Assembly: GCA_963787125.1 (NCBI GenBank)
Contig: CAWBBV010000004.1
Span: 32,001 to 96,000, forward strand
Direction: 5' to 3'
Origin: an uncultured delta proteobacterium
GTDB lineage: Bacteria > Desulfobacterota > Desulfuromonadia > Geobacterales > DSM-12255
Length of the DNA: 64,000 nt
The notes under the pieces are model-generated. The model was not told the origin of the DNA and ran no database searches. It saw only the letters and a program-made list of their open reading frames with translations. This document shows, piece by piece, positions 1-64,000 of the stretch (its first letter is position 1; each line of letters opens with the position of its first letter). Position numbers and translations under genes: made by a program.

Positions 1-699
1 CTGTTCGGCAAACTCCCGGAGGCGCTCTCCGGTTTTGCCTTTGACTTCCGCAGCCCTCTCCAGAAGCACATCAAGAGAACCGAACTCCTGAATCAGCTTG
101 ATGGCGGTCTTTTCGCCGATCCCCGGCACACCGGGGATGTTATCGGAGCTGTCTCCGGCCAGGCCGAGGATGTCGATCACTTTTGCCGGCACCACCCCGA
201 AACGCTCCAGTACCTCCGCAACGCCGCTCTCTTTCTCCTTCATGGTGTCAAGGAGCCGGACCTGCTCGCCGACAATCTGCATCAGATCCTTGTCGCCGGT
301 AACGACCACCGTCCGCAGGCCCCGCTCCCGGCAATCACGGGCAATGGTGCCGATAATGTCGTCCGCTTCAAAACCGGTCAGCTCCAGCGCCGGGATATTG
401 AACGCCCGTACCATCTCCTTGATCGGCTCCAACTGCTGGCGCAGGTCATCCGGCATAGCGGCCCGGTTAGCCTTGTAGTCCGGATAAAGTTCCGTCCTGA
501 AAGTTATCCGCCCGGCATCGAAGATCACGGCAACATGATCGGGCCGACGATCCTTCAATACCTTTAGGAGCATCTGGGTAAAACCGTAAAGTGCATTGGT
601 CGGAAAGCCGTTCGGTGAAGAGAGATGGCGGATGGCAAAGTAGGCGCGGTAGATGTAGGAGGAGCCGTCAATCAGGTAGAGGGTGGCAGTGTTGTTCAT
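1..699 (-). CDS. polA: DNA polymerase I, N-terminal 5'-3' exonuclease part (runs off window edge)
   Basis: Manual translation from ATG at 699: MNNTATLYLIDGSSYIYRAYFAIRHLSSPNGFPTNALYGF...YPDYKANR; not in ORF track because it is open at the edge. Confidence 0.95.
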   Translation of the reverse strand, partial: MNNTATLYLIDGSSYIYRAYFAIRHLSSPNGFPTNALYGFTQMLLKVLKDRRPDHVAVIFDAGRITFRTELYPDYKANRAAMPDDLRQQLEPIKEMVRAFNIPALELTGFEADDIIGTIARDCRERGLRTVVVTGDKDLMQIVGEQVRLLDTMKEKESGVAEVLERFGVVPAKVIDILGLAGDSSDNIPGVPGIGEKTAIKLIQEFGSLDVLLERAAEVKGKTGERLREFAEQ

Positions 700-728
700 T
701 ATATCCCCGTGTGCAAAAATAGTTTGTG

Positions 729-1640
729 TCATGCAAGCAGGCTCCCCTGCCGTGTCCCGCGCCGCTCAAGTTCATCATCGATGGCGTTTAGTGTTTCGAA
801 TTTCGCTGCAGACCAGAGCGGCGCAATCAGATCCTTGCCGCCGTCACCGGTCATCCGCTGGATAAAAACAGCCGGCCCCAGCCGCTCCAGGAAATCACAG
901 ACCAGACCGACGTATTCGGACTTCTCCAGGAGCTGAATCTCACCCCGTTCATACATCCCCGCCAACCGGGTTTCCCTGCTCACATGGAGCAGATGGATCT
1001 TGACAGCATCAATTCCCAGATCATTGAGAATTGCCGCTGTGGCCAGCATCTCCGTTCGGCTTTCACCAGGCAGACCAAGAATAACATGAACGCAGAGACG
1101 AATGCCGAGCGCCTTGGCTGCCCGGGCTGCGGCCATGAAAGCGGCGTTATCGTGACCGCGTCCGATTTTTTTCAAGGTCCTGTCGATTGGTGACTGCATT
1201 CCCAGTTCAAGCCAGAAATATGTCTGGCGGTTATACGCAGCCAGCAGGTCAAGGGTCTCCGGCGGCAGGCAGTCTGGACGGGTACCGACAATAAGACCGA
1301 CAACATCCGCTACCGCCAGCGCTTCATCATAACTGCTCTTGAGCTGCTCCGGCGGAGCATAGGTGTTGGAGTAGGGCTGGAAGTAGGCGAGAAACTTCTG
1401 CGCCTTGTATTTGCGAGTCATCACCTCTTTGCCATGCTCAAGCTGGGCGGCGATGCTCATCTCGCGGGCAATGCCGAATGATCCTGACCCGCGGTCGCTG
1501 CAGAAAATGCAGCCACCGACCCCGACGGTGCCGTCACGGTTCGGACAGGTAAAGCCCGCATCAATGGAAATCCTCTGGACACGACAGCCAAACTGCTTTT
1601 TCAGCTCTTCAGAAAAGGGGTGGTAGCGTTTCTCGTTCAT
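729..1640 (-). CDS. TIGR01212/YhcC-family radical SAM protein
   Basis: IDAGFTCPNRDG..GGCIFC motif, GTRPDC; likely start MNEKRY at 1640. Confidence 0.9.
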   Translation of the reverse strand: MNEKRYHPFSEELKKQFGCRVQRISIDAGFTCPNRDGTVGVGGCIFCSDRGSGSFGIAREMSIAAQLEHGKEVMTRKYKAQKFLAYFQPYSNTYAPPEQLKSSYDEALAVADVVGLIVGTRPDCLPPETLDLLAAYNRQTYFWLELGMQSPIDRTLKKIGRGHDNAAFMAAARAAKALGIRLCVHVILGLPGESRTEMLATAAILNDLGIDAVKIHLLHVSRETRLAGMYERGEIQLLEKSEYVGLVCDFLERLGPAVFIQRMTGDGGKDLIAPLWSAAKFETLNAIDDELERRGTRQGSLLA

Positions 1641-1817
1641 GTAAGCGGATGATACCTGATTCTGCCATGAGGAGCAACAGAACTGCTTCAAGGTGAATGA
1701 GCACGCCCGTTGGAATTAAATACACTTTATCTGTCTATTATTACTAGACAAAACCCGCCGTGGCTAGCTATGCTACTACTCATAATCGCCTCATTCACGT
1801 TCAAGAAAGAAAAGTTT

Positions 1818-2984
1818 ATGACTGTCAAAAAAAGAGTTCTTATCCCGCTCATCTGCATCACAGCTATCGCTGCTGTTGCCCTGTTCAACACTTACGTCAC
1901 TATCCACCTGGGTGGCCACTTCGAAGGATTTTACCTCCTGAAGGACACACCCAGCGGCAAATATGAGTTTACGGATCACCTTTTTGTCGGTCGTGAAAAG
2001 CAGATAATCTATACGCTCGATCTTAACAACAGCTACTTCAGAATTGCCCGCGGCTTATTCCACCAGCACAATGAAAATAGTAATCATCTCCATTGCGAAT
2101 GGAACCCCAAAGATGGCAACGGCATGGTCAGCAGCTACTTTGCAGACGGCACAGCCCTGGTAACCTATCTGGGCAGGTACCTTGACGATGCAAGAGAAGT
2201 CCATGGTCTTTTTGTCGGGGGAGGGCTGCCTGAAACGGTTGCAAGCAATACTAACTACAACATGAACAACTCCGGCATGACCTACTTCGACGGGAAAAGA
2301 TGGTACCACATCTGGTGCAGCGTTAATGAGGGGATCGGTTCAGAACTGACCGGCATTAGTATCACCCCCGCAGCATGGGAATTCCTCGGTAGCAGGGTTG
2401 AGCGCAGAAGTAGCGACAATGTCATCTTGACAAGCAGTCATAAAACCGTCGTAAATGAGATTCCGGTCCGGATCGACCGAAAAATGAACTTCACTGCCGG
2501 ACAGACATATTTCAACCTGGCGATTACCATAACCAATATCGGCACGGCTCCGCTTGAGTACAGCTACCTTTATGGCGATGAGCCGTGGGTAGGCTATTAT
2601 GGCACCTCTCTGGGGGATGTGGGTTGGGTTAAAGACAGAATTGTCAGCTATGAGGAGATGATAGATACAACCAAGTATTCATTCGTGGGGATGGCTGATA
2701 TCGGCAACAGGGTCATTGGTGAACAGCCGGTCTATACAAATCTTGCCAATTTTATCGAGTGGTTTGGTCCGGAGCGCCCAACTGATGCCTACTTTACCAA
2801 CAATCTTAACCAACTGCCAGAAACCGGCAAAGTCCCTCTTGACAGCAACGAGCGGTTTGTCGGTGTTCATTGGGAACGGATACTGGCGCCTTTGGAGTCG
2901 GCAACCATAAGACTGGCAATCGGCATGGCGGTAATGAACCCGCAAACCGGTATTCCTGAAAAGCCGGCTACCGTCTGGCAATGA
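1818..2984 (+). CDS. Hypothetical membrane-anchored/exported beta-rich protein
   Basis: Long ORF with N-terminal hydrophobic segment after MTVKKR; no recognisable motif. Confidence 0.7.
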   Translation: MTVKKRVLIPLICITAIAAVALFNTYVTIHLGGHFEGFYLLKDTPSGKYEFTDHLFVGREKQIIYTLDLNNSYFRIARGLFHQHNENSNHLHCEWNPKDGNGMVSSYFADGTALVTYLGRYLDDAREVHGLFVGGGLPETVASNTNYNMNNSGMTYFDGKRWYHIWCSVNEGIGSELTGISITPAAWEFLGSRVERRSSDNVILTSSHKTVVNEIPVRIDRKMNFTAGQTYFNLAITITNIGTAPLEYSYLYGDEPWVGYYGTSLGDVGWVKDRIVSYEEMIDTTKYSFVGMADIGNRVIGEQPVYTNLANFIEWFGPERPTDAYFTNNLNQLPETGKVPLDSNERFVGVHWERILAPLESATIRLAIGMAVMNPQTGIPEKPATVWQ

Positions 2985-3004
2985 TCACCACTGTCCCCGC
3001 GCCT

Positions 3005-4021
3005 CTAATCCGCCGAGAAAACAATGACCCGGTTCCTTCCCAGCTCTTTTGAGGAATAGAGGGCAGTGTCGGCCATATCAAGGAGTTTCTGCGGGGAATC
3101 AGGTTTATGCGCTGTTAAAGTCGCCACGCCGATACTGGCGGTGATACTGACCTTCTCCTGACCGCTTTTAAAGCTGTGCAACTCAATCGTTCGCCGGATA
3201 TTTTCAGCAATCAGCTGTGCCCCCGCAATATCGGTGACCGGAAGCAGCACGGCAAACTCTTCGCCCCCATAGCGGCTGACAACATCCGTCTTCCTGACAC
3301 ACTTCTGAATAATTTTCCCGATACCTTTCAACACAGTGTCGCCAAAAAGGTGACCGTAGACATCGTTTACTTTTTTGAACAGATCCAGATCCATCAGCAG
3401 TAGCGCCAGATCGTTGCCATGCCTTTCTGCCAGCAGATAATCGCGCCGCATGACCGACCAGAAATGACGGTGATTATGCAGTCCGGTGAGACCATCCCGG
3501 ATAGAGCGCTCCTTGAGCATGACGTTAAGTTTTTTAAGCTCATTCTCGGCCTTTTTTCTGACCTCCATTTCATCAAGAAGCTTGCGGTGCTCAAGGTTGT
3601 AGCAGTTGATCGCCTCTGTCAGGCTCGTTACATCCTGAATTGAAAAAAGAGCGTGAATCTCTCCCGGGACTTCCGAGGGGACACCGGTTATCAGGGTATA
3701 CTGAACCCTCAGTTTACCTGCCGGCAGCGGTGCCGGGATAAAGTGCTTATGCAGCTGGGAAGAAAAAACCGTCGGAGCGCCTCCGGAAAAAATAGGAGTA
3801 ATCCGGTTGCGGTATTTGGGCGCATCAAGATGGGGGAAATGGTGACAGATATCCGTATTGAGCAGGTTTTCTCTTTTGAGGAGCGTCCACTCCTCCAAAC
3901 AGCGGTTCCAGAAGATAATTCTGAAATCTTTGGAGAGGATGAACACCCCGGTCGGGATATGGTCGAAGAGGCTGTAATCGGCACAGCTTGGGTGGAGCGA
4001 AGCTGGATGACTGCTATTCAT
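3005..4021 (-). CDS. PAS-domain diguanylate cyclase
   Basis: N-terminal PAS-like region, DGLTGLHN, RYGGEEF. Confidence 0.92.
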   Translation of the reverse strand: MNSSHPASLHPSCADYSLFDHIPTGVFILSKDFRIIFWNRCLEEWTLLKRENLLNTDICHHFPHLDAPKYRNRITPIFSGGAPTVFSSQLHKHFIPAPLPAGKLRVQYTLITGVPSEVPGEIHALFSIQDVTSLTEAINCYNLEHRKLLDEMEVRKKAENELKKLNVMLKERSIRDGLTGLHNHRHFWSVMRRDYLLAERHGNDLALLLMDLDLFKKVNDVYGHLFGDTVLKGIGKIIQKCVRKTDVVSRYGGEEFAVLLPVTDIAGAQLIAENIRRTIELHSFKSGQEKVSITASIGVATLTAHKPDSPQKLLDMADTALYSSKELGRNRVIVFSAD

Positions 4022-4607
4022 ACATAAGGTCTATGGCCAGAAGAAGCGCATCAAAAGAGGCGGTTTCGAACACAAGGAAGATATTCCCCTCAATATGTTT
4101 TTCCTGAACTATAAAATGGGTATTTACCAGCAGAATGGAGTGCTGATTGGAACTGGTTTCAATATGGAGAAGATCTCTCAGGGTTCCATGAAGATAGTTT
4201 GGAATCGAAAAATCAAACGGTCTTTGCAGAATATTGCCAATAGTTCCGATAACGCTGTTGATAACAATGTTGCCGACTTCGTTCAAGGTTCCGGCCATTA
4301 AACCGTCAAGACCGGGATTATCAGGTTCTTCATGAGTAAGCGCAGCGACAAGTTTGACAGCGCTTGCGGGCGGAAACACCAGGGCGGCCATGCCTGAAAA
4401 CGAACTTTTAAAACCGAGCTGCACACAGGAGAAGCTATCGTCAGCAGTCCCGGCAACAATTTTCAGCTCATCATAATCAATAAGTCTCACTTCCGGCACT
4501 TCAAGCAGAATAGGCGAATCAAGCATGTCGTTGAGAGACGAAGCTGCCCTGCCAACGCCGATATTGACGATCTCTTTCAGGGCATCAAGCTGCATAGGGG
4601 TCATCAT
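4014..4607 (-). CDS. cheC: CheC-family phosphatase
   Basis: DALKEIVNIGVGRAA and EVGNIVIN ExxN motifs. Confidence 0.85.
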   Translation of the reverse strand: MMTPMQLDALKEIVNIGVGRAASSLNDMLDSPILLEVPEVRLIDYDELKIVAGTADDSFSCVQLGFKSSFSGMAALVFPPASAVKLVAALTHEEPDNPGLDGLMAGTLNEVGNIVINSVIGTIGNILQRPFDFSIPNYLHGTLRDLLHIETSSNQHSILLVNTHFIVQEKHIEGNIFLVFETASFDALLLAIDLMYE

Positions 4608-4609
4608 CG

Positions 4610-4978
4610 CTACTCCTTGTCAGGATTCAAGCACCGGTCAATTGCCACAAGAAGCTCCATTTTCTTCGGTGGCTTGGAGATAAATCCAGCGACCCCCATA
4701 TCAAGGCAGGTTTTTTTGCGACTCTCCTGAATATCTGCCGTAAGAACGAAAATCGGCGTAACTTCTCCGGCGGCCTTCAGCTCGGTAATAAACTCGATAC
4801 CATCCATATTCGGCATCAAAAGGTCGGTGAGGATACAGTCCGGAGTGAAGGCACGGAGTTTTTCGAGACCATCACGCCCGTCTATCGCCTCAAGAACTTC
4901 ATACCCGGCTTCAACCAGAAAATGGCAGATAGTTTTGCGCTGGAAAAGTGAATCGTCGACGACCAGAATTTTCTGCAT
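4610..4978 (-). CDS. Single-domain response regulator (CheY-like)
   Basis: KILVVDD, DLLMPNMDG, FISKP; start MQKIL at 4978. Confidence 0.92.
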   Translation of the reverse strand: MQKILVVDDSLFQRKTICHFLVEAGYEVLEAIDGRDGLEKLRAFTPDCILTDLLMPNMDGIEFITELKAAGEVTPIFVLTADIQESRKKTCLDMGVAGFISKPPKKMELLVAIDRCLNPDKE

Positions 4979-5159
4979 TATCCCTCCAACCCGGAAGTTC
5001 ATAAAACATCATTTTAAGTTCGCATTATAGCCACGATTAGCCCGCTTTATCAAGCAAAGATTTAAAATTGCTCACTGGAGGCGACATGAATCGCGGTTTA
5101 TTTTTTTCAGAGGGTATGGTATTAATTTATAAAATAAAACATGTGGGAGAGTGTGGTAA

Positions 5160-6263
5160 ATGAACCGTACTTATGATGTTCTGATAATCGGCGGCGGCCC
5201 TGCGGGGCTCTCAACCGCTTTCATCTGCCATAAACAGGGGCTGTCATATCTTGTTCTTGAATCAGGGAAATCCGTGTTCCAGGGGATTGCCAACACTTAT
5301 CCCCAGGGAAAGCTGGTATACCCCTCAAAACCGAAGGATGCGCCGGAACCTTTTCTGGTTGAAGAACTCCGCCCGCCGGACAAGCCGGTGACAGTGGAGA
5401 GCTACCTCCAGTACGTGCAGCATTTTGTCCAGCATGAAAACCTGAATGTCCAGACTGAAGTAGCTTTCGAAGATGTTCGTGACGATCGTGACGGTCTGAC
5501 GGTTATCACCTCCAAGGGGAATTTCAAGGGCAAGAAGGTCGTTCTCTCTTTTGGCAGCAACATCCCCCGGGAACTCTCTGTTTACGGTGATGCCAAAATG
5601 GTCGCCAAGAACGTTGATGACCCGTCCAAGTACATCGGTGTCAAAACTCTGGTTATCGGCGGCGGCAACACTGCTGCCGATGTTGTCATTACCATTTTGA
5701 AGACCAAGCGGGAAGCCAACGATGATCAGCCGGTGTACTGGGCACACATCTCGGAAAAGTTCGATGTCAACAAGGAGACTGCCCAGAGACTGGGAGAAGA
5801 GATCCTCCTTGGCGGCAACATCAGGCTCCTCCCGGGGGCAACCCCGCGAATAGGCGAGGTTGACGATGAAGGGGTTGACCGCCTGGTAATCCGGATCAAC
5901 GAATTCAAGCAGTCCGACGGGATTGACCTTTACCACGCCATGAGTTTTCCCATGCAGAACGTCATCGCCTGCATCGGTTCACAGGGACCGGTACCGATTT
6001 TCGACAAGCTTGGCATCCAGACCATCGCCTGCACCTCCGGAGTCTGTAAAATCGCCAAAGAAGGGGATCGGCTGGTGCTCCTCACCGCTGAATTCGAATC
6101 AACCCGTAAAGGTGTCTACGTCATCGGCGGGGCGATCTCGCCGTCATTCATGAAAATTGCGGCCGGAAGTATTCAGGAAGAAAAACACCCGAACCTGATC
6201 TACACCGCTGTCAATGATGCTTCCCATGTTGTTGAAGCGGTCAAGAAGAGCCTCGGGAAATGA
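5160..6263 (+). CDS. FAD/NAD(P)-dependent oxidoreductase (thioredoxin reductase/YpdA-like)
   Basis: IIGGGPAGL and VIGGGNTA dinucleotide-binding motifs. Confidence 0.85.
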   Translation: MNRTYDVLIIGGGPAGLSTAFICHKQGLSYLVLESGKSVFQGIANTYPQGKLVYPSKPKDAPEPFLVEELRPPDKPVTVESYLQYVQHFVQHENLNVQTEVAFEDVRDDRDGLTVITSKGNFKGKKVVLSFGSNIPRELSVYGDAKMVAKNVDDPSKYIGVKTLVIGGGNTAADVVITILKTKREANDDQPVYWAHISEKFDVNKETAQRLGEEILLGGNIRLLPGATPRIGEVDDEGVDRLVIRINEFKQSDGIDLYHAMSFPMQNVIACIGSQGPVPIFDKLGIQTIACTSGVCKIAKEGDRLVLLTAEFESTRKGVYVIGGAISPSFMKIAAGSIQEEKHPNLIYTAVNDASHVVEAVKKSLGK

Positions 6264-7429
6264 ACTATGCAGTATCCCCGCTGATTGGGCGGGTCCATTT
6301 CCCGCCGATCTCCGAAGTCCGCCAGTGGGCTGCCGAGTATCAGCGCGGCGGCGAACTCCCGCTGATAGACCTCTGTCAGGCGGTTCCGGACTACCCCCCG
6401 GCAAAGGAGCTGACCGACTACATGGCAACGCTCCTTGCCGACCCGCTGACCTCCCGCTATACCCCTGATGAAGGGCTTACCCCCGTGCGGGAAGCTCTGG
6501 CGGCCCGTTACCGCAGGATCTACGGCGCAGTGCTGACGCCTGAAAACATCTGCCTGACAATCGGCGCCAGTCAGGCTTTCTGGCTTGCAATGGTGACGCT
6601 TTGTCAGGCGGGTGACGAAGTGATCGTCCAGACCCCTTACTACTTCGATCACGACATGGGCCTGGCAATGCTCGGTATCAACCGGGTCTACGCTCCGTTT
6701 AATACCGACAACGGCGGACTCCCTTCTGTTGAAAAAATCGCCGGGCTGATTACTCCGAAAACCAGGGCGATCCTGCTGGTGTCACCGAGCAATCCGACCG
6801 GCACGGTTACCCCGCCGGAGCTCCTGGCTGAGCTGTACCTGCTGGCTGCTGATCACGGCATTGCCCTGGTTGTTGATGAAACCTACGCTGACTTCATCAT
6901 TGCCGACTCCGCCCCCCATCAGCTCTTCGCAAATCCCGGCTGGAGCGACCACTTGATTCAGATCATGTCTTTCGGCAAGACCTACTCTCTTACCGGCTAC
7001 AGAGCCGGACTGCTCCTGGCGTCGGGAAAACTGATCCATCATGCCCTCAAGGCTCAGGACACCATGGCGGTCTGTCAGCCGCGCCTGACCCAGATGGCGC
7101 TCGCCTTTGCAGCCGACAATCTCGACCCCTGGGTACGGGCAAATGCCGGGATGATGGCAAAACGGCATGAACGGTTCTGCGCCGAGTTTGAGAAACCTGG
7201 CAACCGCTTCGAGCTGGTTGCCAGCGGTTCGTTTTTCGGCTGGATTCGCCACCCCTTCCCCGGTCTGACCGGTCGCCAGGCGGCAAAAAAACTTATTGAT
7301 GAAACCGGCCTCCTGACCCTGCCGGGAGAAGTCTTCGGGCCTGGTTTTGACAATTATCTTCGCCTGGCACTGGGAAACGTCGGCGAGGAGAAAATCGTCG
7401 AAGCCGTCGGCAGGATGCGTGGTTTATAA
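6260..7429 (+). CDS. Class I/II PLP-dependent aminotransferase
   Basis: PSNPTG, DETY, SFGKTYSLTGYRAG. Confidence 0.9.
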   Translation: MNYAVSPLIGRVHFPPISEVRQWAAEYQRGGELPLIDLCQAVPDYPPAKELTDYMATLLADPLTSRYTPDEGLTPVREALAARYRRIYGAVLTPENICLTIGASQAFWLAMVTLCQAGDEVIVQTPYYFDHDMGLAMLGINRVYAPFNTDNGGLPSVEKIAGLITPKTRAILLVSPSNPTGTVTPPELLAELYLLAADHGIALVVDETYADFIIADSAPHQLFANPGWSDHLIQIMSFGKTYSLTGYRAGLLLASGKLIHHALKAQDTMAVCQPRLTQMALAFAADNLDPWVRANAGMMAKRHERFCAEFEKPGNRFELVASGSFFGWIRHPFPGLTGRQAAKKLIDETGLLTLPGEVFGPGFDNYLRLALGNVGEEKIVEAVGRMRGL

Positions 7430-7480
7430 CAAAACCCGATCAACAGGATAAGCGCGTTAGCTAAATTACCAAGGAGCTGC

Positions 7481-8230
7481 ATGAACGTAACTGACATAAA
7501 ACTGCTGCTGGAGCAGGTACAGAGCGGCAACCAGAGTATCGACGAAGCGCTGGAGCGCTTGCGCCATCTCCCGTTCGAAGATCTGGGCGATGCAATCATC
7601 GATCATCACCGGAGCCTGCGCCAGGGGTTTCCGGAAGTAATTTTCGGCGCAAACAAGCGGGTCGATCAGATTGAACGGATCATCACCGCGCTTCTTGCCA
7701 AAGGAAACAACATCCTCGCCACCCGACTGGAAGAAGATAAAGCGCAGCAGTTGCTCAAAGCCTTCCCGGAAGCCACCTGGCACAGCGATGCCCGTTGCCT
7801 GACCATCGAGAAAAACCCGGTGGCAATAACCGGCAGAGGGACGATTCTGGTGATCTCGGCGGGCACCTCGGATATTCCGGTGGCAGCCGAGGCGGTTGTG
7901 ACCGCAAAAATCATGGGAAATCATGTGGAGCAGCTCTTTGATGTCGGCGTTGCCGGACTGCACCGCCTTCTGGCCCGCAAGGATCTGCTTTTCTCGGCCT
8001 CCGTCCTGATCGTTGTGGCAGGTATGGAAGGGGCGCTGCCATCCGTTGTAGGCGGCCTTGTCAACCGGCCGGTCATAGCAGTACCGACCTCTGTCGGCTA
8101 CGGCGCGGCTTTCGGCGGCGTCGCCGCTCTTTTGGGGATGCTCAATTCCTGTGCTTCCGGGGTGACGGTGGTCAATATCGACAACGGTTTCGGGGCGGGG
8201 TACGCAGCGAGTCTCATGAACAGGGAGTGA
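7481..8230 (+). CDS. larB: Nickel pincer cofactor biosynthesis protein LarB
   Basis: [47 protein letters not shown]. Confidence 0.93.
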
Positions 8231-8406
8231 CCGTTGGCTGTTGCCTGCATTCGTGCTGCGGAGCTGTTTCTGTAATTCTAGGCTCATTTCGCTACAGCAG
8301 ATAAACTCGCTGCGCTCAGACAATATCTGCTGCTTAACGCTCCATTTCTCCAAGAATTAAGACGAAACACCCCCAATGCACTCATTTCGACAACAGCCAA
8401 CGGTCA
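8228..8406. repeat. 179-bp imperfect palindromic (MITE/REP-like) element
   Basis: Perfect 16-bp terminal inverted repeats TGACCGTTGGCTGTTG / CAACAGCCAACGGTCA plus nested internal inverted segments. Confidence 0.75.
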
Positions 8407-8434
8407 GACAGATCACACTCAAAGGAATTATTTC

Positions 8435-9214
8435 ATGCTTACTGTAACTATAGAAAAAGTCCATTTTGTCGGTGCCGGACCGGGCGATGCCGAGCTGATA
8501 ACCGTCAAAGGGGCACGGCTGCTCTCTGAGGCTGATGTTGTCGTTTATACCGGCAGCCTTGTGGACCGGGAGCTGGTAAAAAGGTACGCGCCAAACGCTC
8601 GCTTTCTCGACTCGGCCTCAATGAACCTTGAAGAAACAACCGCCGCCCTCGCTGAGGCTGTTGCCGCCGGCCAGCAGGCCGTCAGATTGCACACCGGCGA
8701 CCCCTCAATTTACGGCGCAATCCAGGAGCAGATGGCGGCACTCGACCAGCTTGGCATAAGCTATGAGGTCGTCCCCGGCGTTACCAGCGCTTTTGCGGCC
8801 GCAGCAACCCTGAAGCAGGAGTTGACTCTCCCCTCGGTAACCCAGACGGTCATTATCACCCGGATTGCGGGGCGGACACCGGTACCGGAACGGGAAAAAC
8901 TCTCCAACATCGCCGCAATCGGCGCAACCATGGTGATCTATCTTTCTGTGGGGATGATTGCAGAGGTCGTTGCGGAGCTGCTGCAGGGCGCCTATACGCC
9001 TGCCACACCGGTGGCGGTAGTTGCCAAGGCGTCCTGGCAGGATGAGCAGACCATTGAAGGCACCCTTGCTGATATTGCGGACAAGGTCAAAGCCGCCGGT
9101 ATCGGCAAACAGGCGCTTATAATCGTTGGCGATGTACTGAAGGCACGGAAGGAAGGTGTTCCCGAGCTTTCCAAACTTTACGATAAAAATTTCAGCCATG
9201 GCTGCAGAGCTTGA
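8435..9214 (+). CDS. cobM: Precorrin-4 C11-methyltransferase (CobM/CbiF)
   Basis: VHFVGAGPGDAELIT, RLHTGDPSIYGAIQEQ, SKLYDKNFSH. Confidence 0.93.
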   Translation: MLTVTIEKVHFVGAGPGDAELITVKGARLLSEADVVVYTGSLVDRELVKRYAPNARFLDSASMNLEETTAALAEAVAAGQQAVRLHTGDPSIYGAIQEQMAALDQLGISYEVVPGVTSAFAAAATLKQELTLPSVTQTVIITRIAGRTPVPEREKLSNIAAIGATMVIYLSVGMIAEVVAELLQGAYTPATPVAVVAKASWQDEQTIEGTLADIADKVKAAGIGKQALIIVGDVLKARKEGVPELSKLYDKNFSHGCRA

Positions 9215-9315
9215 AGCCGCTAAAATAAAGCCCGCAAGCAACTGCGGGCAATACAACCGTTGCCGGAATCAAAGCCAGATCCATTATCCTTCGGTGCAGT
9301 AATTCCTTCACCGAA

Positions 9316-10962
9316 TCAGAGACCGCTGTCGTTCTGCTCCCCTGTTGGCGGCCCAGCCGCAGGAGCGCTGAACAGGATCAGGCTGATCCGGTCGCCAACC
9401 CGCTTGAAGGTGAACTGCAGACCATGGTCAAAAGCCAACAACGCCACCGGCGGGAGCTGTCCAGGATCGCGCAGATAAAAGAGCACCCGGTTCCCTTTAG
9501 CAAGGGTATCGAGAAATGATTCGGTGACTTCGAATTCCAGCTGACCCTGTTCTGCGGTCAGATCTACCAGATCCCCCTCATCACTGTTGATGACGACCTT
9601 GCCGAGATTAATCCGCGTACCGGTAATGTCACTTTCACTCTCCGGCCGGGCGGTTTCCGGCGCCGCCGCGATGATCATGCCTGCTGCTACGGTGGCATTG
9701 GTAAAACGATCAATAACAATAAAGCTGCCGGTATGCCGGTTCTGCTGGTAGGGATCAACAGCTGCCGGACGATCCAGTTCCAGGCGGGCGACGCCGATGC
9801 CGTTCAGGCCGAGCGTCGTTGCCGCTTTCTTTTCCAGAGTATTGACATCCACCAGATGATCCAGACTGGTGATCCGCCCGGGGATCAGGGTGGTAGCGGT
9901 TTTAACAAGATAACTCTGCCCGGCCTTGAGCGGCTCGTCATGAAACCAGACCAGATGCGCCACCAGACTCCGGGTATAGAGCGGTGGCGCGTCGCTCGCG
10001 GCCAGCACTTCTCCCCGGCTGATATCAATCTCGTCCGCCAGGGTGAGGGTGATTGCCTGACCGGCAACCGCCTCATTCAGGTCGCCATTCATGGTGACGA
10101 TCCGCGCCACCCGGCTGGTCCGGCCGGAGGAGGCGACCCGCAGCTCGTCGCCGGGACGGACAGTCCCCGAGGCGACCGTCCCGCAGAAACCACGGAAGTC
10201 AAGGTTGGGACGGTTCACCCACTGAACCGGCAGCCGAAACGGTTTTCCCCTGCCGTCATCCTCGATCTGCACTGTTTCCAGATAATTAAGGAGCGTCGGG
10301 CCGGCATACCAGGGGGTGTTGGCGCTCGGCTCGATCATGTTGTCGCCCCCTAAGGCCGAAATCGGGATGGCGGCAATAGAGGCAAAGCCGAGCGGGACGG
10401 CAAACTGCTGGTAGTCGCGGCGGATCGCTTCAAACTTCTGTTCGTCGAAATCGATCAGATCCATCTTGTTGATGGCCAGGACAATATGCTTGATACCGAC
10501 CAGTGAGACCAGATAGCTGTGACGCCGCGTCTGGGTCAGAAGCCCTTTGCGGGCATCCACCAGGATAACCGCCACCTGGGCGGTGGAGGCTCCGGTCACC
10601 ATGTTGCGGGTATACTGTTCGTGGCCGGGGGTGTCGGCAACTATAAACTTGCGCACATCTGTGGAAAAGTAGCGGTAAGCCACGTCAATGGTGATCCCCT
10701 GCTCCCGTTCCGCCTGAAGCCCGTCCAGAAGGAGGGCATAGTCGATGGCTCCCCCCTGGGTGCCGACCTTTTTGCTGTCAGCTTCAAGCGCTGCCAGCTG
10801 GTCCTCGAAGACCATCTTGGAATCCCACAAAAGCCGGCCGATAAGGGTGCTCTTGCCGTCATCGACGCTGCCGCAGGTGATGAAGCGAAGCAGCGATTTT
10901 TCTTCCTGGCTTTTGAGATAGGCGAGGATATCTTTTTCTATCAAATCAGATTGGTGTGCCAT
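9316..10962 (-). CDS. cysN: Sulfate adenylyltransferase subunit 1 with non-kinase C-terminal extension
   Basis: CGSVDDGKSTLIGRLL, DTPGHEQYTRNM, NKMD; TAATG coupling to cysD. Confidence 0.95.
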   Translation of the reverse strand: MAHQSDLIEKDILAYLKSQEEKSLLRFITCGSVDDGKSTLIGRLLWDSKMVFEDQLAALEADSKKVGTQGGAIDYALLLDGLQAEREQGITIDVAYRYFSTDVRKFIVADTPGHEQYTRNMVTGASTAQVAVILVDARKGLLTQTRRHSYLVSLVGIKHIVLAINKMDLIDFDEQKFEAIRRDYQQFAVPLGFASIAAIPISALGGDNMIEPSANTPWYAGPTLLNYLETVQIEDDGRGKPFRLPVQWVNRPNLDFRGFCGTVASGTVRPGDELRVASSGRTSRVARIVTMNGDLNEAVAGQAITLTLADEIDISRGEVLAASDAPPLYTRSLVAHLVWFHDEPLKAGQSYLVKTATTLIPGRITSLDHLVDVNTLEKKAATTLGLNGIGVARLELDRPAAVDPYQQNRHTGSFIVIDRFTNATVAAGMIIAAAPETARPESESDITGTRINLGKVVINSDEGDLVDLTAEQGQLEFEVTESFLDTLAKGNRVLFYLRDPGQLPPVALLAFDHGLQFTFKRVGDRISLILFSAPAAGPPTGEQNDSGL

Positions 10963-11867
10963 TAGAAATACCCCTCCTGTTTCTTCTTTTCCATCGACCC
11001 GGCCTGATCATGGTCGATCAACCGCCCCTGCCGCTCCGAAGTGCGGGTCAGCAGCATCTCCTGGATGATTCCAGGGAGAGTGTCGGCGGTAGATTCAACG
11101 GCAGCGGTCAGGGGGTAGCAACCAAGGGTGCGGAAGCGGACCGATTTGTACTGCACCTTTTCCCCGGCCTTAAGCTCCAGACGATCATCATCCACCATGA
11201 TCAGCATGCCGTCCCGCTCCACAACGGGCCGGACAGCGGCATAATAAAGCGGTACGATCGGGATGTTCTCCAGCTGGATATACTGCCAGACATCCAGCTC
11301 GGTCCAATTGGAGATGGGGAAAACCCGAATGCTTTCCCCAGGCCTTATGCGGGTATTGAACAGATTCCAGAGCTCGGGGCGCTGGTTTTTAGGATCCCAG
11401 CGGTGATGCTCGCTGCGGAAGGAGAAGATCCGCTCCTTGGCCCGGGATTTTTCTTCATCCCGGCGGGCGCCGCCAAAAGCGGCGTCGAACTTGTAGCGAT
11501 CCAGTGCCTGCTTTAGCCCTTCAGTTTTCATGACATCGGTATAAAGCGACGAGCCGTGACTGAAAGGGGAAACCCCTCGGCTCACCCCTTCCTCGTTCAC
11601 ATGAACAATCAGGTCGAGTCCGCATTCGGCCGCCATCCGGTCGCGAAACTGGATCATCTCGCGGAATTTCCAGGTAGTGTCCACGTGCAACAGGGAGAAT
11701 GGGGGCGGAGCCGGATAAAACGCCTTGCGGGCCAGATGGAGCATCACCGCCGAGTCCTTGCCGATAGAGTAGAGCATCACCGGATTGCCGAATTCGGCCA
11801 CAACTTCGCGGATGATGTGGATGCTTTCGGCTTCCAGCTGCTGCAGGTGGGTCAGATTTACTTTCAT
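10962..11867 (-). CDS. cysD: Sulfate adenylyltransferase subunit 2
   Basis: [34 protein letters not shown]; true start MKVNL at 11867 after AAGGAG. Confidence 0.95.
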
Positions 11868-11887
11868 TTGTTTCTCCTTCGTTAAAA

Positions 11888-11977
11888 CAGGTAACGGCAT
11901 AGGTAAAGGTAGAGGTAGAGAAAAGGCAAAATCAAGGGTTCGGTTTTTTTCTTTACCTTTACCTTTACCGTTACCTG
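11888..11977. repeat. Inverted hexanucleotide (GGTARA-like) tandem-repeat hairpin
   Basis: CAGGTAACGG...GGTAAAGGTAGAGGTAGA on the left; TTTACCTTTACCTTTACCGTTACCTG on the right. Confidence 0.8.
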
Positions 11978-11982
11978 ACGCC

Positions 11983-12660
11983 TTAGCGTCGATGCAATCC
12001 GCACTCTTTATGTTCCGGGTTCTCCCACCACCACCGCCCAGCCCGGCAATCCTCCCCCTCCAGCAGCGCCCTGGTGCAGGGCGCGCAGCCGATTGAACAG
12101 TAGCCCTGACTGTAGAGACGGTTTTTTGGCAAGCTGTTTTCAGCAACATAGTCGTTCAGAGTCTGCTCGCTCCAGTCGATAAGCGGATTTATCTTCACAA
12201 TGCCGCCATTCAGCTCATCCCGCTCGATTGACTTCAAATCGCTACGGGTCGGGCTCTGTTGACGACGCATGCCGGTTACCCAGCCGTTCAAATCGGCAAG
12301 GGCCCGTGAGAGCGGCTCCACCTTGCGGATAGCGCAGCATTCATGGCGGTTCTCCAGCGATTCGCGGAAGGAGTAAAGCCCTTTGTCCCGCTCCAGTTTT
12401 TCCACTGCTTCATGTCTCGGGAAATACCAGTCGATCTTCAGGCGATAGCGCTCGGTCAGGGCTTCAGCAACTTCATAAGTTTCTTCATTGAGACGGCCGG
12501 TGTCGAGGGCGAAAACAGCCAGCGGCAGACCGGCTTTGTGGGCAATATGGATGATTACCACATCTTCCAGAGAGAAGGAGCAGGCCAGGGAGACTTTACC
12601 CTTGGCAGCGGCGATGCCGGTGTTGAGTATATCGTTTGTTTGCTCGATTTTGTTCTTCAT
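11983..12660 (-). CDS. cysH: APS/PAPS reductase (4Fe-4S type)
   Basis: [32 protein letters not shown]. Confidence 0.93.
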
Positions 12661-12673
12661 AAGAGACCCTTTG

Positions 12674-14122
12674 TTAAATTTTCAATCCAATGAGCGGCCA
12701 GACGAACATGGCCGAAGCGAGAAACAGCACCCAGGAGATCGCCATGATCACCGTGCCGGAGACGATAATATCACGACTCTTGAGATAGCCGGAGCCATAG
12801 ACAATTGCCGTTGCCGGGGTCCCCATGGGGAGGCAGTAGGCCAGTCCTGCCGGTAGAGCGATGGCCAGAGTTATCACCCGGGGATCTATACCGGTCCCCT
12901 TGGCCAGTCCCAGACCGATCGGCATGAGAATCGCCACAACCGCCGCATGGCTGATGCACTCGGTCAGGATTATTGCCACCAGCGAGATGACAGCTATGAT
13001 GACCAGCGGCGACGGGTTGAAAGCCGTCAGCCCCTTGTTAACCAGCCAGAGAGCGGCGCCGCTCTTCTCCAGGGCACTGGCCAGAGCAATTGAACCGCCG
13101 TACATGAGGATGATCCCCCAGTTAACGTATTCTTCAATTTTTTCCCATGAAATCACCCGGAAAGCAAACAGAGCTGCTGTCGCCAGAATGGCAATGTTTG
13201 CCAGTCCCAGCTGTCGCCCGAAAAACATCCAGCTGACGATGGTCATGCCGACGATGATCGCCGTGATCAGCTCGTTGGCCGATAATTTCCCCATCTCCAG
13301 ACGCCGGCGACTGAGAAACTGTCGCCCCTTGTTGACATTCTCGATATCGACCGGAAAGAAACGGATCAGCAGTCCGAAACCGATGATGAGCAGCGGCGCA
13401 ACGATCATGATTGCTGCCAAGGTCCATTCCGCAAAAGAGAAATCGAGACCGGTTCCCTCGCGGAGCATGCCGACTGCCAGCGGTGCCCTTGCCCCGCCCA
13501 GAAAGGTGGCGATCCCTCCGATGATGCATCCCCAGGCGATAGACATGAAAAGAAGACGGGCATAGCTGCTTTTGCCGGGCTTAAGCTCCAGACTGTCAGC
13601 AATCTCGGTCACCACCGGAAAGAGCATGGCAGCAACGGCATGTTCACTCATGCAGAAAGAGAGTCCGGCTGCCAGGAAAAAGACCGTCATAGCAAGACGG
13701 CGAGGGGTGCTGCCGTAACGGGCAAGCATGGTGCGAGCAAGGCGTGCCGACAGGCCGGTGCCGGTCATGGCCGCCGCCAGGATAAAGGCGCCGAGGATAA
13801 AGAAAACCGCCTCGTTGCCAAACTGGGAAAAGACCTGCTTCTCGCTCATGATCCCGAAGAGCGGCAGTAGTGCCATGGAGAGGAGCGCCGTAACGGCCAT
13901 CGGCAGAATCCCCGTAACCCAGAGAAAAATACTGCCGGCGAAAAGAAGCAGCGAGCGGTAGCCTTGCACGCTCAATCCATCCGGGGGAGAAAACTGGAAA
14001 AGAACGCCGATGACGATGATCAGACCTGCCAGCACCTGATAGCGACTGGTGCGATCGACCAGGATCAACCATAGCGGTCGATTATCAATCTTGAGCGGTT
14101 TGTCCAGCGCTGATTTTTCCAT
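12674..14122 (-). CDS. DASS/SLC13-family anion (probably sulfate) transporter
   Basis: Many TM segments, PMGTPATAIVYG motif, position in cys operon. Confidence 0.85.
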   Translation of the reverse strand: MEKSALDKPLKIDNRPLWLILVDRTSRYQVLAGLIIVIGVLFQFSPPDGLSVQGYRSLLLFAGSIFLWVTGILPMAVTALLSMALLPLFGIMSEKQVFSQFGNEAVFFILGAFILAAAMTGTGLSARLARTMLARYGSTPRRLAMTVFFLAAGLSFCMSEHAVAAMLFPVVTEIADSLELKPGKSSYARLLFMSIAWGCIIGGIATFLGGARAPLAVGMLREGTGLDFSFAEWTLAAIMIVAPLLIIGFGLLIRFFPVDIENVNKGRQFLSRRRLEMGKLSANELITAIIVGMTIVSWMFFGRQLGLANIAILATAALFAFRVISWEKIEEYVNWGIILMYGGSIALASALEKSGAALWLVNKGLTAFNPSPLVIIAVISLVAIILTECISHAAVVAILMPIGLGLAKGTGIDPRVITLAIALPAGLAYCLPMGTPATAIVYGSGYLKSRDIIVSGTVIMAISWVLFLASAMFVWPLIGLKI

Positions 14123-14910
14123 CACAGCCCCGCCGAATCGAGGGAGTTTTCTGCCTGCTGCACCCGCAGATGCCTCCTGATGTCCGATCCCGCCAACTGC
14201 CGGCGATCGCGGAGCTTGTCAACGATCCCCCGGAAAAGCCCCGCCGGCTTCCGGGCCACAAGTGGTGTCAGGACGCTAATCAGGGGGAGATACGCCGCCA
14301 ACGGCACAGAAACACGCTCCCACCCGGCAACAAGGTGTGTCAGCAGAGCCTCAATCTCCTCCTGTGACAAGCGGCTCGATTGGGCGGAGAACTGCACCAG
14401 TGGCACAATCTCTTCTTTCAGCAGCATGTCGATGCGGTTTCTGGTTACGGCAGGCGCTTCAATCCCAAACTCCAGCGTTGAGGCCACACTCCAGCGGGGG
14501 AATACTTCCCAGGCCGTCTGCAGCGGTAGATTGCTACGGTCGCTACCGGGAAGGAACACCTGCGAAAGAATCAAATTGTCCACACCGGCGGCATAAATCC
14601 GCTCCAGAACATCGTCGTCTGCAGATAGATTTATGCTTGCCATGAGGCGAACGTTGAAATTTTTCTTGATCTGGCGAGCCATATCTACACCCTGTCGAAA
14701 TGTGCTTCTGCTGCCGAAGGTGAGATAGAATAGATCTGTGGCCTCTGTACAGAAGCTGCTGAACATCGTTTCCAGCGTTTCGTAAACCGGCAGTGTCCCG
14801 CCGACGAAGAATACACTCCGGTCGCGAAACAGCCGGTCTGCCGTCGGGATTTGCCGGTTACCGTCTATCATGGCGCTGAGCCTGCTTCTGTCAGTATGCA
14901 GATGGATCAT
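14122..14910 (-). CDS. Hypothetical protein, possibly a degenerate radical-SAM-like barrel
   Basis: First gene of cys operon; 'LERIYAAGVD' segment; no CxxxCxxC. Confidence 0.6.
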   Translation of the reverse strand: MIHLHTDRSRLSAMIDGNRQIPTADRLFRDRSVFFVGGTLPVYETLETMFSSFCTEATDLFYLTFGSRSTFRQGVDMARQIKKNFNVRLMASINLSADDDVLERIYAAGVDNLILSQVFLPGSDRSNLPLQTAWEVFPRWSVASTLEFGIEAPAVTRNRIDMLLKEEIVPLVQFSAQSSRLSQEEIEALLTHLVAGWERVSVPLAAYLPLISVLTPLVARKPAGLFRGIVDKLRDRRQLAGSDIRRHLRVQQAENSLDSAGL

Positions 14911-15070
14911 TTTTCACCGGACACCATTAGGCTTAAATAGTCTGATGGTGCAGTAGTTTTTATTCTTAAAAAAACCTGCAGTCGTATACAAACTGCCACA
15001 ATAGCTAAAATCGTCTGCTGCTGATTCAAGTTATATACTAATAACGGCGTCCAGGTCAAGAATAAACAAT

Positions 15071-15098
15071 ATTATCCTATGGACTTTATGGATTATAT
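15071..15098. promoter_or_regulatory. Candidate palindromic operator (Rrf2/CymR-like) upstream of the cys operon promoter
   Basis: ATTATCCTATGGACTTTATGGATTATAT, imperfect palindrome next to minus-strand TTGACC (15059-15054); resembles 19015-19041. Confidence 0.35.
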
Positions 15099-15260
15099 CT
15101 TGAGACGGCTTCCCGAATCACTACATTAACTTTGACTGTTGACGGCATTTAATGGTAACTTGTCTCATAATTGGCCAGGATTACGCTGACTGACTCACAA
15201 ATAAAGACTAACGATCTATCAGGAATTGGTTGAACTACTGGGATTTCAGGGGGGGGTACG

Positions 15261-15620
15261 ATGGAAAGGTCGAAATTCATTCTGCACAAAGGAATTAAAA
15301 TCTACCAGCTTGATTGCAGTACCTGCCTGCCGGAAGATTACATGGCAATTATTGCCGAATGTGCCCGGACGGTTCAGTCGCAACCGAAGAAATCAGTCCT
15401 GACCCTGACCATTGCCGGGGGAGGACGCTTTGACAAGGATACGATTGGCCAGTTGATGATTCTCACCAGAGATAACGGGCCGTATGTCAAAAAATCGGCA
15501 GTTGTGGGGATTTCCGGCCTGCAAAAGATCGTGCTCCAGACAGTTTCAGCCTTCAGCAGCCGTGAATTCAGACTGTTTGACGATCTTGAGCAGGCCAAAG
15601 ACTATCTTGTCCTCGATTGA
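15261..15620 (+). CDS. Hypothetical protein (STAS/SpoIIAA-like)
   Basis: KKSAVVGISGLQKI...FDDLEQAKDYL; good RBS. Confidence 0.7.
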   Translation: MERSKFILHKGIKIYQLDCSTCLPEDYMAIIAECARTVQSQPKKSVLTLTIAGGGRFDKDTIGQLMILTRDNGPYVKKSAVVGISGLQKIVLQTVSAFSSREFRLFDDLEQAKDYLVLD

Positions 15621-15675
15621 TATTTATCGTTGCTGCTAAGCTGACACCTGTTTGCCAGGCCCCGTAGCACCCTGG

Positions 15676-16983
15676 TCATTCATTCGCCCCGAATTGACGC
15701 AGCTGCTCACTCAACTCCTCAAGAGTCAACTGTTCCTGCACTTTTGTTCCAAGGCCGGCGCCGCTGCGACGGTATAGATCAAATCGTGGCGCTTTAACGC
15801 CATTTTCATCGCTCACCAGCCGTGAAGAGACAATCCCCATATCTGCCAATTGCGGCTGACTGCAAGAGTTACCGCACCCCGAGAGCGCCCAGGCAACACC
15901 TTTTGCCGCCGGATTCATCTCTTCAAGCAACACTTTTGCCACATCTCTGGTCGCGGTAAGCCCCATTTTACACTCATGGCTGCCGGGACAGACCCGGAAT
16001 ATGACCGGCGCAGCTGCTGTCGAAAAGGTGTCAGTCAGGGCTTTCAGCTCGGCTGCTGCACGGTCATGCTCAGCTGCGGCGGCCAGCGGAAAGGCAATAT
16101 CCTGATCTGCGGTAGCCTGCATGACGCCGTCAGCATTCCGGGCCGCAAACGCAGCCAGTTCGCGCAACAGAGCCGCAGTCAGCTGGCCGGCAAACACCGG
16201 CAGCACCAGCCTCTGCCCCCCTTCAGACGGCAGGGTCATGTTGTCGGCAAAACCGCCCCGGTTCGGCAGCTCCTCACCGTAAGCCGGTTCAGCTGCAATC
16301 AGTCGCCGTAATTCATTCTCGCCGAACTGGGCCGCGAGAAACTTCAGCCGCTTGGGTGGCGGCGCCAAACGCCCGTAAACCGTAACAATCGCTTCGATGA
16401 TCGGGATGAGCCGCTCTTCCCGAACCGCTTGCGCCAGCAGAAATCCGGCCTGCGGCTCCCGCCCCAGGCCACCTGCAATCCAGATGTCGTAGCTGCTGCC
16501 ATCGGCATCACTCCCGGCAAATACCAGCCCTACATCCTGAATCAGGTGCCGGCCGCCAAGTGTATCAGCTTCTATGCCGATCTTGAATTTTTTCGGTAGC
16601 CCCTCAAAATGCGGATTACCGGTGAAATGCCGGTGGAGACGCCGTGCCAGCGATTCCAGCAGAGGAAATCCGGCGGCATCCTGACTTGAGCAGGTGATGC
16701 CCCGGACTGCGCCGCCACAGGCGCCGCGGGAAGTAAGGCCGAATTTGGCAAGCTCCTGCTTGACGAGCGGCAGATCAGCCCCCTTGAGCCAGTGGATTTC
16801 CATGCTGCCGCGGGAGGTCAGATGGACGCTCCCCTTGCCGAACCTGTCCGCCAGATCGGCCACACAACGTGCCTGTGGCGCTGAGACAACCCCGGCCGGC
16901 AGCTTTACCCGCTGCATGAAAAAATCTGCCTGACGCTGCTGGTATATCCCTTCAATACGAACTTTCTGCAGATCGATACTCAC
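15676..16983 (-). CDS. Nitrite/sulfite reductase (siroheme, 4Fe-4S)
   Basis: MQRVKLPAG, LPKKFKIG, CPGSHECKMG...SGCGNSC. Confidence 0.85.
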   Translation of the reverse strand: MSIDLQKVRIEGIYQQRQADFFMQRVKLPAGVVSAPQARCVADLADRFGKGSVHLTSRGSMEIHWLKGADLPLVKQELAKFGLTSRGACGGAVRGITCSSQDAAGFPLLESLARRLHRHFTGNPHFEGLPKKFKIGIEADTLGGRHLIQDVGLVFAGSDADGSSYDIWIAGGLGREPQAGFLLAQAVREERLIPIIEAIVTVYGRLAPPPKRLKFLAAQFGENELRRLIAAEPAYGEELPNRGGFADNMTLPSEGGQRLVLPVFAGQLTAALLRELAAFAARNADGVMQATADQDIAFPLAAAAEHDRAAAELKALTDTFSTAAAPVIFRVCPGSHECKMGLTATRDVAKVLLEEMNPAAKGVAWALSGCGNSCSQPQLADMGIVSSRLVSDENGVKAPRFDLYRRSGAGLGTKVQEQLTLEELSEQLRQFGANE

Positions 16984-17000
16984 ATCAATCCCCTTTGTCT

Positions 17001-17813
17001 TTATAGTATTTCATTCATGCTGCCGCTGCGGAACCCCTGCAAATCAAGGGCAACATAGGTAAAGCCGGCGGCCTTGAAATACGCCACGATCTGCTCTCGC
17101 AAAGGCGCTGCCACCAGCCGCCCGATATCGGAACTGCTCACCTCGATCCGGGCGGTGTCGTCATGGTAACGAACCCGGAAGACGGCAAACCCCTTGTCAC
17201 GCAGAAAAGTTTCGCACGCTTCAACCTGCCTTAATCTCTGCACCGAAATAGTTGTGCCGTAAGGGAAGCGACTGGCAAGGCAGGCAAGTGGCTGCCTGTT
17301 CCAGGTTGGGAGGCCAAATGCGCGACTGGCAGCCCGGATTTCATCCTTGGTCAGACCGGCCTCCAGCAACGGACTTTTGATATTCATCTCTTCCAGCGCC
17401 TTGCGCCCTGGTCGGTAGTCTTGCAGGTCATCAACATTGCTGCCGTCTGCAATCACGGCAAGCTCAAGCTCTCCGGCTATCTTGATTGCCCCTCCGTAAA
17501 TAACCTGCTTGCAGAGATAACAGCGATTGACCGGGTTGGCGGCAAATTCGGGATTGTCCAGTTCATCCGCTTCCAGAACAACATGCCTGACACCAAGCTG
17601 CCTGGCCAACTCCCGCGCCTCGGTCAACTCCCAGGACTGGTGGAGCGGCGACGCCTCCGTAAAGGCGACAGCCTGGTTTCCCAGTGTGTCAACAGCGACT
17701 TTCAACAGTAATGATGAATCGACACCTCCTGAAAAGGCGACCAGCACAGAACCGTAGCCCCTCAGGATAGTGGTTAACTTTTCGAGTTTTTCATCGAGAT
17801 CAGTTCTGCTCAT
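17001..17813 (-). CDS. larE: ATP-dependent sacrificial sulfur transferase LarE
   Basis: AFSGGVDS PP-loop, RCYLCK, DYRPG, ACLASRFPYG, GFRSGSMNE. Confidence 0.92.
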   Translation of the reverse strand: MSRTDLDEKLEKLTTILRGYGSVLVAFSGGVDSSLLLKVAVDTLGNQAVAFTEASPLHQSWELTEARELARQLGVRHVVLEADELDNPEFAANPVNRCYLCKQVIYGGAIKIAGELELAVIADGSNVDDLQDYRPGRKALEEMNIKSPLLEAGLTKDEIRAASRAFGLPTWNRQPLACLASRFPYGTTISVQRLRQVEACETFLRDKGFAVFRVRYHDDTARIEVSSSDIGRLVAAPLREQIVAYFKAAGFTYVALDLQGFRSGSMNEIL

Positions 17814-18004
17814 CAACTGCGCCCCTGTTTAAAGAAATAACCCCTTTATAAATTGGGGTGGCATGAAAATGATTACTCAGGCAAAAAAATGATCTCAAAT
17901 TTGAGCAGGTGAAGGGACAATCCAACCGCCCCCCCCAAGGACCGATAAGTGTAAAAAGGAAGGTGGGATTGATCACTCCATTTACCACATGTCGGTTCGG
18001 CCAT

Positions 18005-18958
18005 TTAGATCCCTTCAAACAGGGCGGTAGAAAGATACCGTTCAGCACCGTCCGGAAGGATAACAACTATGGTTTTGCCGGCAAACTCATCAAGATGGGC
18101 CAACCGCACTGCCGCAGCTACTGCTGCACCGCAGGAGATGCCGACCAGGAGGCCCTCTTCCTGGGCAAGCCTTTTGGCAAACTCAATCGCTTCATCACTT
18201 GAGACCTGCTCCACTCTATCAATAATGGCAAGATCGAGAGTTTCGGGGATAAAGCCAGCTCCTATCCCCTGAATTTTGTGCGGGCCCGGCTTGAGCGGCT
18301 CCCCGGCAAGTTGCTGGGTTATGACGGGACTCTCCTTCGGTTCAACTGCAACTGAAAGGATCTGCTTCCCCTTGGTGTTCTTTATGTAGCGGGATATACC
18401 GGTTATGGTACCTCCAGTGCCGACACCGGACACCAGGACGTCAATAGCACCGTCCGTATCGTTCCAGATCTCCGGTCCGGTGGTCTTCTCATGAATGGCA
18501 GGATTTGCCGGGTTTTTGAACTGCTGCGGGAGGAACCAGCGCACCGGATCGGAGGCGGCAATCTCTTCGGCCTTGGTTATGGCCCCTTTCATCCCTTCTG
18601 CTCCGGGGGTCAGGATGAGGTTGGCTCCAAGCGCAGCAAGAACCCGTCTACGCTCGATGCTCATGGTTTCCGGCATCGTCAGGGTGAGTTTGTAACCACG
18701 GGCGGCAGCAACATATGCCAGGGCAATGCCGGTATTGCCGCTGGTCGGCTCGATTATCTCCACTCCGGGCTTAAGGATGCCGCGTTCCTCAGCATCCCAG
18801 ATCATGTTGGCGCCGATGCGGCATTTGACAGAGTAGGCCGGGTTGCGGGCTTCAACCTTGGCCAGAATGGTTGCTTTTGCCCCTGCGGCAATCCGGTTAA
18901 GGCGCACCAGCGGAGTGTTGCCGATTGATTGTGAGTTGTCTGCGTAAATTCTGCTCAT
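18005..18958 (-). CDS. cysK: Cysteine synthase A
   Basis: [36 protein letters not shown]. Confidence 0.96.
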
Positions 18959-19014
18959 GGTCTTCTCCTTTTAGTCAGTTGGGAAATATTATAGCTGACA
19001 AAACGTGAAATTCA

Positions 19015-19074
19015 AATACCCTACAAAACCTATAGTGTAATTTGATAATAACCAATTCAGAGACTTGCTGTCAA
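19015..19074 (-). promoter_or_regulatory. cysK sigma70-like promoter with downstream palindromic operator candidate
   Basis: TTGACA (19074-19069), 18 bp, TATTAT (19050-19045); imperfect palindrome at 19015-19041. Confidence 0.45.
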
Positions 19075-19118
19075 GATAAATTTTGAGCAGTTGGCGGTTC
19101 CTTCGCCTGAATTACCAC

Positions 19119-19147
19119 TTGATTTCTAAATTGCAGCCAGTTAGAAT
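19119..19147 (+). promoter_or_regulatory. sigma70 promoter of the 6S RNA
   Basis: TTGATT-17 bp-TAGAAT. Confidence 0.65.
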
Positions 19148-19159
19148 CAGCTTAACAAA

Positions 19160-19344
19160 GACTTGCTCTCTGTCATGATCGTGTGACAACAAAAACCCTG
19201 GCGGAATATTTCATTACCGGGGGTCTTTTTCAGCCGTGGTGAGCTGCCCCATTATGCGGGAACTGCCTGAAGCGGCTTCTAGACGCCCACCTGATAGGAA
19301 CTCGCCCAGAGGTCCTTCGCGTCCACGGCATGATGGAGAGTTTT
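19160..19344 (+). ncRNA. ssrS: 6S RNA
   Basis: ~185-nt rod: 5' CTCTCTGTCATG pairs with 3' CATGATGGAGAG; central A-rich bubble closed by ACCCTGG/CCAGAGGT; GCCTGAAG, CCCACCT and CACGGCA motifs; own promoter and terminator. Confidence 0.78.
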
Positions 19345-19350
19345 ACAGAG

Positions 19351-19378
19351 AAGGGCTGACAATGTCAGCCCTTTTTTT
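19351..19378 (+). terminator. Rho-independent terminator
   Basis: AAGGGCTGAC-AAT-GTCAGCCCTT followed by T run. Confidence 0.85.
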
Positions 19379-19415
19379 ATTGGTTTAAAAAATCACGCCA
19401 AACCCCTCTCCAGCA

Positions 19416-19443
19416 TTGATTATTTTCAATTTTTTGCTATAGT
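19416..19443 (+). promoter_or_regulatory. Putative sigma70 promoter of the arg operon
   Basis: TTGATT-16 bp-TATAGT with extended -10 TG. Confidence 0.5.
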
Positions 19444-19485
19444 TATTAACTTTTCAACCATATTTCGACTAACGGGACAGCTTAT

Positions 19486-20364
19486 ATGCAGGCAGTTATC
19501 GACAAAGCAAACACCCTGATGGAAGCGCTTCCTTACATCAGGCGCTTTTCCGGCAAGACTATCGTCATCAAGTACGGCGGCCACGCTATGGCTGACGAAG
19601 CGCTGAAAGAGTCCTTCGCCCTGGATGTGATCCTGCTCCGTTCACTGGGAATCAACGTGGTTGTTGTGCATGGCGGCGGCCCGCAGATCAACGAAACCCT
19701 CAAGCGCTACGGCATTGTTTCCGAGTTTGTCCGCGGCATGCGGGTTACCGACGCCGAGACGATGGCGGTTGTGGAGATGGTGCTGACCGGCCAGGTCAAC
19801 AAGGAGGTCGTCGGCTACCTGAATCAGCATGGCGGCCGGGCGGTCGGCCTTTCCGGCAAAGATGGCAATCTGCTCCTCTGCGAGAAGATGCTCCAGGAGA
19901 TAAAAAACGAAGATGGCAGCGTCGAGATGGTCGATATCGGCTTTGTCGGCAATGTGGTCAAGGTCAACCAGGAGATTCTCCAGACTCTTGAGCAGGGCAA
20001 GTTCCTGCCGGTCATTGCCCCGGTCGGGGTCGGCGCAGGGGGAGAGAGTTACAATGTCAACGCCGATCTGGTGGCCGGGCGCATCGCCGGCGCCTTGAAG
20101 GCGGAGAAACTGATGCTCCTGACCGATGTCTCAGGGGTCAAGGACAAGGACGGCAAGCTCATCAGCAGTATCTCTCTGGCGGAGATACCGACTCTGATTA
20201 ATAACGGCACCATTTCCGGCGGCATGATCCCGAAGCTTGAGTGCTGCGTGGACGCCCTCAATGAAGGGGCTAAGAAAGCCCATATCGTCGACGGCAGGGT
20301 CAAACATGCTGTCCTTTTGGAGATATTTACCGACATCGGCGTCGGCACGGAGATAACCCAATGA
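19486..20364 (+). CDS. argB: Acetylglutamate kinase
   Basis: [31 protein letters not shown]. Confidence 0.97.
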
Positions 20365-21563
20365 ATTCTGTAAAGTGGATTGAGAAATCAGACAAATACA
20401 TCATGAAGACCTATGGCAGGTACCCGATCGTCCCGGTAAGGGGAGAGGGGTGTCAACTCTGGGATGCCGACGGCAAGCGTTATCTCGACTTCCTCGCCGG
20501 AGTGGCGGTCAACAACCTCGGGCACTGTCATCCAAAAGTTGTCAAGGCCATCCAGGAGCAGGCAGCAACCCTGATTCACTGCTCAAATTATTACCAGATT
20601 CCCCAGCAGATCGAGCTGGCGGAGCTGCTTTGCAGCCACTCCTTTGCCGACCAGGCTTTTTTCTGCAACTCCGGGGCGGAAGCAAACGAAGCGGCCATCA
20701 AACTGGCGCGAAAGTACAGCCGTGACATCAGCGGCAGGCCGGAGCGCTACGCTATCATCACGGCAGCCGATTCTTTCCATGGGCGGACCATGGCAACGGT
20801 TTCCGCCACTGGTCAGGAGAAAGTACAGCGGTTTTTCGATCCGCTCCTCCACGGCTTCTCCCATGTGCCGTTCAATGATATCGAGGCCATGACGGCGGCA
20901 GTCACAGAAGACACCTGCGCGGTCATGCTGGAGCCGATTCAGGGGGAAGGGGGAGTCAATATTCCTGATCCGGATTATTTGCAGAAAGTGCGTGAGCTCT
21001 GTGACCACCACAGGCTGCTGCTGATTCTTGATGAAGTTCAGGTAGGAATGGGGCGGACCGGCAAACTGTTCGCCCATGAGCATTTCGGCATCACCCCGGA
21101 CATCATGACCCTGGCGAAGGCTCTTGCAGGGGGAGCGCCGATCGGCACTATGCTGGCAAAAGAAGAGATCGCACGGGCCTTTGTTCCCGGCACCCACGGC
21201 TCCACCTTCGGCGGCAATCCGCTGGTCTGCGCCGCCGCCCTGGCAACCGTGCGGACCATGCTGGCGGATGGCATTCTCAATCATGCCGAAGAGATGGGTG
21301 AATACCTGCAGGGAGAGCTTGAAGCTCTGCATGTCCGGTTTCCGGCATTGATAGAAAATGTCCGCGGCATCGGCCTGATGATCGGCATGGGGCTGACGAT
21401 CCCGGGGGGAGATATCGTCAAGGCGGGGCATGAACGGGGGCTGCTCCTCAATGTGACCCACGACACCGTGCTGCGCTTTGTGCCGCCTTTGACAGTCAGC
21501 AAAGCTGAAGTTGACGAAATGATTGCCATACTTGGCGGGATTCTGGCGGAGGTTAATGAATGA
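20361..21563 (+). CDS. argD: Acetylornithine aminotransferase
   Basis: [34 protein letters not shown]. Confidence 0.96.
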
Positions 21564-22474
21564 AACGTGATTTTCTGGCACTGAGCCAATTCAGCAAAGA
21601 TGAACTTGATACCATGCTTGCCCTGACAAAGGAGCTGAAAGCGAAACAGAAGAGCGGCGAACAGCACCAGCTCCTCAAAGGTAAAAGCGTTGCCCTGATC
21701 TTCGAGAAATCGTCGACCCGCACCCGGATCTCCTTTGAAGTCGGCGTCCACCAGCTTGGCGGTCAGCCGCTCTTCATCTCTTCAGCCACTTCCCAGATGG
21801 GTCGCGGCGAGCCGATCAAGGACAGCGCCCGGACAATTGCCCGCTACTGCGACGGCGTCATGATTCGGACCTATGGCCAGGAGATCGTGGAAGAATTCGC
21901 CGCCTATTCAACCGCGCCGGTCATCAACGGTCTGACCGACAAGTTCCACCCCTGCCAGATCATGGCCGACATCTTTACCGTCATGGAGCATAAAGGTGGT
22001 TACGCCGGGCTGAAATACGCCTGGGTGGGGGATGGCAACAACATGGCCAACACCTGGATCGAAGCGGCCGCCATTTTCGGTTTTGAACTGCGCCTGGCCT
22101 GCCCCAAAGGGTATGAACCGGACGCCGGAGTACTGGCCTGGGCGAAGGAGAAAGGGGCGCAGCTGCTCCTGACGACCGATCCACGCGAGGCGGTAGCCGG
22201 AGCGGACGTGGTCAACACCGATGTCTGGGCCAGCATGGGACAGGAGGCAGAGCAGAAAGAGCGGGAAAAGGCCTTTGTCGGCTACTGCCTTGATGATGCC
22301 CTCCTCAGCCTGGCAAAACCGGACTGCCTGGTGCTCCACTGCCTCCCTGCCCACCGCGGCGAGGAGATCACCGACTCGGTCATTGAAGGAAAACATTCCG
22401 TCGTCTGGGATGAAGCGGAGAACCGGCTGCATATTCAAAAAGCAATTATGGCAACGCTACTGGGTGGGGCATAA
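21560..22474 (+). CDS. argF: Ornithine carbamoyltransferase
   Basis: SSTRTR, HPCQ, HCLP, EAENR. Confidence 0.97.
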   Translation: MKRDFLALSQFSKDELDTMLALTKELKAKQKSGEQHQLLKGKSVALIFEKSSTRTRISFEVGVHQLGGQPLFISSATSQMGRGEPIKDSARTIARYCDGVMIRTYGQEIVEEFAAYSTAPVINGLTDKFHPCQIMADIFTVMEHKGGYAGLKYAWVGDGNNMANTWIEAAAIFGFELRLACPKGYEPDAGVLAWAKEKGAQLLLTTDPREAVAGADVVNTDVWASMGQEAEQKEREKAFVGYCLDDALLSLAKPDCLVLHCLPAHRGEEITDSVIEGKHSVVWDEAENRLHIQKAIMATLLGGA

Positions 22475-22484
22475 AGGACAACGA

Positions 22485-22802
22485 ATGATTCATCTTGACG
22501 CAATCCAAAATATTGCCGAACAGATAGCCGAAGCTTTCCATCCGCAGAAAATAGTTCTTTTCGGCTCTTATGCCTATGGCGCTCCGACTGAAAATTCCGA
22601 TGTTGACCTGCTGGTAATTTTGCCTTTTGAAGGTAAGGGTGCACAGAAATCAGTAGAAATTATGCGCGCCGTAAAACCTTTGATACCTGTCGATCTGCTT
22701 GTAAGAACGATGGAACAGGTGTCTGAGCGGATAAGGATGAACGATTTTTTTCTGCGCGAAGTTATGGCAAAAGGGAAAGTTCTTTATGAAGCCGCTCACT
22801 AG
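22485..22802 (+). CDS. Minimal nucleotidyltransferase (MNT antitoxin-like)
   Basis: LFGSYAYG..SDVDLLV; start MIHLD. Confidence 0.88.
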   Translation: MIHLDAIQNIAEQIAEAFHPQKIVLFGSYAYGAPTENSDVDLLVILPFEGKGAQKSVEIMRAVKPLIPVDLLVRTMEQVSERIRMNDFFLREVMAKGKVLYEAAH

Positions 22803-23163
22803 AGAGTGGCTGGAAAAAGCTGAAGGTGATCTGGCAACGGCTCAGCGTGAGTGCCGCGCCAGAAAGCTGCCAAACTATGATGCGGTCTGTTTTCATGCCC
22901 AACAGTGCGCAGAAAAGTATCTGAAAGCTTTTTTGCAGGAGCATGACACAGAGTTCGGCAAAACTCACAATCTCTCCATACTGCTGGATAAAGTCATCGT
23001 TATTGCTCCCATGCTGGAGATTTTACGAGGCTCCTTGCAAGTGTTGAATATTTATGCGGTGGATTATCGGTATCCCGGCGAGTCAGCGGATAAGAACATG
23101 GCAAAAGCAGCATTAAAGCTCTGCCTGAGCGCGCGTAAAATGTTTATTGAACTGATAGAGTGA
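22786..23163 (+). CDS. HEPN domain protein
   Basis: FHAQQCAEKYLKA, KTHNL, RYPG; overlaps MNT gene. Confidence 0.9.
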   Translation: MKPLTREWLEKAEGDLATAQRECRARKLPNYDAVCFHAQQCAEKYLKAFLQEHDTEFGKTHNLSILLDKVIVIAPMLEILRGSLQVLNIYAVDYRYPGESADKNMAKAALKLCLSARKMFIELIE

Positions 23164-23216
23164 GTAATCTCAATAAGTTGTTAACAGCCTGAACAAATCT
23201 TAAAGGAGACACTAAA

Positions 23217-24437
23217 ATGGCAAAAAAACCGGAAGTCAAAAAAATAGTCCTGGCCTACTCGGGCGGGCTTGACACCTCCATCATCCTCAAGTGGCTGAAG
23301 AACGAGTACGGCTGCGAGGTCATCACCTTTTCCGCCGACCTTGGCCAGGGGGACGAGCTTGATCCGGTGCGGGAGAAGGCTATTGCCACCGGCGCCGACA
23401 AGGTCTACATCGACGACCTGAAAGAAGAGTTCGTCCGTGACTTCGTCTACCCGATGTTTCGCGCCAACGCCGTCTACGAAGGCCATTACCTGCTCGGCAC
23501 CTCCATCGCCAGGCCGCTGATCGCCAAGCGGCAGATGGAGATTGCCAGGATTGAAGGGGCTGATGCCGTTTCCCACGGCGCTACCGGCAAGGGGAACGAT
23601 CAGGTTCGCTTCGAGCTCGGGTACTATCACTTTGATCCAGCCATCACCGTAGTTGCCCCATGGCGAGAGTGGAAACTGAACAGCCGCCAGGCACTGATTG
23701 CTTACGCCAAGAAAAACGATATCCCGATTCCGATCACCAAGAAGCGCCCCTGGTCTTCCGATCGCAATCTGCTCCACATCTCCTTTGAAGGGGGAATTCT
23801 GGAGGATACCTGGGCTGAAGCGCCGGAAGAGATGTACGTGCTGACCCAGAAACCGGAAAAAGCGCCCAACAAGCCGCAGTATGTTGAAGTTGAGTTCAAA
23901 CATGGCAATGCAGTGGCAGTGGATGGCGTCGAGATGACTCCGGCCCAGCTGCTTGCTCATCTCAACTACATCGGCGGCGAGCACGGCGTCGGCCGGGTCG
24001 ACCTGCTGGAAAACCGCTCTGTCGGTATGAAGTCCCGCGGCGTCTACGAGACTCCCGGCGGCACCATCCTCCGTGAAGCCCACATGGCTGTGGAGCAGAT
24101 TACCATGGATCGCGAAGTCATGAGGATCCGTGACTCCCTCATCCCTGAATACGCCAAACAGATCTACGCCGGTTACTGGTTTTCACCGGAGCGGGAAATG
24201 CTCCAGACGCTGATCGACGAATCGCAGAAATGCGTCAACGGCGTCGCCCGGGTCAAGCTCTACAAAGGGCACTGCCGCACCGTCGGCCGCAAATCGGAAA
24301 CCGACTCACTCTTCAACCTCGACTTTGCGACCTTTGAAAAGGACAAGGTTTACAATCAGGCTGATGCCGAAGGGTTCATCAAGATCAACTCGCTCCGCCT
24401 GCGGATCAGATCGCTGATGAAGGCAAAAAGGAAGTGA
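23217..24437 (+). CDS. argG: Argininosuccinate synthase
   Basis: [31 protein letters not shown]. Confidence 0.97.
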
Positions 24438-24459
24438 CAATGGCTTCAGCGCTGAGAGA

Positions 24460-25518
24460 ATGCCGATGAAATCGATCCTTGTCACCGGATCCTCAGGGCT
24501 GATCGGCTCGGAAGTTGTGACGTACTTCCACAAACTCGGCTTCGAAATTCACGGCATTGACAATAACCAGCGGGAGCTTTTCTTTGGCCCCCAGGGGAGC
24601 ACCCGCTGGAGCCAGGCCCGGCTTGTAGAATCACTGCATAACTTTCACCACCATGAACTGGATATCAGAGATCGTCACGGGGTGCTGGACCTAGTCCGCA
24701 CCCTCAGACCTGCTGCAATCATCCATGCTGCCGCTCAGCCCTCACATGATTTGGCCGCCACCATCCCCTTTGACGACTTCGACACCAATGCCGTCGGCAC
24801 GTTGAACCTTCTTGAAGCCGCCAGGCAAGCCTGCCCGGAAGCGCCGTTCATCCATATGTCCACCAACAAGGTTTATGGTGACCGCCCCAACAACATCCCG
24901 TTGAAGGAGCTGGAAGCCCGCTGGGAGTATGATGACCCTGCCTTTGTTAATGGTATCCCCGAATCTTTTTCCATCGATCAATCCAAGCACTCGCTGCTGG
25001 GAGCGTCCAAGCTGGCCGCCGATGTCATGGTGCAGGAATACGGCCGCTACTTCGGCATGCCGACCTGCTGCCTGCGGGGCGGCTGCCTTACCGGCCCCAA
25101 TCACTCCGGAGTAGAGCTGCACGGCTTTCTCAGTTATCTGGTGAAGTGTAATCTCGAAGAGCGCCCTTACACGGTGTTCGGTTACAAAGGGAAACAGGTA
25201 CGTGACAATATCCACTCCGAGGATGTTGCCAGATTTATCCATGCCTTCTTTGAAAACCCCCGCAGTGGCGAAGTTTATAACCTTGGCGGCGGGAAAGATA
25301 ACGCCTGCTCGGTTCTGGAAGCTTTTGACCTGGCAGAAGAGTTCAGCGGCAAAAAGCAGTTTTACTCTTATCGGGACGAAAACAGGGTCGGTGACCATAT
25401 CTGCTACTATAGCGATCTGAAAAAAATAAAAGAGCATTACCCCGATTGGAGCATCACCCGATCGCTGCGGCAGATCATTACCGAGATAGCCTGCTCCTGG
25501 CGGGAGAGACTCCCTTGA
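24460..25518 (+). CDS. NAD-dependent epimerase/dehydratase (CDP-paratose 2-epimerase-like)
   Basis: [26 protein letters not shown]. Confidence 0.88.
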
Positions 25519-26585
25519 AACTCCTCATAACAGGCATCTGCGGTTTTGTCGGCAGCACCCTGGCAAAAAGCTGGCTTGAGGCCGTGCCGGGATTAACCAT
25601 CTGCGGCATCGACAATCTCGCCCGCCCCGGCAGCGAGTTGAATCGGCGCCAACTCCAAAATCTCGGCATAAAAATCTTTCATGGCGATATCAGAATCCAG
25701 TCTGACGTTGACAATCTCCCGCCGGTTGACTGGGTGCTTGACGCGGCTGCCAACCCGAGCGTGCTGGCGGGGGTTGACGGCGAAACGAGCAGTCGCCAGC
25801 TTATAGAGCATAATCTGCTCGGGACCATCAACCTGCTGGAATACTGCAAGCGGCACAGCGCCGGCTTCATTCTGCTCAGTACCAGCCGGGTCTACTCTAT
25901 CAAACCTTTGACCGAACTCCTGGTTGAATCGTGCGGAAAGTCATATCGCCTCAAAGCCGACCAACAGCTGCCGGCAGGACTTACCGCTGCCGGAGTCAGC
26001 GAAACCTTCACTACCACGCCGCCAATCTCTCTTTACGGCAGCACCAAGCTTGCCTCGGAACTGCTGGCGCTTGAATATGGCGAGACTTTCGGCTTCCCGG
26101 TCTGGATCAACCGCTGTGGTGTGCTGGCCGGCGCCGGCCAGTTCGGCCGCCCGGATCAGGGAATTTTCGCTTACTGGATCAACGCCTGGTTGCGAAAACA
26201 GCCACTCAAGTACATCGGCTTTGGCGGCAACGGTTTCCAGGTGCGTGACTGCCTCCATCCGCAAGACCTCATCCCCTTGCTCCGGCAACAGACCTCCCGA
26301 GTCCCGTCAGCAACCAATCGTTTGCTTAATCTTGGCGGCGGCACGGCAAATTCAAGCTCACTGGCAGAGCTGAGTGACTGGTGTTGTGAGCGCTTTGGTG
26401 ATAATGAAATCAGCAGCAGCCCGGAAATCCGCAGATTCGATATCCCCTGGCTGCTCATGGACTCATCTCTTGCTGAAAAAACCTGGGGCTGGCGACCGCA
26501 AACCTCACTGTACGAAATCTTCGCCGAAATTGCGCTGCATGCTGAAGCGCATCCTGAGTGGCTTGAAATATCAGGGGCCTTATGA
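25515..26585 (+). CDS. NAD-dependent epimerase/dehydratase (second paralog)
   Basis: [22 protein letters not shown] start overlaps previous stop. Confidence 0.88.
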
Positions 26586-27346
26586 GTCCGGAACCGGAAG
26601 TCAAATTGCCATTGCAGCGGCTCTCCATTGTCATTCCGGCTCGGGATGAAGAGGGCTGCATTGTCTCAACAATCGAACATCTGCATCTCGAACTGAATCT
26701 ACAGAATGTCCCCCATGAGATCATCGTCGTTGACGACGGCAGCAGCGATCGTACCTGGGAACTGCTTCTGGAACTGCAGCCGCGGCTGCCCGAGTTGAAA
26801 CCCTTCCAGAATTATGGTCTGCACGGCTTTGGCAGGGCGATCATCGCCGGCCTGGATCACATGCAGGGGGATGCTGTTGTCATTATGATGGCCGACGAAT
26901 CTGATGACTGTCGCGATGTCGTCCGTTACTGGCAGGAGCTGCAAAGCGGCTATGACTGCGTTTTCGGCAGTCGTTTCATCAAGGGTGGCGGCACCATCGA
27001 TTATCCGTACGTGAAAATGTTCTTCAACCGGCTGGCCAACGCTTTCCTGCAGTTTCTCTTCGGCATCAACCTTAACGACACCACCAACGCCTTCAAGGGG
27101 TATCGCAAAGAGGTCATTGACGGCTGCAGGCCGCTGATCGCCCCGCACTTCAACCTGACCGTTGAGCTGCCGCTCAAGGCGATTGTCCGTGGCTATTCCT
27201 GGAAAGTCATCCCCATAACCTGGAAGAACCGCCGCAGCGGCGTGGCCAAGCTGAAGATCAAGGAGATGGGGAGTCGCTATCTGTTCATCTGCCTGTATGT
27301 CTGGCTGGAGAAATATTTCTCCTGCGGTGATTATCGCAAGAAATGA
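26582..27346 (+). CDS. GT2 glycosyltransferase (DPM synthase-like)
   Basis: IVIPARDE, VVDDGSSD, MADESD, FGSRF. Confidence 0.9.
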   Translation: MSPEPEVKLPLQRLSIVIPARDEEGCIVSTIEHLHLELNLQNVPHEIIVVDDGSSDRTWELLLELQPRLPELKPFQNYGLHGFGRAIIAGLDHMQGDAVVIMMADESDDCRDVVRYWQELQSGYDCVFGSRFIKGGGTIDYPYVKMFFNRLANAFLQFLFGINLNDTTNAFKGYRKEVIDGCRPLIAPHFNLTVELPLKAIVRGYSWKVIPITWKNRRSGVAKLKIKEMGSRYLFICLYVWLEKYFSCGDYRKK

Positions 27347-27390
27347 ACTTCAAATAATTGCCAGCAACGCCCATCGACAAGGAGAACCCG

Positions 27391-27903
27391 ATGCCCCAGT
27401 CCGACAGTCTCAAACGGTACCGCGCTTACGAGATATTCTCCCAGGCAACCGGCCTGGAGATCAGGGAGGCGACAAAAAGCAGCGAAGAGAAGGGGATTGT
27501 CACCGAGCGCAGCGGCAGAATCCAGCTTCGCTTTTTCAAGCTTACCCCGAAAACCAGCCCGGAAGAGGTTACCCAGATCCGCTTCATCTGCGAGCCGGAC
27601 GAAGCCTTTGAGCTTGCCCTCAAGATCAGCCAGGTGGGGAGTTCAGCACTGGCCTGCAAGGAGAAGTTGAGTCCACACAAGTTTTCGACAACTGATCACG
27701 GAGAAACGGTCACGACTCTCAGCGTGGAGAAATGGGAGCGGAACGGCAAAAGCGGCTACGCCCTGACTGTCGGGCGCGGCAAGGATTTTATCAGCGTGCC
27801 GATGCCGCTTGCCAAATTCCTCTTTGCCGGAGAATTTTTACGGGGGCTCTCTGTTGAGCAGTGCTGGCTGGAGCGGATAGAGAAGAGGCCCAGCGGAAAG
27901 TAA
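27391..27903 (+). CDS. Hypothetical protein (possible PC4/Whirly-like fold)
   Basis: ORF with AAGGAG RBS; repeated strands-then-helix pattern; fold is inference. Confidence 0.6.
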   Translation: MPQSDSLKRYRAYEIFSQATGLEIREATKSSEEKGIVTERSGRIQLRFFKLTPKTSPEEVTQIRFICEPDEAFELALKISQVGSSALACKEKLSPHKFSTTDHGETVTTLSVEKWERNGKSGYALTVGRGKDFISVPMPLAKFLFAGEFLRGLSVEQCWLERIEKRPSGK

Positions 27904-27974
27904 AGGGTTGCAGGATGCGTTGCCACTCGTTTATGCTTCACAGATTACCGAAATAAATCAACATACGGAGATTC

Positions 27975-29355
27975 ATGATGTCAAAAGACAAACTCTGGGG
28001 CGGACGCTTTGCCCAGCCGACCAACAAATTTGTAGAGGAGTTCACCGCTTCGATTAATTTCGACAAACGCCTCTACAGTCAAGATATACGGGGCTCCATA
28101 GCCCATGCCGCCATGCTGGGCAAGCAGGGGATCATCCCGCTGACCGATGTTGAGGCGATTACCAGCGGCCTTAACGACATCCTCAGCCAGATAGAAGCGG
28201 GCGAGTTTGACTTTTCGGTCAGTCTCGAAGACATCCATATGAACATCGAAGCCCGCCTCTCAGCCAAAATCGGCGAAGCAGGCAAGCGGCTCCATACCGG
28301 CCGCTCCCGTAACGACCAGGTGGCGCTGGACATCCGTCTTTACCTGCGGGACGAGATCGTCGAGGTCTCCGCCTATCTTGACCGGCTGATCGACTCGCTC
28401 CTGTTTCAGGCGGAAAAGAACATCAGCGTCATCATGCCGGGTTACACCCACCTGCAGACCGCCCAGCCGATCCTTTTCAGCCATCACATGCTCGCCTATG
28501 TGGAGATGTTCAGCCGGGACAAGGGGCGGATGGAGGACTGTCTCAAGCGGGTCAACGTCATGCCGCTCGGGGCGGGTGCTCTTGCCGGGACAACCTTTCC
28601 GATCGATCGCGAGCATGTGGCGCGAGCTGCTGGAGTTCCCGGAAGTGACTCGCAACTCCCTTGATTCGGTCTCTGACCGGGATTTTGCCCTGGAGTTCAT
28701 CAGCGCCTCAAGCATCCTGATGATGCATCTGTCCCGCTTCTCCGAGGAGCTGATTATCTGGTCAACCAGCGAATTCAAGTTCATCGACCTTTCCGACGGT
28801 TTCTGCACCGGATCAAGCATCATGCCCCAGAAAAAGAATCCGGATGTGCCGGAACTGGTGCGGGGGAAGACCGGTCGGGTCTACGGCAACCTCATGGCGC
28901 TCCTGACCGTCATGAAGGCGCTGCCGCTCGCCTACAACAAGGATATGCAGGAAGACAAGGAGCCGCTCTTCGACACCATCGACACGGTCAAAGGCTCTCT
29001 GAAAATATTTGCCGACATGATCCGGGAGATGAAAGTAAATAGTGCGAATATGCGCGCTGCCGCCGCGAAGGGTTTCTCCACCGCCACCGATGTGGCCGAT
29101 TATCTTGTCCGCCAGGGGATGCCGTTCCGTGATGCCCATGAAGTTGTGGGAAAATCGGTCGCTTACTGCCTGTCAAACAGCAAGGATCTGCCGGAGCTGA
29201 CCATGGAAGAGTGGCAGAGCTTCTCGACCATGATCGGTAGCGATATTTACGACAGTATTACTCTGGAGGCCTCTGTCAATGCCCGCACGGCGACCGGCGG
29301 CACGGCGCTGGCAGGGGTAAAACGGGAGATTGAACGTGTAAAGGCACGTCGCTGA
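27975..29355 (+). CDS. argH: Argininosuccinate lyase (one extra base near 28622, likely sequence error)
   Basis: [16 protein letters not shown] in the first frame; [12 protein letters not shown] in the second; removing one base restores HVAELLEFP. Confidence 0.93.
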
Positions 29356-29356
29356 G

Positions 29357-30115
29357 ATGAGAGTAGTTCTACCGCTTTTACTCTGCCTGTTGTTTCTCTC
29401 CGCCTGCGGCAGAAAGGGGGCGCTGATGCCGCCTGAAGCCCTTGTTCCGGCTGCCGTTCAGGATCTGAGCGTCCTGCAGTCCGGAGAGGATTTCAGGATT
29501 GTCTGGAGCGCACCGACGAAAGAGAAAGGCGGCCGGCCGCTGCGGGATCTGGCCGAATTCAGGCTGCTGCGGCGCAGCATCGCCGGTGATGGTAGCGACT
29601 GCTCGTCCTGTACCGACTCGTGGAAGCTGTTGACGACTGTTGCGCTGGACGTGCCTGGTGAGGCGGTAAAATACGGAGAAACCTTTATCTACCGGGACAA
29701 GGGTCTTGCTCCGGGCAGCAGCAGCCAGTACCGGCTGCTGGCCATAAGCCGGAGCGGCGGGATAAGCGCACCGGCAATCTCACCGGTGAAGAAGCTGCAG
29801 CCGGTTACAACTCCCCCCGCTTTGAAAGCGCAGCTCGCACCAGCTGCCATCAGGCTTGAATTCGGCGCTGTTGGGGCCGGCACAGCAAAACTGCTCGGTT
29901 TTAATATCTACCGCCGCAAAATTGGCGAAAATTCAGCCGCGCTACCGCAAAATGCCGTGCCGATCAATAAGAATTACTGGGAAGACCATGAGCTCGAACT
30001 CGGCCAGACCTACCGGTACAGAGCAACTGCAGTGGTGGAGCGTGAGGGTGAAACCGTCGAATCACCCCTTTCGGCAGAAATCGAACTGCTGTACTCTCTC
30101 CAGGAGCTCCGCTGA
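29357..30115 (+). CDS. Lipoprotein with fibronectin type III-like domains
   Basis: Lipobox LSAC-GRKG; FN3-like W/Y pattern. Confidence 0.8.
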   Translation: MRVVLPLLLCLLFLSACGRKGALMPPEALVPAAVQDLSVLQSGEDFRIVWSAPTKEKGGRPLRDLAEFRLLRRSIAGDGSDCSSCTDSWKLLTTVALDVPGEAVKYGETFIYRDKGLAPGSSSQYRLLAISRSGGISAPAISPVKKLQPVTTPPALKAQLAPAAIRLEFGAVGAGTAKLLGFNIYRRKIGENSAALPQNAVPINKNYWEDHELELGQTYRYRATAVVEREGETVESPLSAEIELLYSLQELR

Positions 30116-30196
30116 CGACCCTACCGGCCTGAATATTTTGACTTTTCCCTGCCGGCATGATAGAAAAAAACACTTTTATTTGAAGCTTTTACAAAA

Positions 30197-30300
30197 ATGA
30201 ATCATTTTCAGTACAAGGGCATTGAACTTTTGCTGAGGATGTTGCCCTGAAAGATATTACCGAAAAAGTTGATCGCAAAAGGTTGTCTACTCCGGTGTCG
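30197..30300 (+). pseudogene. lysA: 5' remnant of diaminopimelate decarboxylase
   Basis: With one base restored reads MNHFQYKGIELFAEDVALKDITEKV, a LysA-like N-terminus at the position expected for lysA; the rest is absent. Confidence 0.6.
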
Positions 30301-30338
30301 GCGATACGGCCGCATCGTTCCTGTAAACAGGGGTTATT

Positions 30339-31838
30339 TTGCAAACCGGCAATGGGATAACAGTAAGGGTTCTTGGTGATTACGGTCCTTTCTCCCGCAT
30401 CGGGAAAAGTATCGGCTATCAGGTAACAATCGGCGCCAGCTGCTATCTGGTGGACTGCGGTTCGCCGGTCTTTCAGAAATTCGGCGGCCATGGGCTGAAA
30501 AACATCAGCGGCCTGATCATAACCCACTGCCATGATGACCACAAACGGTGGTTCTCTGATTTTGCCCTGTTCAACAGATATGCTCCCGACGTCAACCACC
30601 GCTTGTGCCTTTTGACCTCGGACAAGGTCAACAGCGGTCTTATCGATGCCTCGGTATCAGCCCTGTCCTTGAGTCTGGCCGATGATTGCCGCCAGATAGT
30701 CGACATCCCTTATGATGACTATGTCGACTTCAGATCCATAGCGCCTGCAGCGAAATACCGGATAGAGCGACTCCATGAAGGAGCTGGGCTCTCCCGGCTG
30801 GCGGTTGTGAACACAGACGGCAGCGTTGTCCCAGCAGAGCTCGCAAAAATCTTTATCGGCGCGAGCGGCGTCCCGAGGATGCTTTTCCGGGACCCACCTT
30901 CAGGTGAATGGGTCGAACCGGAAAGCTTTTACCCGTTTTCTGCCGATGTTTTTTATGACAGCGCCTGGGCTCCTTTTGTCGACCCCGAAGGCTTCACCAT
31001 CGAGGCGATCAATGCGCCGGTATGGCACGGCGTCCCGAGCATCGGCGTCAAGTTCAGTACCGGCAAAGAGACGGTCATCTTCAGCTCCGACACAAACCAT
31101 GATCTTGAGCTATGGCAATCGCTTTATCAGGATAAGATCCCGCAGAAGCGGAAGCTCAGTGACAAGGAGTTTGCAGAAGCTGCCGTTATTTACGGCGACA
31201 TCAATGACTATATTGAACGGATCTGGAGCGAAGCCCGCTACACAGATGCCATTGCAGCTTTCAGCACAGGAATAATCATTCATGATATCGCCGTCAGAAA
31301 GAGCGTCGTTCATACCGATTATCGCCGCCTGAACCAGACAACCCTTGAGAAGTCGCGGACAGTCCTGACCCACAGCCCGGACAAAATGACCTCCGCCTGG
31401 CTGTTAAGCGAAGCAGACAAAGAGTTTATGGTCACGGCGGACAGCTTTTATGAAGTTGTCAACGGAGAGTTTTTACCGATTATCGGCGACTTCTTTCACA
31501 AAGAGGATGGCAGGTATTTCGTCTGTTTCCGCAATGACCATGGCGTGCACTCGATTTATGAAGGCGATGCGGTCCTGAGCCTCTCCACCGACCCGTTCAG
31601 AGGGGACAACCTTATTGCCCATGTTGATGTTTATGAAGATTTTCATGGCCAGTATCTGCCAAGACTGGATGCCGGGGATGATCACTATCGTCTCCGCCCG
31701 GACGGCAGGATTGAACTGGTTAAATTTACCGAATATGGCAGCTCCGGAACATTTGTCGAGGATCAACGCCCGCGGCTGACCGCCGAATTTATTGCCAGAA
31801 ATCAGCTTTTCCAGAATAGCAAAACCGAGGAGGAATAG
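30339..31838 (+). CDS. MBL-fold metallohydrolase with C-terminal extension
   Basis: LVDCG, THCHDDH, WHGVP, SSDT motifs. Confidence 0.8.
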   Translation: MQTGNGITVRVLGDYGPFSRIGKSIGYQVTIGASCYLVDCGSPVFQKFGGHGLKNISGLIITHCHDDHKRWFSDFALFNRYAPDVNHRLCLLTSDKVNSGLIDASVSALSLSLADDCRQIVDIPYDDYVDFRSIAPAAKYRIERLHEGAGLSRLAVVNTDGSVVPAELAKIFIGASGVPRMLFRDPPSGEWVEPESFYPFSADVFYDSAWAPFVDPEGFTIEAINAPVWHGVPSIGVKFSTGKETVIFSSDTNHDLELWQSLYQDKIPQKRKLSDKEFAEAAVIYGDINDYIERIWSEARYTDAIAAFSTGIIIHDIAVRKSVVHTDYRRLNQTTLEKSRTVLTHSPDKMTSAWLLSEADKEFMVTADSFYEVVNGEFLPIIGDFFHKEDGRYFVCFRNDHGVHSIYEGDAVLSLSTDPFRGDNLIAHVDVYEDFHGQYLPRLDAGDDHYRLRPDGRIELVKFTEYGSSGTFVEDQRPRLTAEFIARNQLFQNSKTEEE

Positions 31839-31840
31839 TC

Positions 31841-32713
31841 ATGTTTAAGGGAAGCATTGTTGCCATCGTCACCCCGTTCTGTAACGGCGCTGTTGATGAG
31901 AAAAAACTGCGGGAACTGGTGGATTTCCAGATTGATAACGGCACCGACGCCATTGTCGCCTGCGGCACCACCGGCGAATCATCCACCCTGGATAACGAGG
32001 AACATCTCAACGTCATCAAGATCGTCTTCGACCAGGCCAAGGGGCGCGTCCCGGTTATCGCCGGCACCGGCTCCAACTCCACCGCCGAGGCGATCGCCCT
32101 GACCCGCGAAGCCAAAGAGATCGGTGTGGCCGGCGTACTGCTGGTGACCCCCTACTACAACAAGCCGACCCAGGAAGGGCTCTACCGCCACTACATGGCC
32201 ATTGCCGATGCGGTGGAGATCCCCCAGATCCTCTACAACGTCCCGGGCCGCACCGGCGTCAACATGCTCCCCGAGACCGTGGCCCGTCTGGCCAAGCACA
32301 AGAATATCGTCGCCGTCAAGGAGGCCACCGGCTCCCTTCAGCAGGCTTCCGAGATCATCGCCCTCTGCGGCAAAAGCATCGACGTCTTTTCCGGCGACGA
32401 CTTCATCACCTACCCGATGATGGCCTGCGGCGCCGTCGGCATCATCTCCGTGCTCGCCAACATCATGCCCAAAGAGGTCGGCGACCTGACCGACGCCTTC
32501 TTTAGCGGCGATCTGGAGAAGGCCCGCCAGCTCCACCTGGACACCTTGAAGATCGGCAACGCCATGTTCATCGAGTCCAACCCGGTTCCGGTGAAAACGG
32601 CGCTGGGCCTCATGGGCAAGTGCTCCGACGAAGTCCGCCTGCCGCTGTGCGAAATGGGTGCAGCCAACAAGGCGAAGCTGGAAGCGATCATGAAAGAGTA
32701 CAAGTTGATCTAG
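31841..32713 (+). CDS. dapA: 4-hydroxy-tetrahydrodipicolinate synthase
   Basis: GTTGES, PYYNKP, YNVPGRTG, KEA. Confidence 0.97.
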   Translation: MFKGSIVAIVTPFCNGAVDEKKLRELVDFQIDNGTDAIVACGTTGESSTLDNEEHLNVIKIVFDQAKGRVPVIAGTGSNSTAEAIALTREAKEIGVAGVLLVTPYYNKPTQEGLYRHYMAIADAVEIPQILYNVPGRTGVNMLPETVARLAKHKNIVAVKEATGSLQQASEIIALCGKSIDVFSGDDFITYPMMACGAVGIISVLANIMPKEVGDLTDAFFSGDLEKARQLHLDTLKIGNAMFIESNPVPVKTALGLMGKCSDEVRLPLCEMGAANKAKLEAIMKEYKLI

Positions 32714-32813
32714 GCTGAAGACTGAAGGTAGAAGGCTGAAGGTATTTTCAAAAACTATTTGAGGCGATCGTTGAATCTGAAGGTTTTCCCTTCAGCCTTC
32801 AGCCTTCAGCCTA
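32711..32813. repeat. Inverted heptanucleotide (GGCTGAA) tandem-repeat hairpin
   Basis: TAGGCTGAAGACTGAAGGTAGAAGGCTGAAGG ... CCTTCAGCCTTCAGCCTTCAGCCTA. Confidence 0.85.
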
Positions 32814-32825
32814 TCGAGGCTAGTT

Positions 32826-33626
32826 ATGGTTAAAATAGCTGTCTGCGGTGCTGCCGGCCGCATGGGTCAAAGAATTATCGTCGCTGCCAAAGAAGCCGGT
32901 TGCATCGTTTCCGGCGCCCTGGAGCGTCCCGGTCACGAACTGGTCGGCCAGGATGCCGGGATCATCGCCGGTTGCGGCAAACTGGACGTCCTTATTTCCG
33001 ACGACCTCAACAAGGTCGTAGAAGGCTGCGATGTGCTCATCGACTTCACCACCCCCAAGGTGTCCCTGAAGAATCTGGAAGTTTGCGGCCTGAAAGGCAA
33101 AGCCATCGTCATCGGCTCCACCGGTTTTACCCCGGAAGAGCGGATCTTTGCCGCCGAACTGGCCAAGGATATCCCCTGTGTGCTCGCCCCCAACATGAGC
33201 GTCGGCGTCAATGTCTGCTTCAAGGTGCTGAAAGACGTGGCCAAGACCCTCGGTGACGACTTCGACGTGGAGATAGTCGAGCTGCACCACAACAAGAAAA
33301 AGGACTCACCCAGTGGCACCGCCGTCCGTATGGGCGAAGTTGTTGCCGAGGCCCTCGGCCGCGACTACAACAAAGTGGCTAACTTCCACCGCGAAGGGCT
33401 CTGCGGCGAGCGGACCAAAGAAGAGATCGGCATGCAGACCGTCCGCGGTGGCGACATCATCGGCGAGCACACCGTCTACTTCATCGGCCAGGGGGAAAGG
33501 ATCGAGATTTCCCACCGCGCCATGACCCGCGACATGTTCTCCCGTGGTTCGGTGCGGGCGGCCCAGTGGGTTGTGGGGCAGAAACCGGGGATCTACGACA
33601 TGCAGGATGTGTTAGGTTTGCGCTAG
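32826..33626 (+). CDS. dapB: 4-hydroxy-tetrahydrodipicolinate reductase
   Basis: GAAGRMG, DFT, ELHHNKKKDSPSGTA. Confidence 0.97.
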   Translation: MVKIAVCGAAGRMGQRIIVAAKEAGCIVSGALERPGHELVGQDAGIIAGCGKLDVLISDDLNKVVEGCDVLIDFTTPKVSLKNLEVCGLKGKAIVIGSTGFTPEERIFAAELAKDIPCVLAPNMSVGVNVCFKVLKDVAKTLGDDFDVEIVELHHNKKKDSPSGTAVRMGEVVAEALGRDYNKVANFHREGLCGERTKEEIGMQTVRGGDIIGEHTVYFIGQGERIEISHRAMTRDMFSRGSVRAAQWVVGQKPGIYDMQDVLGLR

Positions 33627-33634
33627 GAGAGGTC

Positions 33635-33946
33635 ATGCTTTCGACTTTCGACATAGATCAGCTGAAAGAGCGCATTGCCCAGGCCATGAAGCCGGAAAAA
33701 ATCTTCCTGTTCGGTTCCTATGCGGAAGACCGGGCAACAGAGGACAGCGATGTGGATCTGGTTGTGGTCATGGATTCGGCATTGGCGCCTCATCAGCGTA
33801 ATGTCGCCTTGAAACGGCTCTTTCCGCGGCGGTCGTTCTCCCTGGATGCCTTTGTCTTTACACCGCTGGAGTTTGCCCGCTACAAGGACATCCCCGGCAC
33901 CATCGTCTACAATGCCACCCATCACGGAAAGCTGCTGTATGGATGA
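33635..33946 (+). CDS. Minimal nucleotidyltransferase (MNT antitoxin-like)
   Basis: LFGSYA..SDVDLVV; start MLSTF. Confidence 0.88.
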   Translation: MLSTFDIDQLKERIAQAMKPEKIFLFGSYAEDRATEDSDVDLVVVMDSALAPHQRNVALKRLFPRRSFSLDAFVFTPLEFARYKDIPGTIVYNATHHGKLLYG

Positions 33947-34334
33947 TGTTACGACTGAAATAGTCCGACAGTGGCTTCTCAAGGCCGAACACGATCTGCT
34001 CAATATCCGCAACAACCTTGCAGCTGAAAATGTCCCGACCGATACGGTCTGCTTCCATGCCCAGCAGGCTATCGAAAAACTGCTCAAAGGGCTGCTGGTC
34101 GCCAATGGCCGCAACGTAGCCAAAACGCACGACCTGGTGAAACTACTGTCGGATGTTGGCGACCTTGCTCCGGAACTGCTTCTCATGGAAGACCTGTTGG
34201 AAGAGATCTCCGAATATGGCGTTGGCATGCGCTATCCCGACGATTTCTATGAGCCTACCAGGGAAGAGGCAGCGCAGGCGTACGGCATCGCCATGCAGAT
34301 ACAAACGATCATCATGAACATACTTTCGTTCTGA
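33939..34334 (+). CDS. HEPN domain protein
   Basis: FHAQQAIEKLLKG, KTHDL, RYP. Confidence 0.9.
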   Translation: MDDVTTEIVRQWLLKAEHDLLNIRNNLAAENVPTDTVCFHAQQAIEKLLKGLLVANGRNVAKTHDLVKLLSDVGDLAPELLLMEDLLEEISEYGVGMRYPDDFYEPTREEAAQAYGIAMQIQTIIMNILSF

Positions 34335-34364
34335 ATAATACGCACCAAGGAGAACTGTAACGTA

Positions 34365-35598
<1,234 letters not shown>

Positions 35599-35605
35599 AT
35601 TAACG

Positions 35606-35630
35606 AAGGGCGCTGATTTCAGCGCCCTTT
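35606..35630 (+). terminator. Rho-independent terminator after dapL
   Basis: AAGGGCGCTG-ATTT-CAGCGCCCTTT. Confidence 0.75.
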
Positions 35631-35690
35631 CTCGTAGCTAAATATTGCAGTTGTATTTACAAGATTGTATGTACATAATGTAGGTGTGAA

Positions 35691-35966
35691 ATGATATTCG
35701 AGTGGGATGAAAACAAGAACAGGAGCAATAAGGTAAAGCACGGTATTGACTTTGAATCGGCAATCACGATTTTTGACGATCCATTGATGCTGAGCCGGGT
35801 TGATAAAGATGGTCGTTGGCAGACCATAGGGTATTCCGAGGGCAGCATACTCTTGCTATTTGTGGCGCACACCTACCACGAAGCAGATGAAATCGTCGTC
35901 AGGATCATATCAGCGAGAAGGGCCAGCAAGCATGAAAGGGAACAGTATGAAAAAGGAAGCTTCTGA
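35691..35966 (+). CDS. brnT: BrnT-family toxin
   Basis: FEWDENKNRSNKVKHGIDF, RIISARRA; palindrome TATGTACATA upstream. Confidence 0.9.
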   Translation: MIFEWDENKNRSNKVKHGIDFESAITIFDDPLMLSRVDKDGRWQTIGYSEGSILLLFVAHTYHEADEIVVRIISARRASKHEREQYEKGSF

Positions 35967-36258
35967 AAATATTGTCAGGATCAAAGGGCTCCCAAATCTG
36001 ACAGAAGCACAGCTTGAAAATCTGAAGAGTCTCGCCGAGCGGCCGGATGATGAAATTGATTATTCAGACATCCCGGAAATCACCGACTTCAGCGGTTTTG
36101 AGGTTGGCAAGTTCTACCGTCCCGTGAAAGAGGCGGTTACGGTCAGGCTGGATGCGGATGTTGTTCATTGGCTCAAGCGTGAAGGTAAAGGGTATCAGAC
36201 TCGCCTCAATGCGATTTTGCGGCGGGAAATGGAAAGGAATAGCCGCAAGGCTGCGTAA
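35947..36258 (+). CDS. brnA: BrnA-family antitoxin
   Basis: IDYSDIPE, VTVRLDADVVHWLK..GKGYQTRLNAILR. Confidence 0.9.
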   Translation: MKKEASENIVRIKGLPNLTEAQLENLKSLAERPDDEIDYSDIPEITDFSGFEVGKFYRPVKEAVTVRLDADVVHWLKREGKGYQTRLNAILRREMERNSRKAA

Positions 36259-36301
36259 CCGCTGAGAAGATTCCCCGGATGGTGCGGGAAGGGTTGGGTC
36301 T

Positions 36302-36523
36302 GTGATGGCGAGTTGGGGAAAACCGGGCTCAATGAGTTCGGATAATGGTGATGATCGAATTGAGCTGATTGAGGATACTGCGGAAGCGCGGGCTGAGTTC
36401 GGCGAGAATTTTGGGGCGTACGAATTCCGGTTGACGCGGGAGCAAGTTGAAGGAATGCTTGCAGGAAAGGTAGTTGCGTTTGACATAAGCGGACGGGAAT
36501 ATGCCGGATTTATGTCTGTGTAG
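36302..36523 (+). CDS. Small acidic hypothetical protein (start may be 36332)
   Basis: ORF ending 1 bp before the inverted repeat copy. Confidence 0.55.
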   Translation: MMASWGKPGSMSSDNGDDRIELIEDTAEARAEFGENFGAYEFRLTREQVEGMLAGKVVAFDISGREYAGFMSV

Positions 36524-36524
36524 A

Positions 36525-36548
36525 AATAAGTATGGTGTCCTCGGAATT
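36525..36548 (-). repeat. Array element, inverted copy (foot only)
   Basis: Reverse complement reads AATTCCGAGGACACCATACTTATT. Confidence 0.85.
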
Positions 36549-36583
36549 GGGGCGTCCGCGAAAAACGTGGACGTGTCCCTGAT

Positions 36584-36904
36584 TTACCCCTTTGTTTCGT
36601 CGGAGCCAGGCAAAATCGGAGACAAATAGTCTACATCTACAACAATCGCTTCACCACGCCGTACTTGTTCCTTCACTTGTTGACTGATTGCGCGATTATC
36701 GCTCCTGATGAGTTCAACCAGACGGGTGATGCGTTTGGCCTCCGATTGACCGTCGTACGTGGCGCTCCACAAGACCATTTCAAACAGCAGCGGAATAAGA
36801 TCCAGCCCCTTATCGGTAAGTATATAGCTGTCTTTCCTGCCGTCTGCATGTCCCTCACGCACAAGAATACCCGCCTCAATAAGTTGACTCAGGCGTGAGG
36901 CCAC
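36584..36904 (-). pseudogene. 5'-truncated HxlR-family winged-helix regulator
   Basis: ASRLSQLIEAGIL...YILTDKGLDLIPLLFEMVLWS; N-terminal part missing, break at the repeat at 36911. Confidence 0.75.
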
Positions 36905-36910
36905 AGAGCT

Positions 36911-36962
36911 AATTCCGGGGACACCATACTTAATTCAATAGGCCACCAATCGATCGTATTTT
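36911..36962 (+). repeat. Array element (intact foot, decayed hairpin)
   Basis: AATTCCGGGGACACCATACTTAATTC-AATAGGCCACCAATCGATCGTATTTT. Confidence 0.85.
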
Positions 36963-36974
36963 GGCTTGAGTCAA

Positions 36975-38483
36975 TTATGTTAACCCGAAAACGCTCTTTA
37001 TACACTCTTCCAGTTTCGCAACTTCTTCATCAGTGAGTTTATCGAACATTGACTTGCGCTTGCCCTGTGAAAGCCTGCCTCCATTCTCGCGACACATCCG
37101 CATAAAGAGGTCAATCATGCGATCCGGCATATCAATAATTTCCTGCATACAGGACTTAGCTTTTTCATAGTTGGTCAAAAGATCCAGCTCTGAAACTAAT
37201 TCTTTTTCTATGGTAGTTTCTATGAACCTGAACATATTTTCCGCTATTGCTGTCATATCAATGTATCGGTAATACAAAGCACTCTCATTCATCACCGTCA
37301 TTTCGCCTGCTTCAGTTAGTTGGTAGTCTATAAGGTGGAGAAGCGGTTTTGAAAACAGCTCTAAAGTTTGATCGTACTCCTTTATATTTTGGACAAGCGT
37401 AGCTGAAACGGGGAAAATTAATCCTTCTGGTGTAAATTTGGTGTTTGCCAAAATATTATGAATCAGAAAACGGTGTATTCTTCCGTTACCATCATCAAAG
37501 GGATGCATAAAAACAAAACCAAACGCAATGATTGTCGCTGCAATGACCGGATGAACTTTAGACACGGCCATCCTCTTGTGGCATTCAAACATTCCTTCCA
37601 TTAGTTCTGGCAGATCTTCCGGTTTAGGAGAAATAAAATGTACAATTTCCCTACCAAAACCGATTGATTGTCCAACGTAATTTTGATCTTTCCGGAATTC
37701 CTCATTGGCAAACCTACTGTCTACAATACTCTGCTGAAGATTGATGAGACCGTCTTTTGTAAAAAAGTCTGTTGTTTCGGCACTCTTCAGCAATTCCACA
37801 AAACGAGCCGCACGCTTTTGGTCGGGAGTTGTCCGCTCAATCTCAAATGATGATTTGGTCTCCTTTGTGAAAAGGTACGAGATGGCTCGCTGTAGTATAT
37901 CTACCGGATATTTGTCTATAACCTGTTTGGTTCGCTCCTGAAAATCGATCTCCATATATTTTTTCAAGAAATCAGTCTTTCGTATCAACGGACAAAAGCG
38001 TCGACTCCCAGGAAGATTGTTATTCACCTTTTGACGAGCTACCGGTATTTTTTTGGCAGCTACATAAAGGTCTTCATCTAGCAGATCTACATAATTGGCG
38101 ACCTTAACAGGCTCTAAATCAAGTGTTTTCCCTATGAGAAATTCATAAAGGAACCAGATCTGCCGCGCATACTTGCCGGTTGGTGTCTTGCGAACTATAT
38201 CTTCGATTTCGTTAGGGGGAGTTTGTTCGAAAACGGCATTTATGATCTCTAGATTCAAGCCTTCATGTTTCAGCGCAAAGGTTAAATGGCCACCCAATTC
38301 ATCACCAGGATGGTAAGCCAAAGGGTAAAATTCCTTCCGTCTGTGTCCCTCTATAACCGTCTGACGCCTTCCCTTTGTTTCCGTGACGTACGAAGTGACA
38401 TAATGGGGCAACACCTGCAGAGAATAACGCCGGATCAATTCCTCGTATCCAACTGAACTGCTTTTTGAAGTGTTTTTATACAT
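36975..38483 (-). CDS. Fic-domain protein
   Basis: HPFDDGNGRIHR; visibly more AT-rich than neighbours. Confidence 0.92.
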   Translation of the reverse strand: MYKNTSKSSSVGYEELIRRYSLQVLPHYVTSYVTETKGRRQTVIEGHRRKEFYPLAYHPGDELGGHLTFALKHEGLNLEIINAVFEQTPPNEIEDIVRKTPTGKYARQIWFLYEFLIGKTLDLEPVKVANYVDLLDEDLYVAAKKIPVARQKVNNNLPGSRRFCPLIRKTDFLKKYMEIDFQERTKQVIDKYPVDILQRAISYLFTKETKSSFEIERTTPDQKRAARFVELLKSAETTDFFTKDGLINLQQSIVDSRFANEEFRKDQNYVGQSIGFGREIVHFISPKPEDLPELMEGMFECHKRMAVSKVHPVIAATIIAFGFVFMHPFDDGNGRIHRFLIHNILANTKFTPEGLIFPVSATLVQNIKEYDQTLELFSKPLLHLIDYQLTEAGEMTVMNESALYYRYIDMTAIAENMFRFIETTIEKELVSELDLLTNYEKAKSCMQEIIDMPDRMIDLFMRMCRENGGRLSQGKRKSMFDKLTDEEVAKLEECIKSVFGLT

Positions 38484-38627
38484 TTGCCTCCTCCATGTAT
38501 CTCACAAAATACTGCATGATTTTGTTTTCCGCAAGAGATTCATGTGGATTTATAAGTTTATAGCTTGCTATATGCAAATTTTCAGTTTTAGAACATTTCT
38601 AAATTCATTCGTTAAGTTCCCAAGAAC

Positions 38628-38935
38628 CTAGACGCCTCTAAACTAATTGGATTCATATCTGGGGACCAAAAATTTCAATTAATCCAATTCGTTCTAAAGC
38701 TATTTTCTATTTTCTGCCTAATTCAGCTAGAATGCCTTTATCCGGGCGGGTTTAGCTAGATGCACCAAACTAATTGGCTTTCATCGCTTGGTGCAAAAAA
38801 ACAATTTGGATTGTAAAAAAACAAATTCAATTGATCCAATTCGTTCCAAATCTATTTTCAAATTTCTTTCTAACTGCCTAGAAGTGCCATTGTTCAAGAG
38901 TGTGGCTAGAGAGACGTTCTTATCTATTTTTCTAT
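38628..38935. repeat. AT-rich imperfect direct repeats (two ~110-135 bp units plus a partial third)
   Basis: CTAGA.GC...AAACTAATTGG...TTCAATT.ATCCAATTCGTTC.AAA.CTATTTTC...CTAGAA at 38628 and 38756. Confidence 0.7.
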
Positions 38936-38940
38936 TGCAG

Positions 38941-38966
38941 AATTCCTGGAACATTCCCCACATTTC
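38941..38966 (+). repeat. Array element, degenerate foot
   Basis: AATTCCTGGAACATTCCCCACATTTC. Confidence 0.5.
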
Positions 38967-38985
38967 CTGACTCCTGCGCCGTCCG

Positions 38986-39468
38986 CTACTCCTCCTCCAT
39001 CCGCGGCCGTAGCGGAATGACCTTCGCCGGCCCCTCCTTCAGGAAGCGCGCCTGCCTCTCCGCCCAATCACAAAAGCCGGCCACGCCCGTCTCCCCGGTT
39101 TCGGCGAGTTCGCCGGTCCAGTCTGTGCAGAGATCGGCAAGCATGAGATTGGAAACCGCCCCTATCCAGGGCTGGTACACTACTTCCCCTTCTCCGCAGC
39201 CGGTATCCGCCTTCAATAACAGGTATTTTTTCTCCTCCGCAGTCGCGGCGAACAGCTCTTCGTCGTCATCGGCCATCTCCGTTACGCAGACGGCGTCTAC
39301 GCCGTATTCCCCAGGAGCGAAATTTCCTCGCCACGCATCAGCGGCAATGGCATCCGCCCCTGCAAGGGCAGTAAAGACCGCCTCAAACTCCTCTCCGGCC
39401 TCCACCTCGACGTCTGCGTACTCGAAAACCGGCCGGACCAGCCTGACTCTGAATCTCTTTTTCTCCAT
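38986..39468 (-). CDS. Acidic hypothetical protein
   Basis: ORF with GGAG RBS immediately downstream of the RelE-type toxin gene. Confidence 0.7.
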   Translation of the reverse strand: MEKKRFRVRLVRPVFEYADVEVEAGEEFEAVFTALAGADAIAADAWRGNFAPGEYGVDAVCVTEMADDDEELFAATAEEKKYLLLKADTGCGEGEVVYQPWIGAVSNLMLADLCTDWTGELAETGETGVAGFCDWAERQARFLKEGPAKVIPLRPRMEEE

Positions 39469-39488
39469 TGCGTTCTCTCCTGTCAGGA

Positions 39489-39779
39489 TCACTCTTTCAA
39501 CCTGCCCTCTGCCGATCGGTAAACGGCAAAATTTTCCCGCTTGCCCACGGCCACTACAATGACAACGATGCGCTGGTCGTTAACCTGGTAGACAAGCCGG
39601 TAACCGGCGTTTCTCAGTTTAATTTTGTAACAGTCGGCCATACCGGAAAGCCTGGCTGATGCCACACGGGGCTTGGTCAACCGTTCAGCCAGCTTTTTCT
39701 TGAACTGCGCGCGGATTGCGCCGTCCAGTTTCTGCCATTCCTTGAGGGCGGTCTCTTTGAACTCAAGACTATAGGTCAT
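39489..39779 (-). CDS. RelE/StbE-family toxin
   Basis: MTYSLEF..ALKEWQKLD, CYKIKLRNAGYRLVYQV, AVGKRE. Confidence 0.92.
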   Translation of the reverse strand: MTYSLEFKETALKEWQKLDGAIRAQFKKKLAERLTKPRVASARLSGMADCYKIKLRNAGYRLVYQVNDQRIVVIVVAVGKRENFAVYRSAEGRLKE

Positions 39780-40014
39780 CGAGGGAAACCTTGACCGTCG
39801 GCTCCTGCTCTCTTTCCTTGACAAGTTGCGCCAGATTGTAGTCCTCGAATCTTTCCATCAGCGTTTCAAAAGCATCGGCCGGAATAAGGTAGGCGCTGGG
39901 CTTGTTATGATTGAGAATGGCGACCGGTGCCCCTTCTGCTTCATTGATGATGCGGGAGGGGTTTTTCTTCAGTTCGCTGATACTGACGGAAGCACGAGCA
40001 TAGATTCTATCCAT
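39769..40014 (-). CDS. Phd/YefM (StbD-like) antitoxin
   Basis: SISELKKNP, PVAILNHNKP, VKVSLDDL. Confidence 0.92.
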   Translation of the reverse strand: MDRIYARASVSISELKKNPSRIINEAEGAPVAILNHNKPSAYLIPADAFETLMERFEDYNLAQLVKEREQEPTVKVSLDDL

Positions 40015-40134
40015 AAATAACCTCTTTTAAGACTTAATACATGGTACAAATATAGGTCATATTTGCCGCTGCTGCTAGAAACATTTCCTCCTGCGAAGCG
40101 TTTTTTTTACAGAAGGGTCATCTATGGGGTCGGG

Positions 40135-40160
40135 AAAACGCGGGACACTTTCCATATTTC
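40135..40160 (+). repeat. Array element, degenerate foot
   Basis: AAAACGCGGGACACTTTCCATATTTC. Confidence 0.45.
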
Positions 40161-40174
40161 TGTTTGGCCGGGCC

Positions 40175-40977
40175 TCAGCCTATCCAGTACCCTTCCGCAC
40201 GCTCCTGCAGCAACCCTTCGCGCACAAGCGTCCCGAGCAGTGCCAGCACCCGCTCCCCGTCCCGGCCACTCTGCCGGACGATGTCTTCTGCCGAAAGTCC
40301 CGGCGTCGCCAGCAGCAGTCTGAGGAGTTCCCCCCGATCTCCCGGTTCGAACCGCGGAAGGGGGACTGGCGGCTGTGCCCCTTGCTGCGGCGCGACGGGT
40401 TGGAGGCGGTCTTCTTCAGCATGGCGCCGTAGTCCATCAGGGCATTGTACCAGTCACGGATATTGTCCCGGTCCATGGTCTGCTCCACCAGGGGGAGGAT
40501 CTCGCGGTCGCTGACAGCGGTCCTGTCATGAAAGAGCAGGTGGATGAAGACGCTGCGAATGTTGGTCTCGATGAACGGGGTCGCCCGGCCGAAGGCAAAG
40601 GTAGCGATCGCGCCTGCCGTGTAGACGCCGATGCCGGGGAGGCGGACCAGATCGGCAACAGCGTCCGGCACGACCCCGCCATGCCGCGCCGTGATCTCTA
40701 CCGCCGCCCGCTGCAGCATCAGAGCGCGGCGGTTGTAGCCGAGTCCCTGCCAGAGAGCAAGCAGATCGGCGAGCGGTGCTGCCGCCAGCGTCTCCACGGT
40801 CGGGAAGCGGTCCAGAAAGGCGGCATATCTGGGCAGAACACGCTCCACCTGGGTCTGCTGGAGCATGACCTCGGAGACCATGATGCAGTAGGGGTCGGTG
40901 GTGCTCCGCCACGGCAGGGAGCGGGAATGTTCGCGGAAATAGCAGTAGATGAGCTGCTGGAACTGGTCTGTATTCAT
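40175..40977 (-). CDS. A/G-specific adenine glycosylase-like (MutY-type HhH-GPD); one base missing near 40335
   Basis: LPWR, VSEVMLQQTQV, WQGLGYNRRA, LPGIGVYTA; adding one C restores REIRGELLRLLL...YWIG*. Confidence 0.85.
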
Positions 40978-41000
40978 GGGAGGTATTCTAGCAACGGTTC

Positions 41001-41043
41001 CATTCCCTGGACAAGGAGATTTACAGGCAGGCGGCCGCCTTTT
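41001..41043 (+). repeat. Array element, degenerate
   Basis: CATTCCCTGGACA...GGCAGGCGGCCGCCTTTT. Confidence 0.55.
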
Positions 41044-41130
41044 CTCTTTCCAGGCTACATTATGTTTGAATTCAAGTACTGATTGTGACACAATTACAGT
41101 ACTCAATCAAGTACAGTAAGGAGTCAGGAA

Positions 41131-41394
41131 ATGAATACCATTCCCGCACAGGAACTGAAACGGCGCGGTATAGCAGCGGTTGACAGCTTGATCGCTCATG
41201 GTGACGTCCATGTCATCCGCAACAACCGGCCCGAGTATGTGGTGCTGTCCGAGGCGCGCTACCAGGAGCTGGTGGCCGAGGCGGAGGAGGCATATGTGGC
41301 CCGGGTGAAGGCGTCGCTGGAGGATGTGAAGGCCGGACGGGTAAAGCGGGGCAGTGCCGCTGACCTGATCAAAGAGCTTGGGCTCACGGACTAA
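41131..41394 (+). CDS. Phd/YefM-family antitoxin
   Basis: AQELKRRG, VHVIRNNRPEYVVL; GTAC-centred operator-like repeats upstream. Confidence 0.85.
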   Translation: MNTIPAQELKRRGIAAVDSLIAHGDVHVIRNNRPEYVVLSEARYQELVAEAEEAYVARVKASLEDVKAGRVKRGSAADLIKELGLTD

Positions 41395-41396
41395 GC

Positions 41397-41672
41397 ATGT
41401 ACGAACTTGTCTGGACTTCCGGTTTTACACGCGCCGCGAAAAAATTCGTTGATCAGCATCGCGAACTGCGCACCAAATTCGCCACCATCCTGAGCGACCT
41501 GGAGATCGACCCGTTCCAGCCCCACCTCAAATATCACCATCTGACCGGTAAACTGAAGGGTGTCCAGGCGGTGAGCATCACCCACAGCTATCGGATTATC
41601 CTGACCGTTATGATCACCGACAAGGAAATCATCCTCCTCGACATTAGCAGCCATGATGAGGTGTACCGGTAG
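41397..41672 (+). CDS. RelE/YafQ-family mRNA interferase toxin
   Basis: FTRAAKKF, DPFQPHLKYHHLTGKL, SHDEVY. Confidence 0.88.
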   Translation: MYELVWTSGFTRAAKKFVDQHRELRTKFATILSDLEIDPFQPHLKYHHLTGKLKGVQAVSITHSYRIILTVMITDKEIILLDISSHDEVYR

Positions 41673-41697
41673 CAGGAAAAACAGGGAGGTTCAGGGG

Positions 41698-41724
41698 AAT
41701 TCTGGGAACATCCACACCTATTCC
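41698..41724 (+). repeat. Array element, degenerate foot
   Basis: AATTCTGGGAACATCCACACCTATTCC. Confidence 0.55.
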
Positions 41725-41792
41725 CGCTTGACGACACCGCCCTTCGAGAGTAATTTCCAAGCCACGAAAAGCCGCATAATGGGAGGTAGACG

Positions 41793-42452
41793 ATGCAAGT
41801 AATCGGTATCAGCGGCAGTCCCCGCACACAATGGAACACGGCAACTCTGGTGGCAAAAGCCCTGGAGGGGGCCGCTGCACAGGGGGCTGAGACGGAAATG
41901 GTCAACCTGTACGACCTTGATTTCAAGGGGTGCACGAGCTGCTTCGCCTGCAAGACCAGAGGTGGGAAGAGCTACGGCCGCTGCGCCATGAAGGACGGTC
42001 TGACGCCGGTGCTGGAAAGTATCGCCACGGCCGACGCCCTGGTGGTCGGCTCGCCGGTCTATTTCGGCTCGGTCACCGGCGAGACGCGCAGCTTCATGGA
42101 ACGGCTGCTGTTCCCCTATCTGACCTACACCGTCCCCTACGGCACCCTCTTTCCGCAGAAGCTGGCCACGGCCTTCATCTACACCATGAACGTCAATGAA
42201 GAGCGGAGCCGGGAGTTCGGCTACGAGTACTTCATCAAAGCGAACGAACGCTATGCCCAGATGCTGCTCGGCACCGCCGAGTCGCTCTGTGCTTTCGATA
42301 CCTGCCAGGTGGACGACTATGCAAAAGTGGTGATCGAGAGCTTCGATCCGGTGCACAAGGCGAAGCGGCGGGCCGAGGCGCTGCCGCTGGACTGCCAGCG
42401 GGCCTTCGATCTGGGGAGACGGCTGGCCGGGGCGGAAACCGTCGCGGCGTAG
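41793..42452 (+). CDS. Iron-sulfur flavoprotein / flavodoxin-family protein
   Basis: GSPR..NT, GCTSCFACK...C, GSPVYFG. Confidence 0.9.
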   Translation: MQVIGISGSPRTQWNTATLVAKALEGAAAQGAETEMVNLYDLDFKGCTSCFACKTRGGKSYGRCAMKDGLTPVLESIATADALVVGSPVYFGSVTGETRSFMERLLFPYLTYTVPYGTLFPQKLATAFIYTMNVNEERSREFGYEYFIKANERYAQMLLGTAESLCAFDTCQVDDYAKVVIESFDPVHKAKRRAEALPLDCQRAFDLGRRLAGAETVAA

Positions 42453-42454
42453 GA

Positions 42455-42513
42455 GATTGCGGGGAGAGTTTACCTGAACAACAAAGGCGGCCAAACGGCC
42501 GCCTTTGTTGTTC
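42455..42513 (+). repeat. Array element with extended hairpin (probable bidirectional terminator)
   Basis: ATTGCGGGGAGA...GAACAACAAAGGCGGCC-AAAC-GGCCGCCTTTGTTGTTC. Confidence 0.85.
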
Positions 42514-42523
42514 TTTATCAAAA

Positions 42524-42845
42524 TCAGAACGGCTCGACCTGGATCCGTTGCCCCGTAGTCCTGGTTTCGGACGAGCGCACTTCCTTGCCGTCAAGATCGA
42601 GGGTGCTCACCTTGTCAAGACCGGTGAACTGGTTTTCGCCAGGGCCCGGGTTGATTCGTATCCGCGTCTTCTGGGTTCCGACGAACTTCTTAATATCGTC
42701 GAATTGCAACGCAATGTAGGTTGCATCGAATTCCTAGTCACTGTTGCGCTTCCATACGCCATGGCCTAAGCTAAGTATCTGGTGCGAATCTCCACTCCGA
42801 AAGAACTTTCCATCAGACGTGAACGTGAGTAATACTACGCTGTCT
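42524..42845 (-). pseudogene. 5'-truncated beta-rich hypothetical gene with internal TAG
   Basis: Frame reads ..LLTFTSDGKFFRSGDSHQILSLGHGVWKRNSD*EFDATYIALQFDD..QVEPF; no start codon, abuts the DUF309 stop. Confidence 0.55.
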
Positions 42846-43251
42846 ATTCAGCTGCATCTGCCGGAGCCAACCGTATTTTGGGTATCAAGGCAACGGGAAC
42901 TTCTGCCATCCGTTCCGGGCCGAGTCTGGTGAGCTCAGTACGAAATGTAGCCGCTTCGGAAACAAGAGCCGCCACTTCGATCCTTTGGCAGACGGGACAG
43001 ACTCGCTGCAGGTAGTCTATGCCACTGCTGAGCAGAGAAACCGACCCGCCGAAGTTGCCGTTACGCCAATGCAGAAGGGCAACGGCAATCTGCAGTATTC
43101 CCTGATAGAACCGGCGGATTTCATCTTCGGAGCCGATCCAGAGATCTTCGAGAGTTTCGTGGCATTCATACCAATCGCCTCGATTGAATTCGCCGTATGC
43201 CTGCAAAATCTCTCCTGAAGGAGAACTGGAACAATCAAGCTGCTTTTTCAT
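42844..43251 (-). CDS. DUF309-family protein
   Basis: FNRGDWYECHETLEDLW, YQGILQIAVALLH. Confidence 0.88.
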   Translation of the reverse strand: MKKQLDCSSSPSGEILQAYGEFNRGDWYECHETLEDLWIGSEDEIRRFYQGILQIAVALLHWRNGNFGGSVSLLSSGIDYLQRVCPVCQRIEVAALVSEAATFRTELTRLGPERMAEVPVALIPKIRLAPADAAE

Positions 43252-43339
43252 AAAGGCTACTCCTTCTACTGACAATTCACACGAACAGCTTCATTTATAT
43301 TATACCGCTGCCAGGGGAAATAGCCCGTAATTCCACACG

Positions 43340-43389
43340 AATTTCAGGGACACCATACCTAATTCTAAAGGCGGCCAAGCGGCAGACTT
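43340..43389 (+). repeat. Array element
   Basis: AATTTCAGGGACACCATACCTAATTCTAAAGGCGGCCAAGCGGCAGACTT. Confidence 0.88.
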
Positions 43390-43395
43390 GGTTGT

Positions 43396-43968
43396 TTACT
43401 CGCCGCCTTTTGGTTCAGGGCAGACGCAAGAATCGAAATCTTCATTCAAACACTCTCTGCAGACCCCACCACTGTCAAGCCCGGTACCACGGCGCGCCGC
43501 TTCTATTGCCGCGATGTCGATCTTTTTCATCTCCATCATCGCCTCGAACGCCCGTTTGGCAGCGGCAGGATCGGGATCGCTTATCGCTTCAGTCAGGGCG
43601 ATCGGCGTGATCTGCCACGACAGCCCCCATTTGTCCTGGCACCAGCCGCACTCACTCTCTGCTCCGCCGTTGCCAACGATGGCGTTCCAGTAGCGATCCG
43701 TTTCATCCTGATCGACGGTTGCAACCTGGAACGAGAATGCGCAGTTGTGCGTGAACTCTGGGCCGCCATTAAGGCCAAGGCAGGGAATGCCCATGACGGT
43801 AAACTCGACCGTCAACAGATCCCCTTGCTTCCCGGACGGGTAGTCCCCCGGTGCGAGAAGCAGTGCGCCGACAGATGAATCAGGAAAGGTTCTGGCGTAA
43901 AACCGCGCCGCCTCTTCGGCGTCGCGGTCGTACCAAAGGCATATTGTATTCTTTACAGGCGTTTTCAT
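43396..43968 (-). CDS. VOC/PhnB-like protein with short Cys-rich C-terminal tail
   Basis: AEEAARFYA, LNGGP, CGWCQDKWGLSWQI. Confidence 0.88.
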   Translation of the reverse strand: MKTPVKNTICLWYDRDAEEAARFYARTFPDSSVGALLLAPGDYPSGKQGDLLTVEFTVMGIPCLGLNGGPEFTHNCAFSFQVATVDQDETDRYWNAIVGNGGAESECGWCQDKWGLSWQITPIALTEAISDPDPAAAKRAFEAMMEMKKIDIAAIEAARRGTGLDSGGVCRECLNEDFDSCVCPEPKGGE

Positions 43969-44075
43969 GTCATTTCTCCTTTGCGATGCGCCGCTCTGAA
44001 AAGAAGTGCCGGTAGTGAGCGGTCAGTCTGCCGGGCCCGTAACGTTTTCTCTGTTACCTTCTGCTGTGGCCGGTG

Positions 44076-44447
44076 CTATTTCAATGAATGCAGACCTATC
44101 ATGTTTCCTTCGATATCAACCACCAGGGCGATGAAGCCGTATTCACCGATGGACCATTTCTCCCGCTGCATCCGGCCGCCAGCCGCGGTGACTCTGCCGG
44201 ACTCGACAGCGCAGTCTTCGCAACTGAAGTAGACTAGCGTGCTGTTGCCGCCTGATGAAACACCGTCCATTTTGACCAAGGCACCACCGGCACCCCAGCG
44301 CTCCATATCCATCGGAAAGCTCCATAATTCCACTTCCGGATTGGCCAAGCGCTCCAGCTTTACCTGGAAGACCGTTTCGTAGAAAGCTTTGGCCCGCTCA
44401 ATGTCCTGTACATATATTTCATACCAGCATACCGCGTTGTTTTTCAT
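44076..44447 (-). CDS. VOC/glyoxalase-family protein
   Basis: WYEIYVQDIERAKAFYE, DIEGNMIGLHS. Confidence 0.9.
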   Translation of the reverse strand: MKNNAVCWYEIYVQDIERAKAFYETVFQVKLERLANPEVELWSFPMDMERWGAGGALVKMDGVSSGGNSTLVYFSCEDCAVESGRVTAAGGRMQREKWSIGEYGFIALVVDIEGNMIGLHSLK

Positions 44448-44513
44448 GGCTCACTCCCTTCATGCTCCCGGAGAATTAAACTGATGCATCTATGGTAATT
44501 ATACACCTCGGGC

Positions 44514-44554
44514 GAGTTCCGGGGACAGCATACTTATCTCCTAACCGCCTTTTT
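44514..44554 (+). repeat. Array element (hairpin partly deleted)
   Basis: GAGTTCCGGGGACAGCATACTTATCTCCTAACCGCCTTTTT. Confidence 0.8.
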
Positions 44555-44650
44555 TGCGACAATGGAATGAGCACAGGCTTTTGTGGAAATACGGGACGAT
44601 CAGGAGTAAACTATGAGTTAAGGAGAAACGTAGCATAAGGAGGTGTCATC

Positions 44651-45145
44651 ATGACAACATCACGTGGCAAAGAACTGGCCGCAATAATCGATCAGAAAGT
44701 TGCAGCCCTGAAACAGGTATGCCTGAGTGTGGACGAGACCCTGGCAGGCCGCGCACCGGCGGACCGGTGGTCAACCAAGGAGATTCTTTCCCACCTCTGC
44801 GGTCCCGAGGGGGTCGGCCACCTGCCGCTCCTCAAGGCTTTTGTGGACAAAGATATTCCGCAGTTGGTGCTGGATGCCGGTAATCCGTTTTATACCGAAC
44901 AGCGTGCCGCCATGAGCATTGTCGAGCTGGTTGCGGAGTGTGAACTGAATTACCGGCGGGTTGCCGACTTTGCGGCGGGACTGACCGATGTGCAGCTGGC
45001 CCGGACAGCGCATATCCCTGAATTGAAGGATTCGCCCCTGGGCGAGTACCCGACGCTGGAACAGATGATCTACGGGCTGGGTGAGTACCATATCCAGTTC
45101 CACATTGATCACTTGGGAGAGATCCTGACGGCCCTGGCAGGGTAG
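44651..45145 (+). CDS. DinB-family protein
   Basis: WSTKEILSHL ... HIQFHIDHL. Confidence 0.82.
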   Translation: MTTSRGKELAAIIDQKVAALKQVCLSVDETLAGRAPADRWSTKEILSHLCGPEGVGHLPLLKAFVDKDIPQLVLDAGNPFYTEQRAAMSIVELVAECELNYRRVADFAAGLTDVQLARTAHIPELKDSPLGEYPTLEQMIYGLGEYHIQFHIDHLGEILTALAG

Positions 45146-45214
45146 GGACATGGGGTCAATGTGAGATTGTGTGTTTCCTACTCTCAGCATATCTAAGCAT
45201 TGGAGGTGATTGAC

Positions 45215-45673
45215 ATGGTTGACATTCTTCATCGTATCGGCATCAAGTCACCTGTCTCTCAAGTCTATAAGGCGTTGACCACGTTGGACGGCCTGGCAGG
45301 TTGGTGGACCGAGGAGGTTCGGGGAGATACCCGGGTCGGAAGCAGGATTGAATTCAGCTTTCGCACGAAAACAGGTGATCTGCTGGGCAGAATGGTAATG
45401 GAAGTGAATGAGCTTGGCGATAATAAAAATGTGCGCTGGCGGTGCATCGAGGGGCCGGAGGAGTGGGTGGGGACTGACATCACCTTTGAACTGTCGGGGC
45501 AGGATGGACAGACGATTATCCTCTTTGGCCACCGGAACTGGCGCGAGGCGGTTGAGGCCACCTATCACTGCAGTATGAAGTGGGCGACGTTCCTGTTAAG
45601 TCTGCGTAAGTATCTGGAAACGGGAACAGGGAAGCCCTCACCCCATGACCTGAAAATTGATAACTGGAATTAG
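45215..45673 (+). CDS. SRPBCC/AHSA1-domain protein
   Basis: VYKALTTLDGLAGWW, WRCIEGPEEWVGT, FLLSLRKYLETG. Confidence 0.88.
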   Translation: MVDILHRIGIKSPVSQVYKALTTLDGLAGWWTEEVRGDTRVGSRIEFSFRTKTGDLLGRMVMEVNELGDNKNVRWRCIEGPEEWVGTDITFELSGQDGQTIILFGHRNWREAVEATYHCSMKWATFLLSLRKYLETGTGKPSPHDLKIDNWN

Positions 45674-45732
45674 CGTGGGGAACGAAGCCCCTGAAACTGA
45701 TCAGGTGCCACCCTGAGGAAGGAGAAATTATC

Positions 45733-46179
45733 ATGACTAACAACACCGTCACACTGCACCGTGTTATTCGCGCACCGGCTGAAAGGGTCTACCGGGCGTT
45801 TCTCGATGCCGATGCCATGGCCAAATGGATGCCGCCGCACGGCTTCACCGGCACGGTGCACCAGATTGACGCCAGGATCGGCGGGAGTTACAAGATGTCG
45901 TTCACCAACTTTTCGACCGGTCAAACCCACGCTTTTGGCGGTAGGTATCTTGAGCTGGTGCCCAATGAGCGCATCCGCAACACCGACCTGTTCGACGACC
46001 CAAACCTGCCCGGCGAAATGGTTACAACGGTCACTCTTAAAGTTGTGCCGTGCGGGACAGAACTGGAGATTGTGCAGGAAGGCATCCCGGAGGCCATCCC
46101 TCTTGAGGGGTGCTATGTTGGCTGGCAGGAATCGCTTTTACTGCTTGCCCAGCTGGTCGAGGCCGAGATTCCGGGGTGA
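45733..46179 (+). CDS. SRPBCC/AHSA1-domain protein
   Basis: APAERVYRAFLD, WMPPHGF, GWQESL. Confidence 0.88.
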   Translation: MTNNTVTLHRVIRAPAERVYRAFLDADAMAKWMPPHGFTGTVHQIDARIGGSYKMSFTNFSTGQTHAFGGRYLELVPNERIRNTDLFDDPNLPGEMVTTVTLKVVPCGTELEIVQEGIPEAIPLEGCYVGWQESLLLLAQLVEAEIPG

Positions 46180-46189
46180 TGTCGCGCTG

Positions 46190-46241
46190 AATTCCGGAAA
46201 ATCCATACCTTATTCAAAAGGCGGCCAATCGGTCGCCTTTT
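46190..46241 (+). repeat. Array element
   Basis: AATTCCGGAAAATCCATACCTTATTCAAAAGGCGGCCAATCGGTCGCCTTTT. Confidence 0.9.
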
Positions 46242-46320
46242 TTGCTTGGCAAATTGGCTACAACGAAAAGATATGGCATTATCTTTTCGTTAGCACCGAC
46301 GTAACGAAAAGTTTTCTCCG

Positions 46321-46368
46321 TAATTCCTTCAAATCCACAAGGCGGCTAAGCGGCCGCCTTGTGGATTT
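46321..46368 (+). repeat. Array element (short foot, extended hairpin)
   Basis: TAATTCC...AAATCCACAAGGCGGCTAAGCGGCCGCCTTGTGGATTT. Confidence 0.85.
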
Positions 46369-46488
46369 TCGCGAATATCAAAACCTCTTGACCCGCCTAC
46401 CACTTTTTCAGTTTAACGTTGTCCTCATCATGACCATGAGTTGCAGCGAATCACTTGCTTTCCTGCCCGGTTGCTTTACCATTACTGC

Positions 46489-47692
46489 ATGAAAAAAATG
46501 ACGCTCAAAAACGCTGCTTTACCGGCAGCTGGGCCCCGTTCCCCCTTGCGGGTGCTGATCGGCGGGATACTCGGCATGATGGTGGCCATGGGGATCGGAC
46601 GATTTGCCTTTACGCCGATTCTGCCGCTGATGCAGCGGGATCTGGGGGTCAGTCACAGTCTGGCCGGCGGACTGGCTTCACTCAATTATAGCGGCTACCT
46701 TGCCGGAGCGCTTGTGTGTGCGATCTGGCCGCGGGTGCTGCGCAGTGTGCCGGTCAACATCGGGGCGCTGGCCGCCTGCATCGCCACTACCCTGCTGATG
46801 GCGCTGACGACCGACCCCTTCTGGTGGAGTGCTCTGCGGCTGTTGGGGGGGGCGTCCAGTGCGCTGCTCTTCGTGGTCATTGCCATCGAGGTGAGCGAGA
46901 TTCTGGCGCAGAGCCGCCATAGCCACTGGAGCAGCGCCCTCTACGGCGGCATCGGTCTGGGAATCGCCCTGAGTGGCGCGATGGTGCCACTGCTGGACCG
47001 TATTAACGGCTGGCGCGGTGCCTGGCTGGGGATGGGGGCTCTTTCCGTTGTGCTGGCCTTGATCGGCGTCACGGTTGCGGGGAAACGGCGCGGAGCAGTG
47101 GCAGTGGCTGACGGGGGGGCGGCGGCGCCAGCGGCGGGGGACTTCAGCGGCCTTGCCCGACTGGCCACGGCCTATCTGTGCGAAGGGGTCGGCTACATTG
47201 TCAGCGCTACTTTTCTGGTGACCATGGTGGCCCATACACCGGGGCTGGCAGGTTTTGCTTCCTGGAGCTGGGTGGCGGTGGGGCTGGCGGCAGCGCCGTC
47301 GACCGTCATCTGGCAGCGGACCGCTGCCAGGATCGGCGTCCGGCCGGCGCTGACCCTGGCCTACCTGCTCCAGGCGGTTGGCATCCTGCTCAGCATCAAT
47401 GCCGCCACCCCGTTCACGGCCGGTCTGGCGGCAATCATCTTCGGCGGCACCTTCCTCGGCATTGTCGCTCTCTCCATGGCCGAAGCGGTGCGGCGCTGCG
47501 CTGCTGGAGGGCCGGCGCGCCACGGCGGTCATGACCGTCTGTTTCGGCGCCGGGCAGGTGGCCGGTCCGTCTCTGGCCGGTTTTCTGGCCGACAGGCAGG
47601 GTGGCTTTGCCCTACCGCTCCTGCTGGCCGGCATCGTGGTGGCAAGCGGCGCTTTACTGACGGCATCGGACAGCCATTTTTCCAGGAAGTGA
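46489..47692 (+). CDS. YbfB/YjiJ-family MFS transporter (frameshift near 47500)
   Basis: AMGIGRFAFTPILP, NYSGYLAGA, WVAVGLAAAPS; C-terminus AVMTVCFGAGQVAGP in the shifted frame. Confidence 0.85.
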
Positions 47693-47693
47693 G

Positions 47694-47741
47694 CCATGGA
47701 AACCATACCTAATACACAAGGCGGCCAAGCGGCCGCCTTTG
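47694..47741 (+). repeat. Array element
   Basis: CCATGGAAACCATACCTAATACACAAGGCGGCCAAGCGGCCGCCTTTG. Confidence 0.88.
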
Positions 47742-47861
47742 TTTTTCCAGGACAGGCCGGGCAGATACTACCGGTCCCCGCTGCCTTATTCTTCCTGAAG
47801 TAATGCGCTGCCGGCAACAGCTGGTACACTGATAGAAACAGTCCATAATCGGAGTTGCAAT

Positions 47862-48353
47862 ATGAAAAGATTTTTGATGATGTGGACACTGCTGACGGCT
47901 GCCGTCAGCAGTGCCGTGGCGGCAAATTACACCATCAGTAATCCTGCTGACAAAATTGTCAACCCAGCCGGCAGAATCAGTAACCCCGCAGAAAAGATGT
48001 ATAACCCGGCCAGCAATATTGCAAACCCGGCAGAGCAGTTGGCAAATCCGAATCCGGTAATACCGGTGCAGACAAAGATACCTCTGCCTGTCGGGCAGGC
48101 AAAGCTGGCTGCTGAAAAACCGGCTCTACCGGTCGTACCGGCCAAATATTACACCTTCAAAAAGGTGAAAGAGTATCTGGAGGCAGCCAAAAAAGCCTTT
48201 GGCAAAGACGATTACACTGAATTTACCACCCTGTCAGAAGATGCCTTGCGGCGGATAAACAGCGGCGGGCTGAAGGCCTCCAGAAAGACGATCAAGAAGC
48301 TGGAAAAATTCAGGACCTTCGGCTATGCACTTTTGGCGAAGGATGAAGACTAA
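47862..48353 (+). CDS. Exported hypothetical protein with 7-aa NPA repeats
   Basis: Signal peptide (AVA), ISNPADK-IVNPAGR-ISNPAEK-MYNPASN-IANPAEQ-LANPNP. Confidence 0.75.
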   Translation: MKRFLMMWTLLTAAVSSAVAANYTISNPADKIVNPAGRISNPAEKMYNPASNIANPAEQLANPNPVIPVQTKIPLPVGQAKLAAEKPALPVVPAKYYTFKKVKEYLEAAKKAFGKDDYTEFTTLSEDALRRINSGGLKASRKTIKKLEKFRTFGYALLAKDED

Positions 48354-48399
48354 TGCTGAACGACATAGAGGTAAATACCGGATAGCTTCTGGGTTCCGG

Positions 48400-48600
48400 C
48401 TTCCAGGATGACAAGATTTGATGCAAAAGACTGCCCAGAACAATGTCAAACAAAAGCATGAACAGGGCTAATGACACCCCGAGCACTGCAAGCCCCCTGT
48501 CGGATGTGATCCCCGTAACCGGTACGTAAAAATAACAGGCAGCCAGGCAACGAGGATATATAAGCCGGCTATTTTCAGTGCCAGGTACAGTTCCATTTCA
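48400..48600 (-). pseudogene. Possible relic of a small membrane-protein gene
   Basis: Hydrophobic peptides MELYLALKIAGLYILVAWLPVIF and LAVLGVSLALFMLLFDIVLG lie in different frames. Confidence 0.3.
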
Positions 48601-48642
48601 GCTCCGGGAAATCCGCTTGCAGATAGTTCCTTTCTTCATTTT

Positions 48643-49311
48643 TCAATACCGGCCAACCGTAATCGGCACTTCTGACTCGATTGCCTTTAGCCGGTTGCAG
48701 TAGGCTGCCAGCTCGGCAGCACGTTCTTTCTGGCTACTGTGAGCCGGGGCGTAAAACAGCTGCGGCAGCAACACCTCAAAACCGACAAACTCCAGCATTC
48801 CGCGCTGTATCGGCCTTAGAATGCCATTGATGTCGCCGTTGAAACCATCCGGTTGGTAAGAGTCTCCAGGCCCGCCGGTAGTCAGGGAAAGCAGGGCCTT
48901 TTTCCCCTTCATCAGACCTGTTTCGTAGATGTGACCATAGCCGTAGAAGCGCCCCATGGCGAAGACCCGGTCGAACCATCCTTTTAGAATGGCGGGAACG
49001 CTGAACCACCAGAGGGGAAACTGCCAGATCATCAGATCACACCACTCGACCTTGCCCATTTCAGCTTCGAGGTCGGCTGCAAATCCTCCCGCCTCGCTGG
49101 CGTGCATCTCCTCGATCTGCGATTTCAGGTAGTCCGGGTTCTTGATGGTTGTATAGTTTCTTCTGTCTGAAACAGGGTCGAACCCCATCCTGTAGAGATC
49201 GGATGTCTGAACCTGGTGGCCGTCCCGTTCCAGGGTGACAACTGCGGCTTGAAAAAGCGAAGAGCTGAAACTCTGCGGTTCAGGATGGGCATTGACGATA
49301 AGAATCTTCAT
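48643..49311 (-). CDS. NAD(P)H:quinone oxidoreductase (flavodoxin-2 family)
   Basis: AHPEPQSFS, SDLY, QFPLWWFSVPAILKGWFDRV. Confidence 0.92.
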   Translation of the reverse strand: MKILIVNAHPEPQSFSSSLFQAAVVTLERDGHQVQTSDLYRMGFDPVSDRRNYTTIKNPDYLKSQIEEMHASEAGGFAADLEAEMGKVEWCDLMIWQFPLWWFSVPAILKGWFDRVFAMGRFYGYGHIYETGLMKGKKALLSLTTGGPGDSYQPDGFNGDINGILRPIQRGMLEFVGFEVLLPQLFYAPAHSSQKERAAELAAYCNRLKAIESEVPITVGRY

Positions 49312-49386
49312 GGAGACCTCGGTAACGTGTATTCAAAGGGCTCTGCTTCAATCGAAAAGCCCTCACTGTCAAGCATGAGAAAACGG

Positions 49387-49414
49387 GAGGCGACCCGCTT
49401 TAGCCGGTCGCCTC
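49387..49414 (-). terminator. Hairpin downstream of the cytochrome c gene
   Basis: GAGGCGACC ... GGTCGCCTC. Confidence 0.5.
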
Positions 49415-49422
49415 TGACAAGG

Positions 49423-49758
49423 CTATTTGCCGGTATCAGCCATTCTCTTTGTCTTGAGGCTCTTTAGGTAAAGAACCAGTGACTTCATTTCGGCTGATCC
49501 GGAATCGAGCTTTATCCCCTTGAGCGGACCGGCAATGCAGCGATTGATAATATCGGCCAGATCCTTTTCATCATATGTGGCTGCACCCTTGAGCTTGTCG
49601 GCGTCCATATGGCAGGTTGCGCAGCTCTTGCCGGATGTGCCGAGCTTATCATTGCTAAAAAGCAGTTTCCCCATTTCGATGGAGGGGACTTCGGCCCCTA
49701 TTACACTGCTGCACCAGACAATGCCTCCGCAAATAATCAACCCTGTCAGTTTTTTCAT
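49423..49758 (-). CDS. Monoheme periplasmic cytochrome c
   Basis: Signal peptide, GKLLF, SCATCH. Confidence 0.87.
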   Translation of the reverse strand: MKKLTGLIICGGIVWCSSVIGAEVPSIEMGKLLFSNDKLGTSGKSCATCHMDADKLKGAATYDEKDLADIINRCIAGPLKGIKLDSGSAEMKSLVLYLKSLKTKRMADTGK

Positions 49759-49858
49759 GTCTGTCTCCCTTTTGAATGTCTCTCTGAAGTCTAGATGACT
49801 TTGCAGTCAAGTCAATTGCGGCTCCGGGAGACGCAGCGTGCTGATGGATGAATATGGG

Positions 49859-49883
49859 CAAAGGCGGCCGATCGCCGCCTTTG
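49859..49883 (+). repeat. Array element (hairpin)
   Basis: CAAAGGCGGCCGATCGCCGCCTTTG. Confidence 0.8.
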
Positions 49884-50214
49884 TTGTTTTGTCACGGATA
49901 AAAAACCTCTAGACCCATCTACCACTTCACAGTTTAGCATTGTCCTTGTCATGGCCATGATATAATCAGCTATACTTGTAAAAGATAACGAACTATGACG
50001 CCGCCATGAAAAAGCTCCACGTGGAGTTTGAACGGCGGGAGCCGGCGGTCTGCCACGTCTTTTTTGCTGCCGCTGGGCATCTCGGAAAAGAAAGCGCTGC
50101 TGATCCGCACGTGATCAGCCCCTCTGGTGAACGATATGGCTATAAATTCCTGTTCTGCAGAAAAGGTGAATGATCCGACTGAATAACCGGTCTTGATCAT
50201 GATAGGGAGCAAAA

Positions 50215-51291
50215 ATGTCTGCCCGACACGCAAAACTCGAACTTTTGGGGTGGAACCCATGGCTATCCGAAATAGCGGCGCTGCAGGGGCTACCTGTTGA
50301 GGCTATGGCGCGGGTGGCAACAGTTGACCGCGAGCAATTCGTACTTTTGAATGCTAACGGTGCGTTCCGGGCCAGGCTGTCCGGCAGCTACCTTCACCAC
50401 CGGCGGCGACCGGAAGAGTTCCCCTGTGTGGGGGATTGGGTGAGTGTGGAGAAAGGCGAAAATGACGACTTCGGTCTGATCCATGCTCTGATCGACCGCA
50501 GGACCAGCCTGCGCCGCAGGGCGATTGGCAGATCGGCTGAGGTACAGATGATCGCGGCCAATGTCGATTGCGTCATCATCGTGCAGTCGTGTCACTTCGA
50601 TTTCAATCTGAACCGCCTGGAACGCTATCTGGTAATGGTCGCCGAAGGGGGTGCTGAAGCGTATATCCTGCTTACCAAGACAGATCTGATCGGCCCTGAC
50701 GTTCTGGCTGACCAGCTTTCCCGGATTCATGCCGCTGGTATCATTGCGCCCGTGCTGACCTTGAGTAATGTCACCCGCAAAGGCGTTGACGAGTTGAAAC
50801 TCGTTTTGTTGCCCGGCAAAACCTACTGCTTAGTCGGTTCATCCGGAGTCGGCAAAAGTACGATCATCAACGAGCTGATCGGTCGGCAACAGCTTGAAAC
50901 AAAGGGAGTCAGTGCGAGCGGTGAGGGAAGGCACACGACCGTCCGCCGGGAGCTGATCGTTCTTGATAACGGTGCCATGGTTATTGATAATCCCGGGATG
51001 CGCGAATTCGGCATTTCTGCTGCGGAGGAAGGACTCAACGGGGGCTTCAGCGACATCACGAGCATTGCCTCCCGCTGCCGTTACCGGGATTGCACCCATA
51101 CGGATGAACCGGACTGTGCCGTACTCAGCGCTTTGGGGGCTGGAGGCATAAATCAGGCACATTATGAAAACTACCTAAAATTGAAGGGAGAGTCTGACTT
51201 CTACCGGTTGTCTCATGCAGAAAAGAGAAAGAAGGATCGCGATTTCGGCAAATTTATTAAATCGGCGAAGAAAGACCTGGTACGAGAATAA
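50215..51291 (+). CDS. rsgA: Ribosome small subunit-dependent GTPase A
   Basis: VGDWV, TKTDL, GSSGVGKST, GRHTT, DNPG, CRYRDCTH..EPDC. Confidence 0.93.
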   Translation: MSARHAKLELLGWNPWLSEIAALQGLPVEAMARVATVDREQFVLLNANGAFRARLSGSYLHHRRRPEEFPCVGDWVSVEKGENDDFGLIHALIDRRTSLRRRAIGRSAEVQMIAANVDCVIIVQSCHFDFNLNRLERYLVMVAEGGAEAYILLTKTDLIGPDVLADQLSRIHAAGIIAPVLTLSNVTRKGVDELKLVLLPGKTYCLVGSSGVGKSTIINELIGRQQLETKGVSASGEGRHTTVRRELIVLDNGAMVIDNPGMREFGISAAEEGLNGGFSDITSIASRCRYRDCTHTDEPDCAVLSALGAGGINQAHYENYLKLKGESDFYRLSHAEKRKKDRDFGKFIKSAKKDLVRE

Positions 51292-51352
51292 AATTATGGC
51301 TACAGGAAAGAGGAATCAGCAGGGGCAGGTGCCAAGGTAACTGACAATAGTT

Positions 51353-51377
51353 AAAAGGCGGCCAAGCGGCCGCCTTT
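51353..51377 (+). repeat. Array element (hairpin)
   Basis: AAAAGGCGGCCAAGCGGCCGCCTTT. Confidence 0.88.
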
Positions 51378-51435
51378 ACTGCTTCCACACACGGGGTCTG
51401 CTGGCCGAGTTAGACGGTGCATTAGCAGCCGGGCA

Positions 51436-51732
51436 TCAGTTTACTTCCAGATAGGGGTGAGTAGTAATGCGGCAATCTTCCTTGCGACCGGTCCGGGCAA
51501 TGGCGCCAATTGCCTCAACGATTCTGCTGACCGATTCATCGGTCGCAATGATCTCCAGCTTGACCTTCTCGACGATGTTTGCCATGAACGTGGCGCCGCG
51601 AAACATCATCACCTGTCCTTTCTGGTGGCACTTGATCGTGCTCTCCATGAAGTTCTCGATACCCATATTCTCAAGGGCGCTTCGTACCTCGTGCATCTTG
51701 AACTGATCGATAACGGCTTCAATCTGCTGCAT
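51436..51732 (-). CDS. Divergent P-II family protein
   Basis: IEAVI..FK..EV..AL, FRGATF, KVKLEII, ARTG. Confidence 0.8.
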   Translation of the reverse strand: MQQIEAVIDQFKMHEVRSALENMGIENFMESTIKCHQKGQVMMFRGATFMANIVEKVKLEIIATDESVSRIVEAIGAIARTGRKEDCRITTHPYLEVN

Positions 51733-51795
51733 GGCCTACCTCCGTAGGCAGGCCCCATTGCCTACCGGCTGTGTTGTACATCCTGGCCAGGACAC

Positions 51796-51811
51796 TGCTT
51801 ATCTTGTGCCA
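51796..51811 (-). promoter_or_regulatory. Putative sigma54 promoter of the P-II-like gene
   Basis: TGGCACAAGATAAGCA, GG and GC correctly spaced for -24/-12. Confidence 0.55.
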
Positions 51812-51964
51812 AGAGCGCATAAAATAAATTGTTTGTAATTACGGAGAATTAGCTGCAAGAAGGCGACGCAGCGGGGATGACCGTGTGCCGGAAACTTGTG
51901 CTTCGGGGCGTCGGTCTGTCTAGTAAACAGTCAGTATGCTGCGCCGGCGAAATTATGAGGGGCG

Positions 51965-52017
51965 AACTCGGCGGCCACCATCCATGATTCATAAGGTCGC
52001 CAATCGGCCGCCATTTT
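51965..52017 (+). repeat. Array element, degenerate full length
   Basis: AACTCGGCGGCCACCATCCATGATTCATAAGGTCGCCAATCGGCCGCCATTTT. Confidence 0.75.
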
Positions 52018-52085
52018 AGCTCTTGTTGCCGACCGCCGCAATGGTGGTATGCTTACAACCGAAAACCAATAAAAGGAGACACGCC

Positions 52086-52508
52086 ATGTCAACATTGAAA
52101 GAGCAGATAGCCGCTATCATGGCCCCGTTGCAGCTCTCGGCAGTAGCCACCATCGCCGCCGGGAAACCGTGGGTCCGCTATGTGATGACGGTCGGCGGGA
52201 ACGACCTGAACGTCCGTTTCGCGACCTATGCGGGATCCCGCAAGGTTGCGCAGATAGCCGCCAACCCTGAGGTGCATGTGACGCTGGGAGTGAACGATCC
52301 GGCCACCATGACCCCGTACCTGCAGATCCAGGGACTGGCTCGCTTCTCCACTGAAGCGGCGGAGCGCCACGGGTTCTGGAGCGGGATGCTGGCCAACTAT
52401 TTCAGCGGGCCGGATGATCCGAACTACGGTGTGGTGATCGTGACCCCCTACCGAATCGAGCTGGCGAAGGCGGGCGTGCCGGTGCCGGAGGTCTGGACGG
52501 CGGGCTAG
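52086..52508 (+). CDS. Pyridoxamine 5'-phosphate oxidase-family (FMN-binding split barrel) protein
   Basis: ATI..GKPWVRYV, SRKVAQIAANPEV, YFSGPDDPNY; AGGAG RBS. Confidence 0.87.
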   Translation: MSTLKEQIAAIMAPLQLSAVATIAAGKPWVRYVMTVGGNDLNVRFATYAGSRKVAQIAANPEVHVTLGVNDPATMTPYLQIQGLARFSTEAAERHGFWSGMLANYFSGPDDPNYGVVIVTPYRIELAKAGVPVPEVWTAG

Positions 52509-52518
52509 AATCTGCGGT

Positions 52519-52568
52519 GATCCGGGGGCAGTTATTTAATTCAAAAGGCGGCCAAGCGGCCGCCTTTG
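52519..52568 (+). repeat. Array element
   Basis: GATCCGGGGGCAGTTATTTAATTCAAAAGGCGGCCAAGCGGCCGCCTTTG. Confidence 0.9.
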
Positions 52569-52585
52569 TCGTTGTACGAAAGGGC

Positions 52586-53191
52586 TTACCGGCTCGCCCC
52601 GATCAGCCGCACGAAATCATCATAGGCGGCGAAACCGGTTAACCGCTTTCCGTCGCAGAGATGGGTGGGGACTGCGGTGATGCGCAGCTCCATGGCCAGC
52701 TGCCAATCGGCATCAACCGCTGCGGCATAGCTCCGCTCCAGCAGCACGGTCCGCGCCTCATCCGGGGACAGCCCGGCAACTGCGGCGATCCGGACCAACT
52801 CATCGACCAGGGCGATGTTGACCCCTTCGACGAAATATGCCCTGTAGACCGCATGGCGGAACTGTTCCCCCCGACCCTGCTCCTCCGCCCATTTCCCCAG
52901 TTCCTGGGCGAACCGGCTGTTGTAGGTACGGCTCCGTTCGACCAACGGCAGGTCCTCTGCCGCTGCTGTCTGCTGCAGCCGGGCCTGCATGTCGCGGATC
53001 ATTGCCTCCCGGCCGGCAAAGAGATCGGCAAGCTCCCTCCCCTCGGTTGGAGTCTCCGGGTGGAGCGGGAAAACTCTCCAGAGTAGCTGGACATTGTATT
53101 CCTTCTGGAGGCGATCGGTACGCACGGTACCGAGGTAGCACCAGGGTCAGATGTAATCGAAAAAGACCTCTACCACAGATGTGCTGTTCAT
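52586..53191 (-). CDS. DsbA/FrnE-family oxidoreductase, selenoprotein (UxxC)
   Basis: GGAGGAGG RBS; MNSTSVVEVFFDYI-U(TGA 53149-53147)-PWCYLG in frame with the listed ORF; FPLHPETP, ITAVPT; SECIS-like hairpin follows. Confidence 0.88.
53105..53146 (-). promoter_or_regulatory. Bacterial SECIS-like element
   Basis: 13 nt after UGA: stem TCGGTAC / GTACCGA with loop CGTGC; lower CTGG/CCAG pairing. Confidence 0.7.
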
Positions 53192-53214
53192 GGTGTCCTC
53201 CTCCCGGCAGTTTC

Positions 53215-53889
53215 TTAGAGCAGCCTCAATACCGCCTGCGCCGCCGGTTCCGATGAAGCGGGGTTCTGGCCGGTGATGAGATTACCGTCACTGATGACAT
53301 GGGACTGCCAGTCAGCCCCTTTGGAATATTTACCGCCGGTCTTGCGTAGTTCGTCCTCAACCAGGAACGGCACAATTGCAGTCAGACCGACCGCTGCTTC
53401 TTCGGTGTTTGAAAAGCCGGTGACTCCTTTTCCATTGACCAGCTGAGTACCATCTGCAGCCCGGGCATGGCGCAACACCCCGGGGGCATGACAAACCGCT
53501 GCAACCGGTTTCCCTTTGGCATACATGGTCTCGATCAGGGCGATGGAATCCCGGTCCTCTGCCAAATCCCACAAAGGCCCATGGCCGCCGGGATAAAAGA
53601 GCGCGTCATATTCATCCGCTATAACTGTCTTCAACGGTACGGTATGCTCCAGAATCGCCTGCGCTTCAGCGTCGTTGTTGAAACGCTCGGTGGCTGTTGT
53701 CTGGAAATCCTTTTCAGCACTCTTAGGGTCCAACGGCGGTTGTCCTCCTTTGGGCGAAGCCAGAGTGATCGTGGCTCCCGCATCCTTGAAGACATAGTAG
53801 GGGGCGGCGAACTCTTCCAGCCAGAAACCGGTCTTCTTTCCGGTTTTGCCAAGCTCATCGTGTGATGTCAGCACCATCAGTATCTTCAA
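53215..53889 (-). CDS. DJ-1/PfpI (Hsp31-like) type 1 glutamine amidotransferase domain protein
   Basis: TGFWLEEFAAPY, PGGHGPLWDL, AVCHAP, ITGQNPAS. Confidence 0.92.
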   Translation of the reverse strand: MKILMVLTSHDELGKTGKKTGFWLEEFAAPYYVFKDAGATITLASPKGGQPPLDPKSAEKDFQTTATERFNNDAEAQAILEHTVPLKTVIADEYDALFYPGGHGPLWDLAEDRDSIALIETMYAKGKPVAAVCHAPGVLRHARAADGTQLVNGKGVTGFSNTEEAAVGLTAIVPFLVEDELRKTGGKYSKGADWQSHVISDGNLITGQNPASSEPAAQAVLRLL

Positions 53890-54022
53890 GATCGGATCTC
53901 CTCGCGTGTGATGTCTCCGACTGCTCCGGCTTATGCCTGTCGGTTGATATATTGTACCTCATTTTGATTGAGTCACCAGATCGGGGCTAAAAATTGGAAG
54001 GGTCGTGACGGGGAGATCCTGG

Positions 54023-54058
54023 AACAGCAAAGGCGGCTGATTGGCCTCCTTTGCTGTT
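54023..54058 (+). repeat. Array element (hairpin)
   Basis: AACAGCAAAGGCGGCTGATTGGCCTCCTTTGCTGTT. Confidence 0.75.
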
Positions 54059-54124
54059 TCAGACTATCTATCTGTGGCAATCATCCCGGCTACCCCGGCC
54101 ACCTGTCATAACAGGGCGCCACCC

Positions 54125-55171
54125 CTACTCCCGTACCCAGTGGCAGGTGTACCCTCCCGGGTTCTTCACCAGGTAGTCCTGATGATGCTCTTCAGCCCGC
54201 CACCAGGGACCGGCCGGGACGATCTCGGTGACGATCGGCCGCTTCCACTTGCCGCTGGCATCCACCTCGGCCTTGACCTTTTGGGCGATCCGCTGCTGCT
54301 CTGCGTCATGGTAGAAAATGGCGCTCCGATAGCTGGAGCCCGTATCGTTCCCCTGGCGGTTCAGGGTGGTCGGATCGTGCATCCGGAAGAAGAAGCGAAG
54401 CAGGGCCTCAAAGCTGGTCCTGGTCGGATCGAATTCGATCCGCACCGCTTCGGCATGCCCCTCATGGTTACCATAGGTGGCGTTCGCCACCTTCCCGCCG
54501 GTATAGCCCACCTCCGTGGCGATCACCCCCGGCTGCTGGCGCAACAGATCCTCCATCCCCCAGAAACAGCCGCCGGCCAGGGTTGCGAACTGCTGCGCCG
54601 CTGCTGCCGAGGCCTTCCGGCCGAAGAGGGGGAGCCAGGCGCCGTAGCCGGCCTTCTCCAGGTCATCCACCGGGATGAAGCGGAGCGAAGCGGAGTTGAT
54701 GCAGTAGCGTAGCCCCCCCTTGTCCCGCGGCCCGTCGGTGAAGATGTGCCCCAGATGGGAGTCGGCCTCGGCCGAGCGGACCTCGGTCCGGACCATGCCG
54801 AAGTTGCTGTCCTTGTTCTCCTTCACGTGGTCCGGGGCGACCGGCCTGGTAAAGCTGGGCCAACCGGTGCCGGACTCAAACTTGTCCAGGGAGGAGAAGA
54901 GCGGCTCGCCGCTGACAATGTCCACGTAGAGCCCTTCGCGATGATTGTTCCAGTATTCGTTGTCGAACGGCGGCTCGGTCCCCGCCTTCCGGGTGACGTT
55001 GTACTGCAGCGGCGTCAGGCGCTTTTGCAGCTCTTCGTCAGCATATTTTTTCCCTGTCATGGTCGTCTCCTTTCCGGCAACCTGGTCCACCACGCGGAGA
55101 GGACGAACCATCACCGCCAGCACCAGAAGTGCCGTCATAATTCCTAATACCGTCAATATTTTCCTTTTCAT
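54125..55171 (-). CDS. msrAB: Bifunctional methionine sulfoxide reductase B/A with N-terminal signal/anchor
   Basis: [20 protein letters not shown] (MsrB); [15 protein letters not shown] (MsrA). Confidence 0.93.
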
Positions 55172-55396
55172 GCTGGTGCCTCGCTGCCCGTTTCATTCTG
55201 CGTGGAGCAATTGAATCCCGCTTTGTATCCAGGCGTCACGGCTCCGTTCCCATTTCACCCCAACCGCCGGGATAAATTAAGCGCCTACATTTTTAGTATA
55301 ACATACCAATTAACTCCTGAGGCAAGAATATGGCAGTATCTACCTTTGTAATTTTATCCAGGGAACGCCCATATTTTCACTTGTAACATCTCAGGC

Positions 55397-55447
55397 TTTA
55401 CTGGAACAGCTTACTGATTACAAAAGGGAGCCAATCGGCCGCCTTTG
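55397..55447 (+). repeat. Array element, degenerate
   Basis: TTTACTGGAACAGCTTACTGATTACAAAAGGGAGCCAATCGGCCGCCTTTG. Confidence 0.75.
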
Positions 55448-55555
55448 CTGTATAGTAGTTAGCACCTGGATGACGTAGCTGTCTGACGCTGATATTCGAC
55501 CGACCGGTCATGACGAACTGTGCTGGGTACAAGATTCAGCGCGAGGAAAGGTTAC

Positions 55556-56437
55556 ATGGGAATAGCTAAACATCCTTCAGTAGTTACCATGCCTGAAACC
55601 GCCAGACCGTACCCGTCCCTCCTTGTTTTCCTGTGCGGGCGGTTCCCGGCCATTCCCCGGGAGATCTGGGCGCAAAGAATTGCCGCGGGAAAAGTCCTGG
55701 ACGAGCATGGCCAGCGACTGACGCAGGAGACTGAATACGCCCCTTTGCGGCGTATTTTTTATTTCCGCGAGGTTGTTTGTGAACCGCACATCCCTTTTGC
55801 CGAGAAAATCCTCTTTCTCGATGATGAGATTCTGGTCGCCTGCAAACCCCATTTCCTTCCGGTGACCCCGGGTGGACGCTATGTTGACGAATGTCTGTTG
55901 AACCGGTTGCGCAGCAGTACAGGAATTGAAGATCTGGTGCCGCTGCACCGTATAGATCGCGGCACAGCCGGCCTGGTTCTCTTCTCGGTCAATAAAAAGA
56001 GCAGGGGGCGCTACGCCGGACTCTTCCTGAACAGGCTGATTGAAAAGACCTATCAGGCAGTGGCGGCATGTCAGCCTCTGCAGGAAACAGCCTCATGGCA
56101 GGTGGAGACAAGAATAGAGCGGGGCGAACCGGGGTTTCTGATGAAGACGGCATCCGGCAGGGTCAATGCCAGTTCTTCCATCAAGCTGGTGGAAGTCAGG
56201 GGAGAACTGGCCCGCTTTACCCTGCGGCCGCACACCGGCAAAACCCATCAGCTGCGGATTCACATGAGCGGCATCGGCTTTGCGATACTAAATGACAGCT
56301 ACTATCCAAAGCTGCTGGCCGAAAGCGATGATAATTTTGCCGCACCGCTCCAGCTGCTGGCGCAAAGGCTCTGTTTCAAGGACCCTCTGAGCGGCAGGAG
56401 CAGAGAGTTCAGCTCCGGCCGCGAGCTGTTATGGTGA
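55556..56437 (+). CDS. RluA-family pseudouridine synthase
   Basis: KPHFLPVTP, HRIDRGTAG, TGKTHQLRIH. Confidence 0.9.
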   Translation: MGIAKHPSVVTMPETARPYPSLLVFLCGRFPAIPREIWAQRIAAGKVLDEHGQRLTQETEYAPLRRIFYFREVVCEPHIPFAEKILFLDDEILVACKPHFLPVTPGGRYVDECLLNRLRSSTGIEDLVPLHRIDRGTAGLVLFSVNKKSRGRYAGLFLNRLIEKTYQAVAACQPLQETASWQVETRIERGEPGFLMKTASGRVNASSSIKLVEVRGELARFTLRPHTGKTHQLRIHMSGIGFAILNDSYYPKLLAESDDNFAAPLQLLAQRLCFKDPLSGRSREFSSGRELLW

Positions 56438-56450
56438 TGATTTCACTGAT

Positions 56451-56500
56451 ATATGCAGGACATTTTTTCACTACAAAAGGCAACCGATCGGCCGCCTTTG
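56451..56500 (+). repeat. Array element, degenerate
   Basis: ATATGCAGGACA...CAAAAGGCAACCGATCGGCCGCCTTTG. Confidence 0.75.
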
Positions 56501-56531
56501 CTGTTTCTGCCTGCCACCCGCATGACTTCCC

Positions 56532-56798
56532 ATGCCCCCGCGGGAATGTGCCTTTCTCGCGGCCATGCTTCCAGGGCCACAAAAGGTTTACAATCCGTAC
56601 CGGCATCTGGATCGGGTGCTGAAGCGCTCCGACACCATCCTGGGACTGTTGCGCCAGAAGGGCGTACTGAACGAGGCGGAGTACCGGCTGGCCCTGGCGG
56701 AGACACCCAATATCACTGGGATGCAGCGGAAAGTGGACCAAAGCTTCACGGCCAAGGCAAGGCGATTCTTCAAGGATCTGTTCGGGTTTTTCCGGTGA
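56532..56798 (+). pseudogene. 3' fragment of a peptidoglycan transglycosylase (GT51) gene
   Basis: PRECAFLAAMLPGP..YNP..R...L...G resembles the last GT51 motif; earlier catalytic motifs absent; sits between two repeats. Confidence 0.65.
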
Positions 56799-56828
56799 GC
56801 AGGCAAGTTATTGGGTTCAGGAGGGTGG

Positions 56829-56876
56829 ACTTCAGGGGACAATACTATAATTCAAAAGGCAACAAACGGTGACTCT
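56829..56876 (+). repeat. Array element, rightmost copy
   Basis: ACTTCAGGGGACAATACTATAATTCAAAAGGCAACAAACGGTGACTCT. Confidence 0.75.
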
Positions 56877-56895
56877 CTTATTCCTTAAAGCCAGC

Positions 56896-58965
56896 TCACA
56901 CCAGTGTCATCCTGGTCGGCTGAAAGGCGGCCGATAAATCAGCTTCAGAGCTGTTCTGGACTATTTCGTGAAGGACGATGCAATCGCGCCCCTCTGCTTT
57001 TGCCTGCTGGAGTGCGTTTTCAGCTGCGGCCAGCAGCACGGCAGCTTCCCTGGCATCTTCCGGAAAGGTTGCCACGCCGACGCTTGCCGACATTTTTTTG
57101 GCCGGGAGGCTCTCTTGCCCGGGGATTTTCAACCGTCTCACCGCTTTTCTGATCCGATCAGCCACGGGCAGTGCCGCTGCTTTCGGCGTTCCGGGCAGTA
57201 TCAGGCAAAAGGTTGCGCTATTCCAGCTGCAGACCACGTCCATCTCTCTTGACGAACGGTTAATCGCAGCAACTATCTTTTTGGTCAGGGCCGCAGCCGC
57301 ACCAGCGCCGCAGAGAGAAGCGTAGAGACTGAGATGATCCAGCTCTATAAACAACAGGGTAAATTGCAGCTCCTGGCGGAGACTTCGGTTGAGCTCTTCT
57401 GCCACTCTTTTATCGAGAAAACTCCGGTTATACAGATTCGTTACCGGGTCGACTGCAGACAGGTTAAGGAGCAGCTCGGTCTGCTGCCGGGACTCAGTCC
57501 TTTCCAGAACCATGACAGCCTGGCCAAGCAGCAAGGAGAGGAGTTGCAGGTCGTTTTCGGTGAAGATGTCCTGCCCGGCCTTATCTGCCAGATTCAAAAC
57601 GCCAAGAATCTTGTCACCACCCCGGAATGGGGCGCTGATGAAGGATTTTGTTTTGTAGCGCGGCCGGTTGGTTGTCGCCACCCTGCTGTCGGTCTCAATG
57701 TCATTTACTACTATCGCCTGACCGGTGGCGGCAACTTTACCGGCAATCCCTTCGCCAATCTTTATGTTGAAGCTTTTGGAAAGCTCTTTATTCAGTCCTA
57801 AAGCCGCAACTATTTTCAATGAGTGGCCGGACTCATCGAGCAGCATCAGCGACCCGGCTGACGCCCCAAGAAAATCGGCAGCTATGGAGAGTATTCTTGA
57901 GTGCAGTTCTTTGATGGTCCGGACTTCGAGCATGGTGGTAGTCATGGCAAGCAACCTTGCCGGCAAAGACGAACCGGAGTATTGGTTGGCCTCATTGTGC
58001 AGCTGCTGCAACCTGGATGCTGCCCGGCCGGTCAGGATCTCAGCCAGAAGGGCGTCTCTTGGTTGCAGCGCCAAATCAGGGAGGAGAATGCAGCCAAACA
58101 GTTCTGTCCCGGCCATGAGCGGAAGAAAGGTGGCACTCCGGGCACTGATCTCCCGGAACATTTCACCTGTTTCAGAGGCAAGTTGCAGGGAGCGTTCACC
58201 CGGATGCTCGGCCATGAGCTGCTGAATCGCGCATTTTGATGTTTGGCCAAGATCGGCAGGCAGCCCCCAGGTACCCCTGATCGTAAAAGCGTCGTTGTCA
58301 TGCCCGGAGATTGCAATTGCTATCTGTTGACAGTCAAAGAGAATTCCGAAAGATTCACTGAGCAACGAAATCACCTCGTCACGGGTTTCCCCTCTATCAA
58401 GCTGCGTGGAGATGCCGACAACAGAGTTGAGGCGCGACACAGTGGTTTCAAAGAGATGGTTATGCACGCTGGAGCTCATGATGGAAGGGAGAATGCGGTG
58501 GACTCTGTCTGCCGCTTCACGCACATCCTCCAGTTCAACCACCGGCAGATTGCCCAACCTGTCAAGAACAGTGAAAGGTTTTATCTTTGCTGAGCGACTC
58601 ATGCTTTCAAGATAGAAGAGATTTATGGAACTGGTTCTGACGCCCCAGGCTATGAGGCACCTGTTTGCAACTGCGGGGTCAGTGAGGCGGATGACAAAGC
58701 CAAGCAGGCCCAGGGGACAGCGGCCGACAACCGGAACATCCCGGGCAAATGCCTCGCGCAGGGCATCTTCAAGGGGGAGAGTACAACTCTTGCCGCAGCT
58801 GGCAGTTGCGCCGCGGAGCCCGCAGAGCTTGCCGGAAACCATATTTTTTGCCACAATACCTTCACCCTGCACGTAAAGCGCCAGGCTGTAAGGCGCTGTA
58901 AAGGAATACGTGCGGAGTGAATCGAGCATGTCAACAGGGTTTAAGGTGGTTGTTTTGCGCTGCAA
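56896..58965 (-). CDS. PocR-like/GAF/degenerate GGDEF signalling protein
   Basis: N-terminal C..RCPLGL, GAF (GEGIAGKVA), DPVTNLYNR; GGDEF position reads NSATF. Confidence 0.85.
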   Translation of the reverse strand: MQRKTTTLNPVDMLDSLRTYSFTAPYSLALYVQGEGIVAKNMVSGKLCGLRGATASCGKSCTLPLEDALREAFARDVPVVGRCPLGLLGFVIRLTDPAVANRCLIAWGVRTSSINLFYLESMSRSAKIKPFTVLDRLGNLPVVELEDVREAADRVHRILPSIMSSSVHNHLFETTVSRLNSVVGISTQLDRGETRDEVISLLSESFGILFDCQQIAIAISGHDNDAFTIRGTWGLPADLGQTSKCAIQQLMAEHPGERSLQLASETGEMFREISARSATFLPLMAGTELFGCILLPDLALQPRDALLAEILTGRAASRLQQLHNEANQYSGSSLPARLLAMTTTMLEVRTIKELHSRILSIAADFLGASAGSLMLLDESGHSLKIVAALGLNKELSKSFNIKIGEGIAGKVAATGQAIVVNDIETDSRVATTNRPRYKTKSFISAPFRGGDKILGVLNLADKAGQDIFTENDLQLLSLLLGQAVMVLERTESRQQTELLLNLSAVDPVTNLYNRSFLDKRVAEELNRSLRQELQFTLLFIELDHLSLYASLCGAGAAAALTKKIVAAINRSSREMDVVCSWNSATFCLILPGTPKAAALPVADRIRKAVRRLKIPGQESLPAKKMSASVGVATFPEDAREAAVLLAAAENALQQAKAEGRDCIVLHEIVQNSSEADLSAAFQPTRMTLV

Positions 58966-59006
58966 AGAGATCTCCTGGCCCTGACAAACAAATAACTTCC
59001 AGCTGA

Positions 59007-60389
59007 CTAAACAGCTCCGCCAACAGTCATCCCGCTGATTAACAACGTCGGCTGGGCATCAGAGACGGGCACCCCCTGCCCTTCTTTGCCGCAGGTGCCA
59101 ATACCGAAGCCAAGATCAGTGCCTACCATCAGGATATTTTTCAGAACCTCCGGACCGCTGCCGGTTAGGGTCGCCCCTCGTACCGGCTCACCGATAGCAC
59201 CGTTTTCCAGCATGTATCCTTCCGCCACTTCAAACATGAAATCGCCGGTAACGGTATTCACCTGTCCGCCCCCCATTTTCCTGACAAAAAGCCCCTTCTG
59301 CACGCTTTTGACGATCTCTTCGGGCGGAGTGGAGCCGGAGGCGATGAGCGTATTGGTCATCCGGACTATCGGTTTGGCCTGATATGACTCCCGGCGACCG
59401 TTGCCCGTTGAGTTGCAGCCAGCCTTCATGGCTGTCAGCCGGTCGTAAAGATACCCCTTGAGAATGCCATTTTCCACCAATATGTTTTTCTGCCCCGGGA
59501 CCCCTTCACTGTCATAGGGGTTCGAGCCCCTGGCGTAAGGGATGGTAGCATCATCTATGACCGTTACCAGTGGTGAGGCGACCTGCTCTCCCAGCCTGCC
59601 CTGATAAACCGAGACGCCCCCCTGCACCAGATCGGCTTCAAGCCCGTGACCGATCGCCTCATGGACCATTGTGCCGCCAGCCTCGGAAGAAAGGACTACC
59701 GGCATCATCCCGCCCGGCGCCCTTCTTGCCGTGAGCATCATGTCCGCACGCCGGGCTGCTGCCAGTGCGATCTCGACGGCGCTTCTCCCGCTGAAAAGCT
59801 CAAAGCCGCGGCAAGCTCCGGCAGACTCATAACCGGTCTGCATGACGTCGCCATTGCCGGCAACCACCTGGGCGGCGAACATCGTCCCGACCCGTCTGCT
59901 CTCAATAAACTCACCCAAAGAGTTGACGGTCTGGACCCTGGCTGCGCCGTCACGATAAACGGTCATTACCTGGCGAATAGAGGCGGACGACTGCCGTGCG
60001 CTCTTTTCTGCTTGCGCGACAAGAGCAACTTTGTCGGTGAGAGGCACCGTTTCAGGGTGCAGAGTTATTGGCAGAAAGCTGGCAATAACAGCCGGGTGGA
60101 TAATGATATCACGGTCGAAGTTTTTCCCTTTTACCCCGTTACTGACGGCTGTTGCCAGTTCAAGGAGTGCTTTCTCGGTCACGTCGTTGGTATAGCCGAA
60201 GGCGGTACGAAAATCACTTATTACCCTGATACTTGCGCCCCTGTCAGAAACACAGAGAACTCTTTCAATTTTGCCGTCTTCAGCAACTACCTGGGTTGAA
60301 GTGCCCTCTTCAAGATAAATCTCGGAGAACTCGCCCCCAGAGGCAAGCGCCTGGCGAAGAATCGCCGCTGTATTCATATTTTCTAGCAT
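59007..60389 (-). CDS. tldD: TldD/PmbA-family metalloprotease
   Basis: HEAIGHGLEAD, TGNGRRES, RMTNT, CGKEGQ. Confidence 0.92.
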   Translation of the reverse strand: MLENMNTAAILRQALASGGEFSEIYLEEGTSTQVVAEDGKIERVLCVSDRGASIRVISDFRTAFGYTNDVTEKALLELATAVSNGVKGKNFDRDIIIHPAVIASFLPITLHPETVPLTDKVALVAQAEKSARQSSASIRQVMTVYRDGAARVQTVNSLGEFIESRRVGTMFAAQVVAGNGDVMQTGYESAGACRGFELFSGRSAVEIALAAARRADMMLTARRAPGGMMPVVLSSEAGGTMVHEAIGHGLEADLVQGGVSVYQGRLGEQVASPLVTVIDDATIPYARGSNPYDSEGVPGQKNILVENGILKGYLYDRLTAMKAGCNSTGNGRRESYQAKPIVRMTNTLIASGSTPPEEIVKSVQKGLFVRKMGGGQVNTVTGDFMFEVAEGYMLENGAIGEPVRGATLTGSGPEVLKNILMVGTDLGFGIGTCGKEGQGVPVSDAQPTLLISGMTVGGAV

Positions 60390-60658
60390 GACTGGACTTC
60401 TCCGGGGGCAAAAAATAGTTCCTGAATAGTGATCTCTGCGCCGATTGCCTCTAAAACGGACTGGATGTCAGCTTCAAAACCAGCCTGAATTGACAGGCGG
60501 ACAACCCCTGCTTTAGGCTCAACAGTTGAAAGGGTCGACATCCCTTCATAAGCTTCAAGGATAAATTTCAGATAAACCAGGTCACAACGCTCTATTTTAA
60601 AAAAGCGGACAACGGCTTCCGGCAGTAACGTTGCGTCACTCTCCCTGGATGGCAACAT
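60383..60658 (-). CDS. DUF4911-like small protein
   Basis: LVYLKFILEAYEGMSTLST; start uncertain. Confidence 0.7.
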   Translation of the reverse strand: MLPSRESDATLLPEAVVRFFKIERCDLVYLKFILEAYEGMSTLSTVEPKAGVVRLSIQAGFEADIQSVLEAIGAEITIQELFFAPGEVQSC

Positions 60659-61532
60659 CGCCCGCCCTCCCGGGGAGTTCCCCCATCTCAATGGTGCAGG
60701 CAGGAGCCGAAGTGCCATGCTCGCATGCCGCTTCGGCAAGAGTTGTGAATGTGACGCCGGCAGCGACAAGTTTTTTCAGAAGGTCGATGAAAACTCCGGC
60801 AAGGATCCCGCCCTCCATCTCTGCATGAATAGTGTGGACATTCAGTCCCGGGACAAGCAAGGAGAGGTAGTGATCGTTTACTGTCTCCTCCGATATGCCG
60901 TTCTCGCCGAGGATCTCGTCCATGGTCGGCCAGGTCGTTGGAATCTGGAGAGTTCTGAAGCGCCTGCCGGCCATGACCGGATAAAAAGGGTGCCTGCCAC
61001 GACTGTCACTGCAGTAGTCAAGTCCCATGGCGTCCTGCACTTCCAGCGAATCTTGAGAGACTGTCCATCCGGGGGCAGCCGTGGTCCGGGCTCTTCTTTT
61101 GTAAATCGCCTCAAACTGGCTGCCGGCTTTGCCGAGCTCCATTGCGGTTACCGCTTTGGGAAACCAGGGGAGCAAGTCGTGCCATTTAACATGATCCCAG
61201 CAGTGGATGCCGGTTTCATGCCCTCGCTTCTCAGTCTCGCGCAGCATGTCAGGGAATGATTTTGCAATAAGTGGTGCGGGCAGGAGCGTGCCGTAGAGCA
61301 TTGTCTTCAGGCCGTAAGCCGCCGGAGCTCTTGTCCGCAGCATCTTTTTCAGAAACCCTTTTCGGGTAAAGAGTCGCCTTATCGCTTTTCCCGAGTTGTC
61401 AGGCCCCATTGAAAAGTAGAAAGTTGCCTTGATCCCGAAGCTGTCCAGAATTGAAAGCAGCTTGGGAACCCCGTCACGGGTCCCGGCATAGGTGTCCACA
61501 TCTACTTTAAGGGCTACAACTGAAGTTGACAT
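60636..61532 (-). CDS. Polysaccharide deacetylase (ArnD-like deformylase)
   Basis: KVDVDT..GT..GVP, GPDNSG, HCWDH..W, SDSRG, TIHAEMEG. Confidence 0.85.
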   Translation of the reverse strand: MSTSVVALKVDVDTYAGTRDGVPKLLSILDSFGIKATFYFSMGPDNSGKAIRRLFTRKGFLKKMLRTRAPAAYGLKTMLYGTLLPAPLIAKSFPDMLRETEKRGHETGIHCWDHVKWHDLLPWFPKAVTAMELGKAGSQFEAIYKRRARTTAAPGWTVSQDSLEVQDAMGLDYCSDSRGRHPFYPVMAGRRFRTLQIPTTWPTMDEILGENGISEETVNDHYLSLLVPGLNVHTIHAEMEGGILAGVFIDLLKKLVAAGVTFTTLAEAACEHGTSAPACTIEMGELPGRAGDVAIQGE

Positions 61533-61753
61533 TTAGAGCCTGTTACCAGCGGTTTAATTGTTGATGATAAGTTGTCAAATGTAATATATAGTTCCGACTG
61601 TTGGCAAGCAGTTATGATTAGTAAAAATAATTCGGAAAACATGTCAGAAAAACATTGACTTTGCAGTTAGGGTAGGAATAATGTATCTATTCGATTGAAT
61701 CACACCCTGTTTTTAACAGTGGTCAATAAACAAAAGGAAAGAGGTAGTATCAA

Positions 61754-61990
61754 ATGAAAAAGATGATTTCGCTCGCACTTTGCCTGTCCCTGGCTCTTGC
61801 ATTCGCAGCTGGCTGCAAGAAAAAAGAAGAAGCACCAGCTCCTGCACCAGCTCCTGCTGCTGCTCCTGCACCAGTTCAGGGTCAGTCCACATCCAAGCAG
61901 ACTCCAGCACCGGCTGCTGCACCTGCAGCTGCTCCTGCTGAGAAAGCTCCTGCTGCACCAGCAGCACCTGCTGCTCCTGCTAAGAAGTAA
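61754..61990 (+). CDS. Small Pro/Ala-rich lipoprotein
   Basis: Lipobox AAGC-KKKEE; GAGG RBS; downstream terminator. Confidence 0.8.
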   Translation: MKKMISLALCLSLALAFAAGCKKKEEAPAPAPAPAAAPAPVQGQSTSKQTPAPAAAPAAAPAEKAPAAPAAPAAPAKK

Positions 61991-62017
61991 TTCAGGCTTC
62001 CAAGTAATTGGAATCGG

Positions 62018-62049
62018 TGGCTCGCAGGTAACTGCGAGCCATTTTTTTT
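62018..62049 (+). terminator. Rho-independent terminator
   Basis: TGGCTCGCAG-GTAA-CTGCGAGCCA followed by T run. Confidence 0.85.
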
Positions 62050-62076
62050 AAATCAATCTAACTTTTGGAGAATTTT

Positions 62077-62490
62077 ATGGAAAGAACATTCGCAATTATC
62101 AAACCTGATGCAGTTGAAAGAAATCTTATCGGCAAGGTTCTCGACAAAATCGAAACTGCCGGTTTCAAAATTGTCGGCATGAAGAAGATGCAGCTCAGCC
62201 TTGCTCAGGCAGAAGGCTTCTACTATGTTCACAAAGAGCGTCCTTTTTTCGGCGAGCTCTGCGCGTTCATGTCGCGTAGCCCGGTAGTTCTTCTTTGCCT
62301 TGAAAAAAAGAATGCAATAGCTGACTGGCGTACGCTGATGGGGGCAACTAATCCGGCTAACGCCGACGCCGGCACCATCCGCAAAGAGTTTGCCAAAAAC
62401 ATCGAAGAGAATACGGTTCACGGCTCTGATGCAACCGAGACCGCTGCTTTCGAAATTCCCTACTTCTTCAGCGGCCTTGAACTTGTTTAA
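62077..62490 (+). CDS. ndk: Nucleoside diphosphate kinase
   Basis: [23 protein letters not shown]. Confidence 0.97.
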
Positions 62491-62560
62491 GCGCTGAAAC
62501 CATGTCCGTAAACAATGAACCTGCCAACTGACCAGGCAAGGGTTTACCAAAATTGAGCTG

Positions 62561-62596
62561 AAAATGGCCGTCCACTCACTGGATGGCCATTTTTTT
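62561..62596 (+). terminator. Rho-independent terminator after ndk
   Basis: AAAATGGCCGTCCA...TGGATGGCCATTTT plus T run. Confidence 0.75.
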
Positions 62597-62704
62597 ATAT
62601 GTAGCTGACAGGCTCATCCTTTACATTGAATTCAGCTCACCATTGAACATATCTCATTTTGTGTTAAGATTTTGGCCATATTCAGGAATCAGGGGGATTA
62701 ACCT

Positions 62705-64000
62705 ATGTCGGATTGGAATCGTTACCGTAAATATCTTTGTCATGTCGGTGAAATGGGGCTTTCGCTCGACATCAGCAGAATGAAGTTTGACGACGGTTTT
62801 TTCGAGCGGATGGAGCCCAACATGCAACAAGCTTTCGCTTCAATGAAGGCGCTTGAAGGCGGGGCTATCGCCAATCCGGACGAAGGGAGAATGGTGGGAC
62901 ACTACTGGCTGAGAGCTGCGGAGCTTGCACCGAACCAGGCAATGTCAACTGAGATCGAGTTTGCCATTCGTGCTATCAGGGAGTTCACCGCTGATTTGCA
63001 CGAAAGGATCATAACTCCCGCAAATGGGCACAGATTCTCTAAAATGCTGATAATCGGCATTGGGGGTTCGGCCCTCGGGCCGCAATTCGTCCTGGATGCG
63101 CTCAGCGGCTCCGGAGACTTTCTCAGACCCTTTTTCCTGGATAACAGCGATCCCGATGGGATGGAACGAGTTTTCGGGGAGATCGGTTCCGGACTCAAAG
63201 AGACACTGACGATTGTCATATCCAAGAGTGGCGGCACTAAAGAGACCCGTAACGGGATGCTTGAAACCATGGCCGCCTACAACAGCCGGGGGCTGGATTT
63301 TGCCAAACATGCTGTAGCGATTACCGGCGCTGGCAGTGAACTTGATGCCGTTGCCCTTGAACAGGGGTGGCTGGCACGGTTTCCGATGTGGGACTGGGTA
63401 GGTGGCCGCACTTCAGTCACTTCCGCAGTTGGACTGCTTCCGGCAGCCCTGCAGGGGATAGACATCGATGCGCTCCTGGAAGGGGCACGGATCTGTGACT
63501 CGATAACAAGGCGTCAGGAAACGTGCAAAAATCCGGCGGCACTCCTTGCACTTATGTGGTATTGCGGCTGCGGCGGCAACGGCGGGCGCGACATGGTGCT
63601 GCTCCCCTATAAAGACAGACTGCTCCTTTTTTCGCGCTATCTGCAACAGCTGATTATGGAGTCGATCGGCAAAGAGAAAGATCTATCCGGCAGAGTTGTC
63701 AACCAGGGGCTTTCTGTCTACGGCAACAAAGGGTCCACCGATCAGCATGCGTATGTCCAGCAGCTGCGCGAAGGGGTGAACAACTTTTTTGTGACGTTCA
63801 TAGAGGTGCTGAAGGAACGTGACGGCGAGCCGCTCATGGTTGAACCGGGGATCACAAGCGGCGACTATCTTTCAGGTTTCCTGCAGGGGACAAGGGAAGC
63901 GCTGGCTGAAGCAGGTCGGGAGTCGATGACAATAACTGTAGAGAAAATAGATGCTAAAACAATAGGTGTGCTGATAGCACTTTATGAACGTGCTGTCGGC
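62705..64000 (+). CDS. pgi: Glucose-6-phosphate isomerase (runs off window edge)
   Basis: Manual translation: [49 protein letters not shown]. Confidence 0.95.

Follow-up and report, generated by a model that had tools for sequence, protein, structure and literature searches.

A chromosomal gene-cassette array anchored 3' of dapL, with no integrase beside it

Genes of the locus

The window, a stretch of 64,000 nucleotides from an uncultured delta proteobacterium, holds a chromosomal gene-cassette array that is anchored 3' of dapL and lies beside no integrase. The genes of the array and its flanks are listed below in window coordinates.

34365..35598, +, dapL-like class I/II aminotransferase (Pfam Aminotran_1_2); conserved left anchor of the array
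35691..36258, +, BrnT/BrnA toxin-antitoxin pair (Pfam PF04365, PF14384), between dapL and the array start
36584..36904, -, HxlR-type regulator fragment (Pfam PF01638, profile positions 37-88 only)
36975..38483, -, Fic-domain gene (Pfam PF02661)
38986..40014, -, unnamed 168-aa ORF, then ParE toxin, then Phd antitoxin (Pfam)
40183..41106, -, HhH-GPD base-excision glycosylase-like gene (Pfam PF00730)
41131..41672, +, Phd/YafQ toxin-antitoxin cassette (Pfam)
41793..42452, +, NADPH-dependent FMN reductase cassette (Pfam PF03358, FMN_red)
42844..43275, -, DUF309 gene (Pfam PF03745)
43396..44447, -, two VOC-superfamily genes, 3-dmu-9_3-mt type and glyoxalase type (Pfam)
44651..46179, +, unnamed 164-aa ORF and two AHSA1/SRPBCC genes (Pfam PF08327)
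46441..47712, +, MFS transporter (Pfam PF06779)
47862..48353, +, unnamed 163-aa ORF (no family in Pfam or NCBIfam)
48643..49758, -, Flavodoxin_2 quinone-reductase-like gene and small cytochrome c (Pfam)
50215..51291, +, RsgA-type GTPase (Pfam PF03193)
51436..51732, -, P-II-like gene (Pfam PF00543; NCBIfam match under its cut-off)
52023..52508, +, pyridoxamine-5'-phosphate-oxidase-like (PNPOx) flavoprotein (Pfam PF01243)
52586..53889, -, DsbA-like and DJ-1/PfpI genes (Pfam)
54125..55171, -, fused MsrB-MsrA methionine sulfoxide reductase (Pfam PF01641, PF01625)
55520..56437, +, RluA-family pseudouridine synthase (Pfam PF00849)
56532..56798, +, 88-aa fragment of a PBP1A-type glycosyltransferase domain
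56896..58965, -, GAF-GGDEF diguanylate cyclase, right flank (Pfam)

The units contain one to three genes each on either strand, about half of them on the opposite strand, and no transposase gene was found inside the array with Pfam or NCBIfam. Pfam confirmed, on both strands, most of the cargo families named in an earlier note on this DNA; the ORF at 44651-45145 (164 aa), read there as DinB, had no match in Pfam or NCBIfam, and the 168-aa ORF within 38986..40014 had no family in either. In this assembly the dapL frame is shifted by a 1-nt insertion and meets an in-frame TGA near 34654. Homologues of the Phd/YafQ cassette lie in the relatives' loci L011, L014, L015, L016 and L028, and those of the FMN reductase cassette in L014, L017, L024 and L026. 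The 3-dmu-9_3-mt-type VOC gene, the first of its pair, is common to six other arrays. The PBP1A-type fragment is kept in three relatives, with changes at third codon positions, and an orthologue of the GAF-GGDEF gene was found in 5/5 same-genus genomes.

The repeated element and its distribution

The array element is about 58 nt long and bipartite: module A (GAATTCCGGGGACACCATACTTAATTC) is followed by an invariant GC hairpin B (AAAGGCGGCC-NNNN-GGCCGCCTTT) and by a short tail with the consensus GCTGTTT. About 15 co-oriented copies of the composite lie between 36909 and 56868, and a repeat search over window positions 36000-57500 returned a 12-copy family of 48 nt and a 7-copy family of 59 nt. 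The copies and their remnants are as follows.

36523..36548, -, inverted module A at the dapL-proximal array end (E 1.6e-4, module-A profile)
36909..36968, +, element copy, A intact, B degenerate (E 3e-7)
38937..38965, +, marginal module-A-like remnant (E 2.7, independent module-A profile)
41024..41052, +, collapsed half of hairpin B and tail (repeat family D3; sequence reading)
41693..41722, +, module A alone (E 0.01, module-A profile from other genomes)
42453..42512, +, element copy A+B, stem lengthened to 16 bp (repeat and profile searches)
43339..43397, +, element copy A+B (repeat and profile searches)
44511..44555, +, module A and only the right half of hairpin B (E 6e-6)
46189..46247, +, element copy A+B (repeat and profile searches)
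46320..46367, +, hairpin B and partial module A (repeat and profile searches, sequence reading)
47689..47747, +, element copy A+B (repeat and profile searches)
49857..49888, +, hairpin B alone, right arm minus one base (profile search, sequence reading)
51353..51383, +, hairpin B alone (profile search, sequence reading)
51964..52022, +, element copy A+B (repeat and profile searches)
52516..52574, +, element copy A+B, reference copy (repeat search, fold)
54021..54058, strand ambiguous, hairpin B alone, tail mirrored on either side (profile search, sequence reading)
55395..55453, +, element copy A+B (repeat and profile searches)
56448..56506, +, element copy A+B (profile search)
56824..56868, +, last copy, module A and degenerate hairpin (E 0.28, module-A profile; E 3, full profile)

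The inverted module A at 36523..36548 coincides with the beginning of the region described in the earlier note. The copy at 46320 begins 131 bp past the previous one, so the intervening unit is empty. The copy at 54021..54058 is a bare palindrome with a mirrored tail, and therefore its orientation is ambiguous. Of 19 element starts listed in the earlier note, 14 were recovered on the + strand by the full-element profile at E<=0.05 (36911, 42455, 43340, 44514, 46190, 46321, 47694, 49859, 51353, 51965, 52519, 55397, 56451 and, ambiguous in orientation, 54023). The start at 41698 was matched by the module-A profile from other genomes, and those at 56829 and 38941 were marginal with a module-A profile. 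At 41001 only the collapsed half hairpin is left, and the start at 40135 was detected by no profile.

In the reference copy, the hairpin has a 10-bp stem and a 4-nt loop and folds at -18.2 kcal/mol (z -3.7). Module A, a motif of about 26 nt, is unstructured and gave no folding signal (z >= 0). Hairpin B, a perfect palindrome around a short centre that varies among copies (AATC, AAGC, GATC, GATT, AAAC), is kept at the sequence level. Of 73 copies, 63-68 retained the identical pair at its inner 10 bp and double changes numbered 0-1; it is the sequence that is conserved, not pairing alone. Module A is worse preserved in the array copies than hairpin B. The A+B composite occurs in a single orientation and fixed register, and the orientation of module A is constant regardless of gene strand.

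A full-length profile gave nine matches in this genome (E 7e-14 to 7e-10), all on the + strand at C4:68911-88505 (window 36911-56505), and these are the very nine copies from which it was built. The same profile search found no full-length element outside the array in 4,208,176 bases, extending the earlier note's observation of no full copy in the flanks to the whole 4.2-Mb genome. An independent module-A profile, built solely from other genomes, had 11 genome matches at E<=1: five in the array region, three beside a RAYT-like gene on contig C12, two on C9 and one on C18. Hairpin B alone occurs at 19 genome sites (<=1 mismatch per arm), of which eight lie in the 20-kb array and 11, all symmetric palindromes, outside it. 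The composite is confined to the array locus, and hairpin B alone is not exclusive to it.

Conservation and reordering in relatives

The array lay downstream of dapL in 11/11 genomes examined, which span several families of one order, suggesting that it is old. Orthologues of dapL with 92-96% aa identity stand upstream of the arrays in eight relatives. Co-oriented arrays follow dapL at L011, L014, L015, L017, L024, L026, L028 and L029, and array starts adjoin dapL in G006 (C67) and G007 (C180). An inverted module A occupies the equivalent position in L017, L026 (three tandem copies), L011, L028 and L029. An exact 20-mer spanning the A|B join was found in 33 stretches among 185,579 species genomes, 32 of them titled Geobacter, Geobacteraceae, Pelobacter(aceae), Desulfuromonadales/-aceae, Trichlorobacter or delta proteobacterium. 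In a 401-genome sample of the phylum, more than one element copy was seen solely in same-order genomes, and 72,556 plasmid records contained none.

The arrays of relatives have cargo in common, but its order differs; the three genes up to and including dapL are colinear in the same loci. We took as informative every between-genome pair of elements with a homologous flank. Among 52 such pairs, both flanks were shared in 2, the left only in 17 and the right only in 33. The 50 pairs sharing just one flank bear out the earlier note's expectation that gains and losses would break at the element, and neither an even genomic spread of the element nor a conserved gene order with unrelated breakpoints was found. 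L014 and L024 have the shared cassettes in a permuted order, which deletion alone would not produce.

Module A, including TTAATTCAAAA, travels with the left flank and the tail with the right flank. The change of flank is located past module A and before the post-hairpin tail, in the hairpin or at its edge. Units have been gained, lost and rearranged with their junction there, and each accordingly has the tail on its left and module A on its right. Some synteny breaks have no element in this genome, such as DsbA|DJ-1 and VOC|glyoxalase. At these element-less breaks, the element is present in the other genome (L012 after AHSA1; L014 around DsbA), and after VOC, L026, L011 and L015 each bear one.

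No recent cassette duplication was seen in 12 loci, where the longest internal repeats were 107-189 nt. Metagenome contigs, which gave only one joint with at least 60 letters on the shorter side, showed no circle junctions, so the excised unit circles that the earlier note suggested looking for were not seen there. With dnaA as proxy for the replication origin, dapL and the array are co-directional with replication in 5/5 complete genomes, which makes the A>B> strand the lagging-strand template. As an argument for an enzyme acting on single-stranded DNA this counts once, because it rests on one ancestral orientation.

Integrases, a RAYT-like transposase and rival explanations

The array behaves like an integron, with small units whose order is shuffled in relatives, but it has a different site and no integrase beside it. 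Like sedentary chromosomal integrons and CALINs, it is a long array of short co-oriented sites with a fixed chromosomal anchor; the units are tightly packed, with one to few genes each, toxin-antitoxin pairs and small enzymes of stress response or detoxification abound in the cargo, and content and order vary among relatives with junctions at the site. Unlike in integrons, about half of the units lie on the other strand, no integrase occurs within 73 kb, and the site is a 10-bp GC stem with a 4-nt loop beside the unstructured 26-nt motif. The perfect stem, the loop and the lack of R''/R' boxes ruled out an attC site; here fold, anatomy and domain searches agree with the earlier note, which saw a non-attC element and no recombinase in view. 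This genome has two IntI-family genes, neither with an adjoining AB array, and its own attC-like repeats form a different family, 1.6 kb from one intI. Nor does IntI co-occur with the arrays: it was found in 12/27 hairpin-rich genomes vs 10/14 hairpin-poor ones, and in 3/4 genomes of family f2, where the hairpin is wholly absent.

A 220-aa gene outside the window (C12:217638-218297) encodes a Y1_Tnp protein (E 1.8e-13). Among solved structures its closest match is E. coli TnpArep, 4ER8 (E 2.4e-5), with which the HUH and Tyr motifs align. Inverted A-type repeats bracket this RAYT-like gene in 11 of the 12 loci with both flanks available; a search for an HUH/RAYT gene next to the motif, as the earlier note had advised, thus identified module A as the inverted repeat flanking such a gene. 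Hairpin B is absent from the gene's own flanks. As in REP/RAYT systems and REPINs, a single small Y1 HUH gene lies between inverted short repeats, gene subtype and repeat variant change in step (a second subtype, at 68% identity, has its own variant of module A), and inverted doublets occur without the gene (G034 at L013:12395; G016:C51:972/996). In G034, a HipBA pair beside the RAYT-like gene is bracketed by 46-nt direct repeats containing module A. In contrast to REP sequences, module A is non-palindromic and has 1-13 copies per genome rather than hundreds, and most copies are co-oriented within a single array and joined to a hairpin that is missing beside the gene; the protein, at 66 bits, falls under the NCBIfam RAYT cut-off of 80. 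REP sequences are not known to have gene cargo between their repeats. An orthologue (>=68% identity) was present in 10/27 genomes with at least four B hairpins and in 3/14 with fewer, and was not found in the 100%-complete G014 and G028, which have arrays. Across the 41 genomes, the occurrence of arrays is matched neither by that of the RAYT-like gene nor by that of IntI.

Our tentative best reading is a platform for shuffling cassettes whose junction lies in the hairpin; an HUH enzyme that acts in trans on single-stranded DNA probably serves it. The earlier note had likewise proposed a shuffling platform with a trans-acting enzyme; the order does break at the element, while the use of an enzyme is not borne out by the distribution of either candidate gene. 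We infer that the likeliest enzyme is the RAYT-like Y1 HUH transposase encoded on C12 of this genome (G000). On single-stranded DNA it would bind module A, next to the extruded hairpin, and cut one strand close to the 5' foot of hairpin B; the cut end would then be joined to another element copy. DNA between two co-oriented sites could then be released as a circle with one rebuilt site, or such a circle could be inserted at a resident site. Hairpin B may in addition stop transcription in both directions between units. The IS200/IS605 family (IS608, ISDra2) and its gene-less derivatives similarly combine a Y1 HUH enzyme, a site in which a hairpin is preceded on its 5' side, at a fixed distance, by the sequence that is recognized or cleaved, and a strict single orientation relative to replication. 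They differ in that their two ends are unlike each other and have subterminal hairpins but lack inverted repeats, whereas here one site type is repeated, the enzyme gene has plain inverted repeats without hairpins, and the array has no transposase. Against the HUH reading stand the distribution of the gene and its flanks without hairpin B, the lack of folding and the lower conservation of module A, the absence of recent duplications in the 12 loci and of circle junctions in the metagenome contigs, and the synteny breaks without an element in this genome. In addition, the copies are most alike where the junction lies, and homologous recombination would favour such a place too.

The chief rival is homologous recombination between the repeats, from which the same junction pattern is expected. 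Without any dedicated enzyme, REP-like or terminator-like repeats would be reordered by RecA-dependent recombination, within the genome or with incoming DNA of relatives, or by hairpin template switching. We regard this as rather unlikely, with evidence on both sides. Identity between copies runs longest in the hairpin core, to which the junction maps, arrays are retained in genomes where both the RAYT-like gene and IntI went undetected (e.g. G014, G025), symmetric B palindromes occur at 11 sites outside the array, and the 12 loci bear no trace of recent activity. However, with a length of only about 24 nt the identical core is close to RecA's lower limit, and the confinement of the composite to one locus, one orientation and a fixed register is left unexplained. 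So are the invariance of the hairpin across families, when the nearby dapL terminator differs between this genome and L029, and the fact that a Y1 transposase has module A as its cognate repeat.

It is less likely still that a tyrosine recombinase, XerC/D or one of the order's long IntI-like integrases, uses hairpin B as a double-stranded palindromic core, with arms of about 9 bp, a 6-bp centre and module A setting direction. The perfect palindrome with its short variable centre fits such a core, Xer genes are universal (the two best PF00589 matches here, on C13 and C1, we take to be XerC/D), and the two IntI-family genes have no AB array beside them. Yet classical strand exchange does not tolerate differing centres, which the copies have, and the distribution of IntI, the separate attC-like family and the shared orientation of the sites, unlike that in pdif modules, also argue against it. 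The pdif (XerC/D) modules of Acinetobacter plasmids are likewise small groups of genes, often for resistance or a toxin-antitoxin pair; short recombination sites delimit them, and host enzymes mobilize them in trans. Their 28-bp sites alternate in orientation and are plasmid-borne, unlike the co-oriented, chromosomal and bipartite sites of the array. Least probable of all, the element would have no recombination role and be a transcription stop or insulator beside a protein-binding motif, synteny breaks coinciding with it because it fills nearly every inter-unit gap. Hairpin B does lie within about 10-80 nt of stop codons of genes on either strand, and some breaks fall at element-less junctions of this genome. 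Nevertheless, only 2 of about 14 hairpins fitted a simple stem-plus-T-run rule, terminator-like sites were not enriched (19 found vs 21 +/- 5.3 in shuffles), and invariant sequence without covariation is unlike terminators. Moreover, module A keeps its orientation independently of gene strand, and the other genome bears the element at the break in L012, L014, L026, L011 and L015.

The composite element and its confinement to the array

The array is conserved and anchored at dapL; its composite site is unique to it, and its units are reordered between genomes, with the junction falling in or at a hairpin. A repeat search of window positions 36000-57500 found two families of direct repeats, one of 12 copies of 48 nt and one of 7 copies of 59 nt, all in the same direction. 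The sequences read at the 19 element starts listed in the earlier note showed a three-part structure: module A (consensus GAATTCCGGGGACACCATACTTAATTC), hairpin B (AAAGGCGGCC-NNNN-GGCCGCCTTT) and a short tail (consensus GCTGTTT). When the 4,208,176-base source genome (G000) was scanned with a profile of nine full copies, every full-length match was on the + strand and fell within C4:68911-88505 (window 36911-56505). Since this profile was made from those same nine copies and matches them by construction, an independent module-A profile of 31 copies, all from other genomes, was also run. At E<=1 it returned 11 matches in G000. Five fell within the array region and three surround a gene on contig C12; of the rest, C9 has two and C18 one. 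Most of the 19 listed copies stood, 14 at E<=0.05 and the one at 41698 at E 0.01; those at 56829 and 38941 were marginal, that at 41001 is a collapsed half hairpin, and that at 40135 was unsupported by the profiles. An inverted module A at window 36523-36548 marks the array start. Hairpin B alone was enriched in the array, though not exclusive to it: with up to one mismatch per arm it occurred at 19 genome sites, eight of which fall in the 20-kb array. The 11 copies beyond it form symmetric palindromes, with the tail mirrored at the left (GAAACAG...CTGTTTC).

We aligned 73 element copies from 11 genomes. Each of the inner ten pairs of hairpin B was the identical base pair in 63-68 of the 73 copies, with 0-1 double (compensatory) changes, so the hairpin is conserved as sequence and not merely as structure; the four outer pairs were variable, with some compensation. 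The consensus is a perfect 10-bp stem with a 4-nt loop. As single-stranded DNA, the reference copy folded at -18.2 kcal/mol (z -3.7). Module A, whether from the array or from the flanks of the C12 gene, folded no better than shuffles (z -0.19 to +1.49) and had no pairing partner. Intrinsic terminators are GC-rich hairpins with a T-run after them, and their structure is conserved rather than their sequence. A stem-plus-T-run terminator rule was passed by only two hairpins, at 47718 and 49857, the usual tail after the hairpin being TTTGCTGTTT; terminator-like sites in the region were not enriched (19 against 21 +/- 5.3 expected from shuffles).

Pfam assignments placed the following genes at the borders of the array.

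Left flank: dapL-like aminotransferase, then a BrnT/BrnA pair
Right flank: GAF-GGDEF gene

The cargo read earlier from the sequence was confirmed by Pfam, except that the ORF called DinB (44651-45145) had no family match. The Fic, ParE/Phd, HhH-GPD, DUF309, VOC, flavodoxin/cytochrome, P-II, DsbA/DJ-1 and MsrAB units have their genes on the other strand from dapL and the element. None of the 64 ORFs in window 34597-58965 belonged to a recombinase family, which bears out the first impression that no recombinase was in view, and the array contains no Y1 gene. No tRNA gene was found within the window, and the sole match of an Rfam scan of it was a 6S RNA at 19164-19343 (RF00013, 76.8 bits).

Distribution, cassette reordering and the position of the junction

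Module A (up to 3 mismatches) was present in 30 of 41 related genomes at 1-13 copies each, compared with 0-1 for a reversed-pattern control. Hairpin B (up to 1 mismatch) was found in 36 of the 41 and was absent from all four genomes of one family, f2. Among the loci compared, co-oriented arrays of full elements occurred in ten further genomes. The array lay downstream of a dapL orthologue, in the same orientation, at eight loci (L011, L014, L015, L017, L024, L026, L028 and L029), and in G006 and G007 module A was found just downstream of dapL on the dapL contigs. Arrays can be long; on G014:C13 the hairpin matches span 420,966 to 469,290. In a sample of 401 genomes from the phylum, more than one copy of the A|B join was found only in genomes of the same order, while six genomes outside the order each had one 3-mismatch match, which is the control level. 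The exact A|B 20-mer occurred in 33 stretches among 185,579 species genomes, 32 of them titled Geobacter, Geobacteraceae, Pelobacter(aceae), Desulfuromonadales/-aceae, Trichlorobacter or delta proteobacterium. The remaining stretch, L068, whose record title reads Candidatus Falkowbacteria bacterium, is alone in matching exactly outside Geobacter-type records, and mis-binning of its contig is likely. Among the records with the 20-mer are those titled Geobacter hydrogenophilus DSM 13691 and Trichlorobacter thiogenes ATCC BAA-34. No element copies were found among plasmid records.

We compared the G000 array in six frames with ten other arrays. Recurring cassettes, at about 50-94% amino-acid identity, were Phd/YafQ, FMN reductase, VOC, glyoxalase, the 44651 ORF, AHSA1, P-II-like, DsbA, DJ-1, ParE/Phd, MsrAB, RluA and the PBP fragment; Fic, HhH-GPD, DUF309, MFS, the 47862 ORF, flavodoxin/cytochrome and PNPOx recurred in none of the ten. 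The common cassettes were colinear with G000 in nearer relatives (L016, L011/L012, L015) and permuted in L014 and L024, so that deletion from a single ancestral order is insufficient to account for the arrangement. As a control, the three genes through dapL were colinear across the same loci. The earlier note had proposed testing whether gains and losses break at the element, and that they do was supported by a flank test in which 300 nt on either side of 75 hairpin-bearing copies were compared between genomes (tblastx 1e-6, colinear). Among the 52 pairs with at least one homologous flank, both flanks were common in only two, the left alone in 17 and the right alone in 33. Two results complicate this account. 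There were also breaks where G000 has no element (DsbA|DJ-1, VOC|glyoxalase, AHSA1|AHSA1); the other genome has an element there. A search of 12 loci revealed no recent cassette duplication.

The flanks also indicated where the switch falls. In left-flank-sharing pairs, similarity stayed above background up to TTAATTCAAAA but not beyond it; in right-flank-sharing pairs it exceeded background in the tail and all that follows, and this excess may begin as early as the first loop base. This places the switch in or at hairpin B, and no finer mapping is allowed because the stem is invariant. In contigs from four public sequencing runs, many joints fell at elements, and in nearly all of them the 20-31 letters on the shorter side were the repeat itself; the sole joint with as many as 64 letters there was 41030->47770. 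No circle junction could be claimed in these contigs, and no public run contained at least half of the sampled words, the best share being 0.19.

Candidate enzymes and comparison with known systems

A gene for a Y1 HUH enzyme beside the motif, which the earlier note had suggested looking for, was found outside the window: module A brackets a 220-aa Y1_Tnp gene on C12 (217638-218297), with perfect copies at C12:217582 and 217622 (+) and 218337 (-), and the stop codon lies within the repeat. The protein, called RAYT-like here, matches Y1_Tnp at E 1.8e-13 (Pfam 51.1 bits against a cut-off of 23) and scores 66.3 bits on the NCBIfam RAYT model NF047646, under the cut-off of 80. Its closest solved structure is E. 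coli TnpArep (4ER8, E 2.4e-5), with which its HUH motif (NHVHL) and tyrosine motif (RYVEMNP) align. The orthologues at 67-80% identity (L013, L018-L022) each have inverted module A on both sides, the copies lying about 715 bp from one another; around a 68%-identical subtype, found in G029, G016 (two copies) and G004, the repeat is a variant, GGGGACAGTATAT... Inverted A-type repeats were present at 11 of the 12 loci with both flanks available, the exception being G026. The gene ends are 25-nt inverted repeats and have no hairpins; hairpin B is absent from the gene flanks, so the link between the enzyme and the array depends on module A alone. Module A was not found beside pyrD in same-genus genomes without the RAYT-like gene.

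Several signs point to mobility of this gene. It lies at differing loci between genomes, and nested partial duplications of module A with one common end lie beside it:

G000 C12:217540-217660 (L007:5540-5660), nested tandem module A duplications
L022, nested tandem module A duplications
L023, nested tandem module A duplications

At the start of the G035 array there are three 63-bp tandem units of inverted module A (L026:5156-5342). These tandems and the nested duplications look like traces of repeated cutting and joining, or of slippage. In G034 (L013:10548-12440) 46-nt direct repeats that include module A lie on either side of a HipB/HipA pair immediately next to the RAYT-like gene; the distal repeat runs on into an inverted A, giving a doublet that resembles a REPIN (REP doublet), and a truncated RAYT-like duplicate (aa 1-49) lies in between. 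The gene occurs with its inverted repeats twice on one 4-kb contig of G016 (C80, L038) and at three contig ends of G001 (C26, C43, C48), suggesting mobility and more than one copy in some genomes. Its homologues on plasmids were at most 43% identical.

G000 also encodes five divergent Y1_Tnp paralogues of 312-329 aa, which are not insertion-sequence copies, since their mutual identity is 31-63%; no perfect GC hairpin was found within 1.5 kb of them.

C1:404872, Y1_Tnp paralogue
C3:47725, Y1_Tnp paralogue
C4:125354, Y1_Tnp paralogue
C16:126193, Y1_Tnp paralogue
C23:102444, Y1_Tnp paralogue

Two IntI-family genes (TIGR02249, above cut-off) were found in G000, one on C23 and the other at C4:161732-162667, at a distance of 73 kb past the end of the array; the element is absent from both neighbourhoods. 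A separate repeat family of about 58 nt, with CCAAC...GTTGG ends, a long imperfect stem and an attC-like look, occurs as a pair on C4, at C23:105078 (1.6 kb from the C23 intI) and at four to five other places. It probably represents the conventional integron sites of G000, distinct from the element.

C4:151290-151374, attC-like repeat
C4:151798-151882, attC-like repeat
C23:105078-105130, attC-like repeat
C5:32602, attC-like repeat
C6:20319, attC-like repeat
C12:34502, attC-like repeat

Integrons are, as far as is known, the one well-established means by which bacterial chromosomes stockpile and reorder cassettes of single genes. Their attC sites are imperfect palindromes of about 57-141 nt with R''/L''...L'/R' boxes (GTTRRRY) and extrahelical bases. 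Like an integron, the array varies in cassette content and order, with junctions at the site. However, an adjacent IntI, with attI and Pc, would be expected; the boxed imperfect palindrome is replaced by a perfect 10-bp stem with a 4-nt loop and an unpaired module A; and the opposite-strand units named above run against the element strand, whereas integron cassettes are mostly co-oriented and promoterless. The view that the element is not attC thus holds, with no AAC...GTT box pair in the 73-copy consensus and a separate attC-like family in the same genome. The array works like an integron array, yet it fails on adjacent IntI, attC sites and co-oriented promoterless cassettes: integron-like architecture and cargo are combined with an unrelated site and no resident integrase. 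Module A and the RAYT-like gene resemble REP/RAYT in having a Y1 HUH gene between inverted repeats (module A only, hairpin B excepted). The resemblance fails on palindromy, REP repeats being hairpin-forming palindromes with a conserved 5' tetranucleotide; on copy number, tens to hundreds of dispersed extragenic copies compared with 0-13 of module A per genome (41 genomes); and on the curated RAYT score. IS200/IS605 elements have the transposase inside, differing ends with subterminal hairpins and no inverted repeats, unlike the RAYT-like gene with its inverted repeats and hairpin-free ends. Xer/dif-type sites are 28-bp XerC-spacer-XerD sequences bound by XerC/D, and pdif modules differ from the array, whose sites are co-oriented. 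By architecture, the array is neither an IS200/IS605 element nor a pdif module. We found no description of the element in the literature searched; the multicopy-sequence supplements of the two Geobacter genome papers may list the repeat uninterpreted. The element is not described in the portions consulted of PMC2700814, PMC2996986, PMC3184786, PMC2426708 and PMC3108266, and four motif strings did not occur in the paper texts searched.

Which enzyme acts on the array was approached through co-occurrence.

Candidate genes in 41 related genomes (hairpin-rich, at least 4 B hairpins)
RAYT-like orthologue (at least 68% identity): 10 of 27 hairpin-rich genomes, 3 of the 14 others
IntI family: 12 of 27 hairpin-rich genomes, 10 of the 14 others

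IntI was present in three of the four f2 genomes, a family with no hairpin B, and G014 (100%-complete) has a long array with neither gene. Since neither gene tracks the arrays, co-occurrence singles out no enzyme. We infer, at less than an even chance, that the enzyme is the RAYT-like HUH protein. A RAYT-like Y1 HUH enzyme, domesticated or mobile, would act in trans to excise and insert gene cassettes, its proposed substrate being its own recognition repeat fused to the invariant hairpin on the lagging-strand template. Y1 HUH enzymes (IS608, TnpArep) bind hairpins on single-stranded DNA, recognise a short sequence set at a constant distance and work on the lagging-strand template. Both the constant register of A to B and the single orientation agree with this picture. 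So does the direction of dapL, which is co-directional with replication in 5/5 complete genomes with dnaA as origin proxy, although this counts as one ancestral event; the dnaA position in complete relatives was used because the GC skew of contig C4 (about -0.01) is too weak to assign strands.

Homology-driven recombination at the repeats is the main alternative, about as likely or slightly less so; the array of G014, with neither candidate gene, sits easily with it, and it leaves the single orientation unexplained. A tyrosine recombinase using hairpin B as its palindromic core appears improbable; IntI does not track the arrays, and the attC-like family of G000 is a different one. That the element has no role in recombination we consider very improbable. 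As for the HUH reading, an array that is a single-strand analogue of the integron, performing order-wide HUH-driven gene capture in Geobacter and relatives, is a doubtful proposal that we offer tentatively. Site-bounded cassette arrays are a kind already known, and the chance of a categorically new chemistry here is considerable; we know of no cassette system described as run by HUH chemistry. If HUH-driven, the array would represent convergent evolution of cassette capture on single-stranded DNA and would give a concrete function to RAYT-type genes, whose biological role is still debated. If homology-driven, it would show that modularity of a chromosomal region can arise from a conserved repeat with no dedicated enzyme. 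On either reading, the dapL-anchored array is conserved across families of environmentally important metal-reducing bacteria, and the locus is testable in cultivable strains.

Further observations at the array and its flanks

Compared with L011 and L017, the dapL-like gene contains one extra nucleotide at window 34640-34665, which produces an in-frame TGA and a frame shift; either this is an assembly error or the gene, otherwise highly conserved, is a pseudogene here. Between dapL and the first array element, G028 has a paralogue (L014:13318-13737) with 35% identity to the RAYT-like gene. Upstream of the Fic gene, an AT-rich gap (window 38668-38873) contains two 54-nt direct repeats (83% identity) and a 20-nt tandem, unrelated to the element.

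Four relatives have, downstream of an intact dapL, repeats of its final 120-160 nt adjacent to toxin-antitoxin islets (MNT/HEPN, VapBC-like).

L011:6945-7102, dapL 3'-end duplicate
L029:10531-10652, dapL 3'-end duplicate
G006:C67:2137-2254, dapL 3'-end duplicate
G007:C180:4539-4669 and 6312-6443, dapL 3'-end duplicates

G000 has no such duplicate, and in L029 an inverted module A abuts the duplicate. We read these repeats as marking an independent hot spot for site-specific integration at the dapL 3' end. The last array unit (window 56532-56798) is an 88-aa piece of a PBP1A-type glycosyltransferase domain, kept in G000, G007 and G015. Its differences fall mostly at third codon positions (22/29 and 29/41), so the fragment seems to be under purifying selection.
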